DNA of 64,000 nucleotides from Squalus acanthias. Taxonomy: Eukaryota. Made by a program: the position numbers and the translations under genes. Below are positions 1 to 64,000 of the stretch, one piece after another. The stretch lies in the NCBI GenBank assembly GCA_030390025.1, contig CM059434.1, forward strand, positions 130,510,001-130,574,000, read 5' to 3'. The notes beneath the pieces were generated by a model. It did not search any database, was not told the DNA's origin, and was given only the letters and a program-made list of their open reading frames with translations. Every line of letters begins with the position of its first letter. Positions within the stretch are counted from its first letter, which is position 1.

Positions 1-680
1 ATCTCAGGGTCAGGGGTTACTCCAATCTCGGGGTCAGGGGTCGCTCCAATCTCGGGGTCAGGGGTTACTCCAATCTCAGGGTCAGGGGTTACTCCAATCT
101 CGGGGTCAGGGGTTACTCCAATCTCAGGGTCAGGGGTTACTCCAATCTCGGGGTGAGGGGTCGCTCCAATCTCAGGGTCAGGGGTTACTCCAATCTCAGG
201 GTGAGGGGTTACTCCAATCTTGGGGTCAGGGGTTGCTCCAATCTCAGGGTCAGAGGTTACTCCAATCTCAGGGTCAGGGGTTACTCCAATCTCAGGGTCA
301 GGGGTTACTCCAATCTCTGGGTGAGGGGTTACTCCAATCTCGGGGTCAGGGGTTACTCCAATCTCTGGGTGAGGGGTTACTCCAATCTCAGGGTCAGGGG
401 TTACTCCAATCTCGGGGTCAGGGGTTACTCCAATCTCGGGGTCAGGGGTTGCTCCAATCTCGGGGTCAGGGGTTACTCCAATCTCGGGATCAGAGGTTAC
501 TCCAATCTCGGGGTCAGGGGTTACTCCAATCTCGGGGTCAGAGGTTACTCCAATCTCGGGGTGAGGGGTTACTCCAATCTCGGGGTCAGAGGTTGCTCCA
601 ATCTCGGGGTGAGGGGTTACTCCAATCTCGGGGTCAGGGGTTACTCCAATCTCGGGGTGAGGGGTTACTCCAATCTCCGA
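1..680. repeat. 21-bp tandem satellite/minisatellite (unit ~GGTTACTCCAATCTCRGGGTSAG), continues off the left edge
   Basis: About 32 near-identical 21-bp units are directly visible; they explain the repetitive ORFs 153..770 and 233..742. Confidence 0.95.
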
Positions 681-2174
681 GTAAAGGCGTTCGCCGCTGG
701 CCCCGATGTAAGCTTCCCACAAAGATCTCACGATCTCTGTAGCGAGAAGTTTCGCTTTTCCGATGTTTAGTTGAGGTCAGAGTAAGTTAATGGGGAATCC
801 CTAACATGAGCTGCTGTGACATAAACAAGCTGTCTAAGCATAGGAACATAAGAACTGGAGTGGGCCATTTAGCCCCCGAGCCTGTTCCACCATTCAATGA
901 GATCATGGCTGATCTGCGACCTAACTCCACATACCCGTCTTTGGCCCATATCCCTTAATACCTTTGGTTAACAAAAATCTATCAATCTCAGATTTAAAAT
1001 TAACAATTGATCTCGCATCAATTGCCGTTTGCAGAAGGGAGTTCCAAACTTCTACCACCCTTTGTGTGTAGAAGTGTTTCCTAATTTCACTCCTGAAAGG
1101 TCTGGCTCTAATTTTTAGGCTATGCCCCCTAGTCCTAGAATCCCCAACCAGCTGAAATAGTTTCTCTCTATCTACCCTATCTGTCCCCCTTAATATCTTG
1201 ACAACTTCAATCAAATCACCCCTTAACCTTCTAAATTCCAGGGAATACAACCCTAATTTGTGTAATCTCTCCTCGTAATTTAACCCTTGGAGTCCAGGTG
1301 TCATTCTGGTAAACCTACGCTGCACTCCCTCCAAGGCCAATATATCCTTCCTAAGTTGTGGTGCCCAGAACTGCTCACAGTACTCCAGGTATGGTCTAAC
1401 CAGGGCTTTGTATAGCTGCAGAATAACTTCTACCCCCTTGTACTCTCATCCTCTAGATATAAAGGCCAACATTACATTAGTCTTTTGATTATTTTCTGTA
1501 CCTGTTCATGACATTTTAATGATCTATGTACCTGGACCCCCAAGTCTGTTTCTAGCTTTTCACCAGTTAGAAAGAACCCTGTTCTATCCTTTTTAGGTCC
1601 AAAGTGGATGCCCTCACAAGCAGCCAATCACAATGCAGAATTCTCACAGACCGGGAACCAGGAAGTGAATAAGCTCATTTTATTCTAACTTTGTAAAAAT
1701 GTTATAGAGATCAAAATAAAGATTGGGGGTCTCACAGGGGGAAAAGGGTAAATCTGAAATAAAGATGAACAAACTTAATATAGCTTAAAAATTTTTATTT
1801 TTATTAAAATGGATAAATTTGACACTCCACAAAATTAAAATTTGATTTTTAGCGCCATAACATTTGTTTAGCAGTCAATACGTTGTTAAAACCCCAGTTA
1901 CACCTAATCCAAAAGGGTCTAACTTTTAATGGGATATTTAACAGCAATATTGCTGCGGAAGAGCCAAAGATTTCAGATTACACTGATTGCCGGCTGTGGC
2001 AGGGGGTGGGGGGCGGCCATGACTGTTATTACCCCTTTGAAACTGACCGCAACTTCAGGAAATCCGCGTTAGGATGCGCATGCGCTAAATCCTGAAGTTG
2101 CGGTCAGTTTCAAAGGGGTAATAACAGCGAACGCTATTCGTTCGCTGTTATTACCCACCGCAAATTCCGGGCCA
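681..2174. mobile_element. Probable non-autonomous DNA element (Harbinger-like MITE remnant) interrupted by a CR1 fragment
   Basis: Right end ...GCAAATTCCGGGCCA resembles the termini of the 59629-60372 element; CpG-rich end with internal hairpins; left end not identified. Confidence 0.4.
839..1618 (-). mobile_element. CR1 LINE 3' fragment
   Basis: ORF 921..1340 encodes a CR1 ORF2 C-terminus (LEGVQRRFTRM...LGLYSLEFRRLRGDLIE...HFYTQRVV); CR1 3' tail near 840. Confidence 0.9.
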
Positions 2175-2625
2175 TGATCTCAGAGTTTAAGGGTTTAGCC
2201 CTAACACAGGGTTTAAGCATTTGCCCCACGATCCGTTGATGGCTTTACTTCAAACTCATCATTTAAGGGTCTACCTCAATCTCAGTTAAGGCTTTTACCC
2301 CCAAACTCGTTGTTTGGGAGTTTACTTCAATGTCAGTTTAAAGGTTTATCCTGATATCAGGTTAACAATCTCAGTTGAAGGGGTAAATCCCAATCTTTAA
2401 TCTCGTGGAGTTTACCCCTATATCAGATTAAGGATTTACCGCAAACTCATCATTTAAGTGCTTACCCCAACCTGAGGGTTTATACATTGATCCCAATCTC
2501 ATTGTTTAATTCTTGACCCCAAACTCATCACTTAGCGAATTACCCCAATTTCAATTTAAGGGTTTAATCCCAATCTTGTGGGTTTAAGGGATCACCTCAA
2601 ACTCAATTTAAGAATGTATTGCAAT
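2175..2625. repeat. Degenerate ~21-22 bp tandem array related to the 1-680 satellite
   Basis: Recurring GGGTTTA-CCCCAA-TCTC(A)-like units. Confidence 0.65.
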
Positions 2626-4582
2626 CTGATTTACTGTGCTTGATACTTAATATGCTGTATCTGTCAAATATGTATTCATCATAATGTTTATTAAAAGCTA
2701 TTACCAGTTGTTCTTGAATGAGGATATGACCTAGAATTGGTGCCTGTCTGGTTTTTGGACAGTCCATTTTTTTTGGCAGGCTATTGCGAGCTTTACCAGT
2801 TTATAGAAACTTACAGCACAGAAGGAGGCAATTCAGCTCGTCGCCCCTGTGCTGGCTCTTTGAAAGAGCAGTCGTGCTTAGCCCCACACCCCCTGCTTTT
2901 TGTCTGTAACCCTGTAAGTTTCTCATCCTCAAGTACAAATCCCTTTTAAGATTATTTAAGGAATCAGTTTTCACCACCTTTTCAAGTAGAACGTTCCAGA
3001 TCCCGACAACTCTCTAAGTGAAAAAAAATGTATAAACCCAAGTAACCCATGTGCTTTTTTAACCACCTTATCAACTTGCCCTGCCACCTTTAAGGATTTG
3101 TGTACATGGACAGCAAGGTCTCCCTCCTAATCTACACTTTTCAAAATTGGGTCATTTATAGTATATTGTCTTTCCATATTAGTCCTCCCAAAGTGATGTA
3201 CTTTGGGAGGACTAATATGAAAGACACAACTAATCTTTAATAACATACTCTGTTATTCTGTTTCTGATGCCTGCAATTATGAGAATGAGTTTCGACCCCG
3301 GGGAGTTTCACCCTGAGGGGGAGAATCACCCTGAGGGAGTTTCATAGGTAGGACATTCACCCACAGATGAGAGTTTCACCCCATGAAAGGATTTGAGGGG
3401 GGAAACTCTTATGGAGGAAATGGGAAGCAGCCCAAGATGGGGTAAGAAAGACCAGCCCGGAGGTGGGCGCGCAGTCCAACAGAAGGCTGCCCCCAACCCT
3501 ACTGCAGGGAGCTCAACATTAACATGAAGCACAGGCCCCAAAGTTCCGCAGGGGATCCACCATAACTTTGGGGGGGGGGGGGGGTGGGGGGAGAGGGTAG
3601 ACCAGCGGAACCCACACGGAAATGGAGGAGAATGGCAATGAAGGAGAAAATGGATGGCAATAGAGGGTACGGGGGAAATGGTTGGTCATGAAATAGAGAG
3701 GGAAAGGGGCAGAAGCTGGGAATGTGGCTGGGGGGAGGAGGTGGGGCGAAGTTGGGAGGGTGTTTTGGGGGAAAGGAAGGGGAATGTCGGCATTAGCTGG
3801 ATGAGAATGGGGAGGAAAAGTCAACTCATTTAAATATGGCACCATCATGAACTGGGGGGCAAAGTGTGTCAGCGTGAACTCTGGGAGGGGAGAGGAAGAG
3901 AGTACCAGCTTGAACTGGGAGTGTTGGCGAAGACAGCGGCCCTGAATTTACTTGTCGTTTTCACTGGTTATGCAGCATTAAATCCGGGCAAATATTTTTT
4001 TTATTTGGCTAGCAAATTGGGGTGGAAAATCGATCCGCCCGAATTTCTAAACAAGATTTGGCTCTTCCACGGTCCATCCATCAAGTCTCCATGCCCCCTA
4101 ATTTAAATAAAGGTCAAAGGTGCTGCAGCCCCAAATCTCCTGGATTGAAGCTCGCAATGCACTAAGGGTACGTTAGAATGAGAAATATAAGGTGCAGCTG
4201 TTGCCAAGATCATCTGGTATGGAGGTGAAGAACTTTTGACCCTGGAGAGGGTTGAAAGTTTGAGTCGCGATTGCTGCAGTTGGGATTGGTTTTAGTGCTG
4301 GATTTACTTCTGACTGCCTGTGGGACTGTGAGACTACCAGGAAATTTTACTCGCCCCCCCCATCCACAGGGAGAGCATCTCTGGTGCTGCTATAGTTTCC
4401 CCAATGGACTCACCTTTGTATGCCATTTAAATAGCATGCACCACACCAGATATTACCCCCACCCCGAAGAATATAAAGGCAGCACATGTCCGATGAAGAT
4501 CTCAGCTAGGAGCTCCATATTATACGAGAGTATTTTATCCGAGGCAACAGGGGAATTGTCCCACTTACTACATGAAGACCTG

Positions 4583-4945
4583 ATTAAAGGAGTTGATAGG
4601 GTGGATAGAGAGAAACTATTTCCTCTGGTGGGGGGAGTCCAGAACAAGGGGGCTTAACCTTAAAATTAGAGCTAGACCATTCAGGGGTGATGTCAGGAAG
4701 CACTTCTTCACACAAGGGTAGTGGAAATCTGGAACTCTCTCCCCCAAAAAGTTGTTGATGATGAGGAGTCAGTTGAAAATTGCAAAACTGAGATTGATAG
4801 ATTTTCGTTACTCAAGGGTAATTAAGGGTTACGGAACCAAGGCGGGTAGATGGAGTTAAAATACAGATTAGCCATGATCTAATTGAATGGCGGAACAGGC
4901 TTGAAGGATTGAATGGCCTCCTCTTGTTCCTATCTTCCTATGTTC
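4583..4945 (+). mobile_element. CR1 LINE 3' end
   Basis: KGVDRVDREKLFPLVG coding remnant plus 3' UTR (GCCATGATCTAATTGAATGGCGGAACAGGC). Confidence 0.85.
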
Positions 4946-5878
4946 CAATGCAACCATGTTCATCTGCCCACGCTGCTCTGCCTGTGGCTATGAAGGCAAT
5001 GACCGCACTCAACATTTTATGGCACTGGGTCCTTTCAAGCAGCCATGGGAGAGCTATGAAACATCACCTAGGGTGCCGTCCAGGCAAGTACTCATCAGGT
5101 CAGTGCTACATATTCTCTACGGATCACGGGAATTCATCCAGCTTGACATCGTAGCAAGATAGCAGCGAGATAGGACCCTTATTTTTTTTAGATTAAAAAT
5201 CTATTAATTGTCATGTGAAAAAAGTGCTGAACATTAACCAGAATGCATCAACTTAAATGTACAAATTCAAAATTTTCTAAGGGAACACACGCCCAGTCTC
5301 CCCAAGAAACTCACCACCAATCTTGTGATTTCAATATTTGGATTTCCTTTTCAATTTTTCATGTACTTATCTATCACAGATGCTGCCTGACCTGCTGAGT
5401 ATTTCAAGCATTTTCTGTTTATAATTCAGATTTCCAGCATCCGCAGTATTTGCCTTTTGTTTCACGTTTTGTCTTCCCTACAATACAAGTAAAAAAAAAA
5501 TGTGTATTTGTACATCATATATAAAGGAAAAATGTGTAGGGCTGTGGGGAAAGAGCAGGGGAGTGGGACTAATTGGATAGCTATTTCAAAGAGCTGGCAC
5601 AGTCTGTGCTGTACGATTCTGTGATATCCCTACTGATTATGGTACAAATCCTGTATAACTACTTGTTTCCACATGTCAGGGCTGGCTTTGACTGGCTAGC
5701 TTTTGAAGCTGTTCATCAGCTTTTGTTACTCTTCTAGATCATCAAGTATGGATAAAATTACTATGTAGAGCAGTCACAGTTGCTGCGTGGGCCAATGCAG
5801 CAGCTATTTTGCTCATAGCAAGGTTCCAGAAACAGCAATGGAGTTGGTTAAGATGTTGGCCAGGACAGTGGGAGAACT

Positions 5879-6357
5879 GAAATAAAAACAGAAAATGCTG
5901 GAAACACTCAGCAGGTCAGGCAGCATCTGTGAACAACAACAGCAACAACAACTTGTATTTATATAGCGCCTTTAACGTAGTAAAACGTCCCAAGGCGCTT
6001 CACAGGAGTATTTTAAGACAAAAAATTTTTTTGACACTGATCCACATCAGGATAAACTAGGGCAGGTGACTAAAAGCTTGGTCAAAGAGGTAGGTTTTAA
6101 GGAGCGTCTTAAAGGAGGAAAGAGAGGTAGCGAGGCGGAGAGGTTTAGGCAGGGAATTCCAGAGCTTAGGGCCTAGGCAACAGAAGGCACGACCACCAAT
6201 GGTTGAGTGATTATAATCAGGGATACTCAAGACAGAAACAAGAGTTAACATTTCAGGTCTATGACCTTTCATTAGAACTGGAAGACGATAGAGATGAGCA
6301 GCTTTTTAAGCAAGTACAGAGCCAGTGAAAACGGAGCAGGGAAAGAACAAAAGGGAA
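5879..6357 (-). mobile_element. Old Penelope-like family-B terminus split by an L2 fragment; probably continues at ~8550-8690
   Basis: AACAGAAAATGCTGGAAACACTCAGCAGGTCAGGCAGCATCTGTG...GAGTTAACATTTCAGGTCTATGACCTTTCATTAG matches the arms at 24493 and 55983. Confidence 0.6.
5932..6230 (-). mobile_element. L2 LINE 3' end
   Basis: ORF 6057..6272 GGRAFCCLGPKLWNSLP...SFKTLLKTYLF; (TTG)n tail. Confidence 0.8.
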
Positions 6358-7642
6358 AAAAAGAAAGACTTGCATTTATATAGCGCCTTTCACGACCACG
6401 GGATGTCCCAAAGTGCTTTACAGCCAATTAAGTACTTTTTAAAAAAGTGTAATCGCTGTTGCAATGTAGGAAACGCGGCAGCCAATTTGCACACAGCAAG
6501 CTCCCACAAACAGCAATGTGATAATGACCAGATAATCTGTTTTCAGTGATGTTGATTGAGGGATAAATATTGGCTAGGACACCGGGGATAACTCCCCTGC
6601 TCTTCTTCGAAATAGTGCCATGGGATCTTTTACGTCCACCTGAGAGAGCAGACGGGGCCTTGGTTTAAAGTCTCGTCTGAAAGACAGCAGCTTTGACAGT
6701 GCAGCACTCCCTCAGTACTGCACTGGAGTGTCAGCGCTAGATTTTTGTGCTCAAGTCAAGTTTTGTGCACGAAACTCAAAAGGTTAGTATGCAGGTGCAG
6801 CAAGTGATTAAGAAGGCAAATGGAATGTTGGCTTTCATTGCTAGGGGGATAGAATATAAAAATAGGGAGGTATTGCTTCAGTTGTACAAGGTATTGGTGA
6901 GACCGCACCTGGAATACTGCATACAGTTTTGGTGTCCTTACTTAAGGAAAGACATCCTTGCTCTCGAGGCAGTGCAAAAAAGGTTCACTCGGTTAATCCC
7001 GGGGATGAGGGGGTGGTCATATGAGGAGAGGTTGGGTAGATTGGGACTCTACTCATTGGAGTTCAGAAGAATGAGAGGCGATCTTATTGAAACATATAAG
7101 ATTGTGAAGGGGTTGGATCGGGTGGATGCGGGGAGGATGTTCCCGATGACGGGTGAGACGAGAACTAGGGGACATAGTCTTAGAATAAGGGGCTGCTCTT
7201 TCAAAACTGAGATGAGGAGGAACTACTTCACTCAGAGGGTGGTAGGTCCATGGAATATGCTGCCACAAAAAGCTGTAGAAGCTACAACATTAATTAAATT
7301 TAAAACAGAAATAGACAGTTTCCTAGAAGTAAAGGGCATTAAGGGTTACGGGGAGCGGGCAGGAATTTGGACATGAGTCTAGGTTCGGATCGGTCATGGC
7401 CCTGTGGGTAGTGGAGCGGGCCCAGGGACTGTGTAGCCTGATTCTGCTCCTATTTCGTGTGTGCAATTCTGTTAGATGCAGGAGATGGTTCTGTGATAGA
7501 TAGTAGATTGGCGGTTAGGATCAGATCAGCCATGATCTTATTGAATGGCGGAGCAGGCTCGAGGGGCCGATTGGCCTACTCCTGCTCCTATTTCTTATGT
7601 TCTTATGTTCTTATAAGTCTCTGGAGTGGGACTTGAAACCAC
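6358..7642 (-). mobile_element. tRNA-derived Deu-type SINE (SacSINE1-like) interrupted by a CR1 at 6758-7614
   Basis: Same sequence as the copies at 11945 and 52384; resumes after the CR1 with an AAGTC duplication (6753-6757 / 7615-7619). Confidence 0.75.
6758..7614 (+). mobile_element. CR1 LINE 3' fragment
   Basis: ORF 6747..7376 is a CR1 ORF2 C-terminus; (TTCTTATG)n tail. Confidence 0.9.
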
Positions 7643-8257
7643 AACAAGAGCAGATCTGAGGCTTGGTATTCTGCGGCAAGTGTCTCACCTCCTGACTCCC
7701 CAAAGCCTTTCCACCATCTACAAGGCACAAGTCAGGAGTGTGATGGAATACTCTCCACTTGCCTGGATGAGTGCAGCTCCAATAACACTCAAGAAGCTCG
7801 ACACCATCCAGGACAAAGCAGCCCGCTTGATTGGCACCCCATCCGCCACCTTAAACATTCACTCCCTCCACCACCGGCGTACCGTGGCTGCAGTGTGTAC
7901 CATCTACAAGATGCACTGCAGCAACTCGCCAAGGCTTCTTGGGCAGCACCTCCCAAACCCACGACCTCTGCCACCTAGAAGGACACGGGCAGCAGGCGCA
8001 TGGGAACACCACCACCTCCAAGTTCCCCTCCAAGTCACACACCATCCTGACTTAGAAGTATATCGCCGATCCTTCATCGTCGCTGGGTCAAAATCCTGGC
8101 ACTCCCTCCCTAACAGCACTGTGGGAGTACCTTCACCACACGGACTGCAGCGGTTCAAGAAAGCGGCTCACCACCACCTTCTCAAGGGCAATTAGGGATG
8201 GGCAATAAATGCTGGCCTTGCCAGTGATGCCCACATCCCGTGAACAAATTAAAAAAA
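7643..8257 (+). mobile_element. LINE 3' fragment of a second non-LTR family (CR1/Jockey group)
   Basis: YKAQVRSVMEYSPLAW...LDTIQDKAARLI post-RT motif and A-rich tail; related pieces at 24225-24305, 25770-26133 and 45035-45210. Confidence 0.75.
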
Positions 8258-8724
8258 CTTTGGACTCAGAGGCGAGGATGGAGGAACAGAGGGAGCTGGG
8301 GGCACAGATACAAAGATCACTGAAAGTCACGGCGCAGGTTAATAAGGCCATAAAAAAGCAAACCAAGCACTGGGGTTCATTTCTAGAGGGATAGAATTGA
8401 AAAGCAGAGGAGTTATGTTAAACTTGTACAGAACCTTGGTAAGACCGCACTTGGAGTACTGTGAACAGTTCTGGTCTCCATATTATAAAAAGGATATAGA
8501 GGCCCTGGAGAGGGCGCAGAGAAGATTTACTGAGCCACAGCTGACACGGGAGAGAGTTGTGATAGAGTGGAGGGCAGGAGTGATTAAATGACAATAGTAA
8601 TGATGGTGCGAGGCAAAAGGAGGTGATAATGAGACAAGTAGAGAAACAAAAGATGGGTCTAGAGGAGGTGTAAATAGTTACAGCAGAATAGCAGAGAGGG
8701 AGAGAGAAGCACAGGAAATTTGGC

Positions 8725-11335
8725 AAGATCAGTAGGAGAAAGGATATTGGCTCAGAAAATCAAGATGTAGAATCAGTCTGGGTGGAGCTAAGAAGCGCCA
8801 AGGGGCAGAAAACATTGGTGGGAGTTGTCTATAGGCCTCCAAACAGCAGTGGTAATGTAGGGGATGGCATCAAACAGGAAATTAGAGATGCATGTAACAA
8901 GGGTACTACAGTAATCATGGGTGACTTTAATCTACATATAGACTGGCCAAACCAAATTAGCAATAATACTGTGGAGGATGAATTCCTGGAGTGTGTATGA
9001 GATTTTTTTTAGACCAGTACATTGAGGAACCAACTAGGGGACAGGCTATCCTAGATTGGGTATTGTGCAATGAGAAGAGGTTAATTAATAATCTTGTTGT
9101 GCGGGGTCCTTTAGGGAAGAGTGACCATAACATGATAAAACTCTTCATTAAAATGGAAAGTGAAGAAGTTCAATCCGAAACTAGGGTCCTAAATCTAAAC
9201 AAAGGAAACTACGAAGGTATGAGGAGTGAGTTGGCTATGATAGATTGGGGAGCTTCATTAAAAGGCATGATGGTGGATAGGCAATGGCTAACATTTAAGG
9301 AATGAATTCATGAATTACAACAGTTATACATTCCTTTCTGGCGCAAAAACACAAAAGGAAAAGCAGCCCAACCATGGCTAACAAAAGAAATTAAGGGTAG
9401 TATTAGATCCAAAGAGGAGTCATATAAAGTTGCCAGAAAAAGTAGCAAGCATGAGGATTGGGAGCAGTTTAGAGTTCGGCAAAAAAGGACCAAGAGATTG
9501 ATTAAGAGGGGAAAAATAGAGTATGAGAGTAAACTTGCAAGGAACATAAAGGTGGTTTGTAAAAGCTTCTACAAGTATGTAAAAAGAAAATGATTAGTGA
9601 AGACAAATGTAGGTCCCTTACAGTCAGAAACGGGAGAATTTATAATGGGGAACAAGGAAATGGCAGAGCAATTAAACAAATACTTTGGTTCTGTCTTCAC
9701 GGAAGAGGACACAAATAACTTCCCAGAAATGCTAGGGAAACAATGGTCTAGTGAGAAGGAGGAATTAAAGGAAATTAGTATTAGTAAAAAAATAGTGCTG
9801 GAGAAATTAATGGGACTGAAAACTGATAAATCCCCAGAGCCTGATAATCTGCATCCCAGAGTACTAAAAGAGGTACCCATGGAAATTCCAAAATTCTATA
9901 GATTATGGAACAGTTCCTGCAGATTGGAGGGTGGCAAATGTAACCCCACTATTTAAAAAAGGAGGGAGAGAGAAAACAGGGAACCACAGACTGGTTAGCC
10001 GAACATCAGTAGTAGGGAAAATGCTAGAGTCTATTATAAAGGATGTGATAACGGGACACTTAGAAAATATCAATGGGATTAGACAAAGTCAACATGGATT
10101 TATGAAAGGGAAATCATGTTTGACAAACCTACTGGAGTTTTCTTGAGGATGTAACTGGTAGAATAGATAAGGGAGAACCAGTGGATGTGGTGTATTTGGA
10201 TTTTCAGAAGGCCTTTGATAAAGTCCCACATAAGAGGTTAGTGTGCAAAATAAAGCACATGGGATTGGGGGTAATATACTGGCATGGATTGAAAATTGGT
10301 TAACAGACAGGAAACAGAGAGTAGGAATAAATGGGTCTTTTTCAGGGTGGCAGGCGGTAACTAGTGGGGTACCGCAGGGGTCAGTGCTTGGGCCCCAGCT
10401 ATTCACAATATATATCAATGATTTGGATGAGGGAACCAAATGTAATATTTCCAAGTTTGCTGACGACACGAAACTAAGTGGGATTGTGAGTTGTGAGGAG
10501 GATGTAAAGAGGCTTCAAGGCGATTTAGACAAGTTGAGTGAGTGGGCAAATACATGGCAGATGCAGTATAACGTGGATAAATGTGAAGTTATCCACTTCG
10601 GTAGGAAAAACAGAAAGGTAGAGTATTATTTAAATGGTGAGAGATTGGGAAATGCTGATGTACAAAGGGACCTGGGTGTCCTTGTATACCAGTCACTGAA
10701 AGCAAACATGCAGGTGCAGCAAGCAGTTAGGAAGGCAAATGGTTTGTTGGCCTTCATTGCAAGAGGATTTGAGTACAGGAGCAAGGATATCTTACTACAA
10801 GGTCTCCTTACCTAAGAAAGGATACACTTGCCATAGAGGGAGTGCAGCGAAGGTTCACCAGACTGATTCCTGGGATGGCAGGACCTGTCGTATGAGGAGA
10901 TATTGGGTCGACTAGGCCTGTATTCACTAGAGTTCAGAAGAATGAGAGGGGATCTCATTGAAACATATAAAATTATGACAGGGCTAGACAGACTGGATGC
11001 AGGGAGGATGTTTCCCCTGGCTGGGGGCTCTAGAACGAGGGGTCACAGTCTCAGGATACGGGGTAGGACATTTAGGACTGAGATGAGGAGAAATTTCTTC
11101 ACTCAGAGGGTGGTGGAATTCTCTACCACAGAAGGCTGTGGAGGCCAAGTCACTGAATATATTTAAGAAGGAGATAGATAGATTTCTAGACACAAAAGGC
11201 ATCAAGGGGTATGGGGAGAGAGCGGGAATATGGTATTGAGATAGAGGATCAGCCATGATCATATTGAATGGCGGAGTAGGCTCGAAGGGCCAAATGGCCT
11301 ACTCCTGCTCCTATTTTTGTATGTCTATGTTTCTA
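8725..11335 (+). mobile_element. CR1 LINE, long disrupted ORF2 remnant (APE endonuclease C-terminal part, RT, 3' UTR)
   Basis: VGVVYRPP / GDFN / SDHN endonuclease motifs; QHGF, GVPQGSVLGP and KFADD RT motifs split across frameshifted ORFs. Confidence 0.92.
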
Positions 11336-11944
11336 GGAGAACTTCCTGATCTCCAAACTACCTTAACATTCAGTTGGAGGCAGACATTAGTTTAACATTC
11401 CACTCAAAGGACACGACAATCACAGTGCTACTGAAGTGTAAATTCACATGATGTGCTCAAAGCCTGGAAAGGGGCTTAAGTCCACAACCTACTAAGGTGT
11501 GCAATATACAAAGCATTCTTTTGCAGATCCCTGATCATATTACAGATTTTTTTTAATGTTCTATAAGCATCTCATCTGCATTTATTCTAATGCAAGCTAG
11601 AAAAATCTCCCAAGAACTTAATCATCTCATAAGACAATTCAATTTATCCAAGTTAGCTGCCACTGCACAACTCCCCAGTTTACTGTGATGCAGCAAGTGC
11701 TCGCAGGATGTGTTTTTACACCGTCTACGTGCCTCCTGAGGGGCATAGTAGCGAGAGGGGGGCAATTCGGAGTACATGCGCTCCCTGCGTGATTGCATCT
11801 CGGTACGTGGGCTCCAATTGTAAACAAAACAAACGCCATATGAACTATGGCTTTAAAGCAGACACGTTACTGTTCTGCAGCATTGGCCAGGAGTCACTGG
11901 TTTCAGAGAAAAAAAAACTTTTACATGACTTGGAACTACAATAA

Positions 11945-12405
11945 TATAAAGAAAGAAAGAAAGACTTGCATTTACTGTATATAGCGCCTTTCACGACCAC
12001 CGGACGTCTCAAAGCACCTTACAGCCAATGAAGTACTTTTGAAGTGGAGTCACTGTTGTAATGTGGGAAACGCGGCAGCCAATTTGCGCACAGCAAGCTC
12101 CCACAGACAGCAATGTGATAATAACCAGATAATCTGTTTTTGTTATGTTGGTTGAGGGATAAATATTGGCCAGGACACCGGGATAACTCCCCTGCTCTTC
12201 TTTGAAATAGTGGCCATGGGATCTTTTATGTCAACCTGAGAGAGCAGACGGGGACTCGGTTTAACGTCTCATCTGAAAGACGGCACCTCCGATAGTGCAG
12301 CACTCACTCAGCACTGCACTGAAGTGTCAGCCTAGCTTTTTTATGTGCTCAAGTCCCTGGAGTGGGACTTGAACCACAACCTTCTGACTCAGAGGCGAGT
12401 GTGCT
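11945..12405 (-). mobile_element. Deu-type SINE (SacSINE1-like), near full length
   Basis: tRNA-like head (reverse of TCTGAGTCAGAAGGTTGTGGTTCAAGTCCCAC), conserved core, (CTTT)n tail. Confidence 0.8.
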
Positions 12406-12408
12406 ACG

Positions 12409-14590
12409 ATAATAACACTTTTGTACGATATTAACAAGGAGAAAGACATTAATAAACTTGCAGAATGGGCGTGTAATTGGCAAATGAACTTCAATAAAAA
12501 TAATTGTGATGTGACACATTTTGGTAGGAAGGATAAGGAGGCCACATACTCCTTGGAAAATAAGGGCTGAAATGGCGGCAGCCGCTCTTTTGCCAGCTGG
12601 TGACGGGTCCCGCGGCGGCCACCATATTCGTCTCCCTCTTTGCGTTGCTGGTAACGGCCAGTGCCCTGCAAAAGAAAATGGCGGCTTTGTGACATCAATC
12701 AGTGTGCAACGTCGACTTAACGTCACCAACGCGAACATCGACCTTTCAGCGCTGGGTCCTAAGCACGCCAGCTTAACCTGGCATGCAAGCAGGCTGACAG
12801 AGACGATGTCTGCAGTTCTTAAAGGGACACACACATCATTTGGGGATGTTTAAATTTAAGGGTTTGGACTTTTTTTTAAATTTTATTGAAGTGGTGGCTT
12901 GCTGCAATAGATGTGAAAAGTTTTTTAAGTGTGTAGGGAGTGCTGCTGGACGCTTGCAAGGGTTTGGATGGTAAATAAAGGCCTTTGAGAAGACAGAACA
13001 TGCTACGAATTCTCAGCAGATCACGCAACATCCGTGGAGAGAAAAACAGAGTTCATGTCTCAGGTCGACATGCTGCCTGACCAACTGAGTATTTCCAGCA
13101 TTTTATGCTGTCATTTCATATTTACAGCATCCGCTTGCAGAGGGAAGAGGAAGACACAGAAGAGGAAGATGCAGAAGAGGAGGAAGCCAAAGAGGAGGAA
13201 TCAGATGGAAGGATGCATCCGAGACAGCCCCTTTGTGGCCGAGATATCCGGGATGGAATCATCCGCCTGCAGTCCCACTGGCTGGGCAGGCTGCCTCTTC
13301 TTGTTGACCCACTGGCTGGGCAGGCTGCATTTCTTGGGTGTGTGAAATGAGGAAGGCACAAGGGTGGAGTTGTGCTGACGGGAGGGCGGGAAAGCAAGAG
13401 GTGCATGCCAGAAGGAGGATAACGTACGAGAATACCAGCATCTTGTATCCTTTCAGCCCCACCACATTTGGAACTTCTTTTAAATATTGAATATTTCTTA
13501 AAAGGCAGAAAGGGCTGAAAAATGTGTTGATTCACTGCATTTTATTTTGTATTGCTGCAGTGTGCGTGGCCCCTTTAATTCTCAGACCTCTTCATTGTCC
13601 ACCATTCCCTGCGAGCTCCACAGCTTCGCTCCCATTGGCTGCGGGAAGCTGCAACGCCGGACCTGGACAGAAACTTCGTCCCGGATCCCACCAGCATCAC
13701 CACCAGGACGGCATTGCACGGAAGGTGAGTGCTGCGCCACCTATCTCCATGCCCCCCCAGACCAATTTCACTCGGTTAGTGTTGCGGCCATTTCCAGCGG
13801 CCGTTAACTGCAGTTGCCGGTGACACTGACAACTTTGCTGGCGAACATGAATTTTTCCCCCTAAGTGTCTAAATGGGGTAGAGGAACAGAGGAATCTGGG
13901 GGTACAGATACACTGATCGCTAAAAGTAGCGCTGCCGGTTAATAAGGCCATAAAAAAGCAAACACGGCACTGGGGTTTATTTTGAGAGGGATAGAATTGA
14001 AAAGCAGAGAAGTTATGTTAAACTTGTATAGAACCTTGGTTAGACCACACTTGGAGTACTGTGCGCAGTTCTGGTCTCCATATTACAGAAAGGATATAGA
14101 GGCACTAGAGAAGGTGCATAAAATATTTACTAGAATGATACCAGAACTGCGAGTTTATACCTACCAGGAAAGATTGAACAGGCTCGGGCTCTTTTCTCTA
14201 GCAAAGAGAAGACTGAGGGGTCACCTGATAGAGGTCTTTAAGATTATGAAAGGGTTTGATAGGGTAGACGTAGAGAAGATGTTTCCACTTGCGGGCAAGA
14301 CCAGATCTAGCAGCTATAAATACAGGATAGTCACTAATAAATCCAATAGGGAATGCAGGAGAAACCTCTTTACCCAGAGAGTGGTTAGAATGTGGAACTC
14401 GCTACCACAAGGAGTAGTTGAGGCGAATAGCATAGATGCATTTAAGGGGAAGCTAGAGAAACACATGAGGGAGAAAGGAATAGAAGGTTATGTTGATGGG
14501 GTGAGAGATGAAAAAGGGTGTGAGGAGGCCTGTGTGGAGCATAAACACCAGCATAGACCTGTTGGGCCGAATGTGCTATTTATACTATGT
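12409..14590 (+). mobile_element. CR1 LINE fragment split by a Harbinger-like insertion at 12564-13861
   Basis: TACTCCTTGGAAAATAA|GTGTCTAA is contiguous in the sister copy at ~61246-61270; ORF 13982..14641. Confidence 0.85.
12564..13861 (+). mobile_element. PIF/Harbinger-like non-autonomous DNA transposon
   Basis: TAA target duplication (12561-12563 / 13862-13864), GGG...CCC imperfect termini, acidic transposase-like remnant at ~13140-13270. Confidence 0.65.
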
Positions 14591-14624
14591 AAGTGTTTAG
14601 TTCCATTGAATTACACTGAGCATC

Positions 14625-15235
14625 GATCCTGGGCTTCATAAATAGAGGCACAGAGTACAGAAGCAAGGAAGTTATAATGAACCTTTATAAAACACTGGAT
14701 CAGCCTCAACTGGAGTACGGTGTCCAGTTCTGGGCACCGCACTTAAGGAAGGATGTGAAGGCCTGAGAGGGTGCAGAAAAGATTTACAAAAATGGTTCCA
14801 GGGATGAGGGACTTCAGTTACGTGGATAGACTGGAGAAGCTAGGGTTGTTCTCCTTAGGGGAGAAGGCTGAGAGGAGATTTGATCAAGGTGTTCAAAATC
14901 ATGAGGGGTCTGGACAGAGTAGGTAAAGAGAAACTGTTCCCATTGGCGGAAGGGTCGAGAACCAGAGGTCACAGATTTAAGGTGATTGGCAGAAGAACCA
15001 AAGGCGACATGAGGAAAAACTTTTTTTACGTAGCAAGTGGTTTAGGATCTGGAATGCACTGCCTGAAAGGGTGGTGGAGGCAGACTCAATCGTGGCTTTC
15101 AACAAGGGAATTGGATAAGTACCTGAAGAGGAAAAAACAGGGAAAGGGCGGGGGGGAGTGGGACTAGCAGAAGTGCTCTTGCAGGGAGCCGGCAGGGGCT
15201 CGCGGGGCCGAGTGGCCTCCTTCTGTGCTGTAACC
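14625..15235 (+). mobile_element. CR1 LINE 3' fragment (different subfamily)
   Basis: IKVFKIMRGLDRVGKEKLFPLAEGSRTRGHRFKV. Confidence 0.8.
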
Positions 15236-15237
15236 TA

Positions 15238-15455
15238 TGTGAGAAGTCGCACAACACCAGGTTATAGTCCAACAGTTTTATTTGAAATCACGAGCTTTCG
15301 GAGCGCTGCTCCTTCGTCAGGTGAAGTGAAGGAATACGAATCGGCAAAGCATATATAGACAGAGAACAATGCCTGTGTAGCGTACAATGTCAGACGACTA
15401 CAGTTAATCTTTCTGACTGCCTTTTCTCACACCTCGGCAGAGAAACAATCAGGAA
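15238..15455 (-). mobile_element. Penelope-like family-A arm with hammerhead motif
   Basis: Near-identical to 21745-21950; contains a minus-strand CUGACGA..GAAA core. Confidence 0.75.
15288..15324 (-). ncRNA. Minimal type-I hammerhead ribozyme motif
   Basis: Minus strand reads UCAC-CUGACGA-A-GGAGC agc GCUCC-GAA-AGCU-C-GUGA: stems I and II, palindromic AGCU in place of stem III, UC cleavage site. Confidence 0.65.
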
Positions 15456-15483
15456 GGCATTATATTAAAGACATAGCAAGATA

Positions 15484-15758
15484 AAAATGAGAAGTCGCAC
15501 AACACCAGGTTATAGTCCAACAGTTTTATTTAAAATTACGAGCTTTCGGAGAGCTTTGATGTAGGGAAAGATTTAATCTATGCATTTTCTCTGTGTTTTT
15601 ATATTCTGTGAATTCTGATAGATTCTCTCACAGTAACTTTGCCTGACGAAGGGGCGACAGCTCCGAAAGCTTGTAATTTTAAATAAATCTGTTGGACTAT
15701 AACCTGGTGTTGTGCGACTTCTCATTTTTGTCCACCCCAGTCCAACACCGGCATCTCC
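15484..15758 (+). mobile_element. Penelope-like family-A fold-back insertion
   Basis: Inverted arms ~15483-15551 / 15661-15728, 3' tail, flanking GCAAGATA duplication; plus-strand hammerhead at 15639-15676. Confidence 0.75.
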
Positions 15759-15874
15759 GCAAGATACAACTAAGACAATGAGGTGGGGGTCCACAGGGGG
15801 GTCTAATGTGTCAAATGCAGTCTGTATGGAAAACCATAAACTTTAAACATTTTACTGGGGGGGGGGGGGAATGG

Positions 15875-16060
15875 AAGAGGGATTACGTCAGCCTGTGGGT
15901 GGGCTAGACGCCGAACGTCAGCCTTTGCGTGCTTACGTCGTGCGTGGTGGTGGGGGGAGGGGGGAGCGGGGAGCGGGGAGCGAGGGATTACGTCACCGTG
16001 CGCGGCCAGCCGCCGTGCGCAGCCAGCCAGAGAGAGCGAGAGGGGGAGGGGCGGGACAGG
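15875..16060 (+). promoter_or_regulatory. NRF1: NRF1 CpG-rich promoter with CRE/ATF-like sites and a GC box
   Basis: TTACGTCA at 15883 and 15988, ACGTCA at 15915, TTACGTCG at 15933, GGGGCGGGA at ~16048; CpG-dense unique sequence directly upstream of the exon-1 donor. Confidence 0.75.
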
Positions 16061-16119
16061 CTCTGGCAGCGCAGGCACACACAGACCGAGTTCCAGGCCT
16101 TCGGCGCAGCCGCTCTGAG
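16020..16119 (+). other. NRF1: NRF1 non-coding exon 1 (5' UTR; start approximate)
   Basis: Ends GGCGCAGCCGCTCTGAG|GTTAGT; this matches my recollection of the mammalian NRF1 5' UTR (...GCAGCCGCTCTGAG|AACTTCATG). Confidence 0.7.
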
Positions 16120-17744
16120 GTTAGTGCTCACCGCGCATTCTCCAAATTTCAGCCCTGGCGCAGTCGCAAATCGGACCCCAAAAAGCTGCCCGGCCGCAGA
16201 AACGGGGTTTTTACTTCATAAAAGGACGGGAAAGAGTGCCGAGAGTGGCTTTTGGACGGGCGGGGGAAAGAGCTTAGATGCCAATCCAAGGGGGCCTAGG
16301 CCGCACTAGGCCTGCCTGTTACCAGGGCTGGATTTTGGCGGGACTAAGGGAGGAGGAAGAAAGGAGAGAGAGTGTGTGTGGGGGAATAAACTCTTTAGCA
16401 CTGAACAGGCTTGAGAGAAGGAGCAGAGATCCTCCATCACGCGGCCTGGGCCCTGCACCTAATGAAGGCTCTTGTAGATTATTAATTTTTTTTAAAAATA
16501 CGAATTAATGCTTCAGGGTTTATTCCCGCAGCTCCCAAACTCCTAAATATTTCTGTTCAAAATGGGTCCCAGGGAGGAGTTTTTTTTTAAAACAGTGCTG
16601 CAATTCAAGGGGTTCCTTCCTAGTCATCATTGGGCTTTTTAATGTATTTAAAAATCAATAACAAATCATATCGATTGACGTGGAGTTCAACAGAATTGAA
16701 GGATTGTCGAACATGTTTGCATTTTATAACTAAGCAAAACAAAATTGAGCTCTGACTTTGCAAAGATTGTGTATCGATTTGTTTATTTATTGGGGTAGAT
16801 TTGGAAGATTTGTCATCCTTTTATGCATTTAAAAAAATGTTTTTATTTTCAATTCTGTAAGAATATTGTGGTTTTATAAGGTGCTTGAAGTGAGTGGAGT
16901 TTTTTTTAATCTACTAAATTCAGTGTTATTAAAGTTCTGTAGCTCACTGGATATTTTGAGAATACTTAATGATTCAAATTGATTTAAAAAAATAAATAAA
17001 ATGCCTCTTCTAAATTAGCTTATGTGTAAAATAAGATTTTTAAATGGGGTAAGTCTTTGAATCAAAAGTCTGAGGATTTTGTTTCTGTTTGTAATGTCCT
17101 TCACCTGATTGGATTTTGAAGATCCTTGACTACTATTTTTTTCTTGTTTGCATGTATACAATTAGACCAATTTCTTGTGTGTCTAACTTGCGATCTTGCG
17201 GAGATAAAAATATTAAAATATATCAGAAGCACAGAAGAGGAGCAAAAAAAGGACTGATAGGTTTTAGTGAGTATGAAAAAAAAGACTGGTGGCTAACAAT
17301 GGTTAATAGGAAAGGCTTTTATAAATGTCTAAAGCAAGAGGGTAGTTAAAGAAGGGGTGGAGCTACTGAAAGATGAAGAATATCTTAAATAGAGAATAAA
17401 GGGATTGCAGAGATGCCTAACCAGTATTTGACGGAATGATTGAAAGAGTACCAGAGGAGAGAGTGGAGGAACTGCTAATATATAAACTCTATTAAAAGGG
17501 TTAATGAGACTTAGTTGACAAGTCTCCAGGACCAGATGGTTTACACTCCAGAATAACAAGGGAAGTTAGTGATGAAATAAAAGAGGTGTTAACCATAATT
17601 TACTAAAATTCTTTGGAAGTGGGTATTGCAAATTGTACCAAAGGACTGGAATTATAGACCAGTTAGCCCCCAGTCAATACAAGGAAAGCTGCTAGAGACC
17701 ATAAAATGGGATAAACAGTGAATGTTTATGAAGGTGCAGGCTAA

Positions 17745-18565
17745 TCAGGGACAGTCCAATTAAATATTGGGAAGACCGAAGCCATTTTATTCGGGCCCTG
17801 CCACAAACTCCGTTCCCTAGCCACCGACTCATCCCTCTCCCTAGCATCTGTCTGAGGCTGAACCAGACTGTTCACAACCTTGGTGTCATATTTGACCCTG
17901 AAATGAGCTTCCGACCACATATCCGTGGCATAACTAAGACCGCCTATTTCCACCTCTGTAACATTGCCAGTCTCTGCCCCGCATCAGCTCATCTGCTGCT
18001 GAAACCCTCATCCATGCCTTTGTTACCTCTAGACTTTACTTCCAACGCACTCCTGGCTGGCCTCCCACATTCTACCCTATGTAAACTTGAGGTCATCCAA
18101 AACTCAGCTGCCCGTGTCCTAACTCGCACCAAGTCCTGTTCACCCGTCACCCCTGCTCGCTGACCTACATTGGCTTCCGGTTAAGCAGAGCCTCGATTTC
18201 AAAATTCTCATGTTTGTTTTCAAATCCCACCATGGCCTTGCCCCTCCCTATCTCTGTAATCTCCTTCAGCCCCACAACACCCTGAGATATCTGCGCTCCT
18301 CACATTCAGCCCTCTTGAGCATCCCTGATTATAATCGCTCAACCATCTGTGGCCGTGCCTTCAGCTGCCTGAAGCCCTAAGCTCTGGAACTCCCTCCCTA
18401 AACCTCTCTTTTCCTCCTTTTAAGACGCTCCTTAAAACCTACTACTTTGACCAAGCTTTTGGTCATCTGCCCTAATTTTGTGGCTCGGGTCAATTTTTTG
18501 TCTTACAGCACTTCTGTGAAGTGCCTTGGGGCATTTTACTACGTTAAAGTCGCCATATAAATACA
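17745..18565 (+). mobile_element. L2 LINE 3' fragment
   Basis: KTAYFHLCNIA...LEVIQNSAARVLTRTK; LHWLPV-type motif; L2 tail. Confidence 0.8.
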
Positions 18566-18566
18566 A

Positions 18567-21140
18567 GTTAAATCAAATTGGGCAGGGCAGCCTTGAGGAA
18601 GAGTTTATTGAGTGTATTAGGGATGGATTTGTTGAGCAGTATGTAACTGATTCTACAAGGGGGCAAGCAACCTTGGACCTGGTCCTGTGTAATGAGTCAG
18701 GATTAATTAATAATGTCCTAGTTAAGGATCCCCTTGGAATGAGTGACCATAACATGGTTGAATTCCATATCCAATTAGAGGGTGAGAAGGTTGGTTCTCA
18801 AACAAGCGTACTGAGATTGAATAAAGGAGACTATGAAGGTATGAGAGCGGAATTGATTAAAGTGGACTGGGAAAATAGATTAAAGGGTAAGACGGTACAT
18901 GAGCAGTGGTGTTCATTTAAGGAGTTATTTTACAACTTTCAAAAAAATATCTATTCCACTGAGGAAAAAAGGGTGCAAAAGAAATGACAGCCATCCGTGG
19001 CTAAGTAAAGAAATTAAGGATAGTATCCGACTAAAAACAAGGACATATAAGGTAGCCAAACTTAGTGGGAGGATAGAAGATTGGGAAGTCTTCAAAAGAC
19101 AGCAAAAAGTAACTAAAGGATTGATTAAGAAAGGGAAGATAGATTATGAAAATAAATTAGCAAAAATATAAAAACAGATAGCAAGAGTTTCTATAGTTAT
19201 ATAAAAAGAAAAAGGGTGGCTAAGGCAAACGTTGGTCCCTTAGAGGATGAGACCGGGAAATTAATGGTGGGAAACATGGAGATGGCAAAAATGCTGAACA
19301 AATATTTTGTTTCAGTCTTTACGGTAGAGGACACTAAGAATATCCCAACACTGGACAAACAGGGGGCTCTAGGGGGTGGGGGAGGAGCTAAATACGATTA
19401 AAATCACTAAGGAATTGGTACTCAGTAAAATAATGGGACTCAAGGCGGATAAATCCCCTGGACCTGATGGCTTACATCCTAGGGTCTTGAGGGAAGTGGC
19501 AGTAGAGATTGTGGATGCTTTGGTAATTTTCCAAAATTCCCTGGACTCAGCAAAGGTTCCGGCAGATTGGAAAACTGCTAATGTAACACCCTAATGTAAC
19601 ACCCTTATTTAAAAAGGGTAGTAGGCAGAAGGCTGGAAATTATAGACCAGTTAGCCTAACATCTGTGGTGGGTAAAATTTTGGAGTCCATTATTAAGGAG
19701 ACAGTAACGGAACATTTAGATAAACATAATTTAATAGGACAAAGTCAGCATGGCTTTATGAAGGGGAAGTCATGTCTGACAAATTTGCTTGAGTTCTTTG
19801 AGGACATAACGTACAGGGTGGATAAAGGGGAACCAGTGGACGTAGTGTATTTAGACTTCCAGAAGGCATTCGACAAGGTGCCACATAAAAGATTATTGCT
19901 CAAGATAAAAAATCACTGGATTGGGGGTAATATTCTGGCATGGGTGGAGGATTGGTTATCTAACAGGAAGCAGAGAGTTGGGATAAATGGTTCATTCTCG
20001 GACTGGCAACCAGTAGCCAGTGGTGTTCCGCAGGGGTCGGTGCTGGGTCCCCAACTCTTTACAATCTATATTAACGATTTGGAGGAGGGGGCCGAGTGTA
20101 ACATATCAAAGTTTGCAGATGATACAAAGATGGGAGGGAAAGTAGAAAGTGAGGAGGACATAAAAAACCTACAAGGGGACATAGACAGGCTGGGTGAGTG
20201 GGTGGAATTTGGCAGATGCAATACAATATTGGAAAATGTGAGGTTATACACTTTGGCAGGAAAAATCAGAGAGCAAGTTATTATCTTAATGGCGAGAAAC
20301 TGGAAAGTACTGCAGTACAAAGGGATCTGGGGGTCCTAGTGCAAGAAAATCAAAAAGTTAGTATGCAGGTGCAGCAGGTGATCAAGAAGGCCAACGGAAT
20401 GTTGGCTTTTATTGCTAGGGGGATAGATTATAAAAACAGGGAGGTATTGCTGCAGTTATATAAGGTATTGGTGAGACCGCACCTGGAATACTGCATACAG
20501 TTTTGGTGTCCATACTTAAGAAAAGACATACTTGCTCTCGAGGCAGTACAAAGAAGGTTCACTCGGTTAATCCCGGGGATGAGGGGGTGGACATATGAGG
20601 AGAGGTTGAGTAGATTGGGACTCTACTCATTGGAGTTCAGAAGAATGAGAGGCGATCTTATTGAAACATATAAGATTGTGAAGGGGCTTGATCGGGTGGA
20701 TGCGGCAAGGATGTTCCCAAGGATGGGTGAAACTAGAACTAGGGGGCATAATCTTAGAATAAGGGGCTGCTCTTTCAAAACTGAGATGAGGAGAAACTTC
20801 TTCACTCAGAGGGTAGTAGGTCTGTGGAATTTGCTGCCCCAGGAAGCTGTGGAAGCTACATTATTAAATAAATTTAAAACAGAAATAGACAGTTTCCTAG
20901 AAGTAAAAGGAATTAGGGGTTACGGGGAGCGGGCAGGAAATTGGACATGAGGCTGAGTTCGGATCGGTCAAGGCCCTGTGGGTGGCAGAGCGGGCCCAGG
21001 GGCTGAGTGGCCGGGTCCTGCTCCTACTTGTGTTCTTTCGATTTGAGGTTAGGATCAGATCAGCCATGATCTTATTGAATGGCGGAGCAGCTTCGAGGGG
21101 CCAATTGGCCTACTCCTGCTCCTATTTCTTTGTTCTTATG
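18567..21140 (+). mobile_element. CR1 LINE, long disrupted ORF2 remnant
   Basis: LDLV/SDHN, KSPGPDG, QHGF, DFQKAFD, GVPQGSVLGP and KFADD motifs; frameshifts include a 13-bp tandem duplication at 19578-19603. Confidence 0.93.
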
Positions 21141-21707
21141 TAAGTTGTTGTAATCAGGGACAGTCAGCACAAATTTGAAAGGACAGGTTATGATTTACTG
21201 AATGGAATTCTTTTAAGGAAATTGGCATGGAAGAGCTTTAAGTTGAAGACCCTTGGTATTAAAGGTAAAAATATGAGCACAGATAGCGGGATGGCTGAAG
21301 GAGTCAAAGCAGAGTAAGTGTAAATGGATGTTTCTTGGATTGGCAAGATGTAGCTCATGGTATGCTTCAGGGATCTGTGTTGCACCTTCTTGGCTCAGTG
21401 GTAGCACTTGCTTCTGAGAGGTTGTGGCTTCAAGCTTTACTGAAGAATATACAACCTAGGCTAACACTTCAGTGTAGTACTGAGGGAGTGCTACATTATC
21501 AAAGGTGCTGCATTTTGGATGAGACATTAAACTGAGGTCCTGCATGTTCAAATGGATATATAGTGCCACTATTGGAAGAAGTACATCAACAAAACATATT
21601 ATCTGATTGTTTATCTCTTGCTGTTTGTGGAACCTTGCTGGGTGTAAATTGGCGGGTGTAAATTGGCTGCTGTAACAGCAGTGACTTTAATTCTAAGTAA
21701 TTTATTG

Positions 21708-21957
21708 ATGCGGAGATGCCGGTGTTGGACTGGGGTGGACAAAAGTGAGAAGTCGCACAACACCAGCAGTTTTATTTGAAATCACAAGCTTTCGGAGCTG
21801 CTGCTCCTTCATCAGGTGAAGTGAAGGAATACAAATCGGCAAAGCATATATAGACAGAGAACAATGCCTGTGCAACGTACAATGTCAGACGACTACAGTT
21901 AATCTTTCTGACTGCCTTTTATCACGCCTCGGCAGAGAGACAATCAGGTCAGTCAGG
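21708..21957 (-). mobile_element. Penelope-like family-A insertion inside an old SINE
   Basis: 13-bp duplication AAGTAATTTATTG at 21695-21707 / 21958-21970; minus-strand hammerhead at 21782-21819. Confidence 0.8.
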
Positions 21958-22064
21958 AAGTAATTTATTGGCATTGTAGTGCTTTGGGACGTCCCGAGGG
22001 CATGAAAGGTGCTACATAAATACAAGTTTGTTCTTTTCCCCTCCTTACACATAAATTATTTGGA

Positions 22065-22405
22065 TATAATGGGAGTTTTGATGAGAGTAAATAGGGAGAA
22101 ACTGTTTCCACTGGCAGGAGGGTCTGTAACCAGAGGTCAGATTTAAGATAATTGGCAAAAAAAAATCCAGGGGGGGAAATGAGAATTATTTTTTTTACAG
22201 TGAGTTGTTGTGATCCGGAATGCACTGCCTGAAAGGGTGGTGGAAGCAGATTCAGTGGTAACTTTCAAAAGGGATTGGATAAATACTTGAGAAGGAGAGA
22301 TTTGCAGGGTGATGGGGAAAGAGCAGGGGAGTGGAACTAATTGGATAGCTCTTTCAATGAGCCGGCACAGACACGATGGGCCAAATGGCCTCCTGTGCTG
22401 TATGG
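22065..22405 (+). mobile_element. CR1 3' end
   Basis: GAGAAACTGTTTCCACTGGCAGGAGGG...CR1 tail. Confidence 0.75.
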
Positions 22406-23330
22406 GTAAGGAGACCAAAACTGCACATAGTACTCCAGGTGTGGTCTCACCAAAGCCCTATATAATTGCAGCCAGACTACCTTACTGTTACTCTTATTTC
22501 ACTGCCTGTGAAGTGTTTTGGGATGTCGTGGGGACTTGGAAAAATGCTGTATATCTAGGCAAGCTGTTTCCTTTGTCCAAGTTTTCTACTGAAGTTTATT
22601 TTACAGTGCGACATGAATTGGTGCTGCTAGCGAGATATTGATGGTTACGGAGGATCTGGAGGGCTAGAATAAATGTCTTGCACACTTCCTTTTATTTGTG
22701 CAATGGCTGAAAAGTGTCGTTGCTAAGACAACAACTTTCACTTATATAGTGCCATTAAGGGAGTAAAATATCCCAAGGTGTTTCATGGTGGCAATGATGG
22801 AATGGATGCTTGAACTGTATAACCACTGCAATTGGACCAACAGGCACTGAGAAGCAATTGCATGATTTTGACTCTCTTATTCAGTATGATATTTGCATAT
22901 CTACTTGTGACATTTGCTTTTTGAATGCAAATTCCTTTTGCAAGGTGACTTTTGCAGTTGTTGCTTCCATTTGTTATTTAATGAATAGCAGCTAATTGTC
23001 AGGTCTTTTTCTTTTTTCTAAAGCCAGAGAGAACTTGCCTTCAGGACATCCAAAGCACATCACAGGCAGTGAATTACCTTTTGAAGTGTAGTCACTGTTA
23101 CATAGGTAAACGTGGTCGCCAATTAACGCTTGGTCCCACAAATAGCTGATGGGCTGCTTTTCATCGAGATTGTCCAAACTTAATTCCCATAAAACCCTAC
23201 AGCCAGCAGTGAGCGCGAGCCTGGTCTGAATTGGAACCTACGTTATCTGTGGTGATCAGGAAAGTCTAACCTTACCATCTGCTTTTGGTGGTGGTAGCTG
23301 AGACAGAGCTCCCTGCTCCTCTTCAAACAA

Positions 23331-23540
23331 AATTGAGAGGTCGCACAACACCAGGTTATAGTCCAACAGTTTTATTTGAAATCACAAGCTTTCGGAGCTT
23401 ACTACTCCTTCGTCGGGTCGAAGGAGTAGTAAGCTCCGAAAGCTTGTGATTTCAAATAAAACTGTTGGACTATAACCTGGTGTTGTGCGACCTCTCAATT
23501 TTGTCCACCCCAGTCCAACACCGGCATCTCCGCATCATGA
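23331..23540 (+). mobile_element. Penelope-like family-A fold-back insertion (perfect 86-bp inverted repeat)
   Basis: Arms 23327-23412 / 23419-23504, 36-nt tail, 13-bp duplication CCTCTTCAAACAA (23318-23330 / 23541-23553). Confidence 0.85.
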
Positions 23541-23583
23541 CCTCTTCAAACAATGCATGGAATCTTTTGCGTTCATCTGAATA

Positions 23584-23632
23584 TGATGTGGAGATGCCGG
23601 CGTTGGACTGGGGTGGACAAAAATGAGAAGTC
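23584..23632 (-). mobile_element. 49-bp family-A 3'-terminal insertion
   Basis: Family-A tail flanked by TTCATCTGAATA (23572-23583 / 23633-23644). Confidence 0.75.
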
Positions 23633-24486
23633 TTCATCTGAATAGGCAGATGAGGCCTCAGTTTAACGCCTCATCTGAAAGACGACATCTCTGACAGTGC
23701 AGCACTTCCTCAGTGGTCAGCCTAGATGATGCATTCAAATCCAAATGTTGTGCCTGAGGTTACAAACTTCTGAATCAGCAGCAACTGAACCAAGCTGTCA
23801 CTTAAGTGTGACCGGAATCCTAAAGTGATTTGCAGGAGCAGTTGGTGCTGTGGTAAGGTTAGACTTTCCTTATCGCCACAGATAACGTCGGTTCCAATTC
23901 AGACCAGGCTGGCGCTCACTGCTGGCTGTAGGGTTTTATGGGAATTAAGTTTGGACAATCTCGATCCTTATGAGCAAAGGCTACAGCACAGAATCTCCCC
24001 TAAGCTGGCAGTCTCACCCAGAGAGGCGAGGATAGAGCGGGAGCACCGGTGTGGGTGCAGTGCTGGGTGCATGGCTTCGACTTGCTACTGAAGCTTGGGC
24101 CTCTTCACTTTATCTCATGAGCTATGCAGCTTCTGAAGATCGATGTAATGACGTTGTCCAAAATATCTCTCCTTAAGGCTCAGTTGTGTCTTGCACTTGG
24201 TTATCTGCTCACATCAGATATAACCTGCTCAAGGCCAAGTAGGGATGGGCTATCAATGCTGGACTTGCCAATGATGCCCACATCCCGTGAACGAATATAA
24301 AAAAAATAACAGGCATCAGTTAACTTGAAAGGAATTTGGAGGGAAGGAAATATGTGTATGTCTGTATATTGCACAGCACTGGGTCTAGTTTTCTATCTTG
24401 CTAGTATTGCCTGTTGGAGGGGAGTTTGTACACTAACAGCCTACTATCACTTGCATTGTACACAACCTATATGTTAATATATGTAA

Positions 24487-24715
24487 AATAACAACAGAAA
24501 ACGCTGGAAAAACTCAGCAGGCGAGGCAGCATCCGTGGAGAGAGAAACAGAGTTAACGTTTCAGGTCGAAGACCTTTCATCAGGGTTCTGATGAAAGGTC
24601 TTCGACCTGAAACGTTAACTCTGTTTCTCTCTCCACGGATGCTGCCTCACCTGCTGAGTTTTTCCAGCATTTTCTGTTATTTCGGATTTCCAGCATCTGC
24701 AGTATTTTGCTATCG
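24487..24715 (+). mobile_element. Penelope-like family-B fold-back insertion
   Basis: 91-bp arms 24493-24583 / 24588-24678; 15-bp duplication TGTTAATATATGTAA (24472-24486 / 24716-24730). Confidence 0.85.
24581..24623 (+). ncRNA. Minimal type-I hammerhead ribozyme motif (family B)
   Basis: CAGGGUU-CUGAUGA-A-AGGUC uuc GACCU-GAA-ACGU-U-AACUCUG; 7-bp stem I, 5-bp stem II, palindromic ACGU. Confidence 0.65.
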
Positions 24716-24804
24716 TGTTAATATATGTAATTGTGTTTCAAGCAGCTTCTTAATTGACATGGTGTAACTTAACTCGCGTGTTTGGTCCTGTTAATTTTTA
24801 AATA

Positions 24805-25211
24805 CAGGAAACTTTCGTTTATCCGGCACCCAAATATCCGGAATTCTCGCTTAACCAGCAAAAATCATCCTCCGAAAACTCCTCTCAAATAACCGGCAAT
24901 GTTGCCGAGTCGCAGTCGAGTCTCCGCGAACGCCGAGTGCTCCGAAAACTCCTCTCAAATAACCGGCAATGTTGCCGAGTCCGCGAACGCCGATTTAGTC
25001 AGTAGGGGTACTTTTCAAAAGTGCCACTACTCGGCCTCCTGGCGCTGTCGGAAGTCCGAAACACTGCAGTAGCAGGAGTTGATTCTCCCGCGCTGCCTGG
25101 AGTCTCTTTGTTAAAAATAGCCTCGGTAGATATAACTCTCCGTTATCCGGTACTTTCGATAAACCGGCACCATGCCGGTCCCGTCAATGCCGGATAAACG
25201 AAAGTTTCCTG
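24805..25211. mobile_element. Tc1/mariner-superfamily (Tigger/pogo-like) MITE
   Basis: Perfect 24-bp TIRs CAGGAAACTTTCGTTTATCCGGCA, TA on both sides, internal 42-bp direct repeat. Confidence 0.88.
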
Positions 25212-25769
25212 TAAAATGAAAGCGATTTATACAAATTGCAGCTCAGCTTTTTAAAAAGTAAAACACTTAACTACAACAGCTTGAGTAATGCTGCACATTG
25301 GTTTCTTTTGGCTATTAGGCTGTGAATTAACACTGTCATCATAACTGGAGTATCAATACAGTTCGCATCTATTGCTTTAAAGTACCTGATGCGCTAAAAG
25401 GCACCCCTCTGTATTACAAAGCTGGAGCATTTCAAACTCCATTTAATGAATAGCTAGACTCCAGATAAACCGTAACCAGGATTACCCCACCCACCCACCC
25501 CCAGTGGTGCTGGGTCTGACTCCCACATGCATAGGCCATCTTAATAGTGCTTCCTATGATGTTTAATACAGGTTACCACTCCTGTAGGGGGTGTTTTTCT
25601 AAGGTTGAGAGTAATCAACAGAGCAGTAACAGTCTGGTCCACATACACCACTACTCACTGGAGGGGTTTGCTTCTGATGTGTATCCTCAAAGTTTTTTCT
25701 TGTGCTTGTATACTTTGAGTATGTAACTGAAGCTAATTAATTCACAGCTAAACAGCTTTGGTGGAGTTG

Positions 25770-26133
25770 CACACCACCAATGTACCGTGGCCGCATTGTA
25801 TCCTATCTACAGGATGCTCAGCAGCACCTCCCCAAATCCACGGCCTTCACCGCCTAGAAGGACAAGAACAGCAGGTGCATGGTAACACCATCATTTCCAA
25901 GTTCCCCATCAAGTCACACACCTTCCCGACTTGGACATATATTGGTTGTTCCTTCATCGCCACTGGGTGAAAATCCTGGAACTCCCTACCTAACAGCACT
26001 GTGGGAGCACCTTCACCACGCGGAATGCAGCGGTTCAAGTAGAAGGCCCACCACCACCTTCTCAAGGGCAACTAGGGATGGACAATAAAATGTCGGCCTT
26101 GCCAGCGACGCCCATATCCCGAGAATAAAAAAA
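25770..26133 (+). mobile_element. LINE 3' end, same family as 7643-8257
   Basis: Shared tail CACCACCTTCTCAAGGGCAA.TAGGGATGG.CAATAAA. Confidence 0.75.
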
Positions 26134-26534
26134 CACATCAGCTTCCTGACACTTATACTCGCACAGAGCTATCCTTTCCCACATCTCTTTAAAGTGTACT
26201 CACTTTTTTTGTTTCTTGAGTCACTTGCACACACGTAAAGAATGGGCACTCAAGTCTGATACGGCGAGGTGTCTCGCTCCTACCAGGTTTCTGCCACTGG
26301 CAGCTCAGAGGTGCATGAAAGCAACCCTGAGTCGATTCTGCCTCGGTCAAGGTGCATGGCTCCTGTTACATATTGTTTTGATATTGTCACGATCCGGTCA
26401 GAGACCACAGAGTCCTGGCAGGGAGCGGTGGACCTGTTTCTGAGCCTCTTGTACCCTGTTGCTAGTAGTAGTGCATCTTGGGATGGCTGGTTCGGTAACA
26501 ATTGTTCCCTTGCTATCTAAAGTGTTACAGTCAC

Positions 26535-27233
26535 TGGGATAGAGTTTCCGCCTCGGAAGCAATCAAGAAATTGCGCCCAAAATACGCTTGTAATTGCACT
26601 GGTTAGCTTACGCTTCAAGTTTCCGCTAAAATCCATTTATATAATTACAAATGTAAAATCTTCCATGAACCAGTGCAATCGGGGAGTGTAACAGAAGTGA
26701 CCGTTCTTTACGTAATGGAACGTAATCATTTTTTTTTCCTTCTTTCCATTTAAAAAGTATTCTTTGATGTGTTTAAGAGTGGTAACCTGGTGCAGTTTTA
26801 TCAATACAGCTGAAAACTGGTTTTATCACCAAAAATAAGCATTCTTTGTAAGTGTGTCTAGTCTTCCCCCCTGTGAGTAACCTGATTTTAAAATCACTGA
26901 AAATGACTCAAAAAAAAAACTATACTGAACCATTTATTAGTTTCTTGGTAAATTAATTTTTTTTTTTACATGAAGTAACTTTTAAAAGGTGCCTAAGAAA
27001 ATATGCGCAATTTGAAGAGCCTTCCCGAACTGGCGGATTCTTGCAATTTCTGCCTGATTTGGGCGAATTGAATCTGAACCAGTGTAAAAGATCGCGGAAT
27101 CAAACACGAACGTAAGTGACTTTGGGCGTAACTCACCTACACTTTAAACTCCCCGATCTTTTGCATTGGTTCGGCCGATTTCGCCCGCATTGCGCTTGAA
27201 TCTGGATACAAAATTAGGGGGAACCTCCCCCCA
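26535..27233. mobile_element. Probable degraded Harbinger-like MITE
   Basis: CpG-rich ends with degenerate inverted termini (GGGATAGAGTTTCC / GGAACCTCCCCCC) around an AT-rich core. Confidence 0.4.
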
Positions 27234-28069
27234 CGGTCTCTGAAATGTACAGATTAGGTAGGTTCCAGGTTTGATTCCTGCTCACACAGTGGCCTCTGCT
27301 GGAAATGTGCATGTGCGGCTGTCAGACGAGGACAAAGTTGAGTTCGACTCTGATGCCCTCCCATGGTTAAAAGCTGCAGATATACCATCTGTCGCATAAA
27401 GAGGGATCACTCTCGGGTCTGATATGGCACAGTTAGATGCAAAGTAAAGCTCCTCCTTCTCAACCCCAGGAATGTACTCTCACCCCAATCTGCCACGCCA
27501 TGGATCATACCTCAGTCTTCAAGATCAGAAAATGGATCCGTTATTATAGCACCCAACTCTGGCTACTGGATGGCACTGTTGAGTAACAACAACAATTAAA
27601 AAATTTTACGCTCATTTTCTCATTCTCCTTAACCCGCTGACTCTTTGGTTGTAAAGCATTTAGGGATCTCCTGAGTTGCTATATAAATGCACGTTCTTTC
27701 GTCAAGTTCTTTAACCCAGGAGTGCTGAAGCCAATTGCAGAGCCAGTGTTGTTGCCCTGGCCAAGATCAGCTAACTGAACACAGACCAGTTGTGGAATAT
27801 GGGTCCCTCGTTGTCTCTATGGCTCAGCCACTCACTGGATAAGCTTGCTGAGCCATAACCTTTTTTTTTGTCCTGTCTATTGCTGCTGATTATACTTTTT
27901 GTTGTTGAACATTTGAGTTAGCCGATGAGTGATGATGAGATGCCCACTGGAGCTGATACTGAGTCACGCTGAAGCACTCGGGTATGGTGTTTCAGTTCCC
28001 TCACCCCCCCTTGCCCCCACACCCAATGCAACAGTAACTCCTCTCACTATTTCCTTTAATTTGTTGAAA

Positions 28070-28375
28070 CAGAGAGGTCAATAACCAGGGGGCATAGATT
28101 TAAAGTAATTGGTAGAAGGATTAGAGGGCAGTTGAGAACTTTTTTCACTCAGAGGGTGGTGGGGGTCTGGAATGCACTGCCTGAAAGGGTGGTAGAGGCA
28201 GAAACCCTCATCGCATTTAAAAAGTACTTGGTTATGCACTTGAAGTGTCGTAACCTACAGGGCTACGGACCAAGCGCTGGGAAGTTGGATTAGGCTGAAT
28301 AGCTGTTTTTCGGCCAGCATAGACATGATGGGCCGAATGGCCTCCTTCTGTGCTGTAAATTTCTATGATTCTATT
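28070..28375 (+). mobile_element. CR1 3' end
   Basis: ACCAGGGGGCATAGATTTAAAGTAATTGG...GGCCGAATGGCCTCC...TTCTATGATTCTAT. Confidence 0.75.
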
Positions 28376-28669
28376 CAGAACCCACCCAGACATGTAGAAA
28401 AATTCCAATCAGCCTCTCCATCCTAATCGAATTTTTAACGGATATATATATATATTAATGTAGGCAATTGCTGTTATTTATAGTGGGACTATTACAAAAT
28501 GGTTCATAGTTACTAGCATTGAGGCCATTGTGCTAGAGGCTGTGTGCGAGTTAATTCGAGCTGTTGTAGGCTACTTTTTAGGTCGTCTTTTAAGTTTTGC
28601 CGAGATTGTTGTTCTGTTCTTGCTGCTAATCTCTTCCCCTGCATTTCCTCCCCTTAGCAGTACTGTTTG

Positions 28670-28895
28670 ATGGAAGGACACGGAGCAGCTCAAAATCACG
28701 AACACATGACGACTATCGAGGCTCACGCGGTTTCTCAGCAGGTCCAGCAGGTGCACGTGGCCACGTACACAGACCACACGGTCCTGAGTGGAGAGGATGA
28801 CTCGCCTTCATCCCCCGAGGAGACCTCCTATGACGATTCTGACATCCTAAATTCGACCATCACAGATGAGGTGACAGCCCACCTTGCTGCAGCAG
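28670..28895 (+). CDS. NRF1: NRF1 first coding exon (exon 2)
   Basis: MEGHGAAQNHEHMTTIEAHAVSQQVQQVHVATY...SYDDSDILNST..DEVTAHLAAAG; acceptor TAGCAG, donor GTGAG; 226 nt. Confidence 0.96.
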
Positions 28896-29151
28896 GTGAG
28901 GCTTTAGACTGGGATGGGAGGGGAAGCTCATGTCTTTGACTTCCCTTCTGGGTGTAAACATTAAGACTGGGTCCATTCCTGTGGCAGTGATTTTAACAAG
29001 TTTTTAGTCCTACACAGGATGGCTTTCTTTCACTTTCCTCATTTTTCTGTAGCTTTCTGCCCTCCCCTTCCCTCCTTCCCTCCTCCTCTTCTCCAGACAC
29101 TGACTCCTTGCTGGAGTACAGTTCCACTGGTGTCTGCCACCCTCTGGTACT

Positions 29152-29540
29152 TGGCTCAGTGGGTAGCTTCTGAGTCAGAAGGTTGTGGGTTCAAGTCCCA
29201 CTCCAGAGACTTGAGCAGAAAATCCAGGCTGACACTCCCAGTGCAGTACTGAGGGAGCGCTGCACTGTTGGAGGTGCCGTCTTTCGGGTGAGACTTTAAA
29301 CTGAGTCTGCTCTCTGGTGGACGTAAAAGATCCCATAGCACTATTTTGAAGAAGAGCAGGGGAGTTCTCCCCGGTGTCCTGGCCAGCATTTATCCCTAGA
29401 CCAACGCCTTAAAGCAGATGATCTGGTCATTTATTTCATTGCTGTTTGTGGGAGCTTGCTGTGCGCAAATTAGCTGCTGTGATTCCTACATTACAACAGT
29501 GGCTACACTTCAAAAATACTTCATTGGCTGTGAAGCTCTT
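29152..29540 (+). mobile_element. Deu-type SINE
   Basis: GGCTCAGTGGGTAGC..TCTGAGTCAGAAGGTTGTGGGTTCAAGTCCCAC head and core. Confidence 0.75.
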
Positions 29541-30234
29541 CCTTCCCCAAAATGGCTGTTCTTCATGTGTGCGTTTTGACGCACGGTCTGAATATGCTTT
29601 ATAACTTCACAAGTGAAAAATGGCCACTTGAATGACATACCAAAAAGGCACTGGTAAGGAGTTCATGGCTGAAGAAGGGGAAAATCTTGCTGGAAAAAAA
29701 GAAGCGGCACAGATAATGCAGTGGACGGTAGAGCCAGCAGAGGGTGCTAGAGAACCATCAGAAAAACGAGCCAGCTGTCAGTGCCGTGAAGCACTGAGAC
29801 CCTGCGTAGCTGTCTAGTGTCAGCCAGCAGGGCCTCAAGAAGGGGGAAATCACATTCTAGAAGGGGCCCCACTAACTTTTAAAATCCCTTTAAATAAATT
29901 TGGTTTCTGTATTTTTTTAATGTAGTTTCCCTCCTGCCAAAACTCATCTCTTTTATCCCTTCGCCCCCACTAAAGGTACCTTGTCAAGTGCCCAGTCTTT
30001 GTGTGTGACTCTGGGCAGTGAGTGTGGGCAAGCTTTATGACTGTATGGGGCCAGTCCCAATCCTGTCCTCATTCCAATGTTCATGCACAGCACTTTCCAA
30101 CAGAGGCTGCTGGATAAGTGATGAGAAGTGGAAATCCTGGCTGAATTTTCTTTCCCCCTCTTCCGTCTCCCTCCACACCTCGGCCACCTTCGCCACACAC
30201 TGAACACTTCTTACACTCTCAGCCGACAAGCCCA

Positions 30235-30585
30235 GTGCAGTACTGCACTGTCAGAGGTGCCGTCTTTCAGATGAGACATTAAACCAAGGCCCTGTCTACC
30301 CCCTCGGGTGAACGTAATAGACCAAATGGCACTATTTCGAAGAAGAGCAGGGGGGTTATCCCCAGTGTTCTGGCCAATATTTATCCCTCAACCAACATCA
30401 CTAAAAAACAGATTATCTGGAAATTATCACATTGCTGTTTGTGGGATCTTGCTGTGCGTAAACTACCGCGTTTCCCACATTACAACAGTGACTACACTTC
30501 AAAAGTACTTCATTGGCTGTAAAGCGCTTTGCGATGTCCTGAGGTCGTGAAAGGCGCTGTATAAATGCAAGTTCGTTCTTTCTTT
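30235..30585 (+). mobile_element. Deu-type SINE, 5'-truncated
   Basis: Core and tail GAAAGGCGCTGTATAAATGCAAGT. Confidence 0.7.
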
Positions 30586-31006
30586 GTTACAATCTGCTGA
30601 GGTGCAGCATCACCACTGTTCCCACCTTCTCAAACAAAGCGGGTTGTACCAGAAATGGGCATATCTGGTTTTAAAACAAAAACACGGTGGGGGGGGGGGG
30701 GGGTGTTATATCGTTTAACCAAAGCTAAAGAAAAAAGGGAACAAAAAAAGATTTTAATTCGAAATGTAAGCAGCCGAATCTCGAGTTTGTGTTTTACTTT
30801 TCATTACTGGTTCCCCTTCCTTCCCCAAGTGTAAATCCTCCTCCCCACACTTTTAACTCTGCTGGGTTTAAGGCGGAGAAGATGGCTGCCTCCGCTCTTC
30901 CAATCTAGAGTTCCTGGAGGAATTGTGCGGAGTGGGAATGCAAGTTGCAGAAACCCAAGAGGTTTGTGTTGGGAGTTCAGGCTAGGGTGGGTGACTGTCT
31001 TAGGAT

Positions 31007-31165
31007 CAGTGTTTCCGTTAGGCTGCGCGGCCGTGCAACGGTCTGGAGGTCCCATGCAGCCGACTTTTAAATGGAAAAACCACACGTGCGCGGAAATTTG
31101 ATTAGGCCGCGTAGCCCGTGAAAGGGGCCGTGTTACCCCCCCCAAAAAAATGAGAGGGAACATTG
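31007..31165. mobile_element. Short hAT-like MITE
   Basis: Termini CAGTGTTTCC / GGGAACATTG; imperfect 8-bp flanks CTTAGGAT / TTTGGGAT. Confidence 0.5.
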
Positions 31166-31312
31166 TTTGGGATCTTTGCAAACTAATAAAGGAACGATCA
31201 CTGTGTGGCCTTTTGCCCAAAGTCAGATGCAGTAACTAATGGGCACCAAGGGCGCTTTTTCGTGTTTGGAGAGGTGTTGCGGCTCGCTGACAACTCAACT
31301 CTCTGCTTTCAG

Positions 31313-31427
31313 GTCCGGTGGGAATGGCGGCAGCTGCTGCCGTGGCGACAGGCAAGAAACGGAAGCGGCCCCACGCCTTCGAGTCCAACCCATCAATACG
31401 CAAAAGGCAGCAGACGCGTTTGCTACG
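31313..31427 (+). CDS. NRF1: NRF1 exon 3 (basic NLS region)
   Basis: GPVGMAAAAAVATGKKRKRPHAFESNPSIRKRQQTRLLR; AG/GT; 115 nt. Confidence 0.96.
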
Positions 31428-32997
31428 GTGAGACTGCAGTCCACGGCCAAGGAATCCCAGCCCAGAGCACTGGCTCCCAAGTAAAAGATAACTGTATCGG
31501 AGAGGGTCCAGGTTAGGGCAACATAACTGATCCCGCGTGAAAAGGGATGAGTTATGAGGAAAGATAAGAGAAGAGTAGTCGTTGCAGTCTAGAAAGAAGA
31601 TGGTTGGTGGAGGTGGGAGGGACTATCTCACCGAGGAATGGAAAGTATTGAAGTAAATGGTGTCGGTTAGATGAAAATGTAGATTTATTATTTTAAAATA
31701 CACTAAGAAAATAGCTTCAGATGAACATAGGAGCAGGAGTATGCCATTTGGCCCCTCGAGCCTGTTCAGTTGAATCATGGCTGATCTGTATCTTCTGATG
31801 AATAAGTGGAAATTAGTGTAAAAGAAATTTAGAACCAATATTAAAAGTTTTTTTATTCGATGTGAGAGTAACCTTTGGAATAATTTACCAAGCAAAGTAA
31901 TAGAGGCAAAAACACTGGGGTTAATCAGAATACAATCAGATGCCATGATGGGAGAGTGAATGTACTGCCGATGTGTCTCGATTGGCCCAATGACCTTTTC
32001 TTATTTGATTGATTGCTTAAAAGAAAAGCTGATGTAGAATTTCACTTTTTTTTTCCCAAAGCAGCCCCAATGGTGTAGTTAGTAAATACACTGCCCAGAG
32101 CCTGGCCGTGCACCGGGAAGATCCCTGCTTCAAATCCACGTCTGTAACTGAGTGAGTTGATCTTCTGAGGTTAAGTCACATTTGTTAGAGTGGAGGGAGT
32201 TTCACTCTACATCTATTGCCAAGCCTGGGAGTACTTGATACTGCGACCCTAGACAGAAAAGTATTGCACTCTCTGGCACTGACAATGGGGACTGGACAGA
32301 GAGGGCTGTAATTAAGCAAATGGCTGGGTCTCTAGTAAAGATTTGGTCTGAGGTGCCGCACTATTTGCAGTTGGCAGTTGGAGGAGAGCTGGACAGTCTG
32401 TTGATCAATGTATCGATGGTTGATCAGTCTGCTGATTAATCTGCCCTGGTGCTACTCAAAGCTTTCGTCATACATTCCAAAGACATTGGAACTTTACTTG
32501 CCACAGATTGAAGGAGATCTATTTATATCTATTTAATGTGGCAATAGGTAAACTACACAACACAATATGTTAGCTCTCTGTCATGTTTAGCTTTCCTCTG
32601 GAGGGCTCAGTTTTATTTTCCACACAGCTCCCTGCGCCAGTTGTTTGTGTGCTTTCCACCTGTGGTGCCTCATTTTCGAATCACTTTTTTTTTTGTAATG
32701 CTTTTATTTAATCCATTCCCCCCGCCTTCATACTTCCTCAAAATGGATACGTTTCTGCCAGTGAGTGTCAGCAGGCTATGATGATGGGTGGTCACAGACT
32801 AGCCTGTATCTCCTTCTCCCAACAAGCAGGGCAGTGATCAGGAGCAGGAGCCTTGGTTATTCCCCCTACCCCAAGTTTAAGGACAATGAACTCAATTACA
32901 GTAGCCCCACCAGAGCTCTGGCAGAGATCAGCCAGCTTGGCACAGACTGTGGATCAAACCCAGGACTTTCCTTACCTTTATGGCTGAGTACCACACT

Positions 32998-33596
32998 GGG
33001 CCACAAGGGGGTAGAAGTTATGCTGCAGCTATACAAAGCCCTGGTTAGACCACACCTGGAGTACTGTGAGCAGTTCTGGGCACCACACCTTAGGAAGGAT
33101 ATGTTGGCCTTGGAGGGAGTGCAGCGTAGGTTTACCAGAATGATACCTGGACTCCAAGGGTTAAATTACGAGGAGAGATTACTCAAACTAGGGTTGTATT
33201 CCCTGGAATTTAGAAGGTTACGGGGTGATTTGATCAAAGTTTTCAGGATATTATGAGGAACAGATAGGGTAGATAGAGAGAAACTATTTCTGCTGGTTGG
33301 GGAATCTAGGATTGGGGACATGGGCTAAAAATTAGAGCCAGACCTTTCAGGAGTGAAATTAGGAAACACTTCTCCAAACAAAGGGTGGTAGAAGTTTGGA
33401 ACTCTCTTCCGCAAATGGCAATTGATACTAGATCAATTGTTAATTTTAAATCTGAGATTGATAGATTTTTGTTAACCAAAGGTATTAAGGGATATGGGCC
33501 AAAGGCGGGTATATGGAGTTAGGTCGCAGATCAGCCATGATCTCATTGAATGGCGGAACAGGCTCGGGGGGCTAAATGGCCCACTCCAGTTCCTAT
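32998..33596 (+). mobile_element. CR1 3' fragment
   Basis: LVRPHLEYCEQFWAPHLRKD...; same subfamily as 839-1618. Confidence 0.85.
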
Positions 33597-33997
33597 GGCT
33601 GTATGTTTAGTAACAGAGCCATTGGGAGAGCCCCCATGTTTTACGCACATAGGAGCAGAGCATAGGGGGCCTAATTCTGGATCTAACTCCTGCTATACCC
33701 AACTTGAGCGTTTTGAGTTGCGTTTGAGGCTTGATTGAAAACTCCTCAATGTGACTGAGGTACTCCTTTCAATCAATAAAGCTGCTGTATTAAAAGCTTC
33801 AAGCTTTTACAGTATGCAGGTATTAGTCAGTGCTGACTAACTGACAAGGGTCCTTTCTGCACTGGATACTGTTATATTGGTGGTCTTTCTGGGCTAGTAA
33901 AATCTGTGCTACAATGGCCCAAGATCCAGACCCATTAGATTCTTCCACCTATCACCTCTCATTAAAACCCAATGACTGTAAGTCTCCTACAGAAATG

Positions 33998-34221
33998 TGA
34001 GAAGTCGCACAACACCAGGTTATAGTCCAACAGTTTTATTTGAAATCACAAGCTTTCGGAGCGCTGCTCCTTTGTCAGGTGAAGTAAAGGACTTCACCTG
34101 ACGAAGGAGCAGCGCTCCAAAAGCTTGTGATTTCAAATAAAACTGTTGAACTATAACCTGGTGTTGTGCGACTTCTCACATTTGTCCACCCCAGTCCAAC
34201 ACCGGCATCTCCGCATCATGG
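33998..34221 (+). mobile_element. Penelope-like family-A fold-back insertion
   Basis: 93-bp arms 33993-34085 / 34091-34183 (3 mismatches); 14-bp duplication CTCCTACAGAAATG. Confidence 0.85.
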
Positions 34222-34644
34222 CTCCTACAGAAATGCCATTGAGCAGGTTTGGAATAATTTAATCAGCCTGTTATTGAACTTTAAGTGATTTATCTGTTGC
34301 AGTTAGGGCAGCAGGAGAGTGGAGCTAAACCAGGGGACCAAGACCTATGGAGTGTTACTGTCCCATTCTGTTTTTTGGCAGTGTGCTCTGGGCATGTTGG
34401 GATTAGGGAATTGAGGACCACAGTTTGTACTACCTCGGGACTCTCAAAAAAAAAAAAATTCAGGTGTAGGACACCATTGGGACGCACAGAATCTGTCCCC
34501 TTCGCTCTAATGCGCCTACGGCAGTGGAAATATCGTGCGGGTACTGCCGCTAGCCAAAGTGAAACTGGCATTGGGTTCTTTGTCGTGACACCAGGCTTTC
34601 ATCATCTCATCAGAGCTTCTGTTTTTCTCTTCTCCCTCTCTCAG

Positions 34645-34771
34645 AAAACTACGGGCCACTTTAGATGAATACACCACCAGAGTTGGGCAGCAAGCGATCG
34701 TGCTCTGTATCTCGCCCTCCAAACCAAACCCAGTTTTTAAAGTGTTTGGAGCCGCTCCTCTTGAGAATGTG
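34645..34771 (+). CDS. NRF1: NRF1 exon 4
   Basis: KLRATLDEYTTRVGQQAIVLCISPSKPNPVFKVFGAAPLENV; AG/GTAAGT; 127 nt. Confidence 0.97.
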
Positions 34772-34872
34772 GTAAGTAGTGAATGACTCATGTGTGGGTT
34801 TTCCTCTCCGTTCCCGGCCCCTCATTTGAGGCTCTGTGCCCCCCCCCTGTCAGAGCTGTTAGATGCCAGGTT

Positions 34873-35294
34873 CATAGAAACATAGAATCTAGGAGCAGGA
34901 GTAGGCCATTCGGCCCGTCGAGCCTGCTCCACCATTCAATACGATCATGGCTGATCATCCAAATCCAGTACCCTGTCCCTGCTTTAATCCCCACAGTACA
35001 CATATCCCACCCTACCCCCGTAACCCCACATATTTAATTCCCCCTAACATATCCCATCCTATCCCCATAACCCCACATATTTAATCCCCCCCTAACACTA
35101 AGGGTCAATTTATCATAGCCAAATCAACCTAACCCGCACATTTTTGGACTGTGGGAGGAAACCGGAGCACCCGGAGGAAACCCACGCAGACACGGGGAGA
35201 ATGTGCAAACTCCACACAGACAGTCACCCGAGGTCAGATTCGAACCCAGGTCTCTGGCGCTGTGAGGCACCAGTGCTAACCACTATGCCACCGT
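34873..35294 (-). mobile_element. HE1-type V-SINE, full length
   Basis: tRNA-like A/B boxes, V-domain core (TGTGTGGAGTTTGCACATTCTCCCCGTGTCTGCGTGGGTTTCCTCCGGGTGCTCC), CR1-derived tail. Confidence 0.85.
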
Positions 35295-37439
35295 TCAGCT
35301 TGCAGTTCTCAAGCAGAAAGGTCAGCGATTTGATTGTGGATACCCATCCTTCAGGCTCGTGTGTCGGGCTGCATCACTGTGAGATCCCCCCCTCCCATAT
35401 CACACTAATATTAGCACATCTGCGGATAAAATGCTGGATGCATCTTGTGAGGATGTCTCTATCCAGTGTTAGCAGAGGGTCTCCTGGCTTCCCTTCCCCC
35501 CCCCCCCCTCCCCCCTCCCCCAGGAGACATGGCAAGTTGCAGGACTTGCTGCCCCTCTCCCCCAGGGCCACCATCATGTACCTCCTTGCAGCTAACACAA
35601 ATAATATTTGCAGAAGCCTCGGAGCCAGCTCCGTGCCCACCCTCGGCGTGTGGCCTGCAGGGGAGGAGGGAGAGAAGAACTTTCAGTGCAGCTGCTTTTC
35701 TTTCTGCCAACCTTCCCTCTGCAGCTCCTCTCCTGAAGTCATTGCTGGGGGTACAGTACCATGGGTCAAGTACCTCACCCCAGCTGCTCATCATCATCAT
35801 CTGTCCTAGAGAGAGAGTCTGGAGCCTATTGGACTACGGCGTGCATCACAACTGAGCCCTTTTCTGCCCTCCCACTCCCCAGCAGGTGTCACTAGATAGC
35901 GACTGGGGACGGGAATCCCAGCTAAGTTAGTTCCCCCACCCCACCCCCATCCTCCCTAGCCTAGGGGCACTGATGCTTTGTAATACCCAGTGGAGCAACT
36001 CCATTCTGTCTCCTTTAATGCTGAACTTAGCAAACTTAGAGGGGCACATAGGCTGGTGTGGAACGCTTCACGCTGTGAAACAGTTTTTCCTTTGAGTTGA
36101 CTCCTCAATAACCACCTCCCATCTGCCGTAGGGACAGGTTATTATTACCTCTGTGAATAAATCCAGGGAAGAGGGTTGAGTTTCGACTGAAAAACCATCC
36201 AGTAATCAGACAGCCGGATCAGTGGGCTGCTGTGAGCGTCAGCAGTGGGGGTGGGAGGGAGGGGGGTGTAAGGGTGACTGGACTGATAGCCCCGGGCTGT
36301 TCTGTCAGGGGGTTTATTCCCTGCAGACGGATTGCATTACACTGCATTTCAGGGAAGCCGTGCAAGATGCTGTAGGTCAAAGGTAGGATTGTGTTAGCAA
36401 ATGTGCAAGTAGACGTGGATTTAGTTGTTAAGGTTTTTCCCCTGGGGAGCTGAAGCCAGCATCTGCTTTTTTTAAAAAAAAAACACACACACACACCTGG
36501 CTTTGCTATTAATTGGGGTGTGGTGAAGGTTAGTGTTTGGGCTGTAACAAAGCATGGAATCGTTACCCATTTTACCCAATGTGACAAAGGCAGTTTATTT
36601 CCTTCCCTTCAATTTTCTTGCATTGATGTAAATTTCTGCTGTTTCTCACCACCCTGCAGTCTGCCATTTCAAGCACAGCTTCAGTTCAGAAGTCCCCACT
36701 GCCCAATATCTTTAATTTTTCCCTCCCTTTCTCTCAAATGCACTGAAGCCTCCTGGAATCTTCCTGGTTTGTATGATTCGGTACCGTTCCGTGCAGTTTA
36801 TATTCCCATTATGAGAACCCCATCGCTGCTGTTATTAAACATTATTTTTTCCTTTTTTGGGAGGGCTTCACAGCCAAGAGGGCAAATTGGGGACTTGCTC
36901 CCGGGCCTCTGCTGATACAGTTTGCTTGGGGTTACTCTGAGACTGATTTATCTCCTTCCCCGCGGGGTAGCCTATGTCCACCTTTTGCCTGACCCCTCGT
37001 GACTGGAAATTAGATGCACGTCAGCATCATCAGCGGGCAGCAAACCAAGTGTGACGATTGGTCACCCGCATGCAATGCACCATCATCTCGTGCAAATCCA
37101 CTAACAACATATAGCATTGGGGAAAGGGAAGGAGGAGAGATGTGTGACCAGCCCTCCTTGGAGATATTTAGCACGCTGTCCTTGAAACACTGACGTGGCT
37201 GTTCAGTACTCCGGTGGTAATTATTGTGCCTTTGTTCTAATTCCTGGTCGCTTGTGCCGGTTAGTAACCTCCCCCTCCTCCCTGGTCACCTTCCCTCTGA
37301 AGTACAGCAGCAGGTGCGACCATGTTTTGCTAACACAGCTCGCTGCTACAGAGCACCTGGAGCAGGCTGTTGCCTAGCGCCGGTTCCCTCGGTTGCCGCC
37401 CTGCAGATTGTTTACCTGAAGCCTCTGCCTTTCCCACAG

Positions 37440-37580
37440 GTACGCAAGTATAAAAGCATGATCCTGGAAGATCTGGAGTCCGCGCTGGCGGAGCATGCTC
37501 CCGCGCCTCAGGAGGTTAATTCTGAACTTCCACCGCTCACTATCGATGGAATCCCAGTCTCTGTGGACAAAATGACACAG
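37440..37580 (+). CDS. NRF1: NRF1 exon 5
   Basis: VRKYKSMILEDLESALAEHAPAPQEVNSELPPLTIDGIPVSVDKMTQ; 141 nt, phase 0-0. Confidence 0.97.
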
Positions 37581-37633
37581 GTGAGCTGAGCCTGTTTTGC
37601 ATTGACAAGGCATTCGAGGGAAGGGGAGGAGGA

Positions 37634-38843
37634 AATAGAAGCATAGCATAGAAGATAGGAGCAGGAGTAGGCCATTCGACCCCTCGAGCCTGCTCCGCCA
37701 TTCAATGCAATCATGGCTGATCATCCAAACTCAGTACCCTGTCCCTGCTTTCTCCCCATATCCCTTGATCCCTTTAGCCTTAAGAAATATATCTATCTCC
37801 TTCTTGAATATATTTAATGAATTGGCCTCAACTGCCTTCTGTGATAGAGAATTCCACAGGTTCACCACTCTCTGGGTGAAGAAATTCCTCCTCATCTCTG
37901 TCCTAAATGGCTTACCCCTTATCTAGACGGTGACCTCTGGTTCTGGACTCCCCCGCCATCGGGAACATCCTTCCTGCATCTAGTCTGTCTAGTTCTGTTA
38001 GAATTTTATAAGTTTCAATGAGATCCCCTCTCATTCTTCTAAACTCCAGCGAATATAAGCCTAATCGACCCAATCTCTCTTCATACGTCATTCCTGCCAT
38101 CCCAGGTATCAGTCTGGTAAATCTTCGCTGCACTCCCTCCATGGCAAGAACATCCTTACTCAGATAAGGCGACCAAAACTGCGCACAATACTCAAGGTGT
38201 GGTCTCACCAAGGCCCTGTACAACTGCAGCAAGACATCCTTGCTCCTGTACTCAAATCCTCTCGCTATGAAGGCCAACATACCATTTGCCTTCTTAACCG
38301 CCTGCTGCACCTGCATGCTTACCTTCAGCGACTGGTGCACAAGGACTCCCAGATCTCGTTGCACTTCCCCATTTCCCAATCTATTGCCGTTCAGATAATA
38401 ATCTGTCTTCCTGTTTTTGCCACCAAAGTGGATAACCTCGCATTTATCCACATTATACTGCATCTGCCATGCATCTGCCCAATCACCCAACCTGTCCAAA
38501 TCATACTGGAGTTTCTCTGCATCCTCCTCACAGCACACACGCCCACCCAGCTTTGTGTCATCTGCAAACTTAGAGATATTACATCTAGTTCCCTCGTCTA
38601 GATCATTAATATATATTGTGAATAGCTGGGGTCCTAGCACCGATCCCTGCGGTACCCCACTAGTCACTGCCACTTGGAAAAAGACCCGTTTATTCCAACT
38701 CTTTGCTTCCTGTCTGCCAACCAGTTCTCTATCCGAATTAGTACCTTACCCCCAATCCCATGTGCTTTAACTTTGCACGCTAATCTCTTATGCGGGACCT
38801 TATCGAAAGCCTTCTGAAAGTCCAAATACACCACATCCACTGG
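37634..38843 (-). mobile_element. CR1 (HER1-like) LINE fragment
   Basis: ORF 37912..38673 with GVPQGSVLGP and KFADD. Confidence 0.92.
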
Positions 38844-39212
38844 AGCGGAGTCTTCTGAAAGCTTCAACACGAGTGTCCTGATGAGAAGCTGACTTTTTCT
38901 TTACCACCTCCATTTTCTCTTCTGCTGTTCTCGCCACTCCTCCTCTCCACCACACGTTCCTTCCTCCGAAATGTGCTGATTTTCACTGGTCACCACCAGC
39001 CCACTCTGCCTTAGCCCACTGACCCGGCTTCACGTGTGGCCTCGACTCTGAGTGTTAACAGGCTATGTGAAGACGGATGGTTTCGTTGAGGTTGTTTTTT
39101 TTTCTCTTTCACACACACGCAGTTTTCAGCAGCCGTGGCAAAATAATGATCTGGACCAATAACCCTGGCCATCACTCCCCACCCCGCCTGTCCTTAACCA
39201 AGGTTTTGAATG

Positions 39213-39665
39213 ATGTGGAGATGCCGGTGTTGGACTGGGGTGGACAAATGTGAGAAGTCGCACAACACCAGGTTATAGTCCAACAGCTTTATTTGAAATC
39301 ACAAGCTTTCGGAGCGCTGCTCCTTCGTCAGGTGAAGTGAAGAGATGCATATAGGCACAGTGGACAAATGTTTTTTGTTTTCCATACAGACCCCAGCATC
39401 TGCCACATTGTCTTTGATGTAATGTTTTCCTGACTGACCTGTTTGGACACCATCCACACCTTTGATTGCCGTGATTATCTCTCTGCCGAGGTGTGATAAA
39501 GGGCAGTTGGAAAGATTAACTGTAGTCGTCTGGCAGTGTTCCCTGACTATATATGCTGTGACTATATGCATCTCTTCACTTCACCTGACGAAGGAGCAGC
39601 GCTCCGAAAGCTTGTGATTTCAAATAAAGCTGTTGGACTATAACCTGGTGTTGTGTGACTTCTCA
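39213..39665 (-). mobile_element. Penelope-like family-A insertion with 106-bp inverted arms and two intact hammerhead motifs
   Basis: Arms 39249-39354 / 39562-39667; 14-bp duplication CAAGGTTTTGAATG; hammerheads at 39299-39335 (-) and 39581-39617 (+). Confidence 0.85.
39581..39617 (+). ncRNA. Minimal hammerhead ribozyme motif, sense to the NRF1 pre-mRNA
   Basis: UCAC-CUGACGA-A-GGAGC agc GCUCC-GAA-AGCU-U-GUGA. Confidence 0.6.
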
Positions 39666-40214
39666 CAAGGTTTTGAATGTCATCTTTGTGTCCCCTTTCC
39701 AGTATGAGATCAGTTGGATCAGAAAGGGGATTAAACCTGTGGCCTTCTTGGTCTGTGGGGCTCGGTACTACACAAGGCAACGCCTCAGAGTCGGATGGTT
39801 TTGGGTTCAAGCCCCACATCAGGACTCGAGTGCATGATCCATGCTGATAGTCGGTGCAGTTCTGAGGAAGCACTGCATTGTTGGAGGTGTCATCCTGTGG
39901 ATAAGACATTTAAACCAAGTCCCTATTTGCCTGCTCCATTGGTTCTGGTAGATGTTATAGAACCTGTGGCACTATTCAAGGAATTACATAGAAACATAGA
40001 AAATAGGTACAGGAGTAGACCATTCGGTCCTTCGAGCCTGCACCGCCATTCAATGCGTTCATGGCTGAACATGCTACCTCAGTACCCCATTCCTGCTTTC
40101 TCGCCATACCCCAAATTCACCCGGTGTCCTGGCCAACGTTCCTCCCTCAACCAACAGCACAAAACAAAACAGATTAACTGTTCATTGAACTCACTGCTGC
40201 TTGTGGGAACTTGG

Positions 40215-40762
40215 AATCATAGAATGATGCAGCACAGAAGGAGGCCATTCGGCCCATCGTGCCTGTGCTGGTTCTTTGGTAGCGCTCTCTAATTAGTTCC
40301 ACTTCCCCCTGCTCTATCCCCATAGGCCTGTAATTTTTTTCCCCTTCAAGTATTTATCCAATTCCCTTTTTGAAAGTTATTATTGAATCTGCTTTCACCG
40401 CCCTTTCAGGCAGTGCATTCCAGATCACAACAACTCGCTGCGTAAAAAAAAAAACATTGTTTCCTCATTTTGCCTCTGGTTCTTTAAGACCAATCACCTT
40501 AAATCTGTGTCCTCTGGTTGCTGACCCTCTGCCACTGGAAACAGTTTCTCCTTATTTACTATGTCAAAATCATTTATGTTTTTTAACACCTCTATCAAAT
40601 CTCTGCTGGAAGGAGAACAACTCCAGCTTCTCCAGTCTCTCCACATAACCGAAGTCCCTCATCCCTGGTACCGTTCCAGTAAATCTCTTCTGCACCCTAT
40701 CTAAGGCCTTGACAACCTTCCTAAAGTGTGGTGCCCAGAATTGGCCACAATACTCCAGCTGA
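40215..40762 (-). mobile_element. CR1 3' fragment
   Basis: Reverse complement of a CR1 tail and ORF2 end. Confidence 0.75.
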
Positions 40763-40958
40763 GTATATAAAATGGATGCTGGGTTTGCCTACATGACAAT
40801 CACTGCACTTCAAACTAATTTATAGTATGTGTCGTACTTGGAGATGTTTTTGAGTGACATGATGAGTCACTACCTAAATGCAAATCCATCTTTTTTTGAT
40901 CAGCTTGGTAGGATTTTCAGTGCAAACCAAGGAAATGTCAAGAATAATGGAAGATACT

Positions 40959-41789
40959 TAGAAACATAGAAGATAGGAGCAGGAGTAGGCCATTCGGCCC
41001 CTCGAACCTGTTCCGCCATTTAATGAGATCATGGCTGATCATCTAAATTCAGTACCCTGTCCCTGCTTTCTCCCCATATCCCTTGATCCCTTTAGCCTTA
41101 AGAAATATATCCAACTCCTTCTTGAATATATTTAATGAATTGGCCTCTACTGCCTTCTGTGGCAGAGAATTCCACAGGTTCACCACTCTCTGGGTGAAGA
41201 AATTCCTCCTCACTTCTGTCCTAAATGGCTTACCCCTTATCCTTAGACTGTGACCCCTGCTTCTGGACTCCCTGACCATCGGGAACATCCTTCCTGCATC
41301 AAGTTTGTCCTGTCCTGTCAGAATTTTATAAGTTTCAATGAGATCCCCTCTCATTCTTCGAAACTCTAGCGAATACAAGCCCAATCGACCCAATCTCTCT
41401 TCATACGTCATTCCTGCCATCCCAGGTATCAGTCTGGTGAATCTTCGCTGCACTCCCTCCATGGCAAGAACATCCTTCCTCAGATAAGGCGACCAAAACT
41501 GCATACAATACTCACGGTGTGGTCTCACCAAGGCCCTGTACAACTGCAGCAAGACATCCTTGCTCCTGTAATCAAACCCTCTCGCTATGAAGGCCAACAT
41601 ACCATTTGCCTTCTTAACTGCCTGCTGCACCTGCATGCTTACCTTCAGCGACTGGTGCACAAGGACACCCAGGTCTCGTTGCACTTCCCCTTTTCCCAAT
41701 CTATTGCAGTTCAGATAATCTGCCTTCCTGTTTTTGCCACCAAAGTGGATAACCTCGCATTTATCCACATTATACTGCATCTGCCATGC
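40959..41789 (-). mobile_element. CR1 (HER1-like) fragment, sister of 37634-38843
   Basis: ORF 41049..41852. Confidence 0.9.
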
Positions 41790-43110
41790 AAATAGAAAGA
41801 TAACGATTAGACTCCACACTAGGGTCCTTTGGGAAATAGTTAATGAAATCAATCACACCCTGGCAGATACCTTTAGGGAATCATTGGAAATGGAAGTGGT
41901 GCCCAAGGATTGGGAAAGGGCGAACATAATGTCAGTTTTAAAAACTGATGTAAAGGTAATGCAGGGATCTATCAGACAATCTGATATCTGTAGTGAGTAA
42001 AGCATTAGAGGGCATCGTGAAGGAGGAACTAATGAAACATACTGACGAATAAGAGGGAGTTAGCACAGCTTCATTGGAGAACAAAGCTATTGGAGTTCTT
42101 CGAAGATATAGTGGACCTGGTGGTCAAGGGGAACTCGGGGGATATTTTATAAAGCAAAGCTTTTGACACAGTGCCACATTAGAGGTTGATCCAGGAGGTT
42201 GGAAGACACAGAATGGAGGATGTGGGGAAGAAGTGGAGGGAACAGAAGGTAGCTATAAATGGTGGCAACTAGCGGGATACCTCGGGGATCAGTGCTTGGG
42301 CCTCTGTTGTTTGGAAGTGAGGACAGAAATGGAAGTTTCTGCTGATGGTACCAAACTTTGGGAACGGGTGTGGGTGGCTGCATATTACACAGCAAGTGGA
42401 CCAAATTTCGAGGGACTTCAATAGATTAAGAAACTGGGCTGACAAGTGGCAGTCATTGTTTAATTTGTACTAAATTAAGGTAACGAGACTGGGAAAGTGG
42501 AATAAGCAGTGGAAACATAGGCTTAAAAGTATTAGTCTACATGACCAGAATCCCTGGGATACTGATGGATAGCTCACTGAAACCATCAGCACTTTGTGTG
42601 GCAGTAGTAGAGAAAGCAAACAAGATCTTGAGGTTTCTAGCTGGAGGGATAGAGAAAAAGTCCCCGGAGGTGATCATGAGCATGTGCGAAATACTGATCT
42701 GGTGCTAACTCAAGTTCTGTGTACTGTTCTGGTCACTATTACAATGGGGATATCCTGACATTGAAGTGGTTATAGAGGATACATTAGATCTGACACCCAA
42801 GTGCTGCAGAAACAGAATTTTAACGCTGGAACAAAGGTTGCCCAGTGGAGATCTAATTGAGGTATTCAGGAATCTAAGTTATAAACTATTCAGGAATCTA
42901 AGTTATAAACTAAATGCTGATCAGAAGAAGCTTTACAACGAGGGAGCATGGAGTTGATCTCAAACAGGAAAGTGAGCAGATAATTTAGGTTCAACTACTG
43001 TACAAGGTGCTGAATGTATGGAACAGACTACCCAGAGAGACCATGGAGGTGAATAGTGTTGGCAAATTCAAGAAGGGGCTAGTGGATATTTAACAGAGAA
43101 AGCAACTCGG
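41790..43110 (+). mobile_element. Highly degraded CR1 RT remnant
   Basis: VVPKDWERANI; decayed KAFD-, GSVLGP- and ADGTKL-like pieces. Confidence 0.55.
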
Positions 43111-46003
43111 AGGAATGAAATTTTCAAAATCCTCCTCCTTGTTTACAACTTCCTCCATGTCCTTACCCCACCATACCTCTGCAACCTCTTCCAGTCCTGT
43201 GTGCCAATATGTGAACTCCACTGCTCCAACTCTGACCTCGTTTATATTTCCCCCTCTTCAGATAGGGGGAATACAAAGAGCCTTCAGCTGTCTTAGCCCC
43301 ACACCCTGGAATGCTCTCTCTAAATCCCTCTTGGTATTTCTCTTGCCGCCGTCAAAACTTCCTCAAAACCTGCCAATTTGACCATGTCTTCGATCACCTC
43401 CCTGAACTCTCTTCCTCCAACTGTCCCTCGCCCCTGCGAAGCCCCAAACTATGGAACCACCCAGATGGACTGCAATGGTCCTCTATATTCTTGTGTTTCT
43501 ACATATGCTGAATAGCTCCTGATGTGGGGTTGGGGAGAGGGGGGAACAAGTAGACCAGGGTTTCCACTCCTGATCACTATCCAGCATATGCCAGGTGAGG
43601 GCAGAATCTGGCTTGGCTTTGATGGCTTGGTTGGATAGTTTCCCCAACACTCACCGTCAAGGGTCACATACGAAGAGTGGCCACCTGACTAGTGGTACTG
43701 GAGGGATGTCGACACCTGCGGGGCTGCACCCCCCCGTGCGAGTGAGCGCCTTCAGGAGCAGTCGGAGAATATATTTAGCTAAGGTAAGAAACTGAAGGTT
43801 GAAAATATTTCTCCAGCTGCTGCTGCTTCTCTCACCCCTCCTGCGTGCAGTAAGTAACTGGTGCCAACTGCGTAGGGATTTATTTAAGAATCTGAAGTGT
43901 TCGCAAGTTCTCATCAAGACTAGTTTCATCGGGCAGCTGACAGCTTCTTCAGGTGAATTGTGCTGAGCTGAGCAAATGAACACAGCAACAAAAAAAAAAA
44001 TGCACCTCTTGCCTTTTAATTGTGCCGAGGATTGGTGTCTTGTGGGAAATGAACTTGTTGCCGGTTGTCTTTACGTGTCACTTATGGGCAGGTGTGACTT
44101 GCGCACGTGTCGCTCCTAATTTCAGCAGTTCCTTGTGTTTAGCGAATGCCAGCAGGGCAAGCGCGCGTGTGTTTTATTTTCCTCGTTACTGAGTGGGCCA
44201 GGTGAGGCGGTTGCCGTGAGCTGCTAATTAGAGAGTCGGGCTGAGCCAGGTATGATGAGGCTGTTTGCTGATTGTGTCCCCAGTGGATTATAAAAGGACC
44301 CTCCAAACAAGAGCCTCAAGCTGCTGCAGCCCCCGTGCACTCCCAGCGCTGTAATTAAAACCATCTGGAAACTGGCCAAAGGATCCTAGGAACGGGTAGA
44401 GGGAGGAGGTAGATTAACCCTTTGGAAAAAAAAATGCATAAAGCAGGTTACTAAAGCTGTAATCCTCCATTAGCAATTGAGGTTTATTCATCCCTAGAAG
44501 TGGCCATTTTGTGCCAATAATTGGCCTTTGATTTTGCTGAGCTACGTTCAAATGATAGTCGGTCTCTCTCTTTGTCTGTGTGTGTTTAGGCTTGATCTGC
44601 ATGGCTATAGCATTTTATCGCATCTCAATAAGCTTTATGTACAGTGCATTACTTTGAAATGCCGAGACTTGTGTGACGTTAGCAAATACAGCAGCTATTT
44701 TGCACACCGCTAAACCCAAGCAGAATATCTAACGTTAAAAAAACTCAGCACAACGCTAGCCCAGGGGTGCTGAGGGCAGTTGCAGCAAACCTGAGCTGTT
44801 CCAGCTGAGATTAGCTGGGCTCTCTAGTCTTAATGCTACACCAAGTGAGGCTGTTATTTATAGGCAGTAAAGGAGTTTGAATCCACCTTCTTGACTGAAG
44901 GTTTCCTAATAGCAAATGGGCAGATGAAGAGGCTGGAGTAATATCAGGAAATGGGTACTTGGTGAAGTATTGTGGGCCACAGTGTTGTCGCTGGGGTTAC
45001 AGTGTTTGTTCAGTGGGCTGTGGATGATGCTGGCAAGGCCGCATTTATTGGCAATCACCAGTTGCCCCAAGAGGGGGGGTGTTGGGCTGCCGGCTTTGAG
45101 TAATTGCTTTCAAACAACTGAGTGCCTTGGTAGGACACTTCAGATGGCGCCAAGAGTCAACCACATAGTCACGTGTAGGCCAGACCAGGTAAAGGTGATG
45201 AATTTCCCTTCCCTGAACATTGGTGCCAGGGTACTTTAGGGAAAATTGCATTTGAACCAATACAGTTTTTAATGTTTTATGTGCGCTACTCTTAATTTTA
45301 TCACTTCCCATTAAGGCCATCACCACTTCCCCCACCAATAATAGACCTGTGAACACCAGTACTTCATGCTAGTCTTGTACAGCTCAAGGTGCTGTCTCCA
45401 GATGCAGATTGGAAGACTAAAATCAATAATTATACTGTTGGGTGTTTTTCAGGGTTCAAGTGAAAATTTCACATGCTCGCCTTGTATTTACTGAAATTCC
45501 AGTGCAACACTGGTACTGGCCCTGATATATAAACTTGACAGTATCCTGATTTTCTTTTTGCTCTATGCAGGTACAGTCAGACATTTCCATCTTCCCCTCC
45601 CCTCATGTGAATTTTTTCCCCTTTTTTCTCTTCCCCTGAAGACACTGAAGTCTTGCTTCCACTGGTACCGGGCTCCTGGTGGAACCTTGCCCAAGGGGTG
45701 AATGTCAACAGGCCACCTGGGGACCAATCGCAGCCGAGCCTGATGCTGCACCCTCTCTTGAGGTCCAGACGCTCTTGTGCCAACCTCGCGTGTTGCTGGA
45801 TGGTGCCCAATACAGGGAACCCTAGAGGAATAATTATTTATTCTCCAACACCCTCTCCCGCCCCTCCCACACCAAACCCCCAAAACCATGGAAACTGAGG
45901 CCAGTTGTCGGCTGAGATCAGGTAACTACCTTCCTGGTCTATATGTCTCGGCTATTTAATGAAGAAACCTGCTGAGCCTCCCGGGAATCTCAAATATATG
46001 CAA

Positions 46004-46432
46004 CACGGTGGCATAGTGGTTAGCACTGGTGCCTCACAGCGCCAGAGACCCCGGTTCGAATCTGACCTCGGGTGACTGTCTGTGTGGAGTTTGCACATTC
46101 TCCCCGTGTCTGCGTGGGTTTCCTCCGGGTGCTCCGGTTTCCTCCCACAGTCCAAAAATGTGTGGGTTAGGTTGATTTGGCTATGATAAATTGACCCTTA
46201 GTGTTAGGGGGGATTAAATATGTGGGGTTATGGGGATAGGATGGGATATGTTAGGGGGAATTAAATACGTGGGGTTACGGGGGTAGGGTGGGATATGTGT
46301 ACTGTGGGGATTAAAGCAGGGACAGGGTACTGGATTTGGATGATCAGCCATGATCGTATTGAATGGCGGAGCAGGCTCGACGGGCCGAATGGCCTACTCC
46401 TGCTCCTAGATTCTATGTTTCTATGTTTCTAT
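46004..46432 (+). mobile_element. HE1-type V-SINE, full length
   Basis: Near-identical reverse complement of 34873-35294. Confidence 0.85.
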
Positions 46433-47094
46433 TTTCCAAAAATCTGTATTCCTTCTGCTTCTCTTTTACCATCTCCCTAAAAATCGACTTCTTTCCATCA
46501 CGTGTTCTGAATCAGTTTGTTTTGCACAGATTGCAGCAAAAGCGATCGGATCCTTTCTGAACCAGTAATGTCAGTCCCTCACCATCTCGGACGATTTTGT
46601 GTGTGTGTGTGTGTGTTATTTGAATTTCTAACTGAAAGACTGACTGGATAATGACAGCATTGCGAGGAACACTGTGCTGGGGTTTGTGTCGCTGAGCCTG
46701 AATAGACTCTGATGTAATGCAGTATAAGTCCCCGAATGCTGACTGTGCACTCAATCAAAGAATGGCCACAGCCAAAGGAGAAAAGGAGCAGCTTAATCCT
46801 GTCTTTAACGTTCAGTGATCTGGTGCAAGTTATTAGCAGGGACCCTGTGTTAGACTTGCTGATGATCCAGTAGAACTAAACCCTTTGCAGTTCCATTGAT
46901 AGCAAACCTGGAAAGCCCCAGATTGAATCCGCAGTTATGCTGAGTTAGATGATCTCATTTCGGGCGGAGGTAGGATTTGTTGAGTTAGGAAGAAACCTGC
47001 TTCCATTCACTGTCCATTGACCCCCAGCTAGAAGTGTTCCTGTGTGGATGTTGGATGAGGGCAGGGTCATGTTTAATTGTGACACATTTTTTTT

Positions 47095-47405
47095 TTGTGC
47101 TCCTCTAATTCTTCCCTCTTGAGCATCCCTGATTATAATCGCTCAACCATTGGTGACCCTGCCTTCTGTTGCCTAGGCCCTAGGCTCTGGAATTCCCTCC
47201 TTAAACCTCTCCGCCTCTCTACCTCTTTTTCCTCCTTTAAGATGCTCCTTAAAATCTACCTCTTTGACCAAGCTTTTGGTCACCTGCCCTAATTTCTCCT
47301 TATGTGGCTCGGTGTCAAATTATTTTTGTCCTATAATACTTCTGTGAAGCGCCTTGGGACGATTTACTATGTTAAAGGCACTATATAAATACAAGTTGTT
47401 GTTGT
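47095..47405 (+). mobile_element. L2 3' end
   Basis: AFCCLGPRLWNSL..SFKMLLKIYLF; (GTT)n tail. Confidence 0.75.
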
Positions 47406-48135
47406 TCTTAGCAGGAATGGCAACCAAATACTTGGTCAATTAATCTATCCGGATCTAATTCTAATTCAGTTGGTGCTTTAATCCAGTCTGAATGTAATTA
47501 ATCTACATCAATCAATCGATGGGGCACAGTTTGTTTAAACGCCTGCTTTTTGATGAGAAGATTGCATTCAAATTAACATGAGCTAAACTATTGTCTTCAA
47601 TAAAAGGTTTTACATCAGTCTAAAATTGGGAAGTGTTCTGATTCCCAACACTAACATCCATCACTGGACACACACAAAAATTCAAAGATAATAAAATGTA
47701 GTAAAGAGTCACATGACTTCCATATATCGCTCAACCTTCAATCTCAGGGCTTTTGACATCATCATCTAGCTTGTCAAATAAAGTACAGTTTCCCCGCAAA
47801 ATGGAGTCAGAAACACAGAGGAATTTCACGAGCTGGAGTGGGTGTATCCATCCCATAATTGGCAGTATTTCAGAAACCGTGACGTGCACAAGAATGTACA
47901 GGACCAGAAGAAGAATTCTGGGTATGTCTCGCTGGTCCCAAAGTTATATAAAAAAAAACACTGAACGCCATCTCTTGTACACCTCAATCTCTTCCATCAA
48001 AACATTATCCGGCTATCTCTTCAATTTGCCAAAGTTCTCCGCTCCCCCCCCCCCCCGGGTATCCCTGGGCAGCCCATTCCACACGAATATTTGACTGGCC
48101 AGGTTACCGTTCCTCTCTGTCTTTGCCTCCTCCAG

Positions 48136-48294
48136 GCCCAGCTCCGTGCTTTTATTCCGGAGATGCTGAAGTACTCGACAGGGCGAGGGAAGCCTGGCTG
48201 GGGTAAGGAGAGCTGCCGGCCCGTGTGGTGGCCCGAGGACATTCCGTGGGCCAACGTTCGCAGCGATGTGCGCTCGGAGGAACAGAAACAGCGG
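48136..48294 (+). CDS. NRF1: NRF1 exon 6 (DNA-binding domain)
   Basis: AQLRAFIPEMLKYSTGRGKPGWGKESCRPVWWPEDIPWANVRSDVRSEEQKQR; 159 nt. Confidence 0.97.
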
Positions 48295-49614
48295 GTAAGC
48301 GGGTCTCTGCAGGCGCACTGAAGGGACCCAGTTATATTGGACAGTGGGGATTTCTGAACTGAATAACAGACTGCAGAGTGGGGATGAACAGCAGAAGTTT
48401 ACATCTCTGCAATCGCCAGCTTTTTTGCTGTTATTTTTCCGTTCGGTTGTGAATCATTGCAACCCATCCGCCACCTTTCAGGAGCGAACATTTGGTAACG
48501 AGGAGTAGCGACAGCTCCATGAAAATATTTTACGCAAGGCTCTTAATTCTATTACAGTTCTGCCCTAAAACTACAAAATAATTACGATATTCTAGAGTTT
48601 TCGCTTTCTTACGGGGGAGTCGGGGAGTGTTGTTTGCAGAACTTTGCCACAGGAGTTTTAATGGGTAGAATCCAAGGCAGATAACGTAGACTTCACATTG
48701 TCTGTGGGAGACGAGGGTTCAGTGGACTGAATAACCTTTTGGCATTCTCTGTGCTCATACTCTGAATTCCCTAAGAATAATGAGGATGGGGATTCGCAAT
48801 AACTCCTACCCACCCATCAAACACCCCGTACGCCTACCATGACACCGCTCAGATTGGGAATGTGAACTGTAAGATCACTATTGAGCCAGCGGCACTGCCA
48901 CAATTGGTTGTTGGTGTCAAGTTCCGGGCACACTTGCACGGAATGTCCCTTTTTGGTTGTTTTCAGCGTGGGCGCATTAATGCACGGCCATAACAGGGCC
49001 TCTGCTCAGGGGCCTCAGCCAAATATAGGGCCTCCACCTGGGGTAGGGAGCCCTGTCCAATATGCAGCCTCCCTGACAGACCCGGAGGAACTCGGCTTCC
49101 CCGCTCCTGATCCCATTGGAACAAGAATCCGTCTGGGAGTCTCCGTGGCAGAGTGCAGTCACCTAGCCTTCTCAGTTGGACACCAATACAAAAGCAAAAT
49201 ACTGCGGATGCTCAGTTGGAGTAGGTTTTAATGGATTGGCGGAGTGGGGTGCGAAGGGGCCCCAGATGTTTTTGGTGCCCAGGGTCCCCCAAGAATTCTT
49301 AATTCAGCTCTGGTTCTCGGCGCCTGTTACTCCTGCTTTTGGAGAGACTGTTGGGTTTGATTTTAATTCTGCATTATTATACTTTATTGAAGGAAGAAAA
49401 AAAATCCATCTGAAAAATGGCGAAGAATCTTAGCTGGGGCCTCTCCGATGACTGAGCGAGTTTATCCGCGAGTAGCAGAGCCAAACAGACGTGGAATGTG
49501 CCCAGTTTAATTCCTAATCTGCGTTGAATGAGTTGATCTCAGCCAGGACGGTGGGGTGGGGGACACTGCAGTTAGGCTCTACACCCACGGGTTAGTGAGG
49601 AGGGGGGGTCATTA

Positions 49615-50686
49615 AATATAACAGTCACTAATAAATCCAATAGGGAAGTCAGGAGAAACATCTTTATCCAGAGCGAGAAAGTATTTACAGCATAAAAACA
49701 GGCCATTCGGCCCAACAGGTTCATGAGCCTCCTCCACCCCTCTTCATCTAGCCCCATCAACATACCCTTCTATTCCTTTCTTCCCTCATGTGTTAATCTA
49801 GCTTCCCCTTGAATGAATCTATGCTATTCGCTTCAACTACTCTCAGTGGTAGCGAGTTCCACATTCTAACCACTCTCTGGGTAAAGAAGTTTTTCCTAAA
49901 TTCCCTATTGGATTTATTAGTGCCTATCTTATATTTATGGCCCCTAGTTCTGATCTCACCGGCAAGAGGAAACATCTTCTCTACGTCTACCCTATCAAAC
50001 ACTTTCATAATCTTGAAGACCTCTATCAGGTGACCCCTCAATCTTCTCTTTTTCTAGAGAAAAGAGCCCCAGCCTGTTCAATCTTTCCTGATAAGTATAA
50101 CCTCTCAGTTCTGGTATCATTCTAGTAAAAAAAAATTGCACCTTCTCCAGTGCCTCTATATCCTTTTTATAATATGAAGACTAAAACTGGTCAAAGTACT
50201 CCCAAGAGTGGTCTAACCAAGGTTCTATACAAGTTTAACATAACTTCTCTGCTTTTCAATTTGTCCCTCCAGAAATAAACCCCAGTGCTTTGTTTTTTTT
50301 TTATGGCCTTATTAACCTGCGTCACTACTTTTAGTGATCTGTGTATCTGTACCCCCAGATCCCTCTGTTCCTCTACCCCATTTAGACACTTATTTTTCAA
50401 GGAGTATATGGCCTCCCTATTCTTCCTACTAAAATATATTACCTTGCACTTAGCTATATTGAAGTTCATTTGCCAATTACACGTTAGAATGTGGAACTTG
50501 CTGCTACAAGTAGTAGTTGATGCAAATAGCATCAATGCATTTAAGGAGAATCTAGATAAAAACATGAGGGAGAAAGGAATAGATGGTTATGCTGATGGGA
50601 TTCGATGTAGAGGGGTGGGAGGAGCATAAATGCCGGCATAGACCAGTTGGGCCGAATGACCTGTTTCTGTGCTGTAAATTCTATGT
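49615..50686. mobile_element. CR1 fragments in both orientations (main piece ~49680-50481 on -, flanked by + pieces)
   Basis: ORFs 49793..50041 and 50191..50565; + strand tail resumes at ~50482. Confidence 0.75.
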
Positions 50687-50893
50687 AAATCAGTCTGCTC
50701 CTGGGTGCTCTCCTCGGGTACTGTCCCCCTCCCCTTCAAATCTGCACTGACTCCTGCTGCAAAGAGGGTATCTGGAAGCTGTGGTACTAGCCAAGGGTTA
50801 ATGCCTTTCTGCATGTGCGGAAGGACAAACGCAGCAAATTTGAGATGCGATATTTTACATGCCCATGTTTAAAGGTTGAATTTTCCCCCATAG

Positions 50894-51079
50894 GTTTCCT
50901 GGACACAGGCACTGAGGACAATTGTTAAGAACTGTTACAAGCAGCATGGCAGAGAGGATCTGCTGTATGCTTTTGAAGATCAGCAGACACAGCCGCAGAC
51001 ACACATCGCCCATCTCGTCCCCTCTCAGACAGTGGTACAGACAATCAGTAACCCCGATGGCACAGTCTCTCTTATACAG
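50894..51079 (+). CDS. NRF1: NRF1 exon 7
   Basis: VSWTQALRTIVKNCYKQHGREDLLYAFEDQQTQPQTHIAHLVPSQTVVQTISNPDGTVSLIQ; TAG/GTGAGT; 186 nt; not in the supplied ORF track. Confidence 0.96.
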
Positions 51080-51199
51080 GTGAGTTTAGAGTTTTCTGTT
51101 TCTACATACAGTATCGCATCTTTCTCTCATTAACTCCCCTCATGCCTTCTCCGAGCTCATCTTGTCTATGAGTCCCACCTGCTACTCTCTCAAATGCTA

Positions 51200-52043
51200 T
51201 TCCCACTAAATTGCTGACCACCCAACTTCCTGACCCCCTTGCTAGTTGATACTGTAAACGGTTCCCTCTCCTCGGGTACTGTTCCCTCTCCCTGGCCACT
51301 GTCTCTGGCTGAACCAGACTGTTCGCAGCCTTTTCATCTTATTTGACCCTGAGCTGAGCTTCTGACCCCCATATCCTCTCCATCACAAAAACCACCGACT
51401 TCCACCTCTGTAATATCGCCCGTCTCTGCCCCTGCCTCAGCTCATCTGCTGCTAAAACCTTCATCCGTGCTTTTGTTACCTCCAGACTTGGTTATTCCGT
51501 TGCTCTCGTCGCTGGCATCCCATCTTCCATCCTCCAGCAACTTGAGCTCTTCTAAAGCTCTGCTGCCCATACCCTAACTTGCACCAAGTCCCGTTCACCC
51601 ATCACCCCTGTGCTCACTGACCTACATTGGCTCCCGGTCCGGCAATGCCTCAATTTTAAAATTCTCATCCTTGTGTTTAAATTCCTCTAGCCTCACCCCT
51701 ACCTATCTCTGTAACCTCCTCCAGCCCCACAACTCTACGAGAACTCTGCGCTCCTCCAACTCTACCCTCTTGTGCATCCCCACTACCTTCACCCCACCAT
51801 TGGCGGCCGTGCCTTCAGCCGTCTAAGCCCTAAGATCTGAAATTCCCTCTCTTAAAACCCTTACGCCTCTCTCTCCTTCTTAAAGAAGCTCCTTAAACCT
51901 ACCTCTTTGACCAAGCTTTTAATACCATTGTCCTAGTATCTCCTTCTTTGGCTCGGTGTCAATTTTTATCTGATAATGCTCCTGTGACGTGCCTTGGGGC
52001 GTTTTACTACGTTAAAGGTGCTATATTAATGCCCGTTGTTGTA
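51200..52043 (+). mobile_element. L2 LINE fragments
   Basis: Homologous to 17745-18565 (CTGAACCAGACTGTTC..., GACCTACATTGGCTCCCGG). Confidence 0.75.
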
Positions 52044-52383
52044 TCTCAAAATCCACTTGTATTTTAGCCAACGATGGTTGACCAATGTTGGAGCAGCAAT
52101 TGAGGGCTGCAGGTTTGTGTCGGCAGTTGATGCACTCTGAATCATCCCTTGTGGTTGTGGTTTGCTTTGAGCTAGCTGTAAGTGTGCGACTGGTACTTCC
52201 AGGGAAAACCTTTTGCTTAAACACGCCAACATTGTTTTGCTTATTACTTTTCTGCCCAGTTCTCCTGATGGCACTGACTTTTGGGGTGCAGATCTACCGC
52301 CTGTGGTACCTTACCCAAGTAGCCATTCCTCATGTGTGTCCCATTCCCCGAGTGTCGACATGCATTATTTGACCATCATGTGT

Positions 52384-52388
52384 CGGCC

Positions 52389-52430
<42 letters not shown>

Positions 52431-52771
52431 GTGGGTTCAAACCCCACTCCAGAGACTTGAGCACATAATCCAGGCTGCGTTTCATTGCAGTACTGAGGGA
52501 GTACTGCCCTGTCAGGCAACGGAAAAGATCCCACCGCATAATTCGAAGAAGAGTTCTCTCGGTATCTTGGCCAATATTTATCTGTCAACCAACATCTAAA
52601 AGGGATGGGCTGGTCATTTATTTCTTGCTGTTTGTGGGAGCTTGCAAATTAGGTGCCACGTTTCTTACGTTATAACAGTGACTGCACTTCAAAAAGTACT
52701 TCGTTGGCTGTAAAGCGCTTTGGGATGTCCTGAGGCAGTGAAAGGCGCTATATAAATGCAAGTCTTTTTTT
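52384..52771 (+). mobile_element. Deu-type SINE
   Basis: Head GGCCGTGGCTCAGTGGGTAGCACTC; tail AAAGGCGCTATATAAATGCAAGTC. Confidence 0.78.
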
Positions 52772-53162
52772 TAATAGAGGGCATCACATTTGACCCTGAT
52801 CTTGCCCTTGCCTGGCATCCACTCGCACTCCTTTCCAGTGGGGGGGGGCAGGGAGGGTTTTGTAGAAATTGATCATGAGCTGGGACTAGGGCTAATTTTT
52901 TTATTTACGCCCCCCACCCCCAGTAGAGACACTGAGGCTAATTAAAGGGCCCCCCCCCAGCTCAGACCGGAGATGGGAACTAAGACCCTCCTGATCTGTG
53001 TAGCTTTGCACCAGAGCATTCTCTAAAGCATCGGGCGGAGCTGCGACGCTGATTTATCTTGATTTGAAACAGAGGACAATCTTTGGGGTGGAGGGGGTGG
53101 GAAATGAAGGCACCCTGCTGCGGATTAAAGCGCTGTTCTTTCTTGTCTGCCCTTGTTTGCAG

Positions 53163-53264
53163 GTTGGCACGGGCGCAACAGTTGCAACTCTGGCAGATGC
53201 CTCTGAACTCCCGGGAACAGTAACTGTTGCTCAGGTGAATTACTCCACTGTGCAGGATGGAGAG
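53163..53264 (+). CDS. NRF1: NRF1 exon 8
   Basis: VGTGATVATLADASELPGTVTVAQVNYSTVQDGE; 102 nt. Confidence 0.96.
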
Positions 53265-53413
53265 GTGAGGGCAGCAATCGCGCGCGCACTCACTGGAGGG
53301 TGGGGGTGGCGTTCTATCCCAACCCCCACTGAGCACGACCCACCACTGGCATCCAGTCACCACATTAGGTAGCTGAAGGGAGGGGTTGTAGAGCAGGAAG
53401 GGTGGGGCGGGCG

Positions 53414-54110
53414 CATAGGAAGAGGAGGAGGCCATTCAGCCCCTTGAGCCTGTTCCGCCATCCAGTGAGATCATGGCTGATCTCTACCTCAACTCCACTT
53501 ACCTGCCTTTGATCCATATCCCTTAATACCTTTACCTAACGAAACAATAGATCTCTCAGCCTTTTGGGAGATCGATTTCCAGATTTCCACTATCTCTTTT
53601 GTGGAAAAAATTCTTCCTGATTTTGCTCCTGAATGGCCTATCTCTCAATTTTTAAGATTATGCCCTCTTGTTCTGGATTCCCCCACCAGAGGAAATAGTT
53701 TCTCATTATCTACCCTAACGAATCTCTCTACCATTTTAAATGCCTCGATTAGATCATCTCTCGACCTTCTAAACTCAAGGGAATATAAACCAAGTTTATG
53801 CAACCTAGCTTCATAATTTAACCCTTTAAGCCCTGGTATCATTGTAGTGAATCTGCACTGCACCCACTCCAAGGCCAATGTATCTTTCCTGAGTTGTGAT
53901 GCCCAAACTGAACATAGATAGGGTCGGACCAAGGCTCTCTACAACTGAAGCATTACTTCCTCCCCTTTGTATTCCAGCCCTCTTGAGATAAAGGTCAACA
54001 TCCCATTAGACTTTTGATTACTTTTTGTACCTGTGCACTAGCTTTTAGGGATTTGTGTACATGGACACCTAAATCCCTTTGCTCCTCCACAGCTCCAAGT
54101 CTCTCACCAC
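53414..54110 (-). mobile_element. CR1 3' fragment
   Basis: ORF 53645..53932. Confidence 0.8.
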
Positions 54111-54463
54111 GGAGAGGAAACAGTAGGTTAAAATATCTTTTTATAGGAAAAGCCCAAATTCTTTAAAAAAAAATAATTTTTTAGAGTATCAGAATAGATT
54201 AAAATGTACCAATATTACACCAGTTTTCTTGATCTGTACATTTAAAAGTTTATTTTCCCAAGAATCTTATTCTTGATCAATGTGTGGTAGTCGATAATGG
54301 GTTAATCGCATCTTGTTTCATTGGTGTTGTCTAAAGACGCATTGCATTGTTTCCTTGTCGTGCTGCCTGTGCATCACTCCGTCTGTATATGACTTGATCT
54401 GTGTATTGGAAGGTTCGCTTATTGGACGGTCTGTGTATCGCTTATTCTGTGCATCACTTGATG

Positions 54464-54624
54464 CTTGTATTGGGCGGTCCGTGTGTCGCTCTGTCTTGTA
54501 TTGGGCGGTCCGTGTGTCGCTCTGTCTTGTATTGGGCGGTCCGTGTGTCGCTCTGTCTTGTATTGGGCGGTCCGTGTGTCGCTCTGTCTTGTATTGGGCG
54601 GTCCGTGTGTCGCTCTGTCTTGTA
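54464..54624. repeat. 31-bp minisatellite, 5 perfect copies
   Basis: (CTTGTATTGGGCGGTCCGTGTGTCGCTCTGT)x5 plus a partial unit. Confidence 0.95.
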
Positions 54625-55404
54625 CTGGGTGCTCCATGTTGCTATCTCCTACTTCACATCACCCTCTATGGAAATTTAGTAAGAAATCATTTTTACAGTC
54701 CGTGATATCTCTCATTGCTACACCAGCTTTCACAAGCCTTATTAGAGCAGTGGAACCCCAACCTGGTGAATACTGTGGAGTGATCTAGCCCTTGGCACAA
54801 CAGTTTTCAACTCTTGCACACTCACACCACGCCCACTAGTTTGCACTGAGATTGAAAAGGTGGAAGAGCCGACACGGTAAATCAACAAGTGATGCTTAGA
54901 TGCTGACACCAGGCTGTAGGAAGTGGTTGGGTGAAGCCCGCAGATAGTAGGTGAAAAGAAGACTGATTAAAGTAAGGAGTTCTGCAGCTGTGAGGCAATA
55001 CAATAAGTCTTGACTACAACACGGGAGGATACCAGTAGCATGCATGTTTGGAGCACGGATAATTCAGAGAAATGGAGACAAGAAAGGATGCGACAGAGAG
55101 AAAGCGACCTTGGAGGCCTATCAAAGACAACAAGCTTTTCTTCTACCCTATCCAGTAGAGTGAGAGAGGAGCTAATAGAACCTTCCCCTGTATAGGAGCA
55201 GGATTCGGGTCAGAAAAATTAGGGCTGCTCACACTCGTGGTGCTGTGCTGAATCTTGTGATGCATTACCCAGCCACTCATTTGCCTAGACTCCCTGCCTG
55301 TGGAAAATGCACACTGGGAGGCAGGACTGTAAGAAATAGGTTAGGGCAGTGTTGTATAGGCACTTAAAATACATTTTGAAACTTTATTTCCTTCCTTGTT
55401 TGGT

Positions 55405-55832
55405 TTCTGCTGCCCGTATCCCGACTCACACCAAGTCTCGTTCACCCATCACCCCTGTGCTTGCTGACCTGCATTGGCTCCCGGTCCGCCAACGGCTCGA
55501 TTTCAAAATTCTCATCCTTGTTTTCAAATCCCTCCGTGGCCTCGCCCCTCCCTATCTCTGTAACCTCCTCCAGCCCTACAACCCTCCGAGATCTCTGCAC
55601 TCCTCCACCTTTGGTGGCCGTGCCTTCAGCTGCCTAGGTCCTAAGCTCTGGAATTCCCTCCCTAAATCTCTACCTCTCCCCTTCTCCTTCAAACCTACCT
55701 CTTTGACCAAGCTTTTGGCCACCAATCCGAATATGTGGCTCGGTATTAAATTTTGTTAATTGTACTTGTGATGTGCCTTGGGATCTTTTACTCTGTTAAT
55801 GATACAATTGGTGTTATTAATAAATACAAGTT
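55405..55832 (+). mobile_element. L2 3' fragment
   Basis: ITPVLADLHWLPVRQRLDFKIL...GGRAFSCLGPKLWNSLP. Confidence 0.8.
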
Positions 55833-55984
55833 GAATGCTGTTTGATAGGGTGAAGGTTATATGTGTGAGTAACAGATTGAGCCATGTGAAATCAGTCATG
55901 CGAGGCCCAGTTGGTTGCACGAGGCCTTGCAAATTCTGAGTGAATATGCACGGTATTTAAGTTGAGAAGAGGCTATTTCTTAGA

Positions 55985-56208
55985 AATAACAACAGAAAAC
56001 GCTGGAAAAACTCAGCAGGCCAGGCAGCATCCGTGGAGAGAGAAACAGAGTTAACGTTTCAGGTCGTAGACCTTTCGTCTGACGAAAGGTCATCGACCTG
56101 AAACGTTAACTCTGTTTCTCTCTCCACGGATGCTGCCTGGCCTGCTGAGTTTATCCAGCGTTTTCTGTTGTTATTTCGGATTTCCAGCATCTGCAGTATT
56201 TTGCTATC
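55985..56208 (+). mobile_element. Penelope-like family-B fold-back insertion (97-bp near-perfect palindrome)
   Basis: Arms 55983-56079 / 56081-56177, 31-nt tail, 14-bp duplication GGCTATTTCTTAGA. Confidence 0.85.
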
Positions 56209-57203
56209 GGCTATTTCTTAGAGTTGGGCTGTTTATTTTTACTGTATTCTGAGGTTACCTGTACAACAATCTCCTGAGCAGCTGTTACAATCTCCTTAAA
56301 TAACAGAAAAGCTTTATTAATTTTTCCCGCCTTTTTTGCGCCCGTCTTCACCTCTCCTGACGGTGTTGGGTCCTCGATGGGGGAGCCGTTCCACATCCCT
56401 CGGTATATCAGCCAAATGGTCAGCATTCATGCGTGAACCCAGCACTGAGTGTCGGCAAGTTGACATGAATGTCACCACTGTTGGGCCCAATTTTCTTGAG
56501 CCGGCAGGGTTCATTGGACAGTGATCGGAGGTGGAAATCCTGGCTACCCCACCCCCCAACCACTCAATCCAATTGCTGAAGCCAATTGTAGCATCGCAGC
56601 TGTGAGCGGATGATTCGGCAAAGACCATGGATGAACCGTGGGACCTTGCTGATCTTCACGGTCCTACTATGTCTGCTGTAACCAGCTGAGTCACCAGGGG
56701 AACCCAGAAATATCTTCTGGTAATGTTTAACCTTTGAAAGCTCAATAGAAATTGGCATTAGATTAACTTAAAGAGGAAGGGAAGTCTAGGGTCGAGTTTT
56801 TATTTTTGTTTAACAGTCCTCCCGATCTTAAAAAAAAAAGTTAATTTTCTACCCTGTCATTTCCCTCCAAAGTCACTCGACTGGTATTGATGGAGAGGAG
56901 GTGTCTGTATCCTCGAGCTGCCCTGTTCATTTTAACTGGGGCTTGACAGGTCTGAAAGCTGGTATGGATCTGCTTGACTGCAGGGGGAAAAAACCCTTCT
57001 CCCAACTGGCTGTGACTTTGTTGGAGCAGGAGATTAGAATTTTTCTTTAATTATTTTTTGTACTTTTTTTTAAGTCCCGAGCAATACGTGCATTTTTCCC
57101 CCCTCTTTCTCCCCCCCCCCCCCCCCCCCCCCCCAGACTTTCCTTCCATTCTTCATATTTTGTTTGCTTCTGTCTCAGTAACGCCTGCACTTTCTTCACA
57201 CAG

Positions 57204-57361
57204 GTCGAACAGAACTGGGCCACGTTGCAAAGTGGGGAAATGGCGATCCAGACGACCCAGGCCTCCGAAGCCACCCAGGCCGTGGCCTCTCTGGCAGAGG
57301 CCGCAGTGGCCGCGTCCCAGGAGATGCAGCAAGGGGCCACCGTTACCATGGCACTGAACAG
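57204..57361 (+). CDS. NRF1: NRF1 exon 9 (last coding exon seen; the gene continues beyond the window)
   Basis: VEQNWATLQSGEMAIQTTQASEATQAVASLAEAAVAASQEMQQGATVTMALN; 158 nt, ends in phase 2 with donor GTGGGT. Confidence 0.96.
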
Positions 57362-58641
57362 GTGGGTGTCGGCTAGCGGTGCTCTGGAGGAATGTTGCAT
57401 GAAGTTCTCATCTGACTCTCGTTAAAAACAGGGAAATATCCTAGACCCCCCTGCCCACCATAGGTGGACCTTGGGTTTAAATTTAATTTTCAAGTTCATT
57501 ATTGTTTTAAAATAAAATCTAATCTTTGGAGCTCGCAGCTGAAAGCGGTCCTTTTATTGATGCCCCTCGTTCGTGTTTAGCTGTTTACATTTTTGTCGAT
57601 TAGCTGGATGTAGATCATTCTGTTCCACTGTTCTCTTTCTTTGACACACACATTGCCAGGCCGTTCAGTTCCACACACGGAGTCGCTGGTCTCTGCTGAT
57701 CTGGGGGGGGGTTGACGGGGATGGTGAGCAAATTTTAAGGGGGGGTGGCGGGGATAGAAATCGCAAGGCGAGTGAGCATTCCCCCTCAGACGCTCTCTGC
57801 CACCTCAGAGTCTACTAAGCAGTTTTGGCCAAGGCCTGAGAAACGGTCAGCTTCCCAATCCGACCCCATGGCTGGGGTATGTCACGTGGTGTTACAGGGA
57901 GGATAATTGTGCCTAACGGAGGGGAGAAAATAACTGGCGGGGTGGTGACTGGGGGAGAGACAAGCTTACAAACTAATTTGTGGGCTGAGAGCAATCGCTC
58001 GACGAGTTTATTCAGAGTAGCTTGGGCCAGGAAGGTTGAAGGTTTGACCCCTGAGTTAGTTGATCTCATCTTGGGGAAGCAGCGCGATGGTGAGGGACCT
58101 GGAGTTGGCTTTCAGCCCTGAGCTGGAGAAGGGAAAAATCAGCCAGGGCTCTTGATCCTTTTCGAGCAACTCCCCCCCCCCCCCACACTGGACAGTGCGT
58201 GTGCTGTGGGCAGGATCAGTTCTGATGATGAATGCCTGAAACGTTAACTAGTCTGTTCCCTTTAGAGATACTGACTGACCTGCTGTGTGTTTCCACCATT
58301 TTCTGTTTGTGACTCACAATCTGGGTATTTGATTGGTCGCCATGGGTCCCAGCACAGTGCTTTGGGACCCCTCTGGCATAAGTTTCTGGTTTTTCTTGCC
58401 TTCCCAATTTTCTCCACCCGGAAGGTATTGAGCCCTTGCAAGGCTGAGGATCCATGGGGTACTCTCTGGTACCTCAACCAAGTAGGCGATCTTCCATGTG
58501 TGAGCCTCCACAGTGATTGCAGAGGAGGGTGGGAGGGTCACAACCAAATTCGATCATCTGACATCCCTCCTTGTGTCTGTTCCAGTTGGGATACTGGGTA
58601 AGGATCATGGGTGAGGTACCATGATCTGTGTTCTGTTCCTC

Positions 58642-58945
58642 AGCCGTGGTTCATTGGCAGCACTTCCTTCGCCTCTGAGTCAAAAGATCATAGGATCAAG
58701 TCCCAGTTCAGAGCACATAATCTAGGCTGACACTCCAGTGCAGTGCTGAGGGAGTGCTGCACTGTTGGAGGTGCCGTCTTTCGGGTGAGACGTTAATCCG
58801 AGGCCCCATCTGCTCTCTCAGGTGGACATAAAAGATCCCAGGGCACTATTTGAAACTTACAAATTGACTGCCTCATTACTACATTACAACAGTGACTGCA
58901 TTTCAAAAGTACTTTGTTGTCTGTAAAGCGCTTTGGGACATCCTG
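58642..58945 (+). mobile_element. Deu-type SINE with an internal deletion
   Basis: Same head and core as the other copies. Confidence 0.65.
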
Positions 58946-59628
58946 CAAGTAATTTTCCCCGTAATTTTTTTTGGGTGCACAGCCCATTCATAGTTTCATG
59001 CATGCACGAACTTTAACCTTGCAAAAAGCCAGTCCCGGGCTGCGCGGGACCGTCAAGAGAGGTGCGCGGCTTATAGGGAGCGTTGACTGCAAGTTCGTTC
59101 TTTCTTTTAACTGTACCTCTTACTGCTGCCTGGCTGCATTACCTAACTCCGCACAGACCACGGGCTGAATCTTAGACCTCCGGGGTCTACATGACTGCAC
59201 TGCTCACTGGATAAATTCGCTGATCCATGGGGGGGAGCGGGAGCCTGGCGTCCATCAGGGGGGAGCCCAGCATATGTTTCTGTTGGAATTTGATCATAAA
59301 GCAGAGTTTTAAACCTATGAACTGCTGGTGAGCCAGTTGTTTGTGGAGGGGCCACAACATGTTATTCACGCGACTTGTGTTGTTCAAAGCTCATTACTTG
59401 AAACAACACCAGCTGAGTGTGTGTTTTCAGGAACTGGTAACTGAGGCATGAGTAAAGCAGAGCGGTTGGGGGGGGCGGGGGAGGAGGGTGCATCAGCACA
59501 CTGTGGATTCTTACTCTATCTTTGTGATCAGGTGTACAAAGTATACAGTGGGCCCTTCTCTGATTGTTGATTCTAAACCCAAAGAAGTGAGTGGGATGTC
59601 TCAGTTTTTAAGTTATAGGCAAAGATAA

Positions 59629-60372
59629 TGGCCCAGAAATTGATCTCGCTCTGTTCCCGCGGGGGTAAGGAGGAGGCGCGATCTCTCACTCCGCGTTGGC
59701 TTTTTCAGATCCAGCTCGCACGAACTTGATGTTCCGGACATCAGCTGGGCAGTGCTTGCGTATCCCACCGGCGTAGTGAATTCGTGCGAGCTGTGGGATC
59801 ACGTGACTCAGTTAGAGCCAATGGCAGCACACCATCTTCCATTCATAAGTTTCACATACGTGCTGTGAAAGCTATGAATCTTACACCCCCCCAAAATAAC
59901 AGCTAAACCTCAATTAAATTTTTTTTTAAAACCATCACATTAATAAAATAAGTAGTTAAATAAATTAACCATTTTAAATAAAAAATAAAATTTTTGAAAA
60001 AATTTAAAATCTTTTAAAAAGTTATAAAAATAAACTTACCTGTCTTTAAAGTCTCTAAAAAAGATATACCTGTTAAAAAAAATTCAAAATAATACTTAAT
60101 TCACTACTTACCTTGTTAAAAGTGGGTCTTACTCCTCCTTTTTCCATTTCTAAAATCTTCCGTACTTACCTGCGCGTCCAAAGCACTAAGTGCACAGCGT
60201 GCGCGCAGCCTGTAGCGCGCACGCGGTGCACCGAGGAACCGCCCCCTTTTCCAAAGACCAAGTGCCGGTTTTCAGCGCATGCGCAGTGCATGCAGAAAAC
60301 CGGCAATTGGAGAGAGAATACACGAGAGTACGCAGTGTGTACTCTCGCGCAGCGGGATCAATTTTTGGCCCA
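59629..60372. mobile_element. Harbinger-like MITE
   Basis: TIRs GGCCCAGAAATTGATCTCGCT / AGCGGGATCAATTTTTGGCCC (18 of 21 match), TAA/TAG flanks, CpG-rich ends, AT-rich core. Confidence 0.7.
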
Positions 60373-60964
60373 TAGACTGAGATGCTCAAAACTGGACAAA
60401 TGGGCTCGTGTGCTGCTGGGGAGATGTTACCCGTGGAGGTTAAATAGTGGAGATGTGAGGCTGGATGAATGTGCTACAACTTTGCTCGATTACCTTTGAT
60501 GATCAGAGCGTATTTATGCAGAATTTCTTTCCCGCCCAAGGGAATTAAACCGTTTGGGTAGAGTCCATGGACAGGTGGATTGTACACGGTGGTTGAAAGA
60601 AGTGAGCTTAATGTGCGGAATGGCCTTTTCTCATTCTCTGTTGTCTTCTGCATCCAAGCACCAATTGCCATGTTAATGTCGGGATGGGATGAGTCAAGGG
60701 CATAGGAGTCAAAAATTGGACAAGAAAATGAGTGTTCTCGCTGCAAGTAGAAATTTCCCAATTGTCATTAAGACAGCCCTGACCTGCTGAGAGAGTGCAG
60801 TGGTGGGGACCCTCTTTGAACACTTTGTGGGGGGTAGAGATGGTCTTCCATCTTTAGAATGCAGGAACAAGTTGTGTCCTGTTTTTTTTTAAAAAAACTA
60901 TCCCTCTTTTTCTTTTCTTTTTTTTCTGCCAGTTCTCTACTCACCCCCACCCCACCCAAAAGGC

Positions 60965-61970
60965 ATTAGATTGGCAAATGGTGGGAAATGGTGTTCCACA
61001 AGGATCGGTGCTTGGACAACTATTGTTCACCATTTACATAAACGATTTGGACTCGGGAATCGGAAGTACCATTTCGAAATTTGCGGATGACATCAAATCG
61101 GGGGGGGGGTGTAGTTAATACAGAGGAGGACTGCAACAAAGTACAGAAAGACATTAATAAACTTGCAGAATGGGCGTGTAATTGGCAAATGAACTTCAAT
61201 ATATGTGATGTAGTACATTTTGGTAGGAAGAATAAGGAGGCCACATACTCCTTGGAAAATAAGTGTCTAAGCGGGGTCGAGGAGCAGAGGGATCTGGGGA
61301 CACAGATACACAAACCACAAAGTAGCGACGCAGGTTAATAAGGCCATTTAAAAAAAAAAGCAAACAAAGCGCTGGGGATCGAACTGAAAAGCAGAGGAGT
61401 TCTGTTAAACTTGTATAGAACCTTGGTTAGACCACACTTGAAGTGCTTTGAACAGTTCTGGTCTCCATATTATAAAAAGGATATAGAGGCGCTGGAGAAG
61501 GTGCAAAAAAGATTTACTAGAATGATACCAGAACTGAAAGGTTATAACTATCAGGAAAGATTCAACCAGCTGGGGCTCTTTTCTCTAGAAAAGAGAAGAC
61601 TGAGGGGTGACCTGATAGAGGTCTTTAAGATTATGAAGGGGTTTGATAGGGTAGACGTAGAGAAGATGTTTCCACTTGTGAGTGAGACCAGAACTTGCAG
61701 CCATAAATACAAGATAGTCACGAATAAATCCAAAAGGGAATTCAGAGAGTGGTTAGAGCGTGGAACTCGCCACCACAAGGAGTGGTTGAGGCGAATAGCA
61801 TAGATGCATTTAAGGGGAAGCTAGATAAACACATGAGGGAGAAAGGAACAGAAGGATATGCTGATGGGGTTAGATCAAGTCGGGTGGGAGGAGGCTCGTG
61901 TGGAGCATAAGCACCAGCACGGACCTGTTGGGCCGAGTGGCCTGTTTCTGTGCTGTAAACACTTTGTAAC
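60965..61970 (+). mobile_element. CR1 LINE fragment
   Basis: GVPQGSVLG / KFADD remnant; ORF 61411..61803. Confidence 0.88.
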
Positions 61971-64000
61971 TTAACTCATTGCTCAGATCTGATTCCACGG
62001 GCACTGACAATCCAAGTAACAATTCTTGACATGTGAGCCTAGAGAATGGGTAAGCCAGGCTATTTAACCTTGGGGAGAGGGAGGCAGCCTGAATTCACTC
62101 AGCAATCCACATGTTAACTTCCACCAGGGGTAGCTGAACATGGATCAGAGGCACGACCCCCATCTGATTTTCCCTTCCTAAACGCTAGGGTGCTGTGTTT
62201 CATTTGTTGTGCTTGTTTCTGCCTTGCCTGAGATCAGCTAACTGAGCACAGATGGAGGAAGGGAGAGGAAACATTTATGGATGAGGACCTGGAATCTATT
62301 TTTTTAAAATAAAAATTCAACCATAAAAATCAAATAAAAACAGTTGCTTGTTCTTTTGTTGCCAGCTTTGATAGGCACTTGTCAGTGTCGTCCACATGCT
62401 GAGAACATAAAACAATGTTGATTAGGAATTTCTTGCTTGCAAGCAGGATACAATTAGAAGAGGACTTTGAGTCCCCTTCAGAAGCACCTATCGAAAGTAC
62501 TGCTGTTTGACAAGCACTGTAGACGGGCTGCTTTTTATGAGTTTTCCGACAAATTGTTCCTGGACAGAACCCAACGTTCAATTGTGCAGGTTTTGTTAAA
62601 TTAGCCACACAGTTCTGCAATTTACATTCATTTTCGGCTTCAACTTTGAACACATTTCCTTACTGGTCGACATTACAAAGAAAGAAGGGACTTGCATTTT
62701 CATGGTGTCGCTCAGGACTCTGGGCTGGCGGTCTGCCTTTGATTAGATCCATCCGACTTCAGGATCAGACGCACGCAGCCCGAGTGGGTTTTCCTGTGTG
62801 TAAATATTCTTGCACCTGGTGCAGGGGCTTTGTACAAGGCCCGGCGAGCTATCCTCTTTCTGTGTTATCGTATCGTTCCGCAGTTTGTGGAAGAAACCCC
62901 GTGTTGTTGCCTTGAAGATTTTGTTATTGAGTGAGAGCAGTGCATGGTTAGCACGGCGTGATTCCAATAGTATTTGATGATGTTCTTTCCCCCTGCCAAT
63001 TTTCTCCCCGAGGTCGGGTACAGCTGCTGTAGTTGGCCTCAGCGGCCCTGGGTGAACCAGGGGAATTCTGCCAGCATTCTTGCTCCTGATGCTTATCCAT
63101 TGGGCCCTGCAAGAAGTGCACGTTTGTGGACTTGGGGATGAGGACGGGATAAGGATAAGTGTGGTGATGCCGTCCACACTCAAATAGGTACTACCACCAC
63201 TCACTGTCGAGGCTCACACTTTTAACCGTGTCCTCTTGGCTGAGGTTCTGGTGGGGGGAGATCTGATTCGTCAATGAATCATACAGGGATTTACATTGAT
63301 TTCAGGAGATGGCAATTAGGTTTCACAGAGTCCCCTGACTCCCCTCTCTCCCCCCACCCCCGGTACTTTGAGGAATTTCATGGTCTCCATGCAACATGTG
63401 CAGTACATTTTTTTTCAGTCCTATTTATAAGTGGTAATGCTGCGCTAATTCCAGCAGGGGGCAATAGTGACTGGTATTCTTATTTTCCGAGCAGCAATCT
63501 GTTGGATCAGAATGAGCAGATTGATTGTTCTTCCCCTCCATTACAGTAAGAGTCTGACTTTAATGTGCTACATTTAAAGCGTTCGTCAAGGGTCACGATC
63601 TCAAGTGGTGCCATAATGGAGGGTTGCCATCACCCCATATACCATACAGCAACTTCATTTTTAAAGCACTATTTCCACCCCCCCCCCACTTTCCTTCTAT
63701 CCTGCCCTTCCTCCCAACTGAATCTGAACTGCAGCAAAGTCCCAGAGCTGGCGAGCTGGGAATCAGGACCCAGAAATAGCATGGAGCAGCACGCCTGCTA
63801 TGGAGGACTTGGGTCGTAAGTGGCCCCCAATCCCTATTCTGAACAAGCATCTGTTCGTCTGGTTGGGGTCTTTGGAACATTTCTCCCCCGATGAAAGAGG
63901 CCAGTTTTATAAACTGTCCAGTCTCTGTTCAGGACGGAGTGAAATCTTGTTGGTTTAGAAGTGACTCCCAAAAGAGCTCGTTGCTGTGTGCATGAGATGG

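Follow-up and report, generated by a model that had tools for sequence, protein, structure and literature searches.

Hammerhead-bearing fold-back insertions in Squalus acanthias as 5'-short copies of a Penelope-like element

The seven short, related insertions present in the window (the whole 64,000-nucleotide stretch of Squalus acanthias DNA analysed here) are almost certainly 5'-short copies of the 3' end, or pseudo-LTR (pLTR), of an autonomous Penelope-like element (PLE), whole copies of which lie in the same genome. The explanation that best covers all of the observations, to which we give a probability of roughly 0.7, is that the insertions are stumps of this element that would have arisen by twin priming from both nicks of the target. 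Inverted arms, a one-sided tail and a minimal hammerhead are already published traits of PLEs, and the parent belongs to the EN+ PLEs. What goes beyond the published descriptions is a near-strict rule that one arm of each head-to-head pair carries the tail, and a pile-up of 5' ends just upstream of the hammerhead rather than at its cut site.

Insertions in the window

All seven insertions are present where a sequence-only reading of the window had placed them (Table 1), and they are 82-98% identical to one another. Every arm maps to the last ∼360 nt (2769-3131) of the reference unit L068 described below, and the arms match other copies at 93-100% identity. The same reading had given most of them target duplications of 12-14 bp, and exact duplications of this size flank five of the seven; the duplication of 15484 is only 8 bp long, and none was found when one was sought for the outer copy at 15238. 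The outer copy is interrupted in its UTR by 15484 and resumes beyond it, and the 8-bp site of the nested insertion is present once in uninterrupted copies elsewhere. Inverted arms had been reported for several insertions, and four of the seven are indeed fold-backs composed of head-to-head arms.

The claim that all seven carry a hammerhead holds in part. Five arms of four insertions (15238, the forward arm of 15484, 21708 and both arms of 39213) have an intact core together with both stems, I and II; the motif is incomplete in 33998 and 23331, and there is none in 23584. The plus arm of 33998 begins 7 nt 5' of the core, and the G8>A and G12>A changes in the two arms of this insertion are both at CpG sites and would reflect decay after insertion. 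The four loop-II variants and the change of stem I from UCAC/GUGA to UUGC/GUAA can be seen as they had been described, the UUGC/GUAA form being a variant of a sister subfamily (98% identity to locus L158).

Table 1. Features of the insertions, with positions in the window and, where marked, in the reference unit L068
Feature	Position	Strand	Remarks
Outer copy, 3' part, untailed end	15238..15483	-	unit 2900-3096 of L068; complete minimal hammerhead 15287-15325; split by 15484
Outer copy, 5' remainder of 3' UTR	15762..15848	-	unit 2770-2849
Nested fold-back, sister subfamily B	15484..15761	both	8-bp duplication 15476-15483 / 15759-15766
Untailed arm of 15484	15484..15555	-	terminates within stem II
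Tailed arm of 15484	15556..15761	+	hammerhead 15638-15677
Single tailed arm, 12-nt deletion	21708..21957	-	complete hammerhead 21781-21820; 13-bp duplication 21695-21707 / 21958-21970
Fold-back	23331..23540	both	13-bp duplication 23318-23330 / 23541-23553
Untailed arm of 23331		-	U4>C subfamily core; stem I cut off
Tailed arm of 23331		+	without CUGA; ends at the ATG of the ORF
Tail-only 49-bp insertion without hammerhead	23584..23632	-	12-bp duplication 23572-23583 / 23633-23644
Fold-back inside NRF1 intron	33998..34221	both	14-bp duplication 33984-33997 / 34222-34235
Untailed arm of 33998	33998..34089	-	G8>A
Tailed arm of 33998	34090..34221	+	G12>A; ends at the ATG of the ORF
Fold-back	39213..39665	both	14-bp duplication 39199-39212 / 39666-39679; 98-100% to other copies
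Tailed arm of 39213	39213..39361	-	hammerhead 39298-39336
Untailed arm of 39213	39366..39665	+	hammerhead 39580-39618, closely preceded by TATA-like and initiator-like motifs
Host NRF1 exon (context only)	34643..34771	+	PF10491 E=1.9e-21; other exons near 31315-31428 and 37440-37580

The parent element

The sequence shared by the insertions continues 5' of the hammerhead across 30 loci, with decaying coverage, into an ORF with reverse transcriptase (RT) and GIY-YIG motifs. A 134-bp query gave at least 43 matches at 97-100% identity (40 of 775 candidates were scored), and a 5' piece of the ORF used as query retrieved 12 long loci. Open ORFs of 891-892 aa are present in three of these 12, one of which (L070) has changes in catalytic Asp residues; together with the 97-100% identity of the copies, the open ORFs suggest recent activity. 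Our reference unit, L068, extends for 3131 nt from the ATG to the tail end, and comprises an 891-aa ORF (stop at 2676), a UTR of 455 nt, the short end (position 3095), and a tail that runs up to the next ATG. Its hammerhead occupies unit positions 3013-3045, the core starting at 3013 and the predicted cut falling after 3041. Copies of all lengths share the same two end positions, the short end and the tail end. The L068 locus is a full-size version of the layout of the stumps, with an inverted untailed arm, a partial tandem, a full unit, a tail and a 13-bp duplication, and thus has the partial-tandem pLTR, inverted 5' copy, one-sided tail and target duplication of a PLE.

The 891-aa protein matches RVT_1 (E=1.1e-8) and contains DKG at 296, YIDD at 532, and VVYLIRCRKGC..WYIG at 790 within a CCHH-type endonuclease, and the motifs align. 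The GIY-YIG model PF01541 gives no match to this protein, yet it is listed on many homologues, of which the closest named are shark proteins at 82-93% identity. A CX4CxxC linker (CHGNLCKTC at 753) precedes the endonuclease. Since a CX2-5CxxC linker in this position is described in the available portion of PMC8557442 as absent from Penelope and Poseidon and common to Neptune and Nematis, the linker and the CCHH-type motifs point to a parent in Neptune or Nematis rather than Poseidon.

Exact 21-mers were counted genome-wide at 101,308 for the 3' end, 11,975 for the 3' part of the ORF and 901 for its 5' part, with 0 in each reversed control; the 21-mers and the hammerhead pattern discussed below differ in conservation, and ratios of their counts are rough. 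Searches of the open-access literature turned up no description of this shark PLE family, for which entries in Repbase or Dfam may exist.

The hammerhead motif

A hammerhead pattern has 39,692 exact matches in the genome and none in the reversed control, so its occurrence cannot be attributed to chance. Five window arms show the features of the minimal type-I form, namely a CUGANGA/GAA core, stems I and II, a palindrome replacing stem III, and an extra base at 9/10.1, supporting the identification originally made from the window and matching the minimal hammerheads of PMC4209133. An Rfam scan of the window returned no hammerhead family at E<=5, the best results being sub-threshold miRNA models on the palindromes. 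The 190 arms that reach upstream of the motif yielded 76 variants, among which position 7 accepts all four letters and loop II ranges from 3 to 9 nt, while the stems are maintained; a U4>C subfamily is recurrent among the copies.

Covariation was scored on 30 distinct rows (28 rows from 29 recurrent variants, and three window arms). These rows are related and represent a few independent events, not thirty; core conservation at positions set by the search pattern arises by construction and was left out as evidence. Of the 270 stem cells 97% are paired, against 24-48% in slid controls, and the covariation score was reached by none of 500 shuffles. At stem I pair 3, 15 variants have C-G, 14 have U-A and one has U-G, which bears out the conservation of structure that had been suspected from the window copies. 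Two-sided changes occur in two of the nine stem pairs, stem II pair 5 having one, and the outermost pair of stem I is unpaired in 7 of the 30 rows. Folding of the monomer hammerhead gave z values of -0.7 to -2.3. In the parent RNA the hammerhead is likely to be a genuine ribozyme fold under selection. In the stumps it is likely a passenger, because arms on opposite strands would be unable to form the tandem dimer by which such motifs act in the model proposed for PAc, the Poseidon element of Anolis carolinensis.

Where the arms end

We sampled the first 100 exact matches on one contig in position order, together with 42 arms from loci chosen for hammerhead matches; the samples from that contig are drawn from its first 3 Mb and 29 Mb and include segmental duplicates (L095 and L100), so that the counts are partly non-independent. 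Only 31 of the 100 position-ordered arms reach the ORF, the other 69 ending within the UTR. The ends are concentrated immediately upstream of the hammerhead, where 28 of 85 at-risk arms stop 0-12 nt 5' of the core, a rate of 0.025 per nt as against ∼0.001 elsewhere in the UTR and in the ORF (one arm being censored, and a default offset serving to position arms without a recognisable core). The ends form a smear of 12-15 nt, and in subfamily C, with 16 of 91 arms, their accumulation is less marked.

The ribozyme itself might be thought to set the size of the short copies, if these derived from hammerhead-cleaved RNA. Its fold is conserved with compensatory changes, and the cut site coincides with the start of 2 of the 42 selected arms, although these probably represent a single duplicated event. 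Among position-ordered arms 12 of 97 end inside the core, whereas the cut site and the nucleotide on either side of it account for none of the 97; the majority of short arms traverse the whole hammerhead, and cleavage is dispensable for insertion in vitro according to the available portion of PMC11167929. We regard an origin from cleaved RNA as improbable in the extreme; such RNA would rarely serve as template.

The edge of the pile-up differs between subfamilies, lying at 7-9 nt in A and 14-15 nt in C. Subfamily A has 3 of its 38 ends at 0-15 nt within the 10-15 nt interval, subfamily C 7 of its 15 (Fisher p=0.003). This shift tracks a relaxed initiator-like A at -7 in A and at -13 in C, each ∼30 nt 3' of a TATA-like box; the box was used in choosing the reference arms, the spacing between box and initiator was not. 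Because the edge moves with the TATA/initiator-like motif, the smallest arms may have arisen by run-off copying of the mRNA leader, extending to a Pol II start just 5' of the hammerhead and predicted at -7 (A) or -13 (C). We put the odds of this at about even, making it a weaker proposal than that for priming below. The location of the promoter and start of Penelope within its pLTR (PMC2377424, in the portion available) is consistent with the run-off idea. Long arms would require tandem read-through RNA. An extra G before -7, seen in 8 of 9 cases, was considered as a sign of cap copying and rejected, since in many cases this G comes from the partner arm.

Clustered 5' ends, and the absence of the ORF from most copies, are also what would be seen if the insertions belonged to a genuinely non-autonomous family, a PLE-dependent mini-element or retrozyme propagating as a short unit, which was one of two origins that the sequence-only reading had offered. 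Retrozymes derived from pLTRs are reported in vertebrates, including one cartilaginous fish, in the accessible part of bioRxiv 10.64898/2026.07.22.740005, and like the shark stumps these non-LTR retrozymes are ORF-less, pLTR-derived and hammerhead-bearing. They are arranged in head-to-tail tandem arrays, however, whereas the stumps consist of a single arm, or of two head to head, and these arms vary in length. Neither the window copies nor the 142 sampled arms include a head-to-tail hammerhead array, and identity with retrozymes was rejected for want of either head-to-tail repetition or a short unit of constant extent and common breakpoints. The junctions vary from copy to copy, lengths form a continuous range, the short copies of each subfamily share variants with its ORF-bearing copies, and the TATA-like box is missing from the stumps. 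One junction shared by L095 and L100 was examined as a candidate non-autonomous family and rejected, the two being 99% identical over 3 kb and thus a segmental duplication. The mini-element reading is therefore largely refuted, and we consider it very unlikely. The other origin offered, extreme 5' truncation, is almost certainly the correct one, all arms mapping to the 3' end of an ORF-bearing 3.1-kb PLE; the description of the insertions as ORF-less remains apt for the window copies but not for the family, with its 891-aa RT and GIY-YIG ORF.

Head-to-head pairs and the mechanism of insertion

Among the 45 head-to-head pairs in the sample, 29 of which come from the position-ordered set, 43 consist of one tailed and one untailed arm within a single duplication (p=5.9e-11 against 0.5); the remaining two are untailed-untailed, and none has two tails. 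The four window fold-backs obey this rule, and in subfamily C 22 of 25 pairs have one tail, one has none and two include an unscored arm (22 of 23 fully scored pairs). The tail occurs on either side of the pair. The duplication is 12-14 bp in 32 of the 45 pairs, and duplications are located in AT-rich, non-repetitive sites. Tailed ends fall within a few bases of the ATG, and the template is therefore likely to be the leader-ORF junction; folding of the leader/tail region gave no significant structure (z -0.36).

The two arms of a pair are more than 99% identical over 0.65-1.1 kb in five of the six pairs with such long overlaps, arguing that both came from one source. Loop II differs in length between the arms in 5 of the 31 pairs with both stems scored, so that some events would have used two templates; the notion that the arms usually come from different subfamilies was rejected because the difference is seen in just these five.

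The presence of one tailed and one untailed arm within one duplication leads us to favour twin priming. The RT-endonuclease would nick the two DNA strands 12-14 bp apart, and each nick would prime one cDNA, with one RT start site used per strand; the short end and the tail end would correspond to two internal RT start sites like those seen in vitro for the Anolis PLE. Joining of the two cDNAs at their 5' ends would generate the fold-back, and a single arm would result when the second cDNA is missing or very short. That the two RT start sites are coupled in this manner is, in our judgement, probable. In the available portion of PMC11167929 the PLE protein cuts and extends both strands, RT initiates at two internal positions flanking the tail, and unprocessed RNA is the main substrate. 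The bulk reads in that work reveal no start-site difference between the strands, which counts against coupling; the element studied there is a Poseidon, not a Neptune. We found no proposal of twin priming or coupled start sites for PLEs in the open-access literature searched.

A different route from the same parent would produce the mirror arm by fold-back self-priming, or by template switching, in a single priming event, with the pile-up resulting from RT stalling past the hammerhead or from microhomology joining. Self-priming was put forward for Adineta PLEs from palindromes at junctions, on an antisense template (PMC3846280, in the portion available), and here too several junctions lie within short palindromes or duplicated 5-12 nt pieces and arms are near-identical. 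Self-priming leaves unexplained, however, the two different fixed ends and the tail on either side of the pair, the five pairs with different loop-II lengths, and the very unequal lengths of some paired arms (e.g. 2263 and 177 nt), and stalling is difficult to reconcile with a stem I of 4 bp in both A and C, yet a pile-up edge that shifts. We therefore think this route unlikely, at perhaps one chance in five, and retain twin priming from both nicks.

Relation to known elements and significance

The comparisons that follow refer to the available portions of the sources named. Like the Neptune-type EN+ PLEs of PMC8557442, the shark element has a single ORF with RT followed by a C-terminal GIY-YIG domain, GxKF-like, DKG, YIDD, CX2-5CxxC linker and CCHH motifs, and shows 5' truncation, partial tandems, an inverted 5' copy, a 30-40 nt tail at one end and a pLTR hammerhead. 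It differs from them in its ∼1e5 ends, mostly of tiny arms, in a tail that ends at the ATG where theirs ends inside the ORF, and in duplications at AT-rich, non-repetitive sites where theirs are in microsatellites. With the minimal hammerheads of PLE pLTRs (PMC4209133) the shark motif shares the lack of helix III, a palindromic 15.2-16.2 (AGCU), the extra nucleotide at 9/10.1, G10.1-C11.1 and a 4-bp stem I. Both also occur by the thousand as scattered single motifs, and in opposite-strand pairs spaced by 100-700 bp; the shark motif departs from the others in a stem II of 5 bp and the recurrent U4>C subfamily. The number of exact matches in the shark compares with ∼4,000 in coelacanth and ∼9,000 in Xenopus, counted with a different descriptor, and one searched supplement of that paper contains no shark term.

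PAc (PMC11167929) resembles the shark element in having two internal RT starts that bound the tail at the pLTR-ORF junction, extension of both strands, AT-rich targets including its own pLTR, and a hammerhead unnecessary for insertion, but it belongs to another clade, and the shark hammerhead lies ∼120 nt 5' of the ATG; neither coupling of start sites per event nor a 5' pile-up is described for PAc in the text available. The Pen2 and Pen2a elements of Adineta vaga (PMC3846280) likewise have an inverted pLTR, a tail at one end, and a TATA and TCACT initiator-like motif in the pLTR, with duplications of 8-10 bp; they are unlike the shark element in their few copies, and their authors favoured antisense self-priming.

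As a discovery the insertions are ordinary, being stumps of a known class of retroelement with a known ribozyme motif. Their value lies in the size of the natural data set that they provide on the insertion cycle of PLEs, which is poorly understood, and in two sharp predictions, that the start sites are coupled and that the RNA starts at -7 or -13. They also offer a caution to repeat annotators, who should not take such hairpins for MITEs, for miRNA genes or for a SINE in its own right. We advance tentatively, at somewhat less than even odds, the fuller proposal that both RT start sites fire in a coupled manner, one per nicked strand, and that internal initiation at the leader-ORF junction turns monomer mRNA into tiny run-off copies of the capped leader. 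If this is true, coupled starts and leader run-off would provide one mechanism for the tail on one side, for the mirror-image arms and for the abundant dispersed minimal hammerheads in animal genomes, legible from the ∼1e5 copies in the shark.

Relatives and hammerhead variants of the main family

The 891-aa RT + GIY-YIG ORF of the main Penelope-like element (PLE) family has near relatives in three distant sharks (P0001, P0003 and P0005, with 93%, 86% and 82% identity respectively), and the next named relatives are in turtles, at ∼45% identity. Within the family, a U4>C change in the hammerhead core defines a recurrent subfamily (15 of the 190 arms surveyed), and in some of its members pair 5 of stem II shows a compensatory switch to U-A. 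An AATAAA motif lies ∼9 nt 3′ of the predicted hammerhead cut site and is conserved across all main-family arms, the window instance being at 39623–39628.

Features of the hammerhead subfamily and the second PLE family
Feature	Location	Predicted hammerhead
U4>C subfamily members	L069, L077, L160, L232 (sampled loci elsewhere in the genome); window 23381–23421	
Second fold-back PLE family copy	window ~24483–24716	minimal, ACGU palindrome; 24582 (+), 24589 (−)
Second fold-back PLE family copy	window ~55983–56210	minimal, ACGU palindrome; 56073 (+)

Genomic setting of the insertions

At window 15476–15766 a main-family copy is inserted within the UTR of another, which matches the insertion of an element into its own pseudo-LTR (pLTR) suggested in a paper on an Anolis PLE (PMC11167929). 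Directly to the right of the 15238/15484 insertion is a CpG-rich stretch (about 15.9–16.1 kb) that may be a promoter, and exons of the host gene NRF1 lie within 31315–37580 and at ~50894. Tandem arrays with 24-bp and 31-bp units occupy 1–804 and 54433–54670, and numerous CR1-like fragments are spread across the whole window. At the sampled locus L034, an LTR-type element (390–7501) with gag- and pol-like frames interrupted by stops encloses a main-family fold-back.

A second family and the start of the main-family 3′ UTR

Both window copies of the second family have a one-sided tail and 14-bp duplications, and they account for the sub-threshold mir-14 matches in an Rfam scan of the window. Another sampled locus, L032, contains a second PLE ORF (2760–1768, minus strand) followed by the same ACGU-palindrome hammerhead. 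The first part of the main-family 3′ UTR (2676–2815 in the whole-copy reference unit, L068) bears a decayed resemblance to the pLTR end of this second family, with a local score of 64 where the best of 300 shuffles reached 33, and holds a hammerhead-like remnant in which stem II pairing is retained. Judging from these sequence features, the start of the UTR is perhaps an older pLTR retained upstream of the current one.
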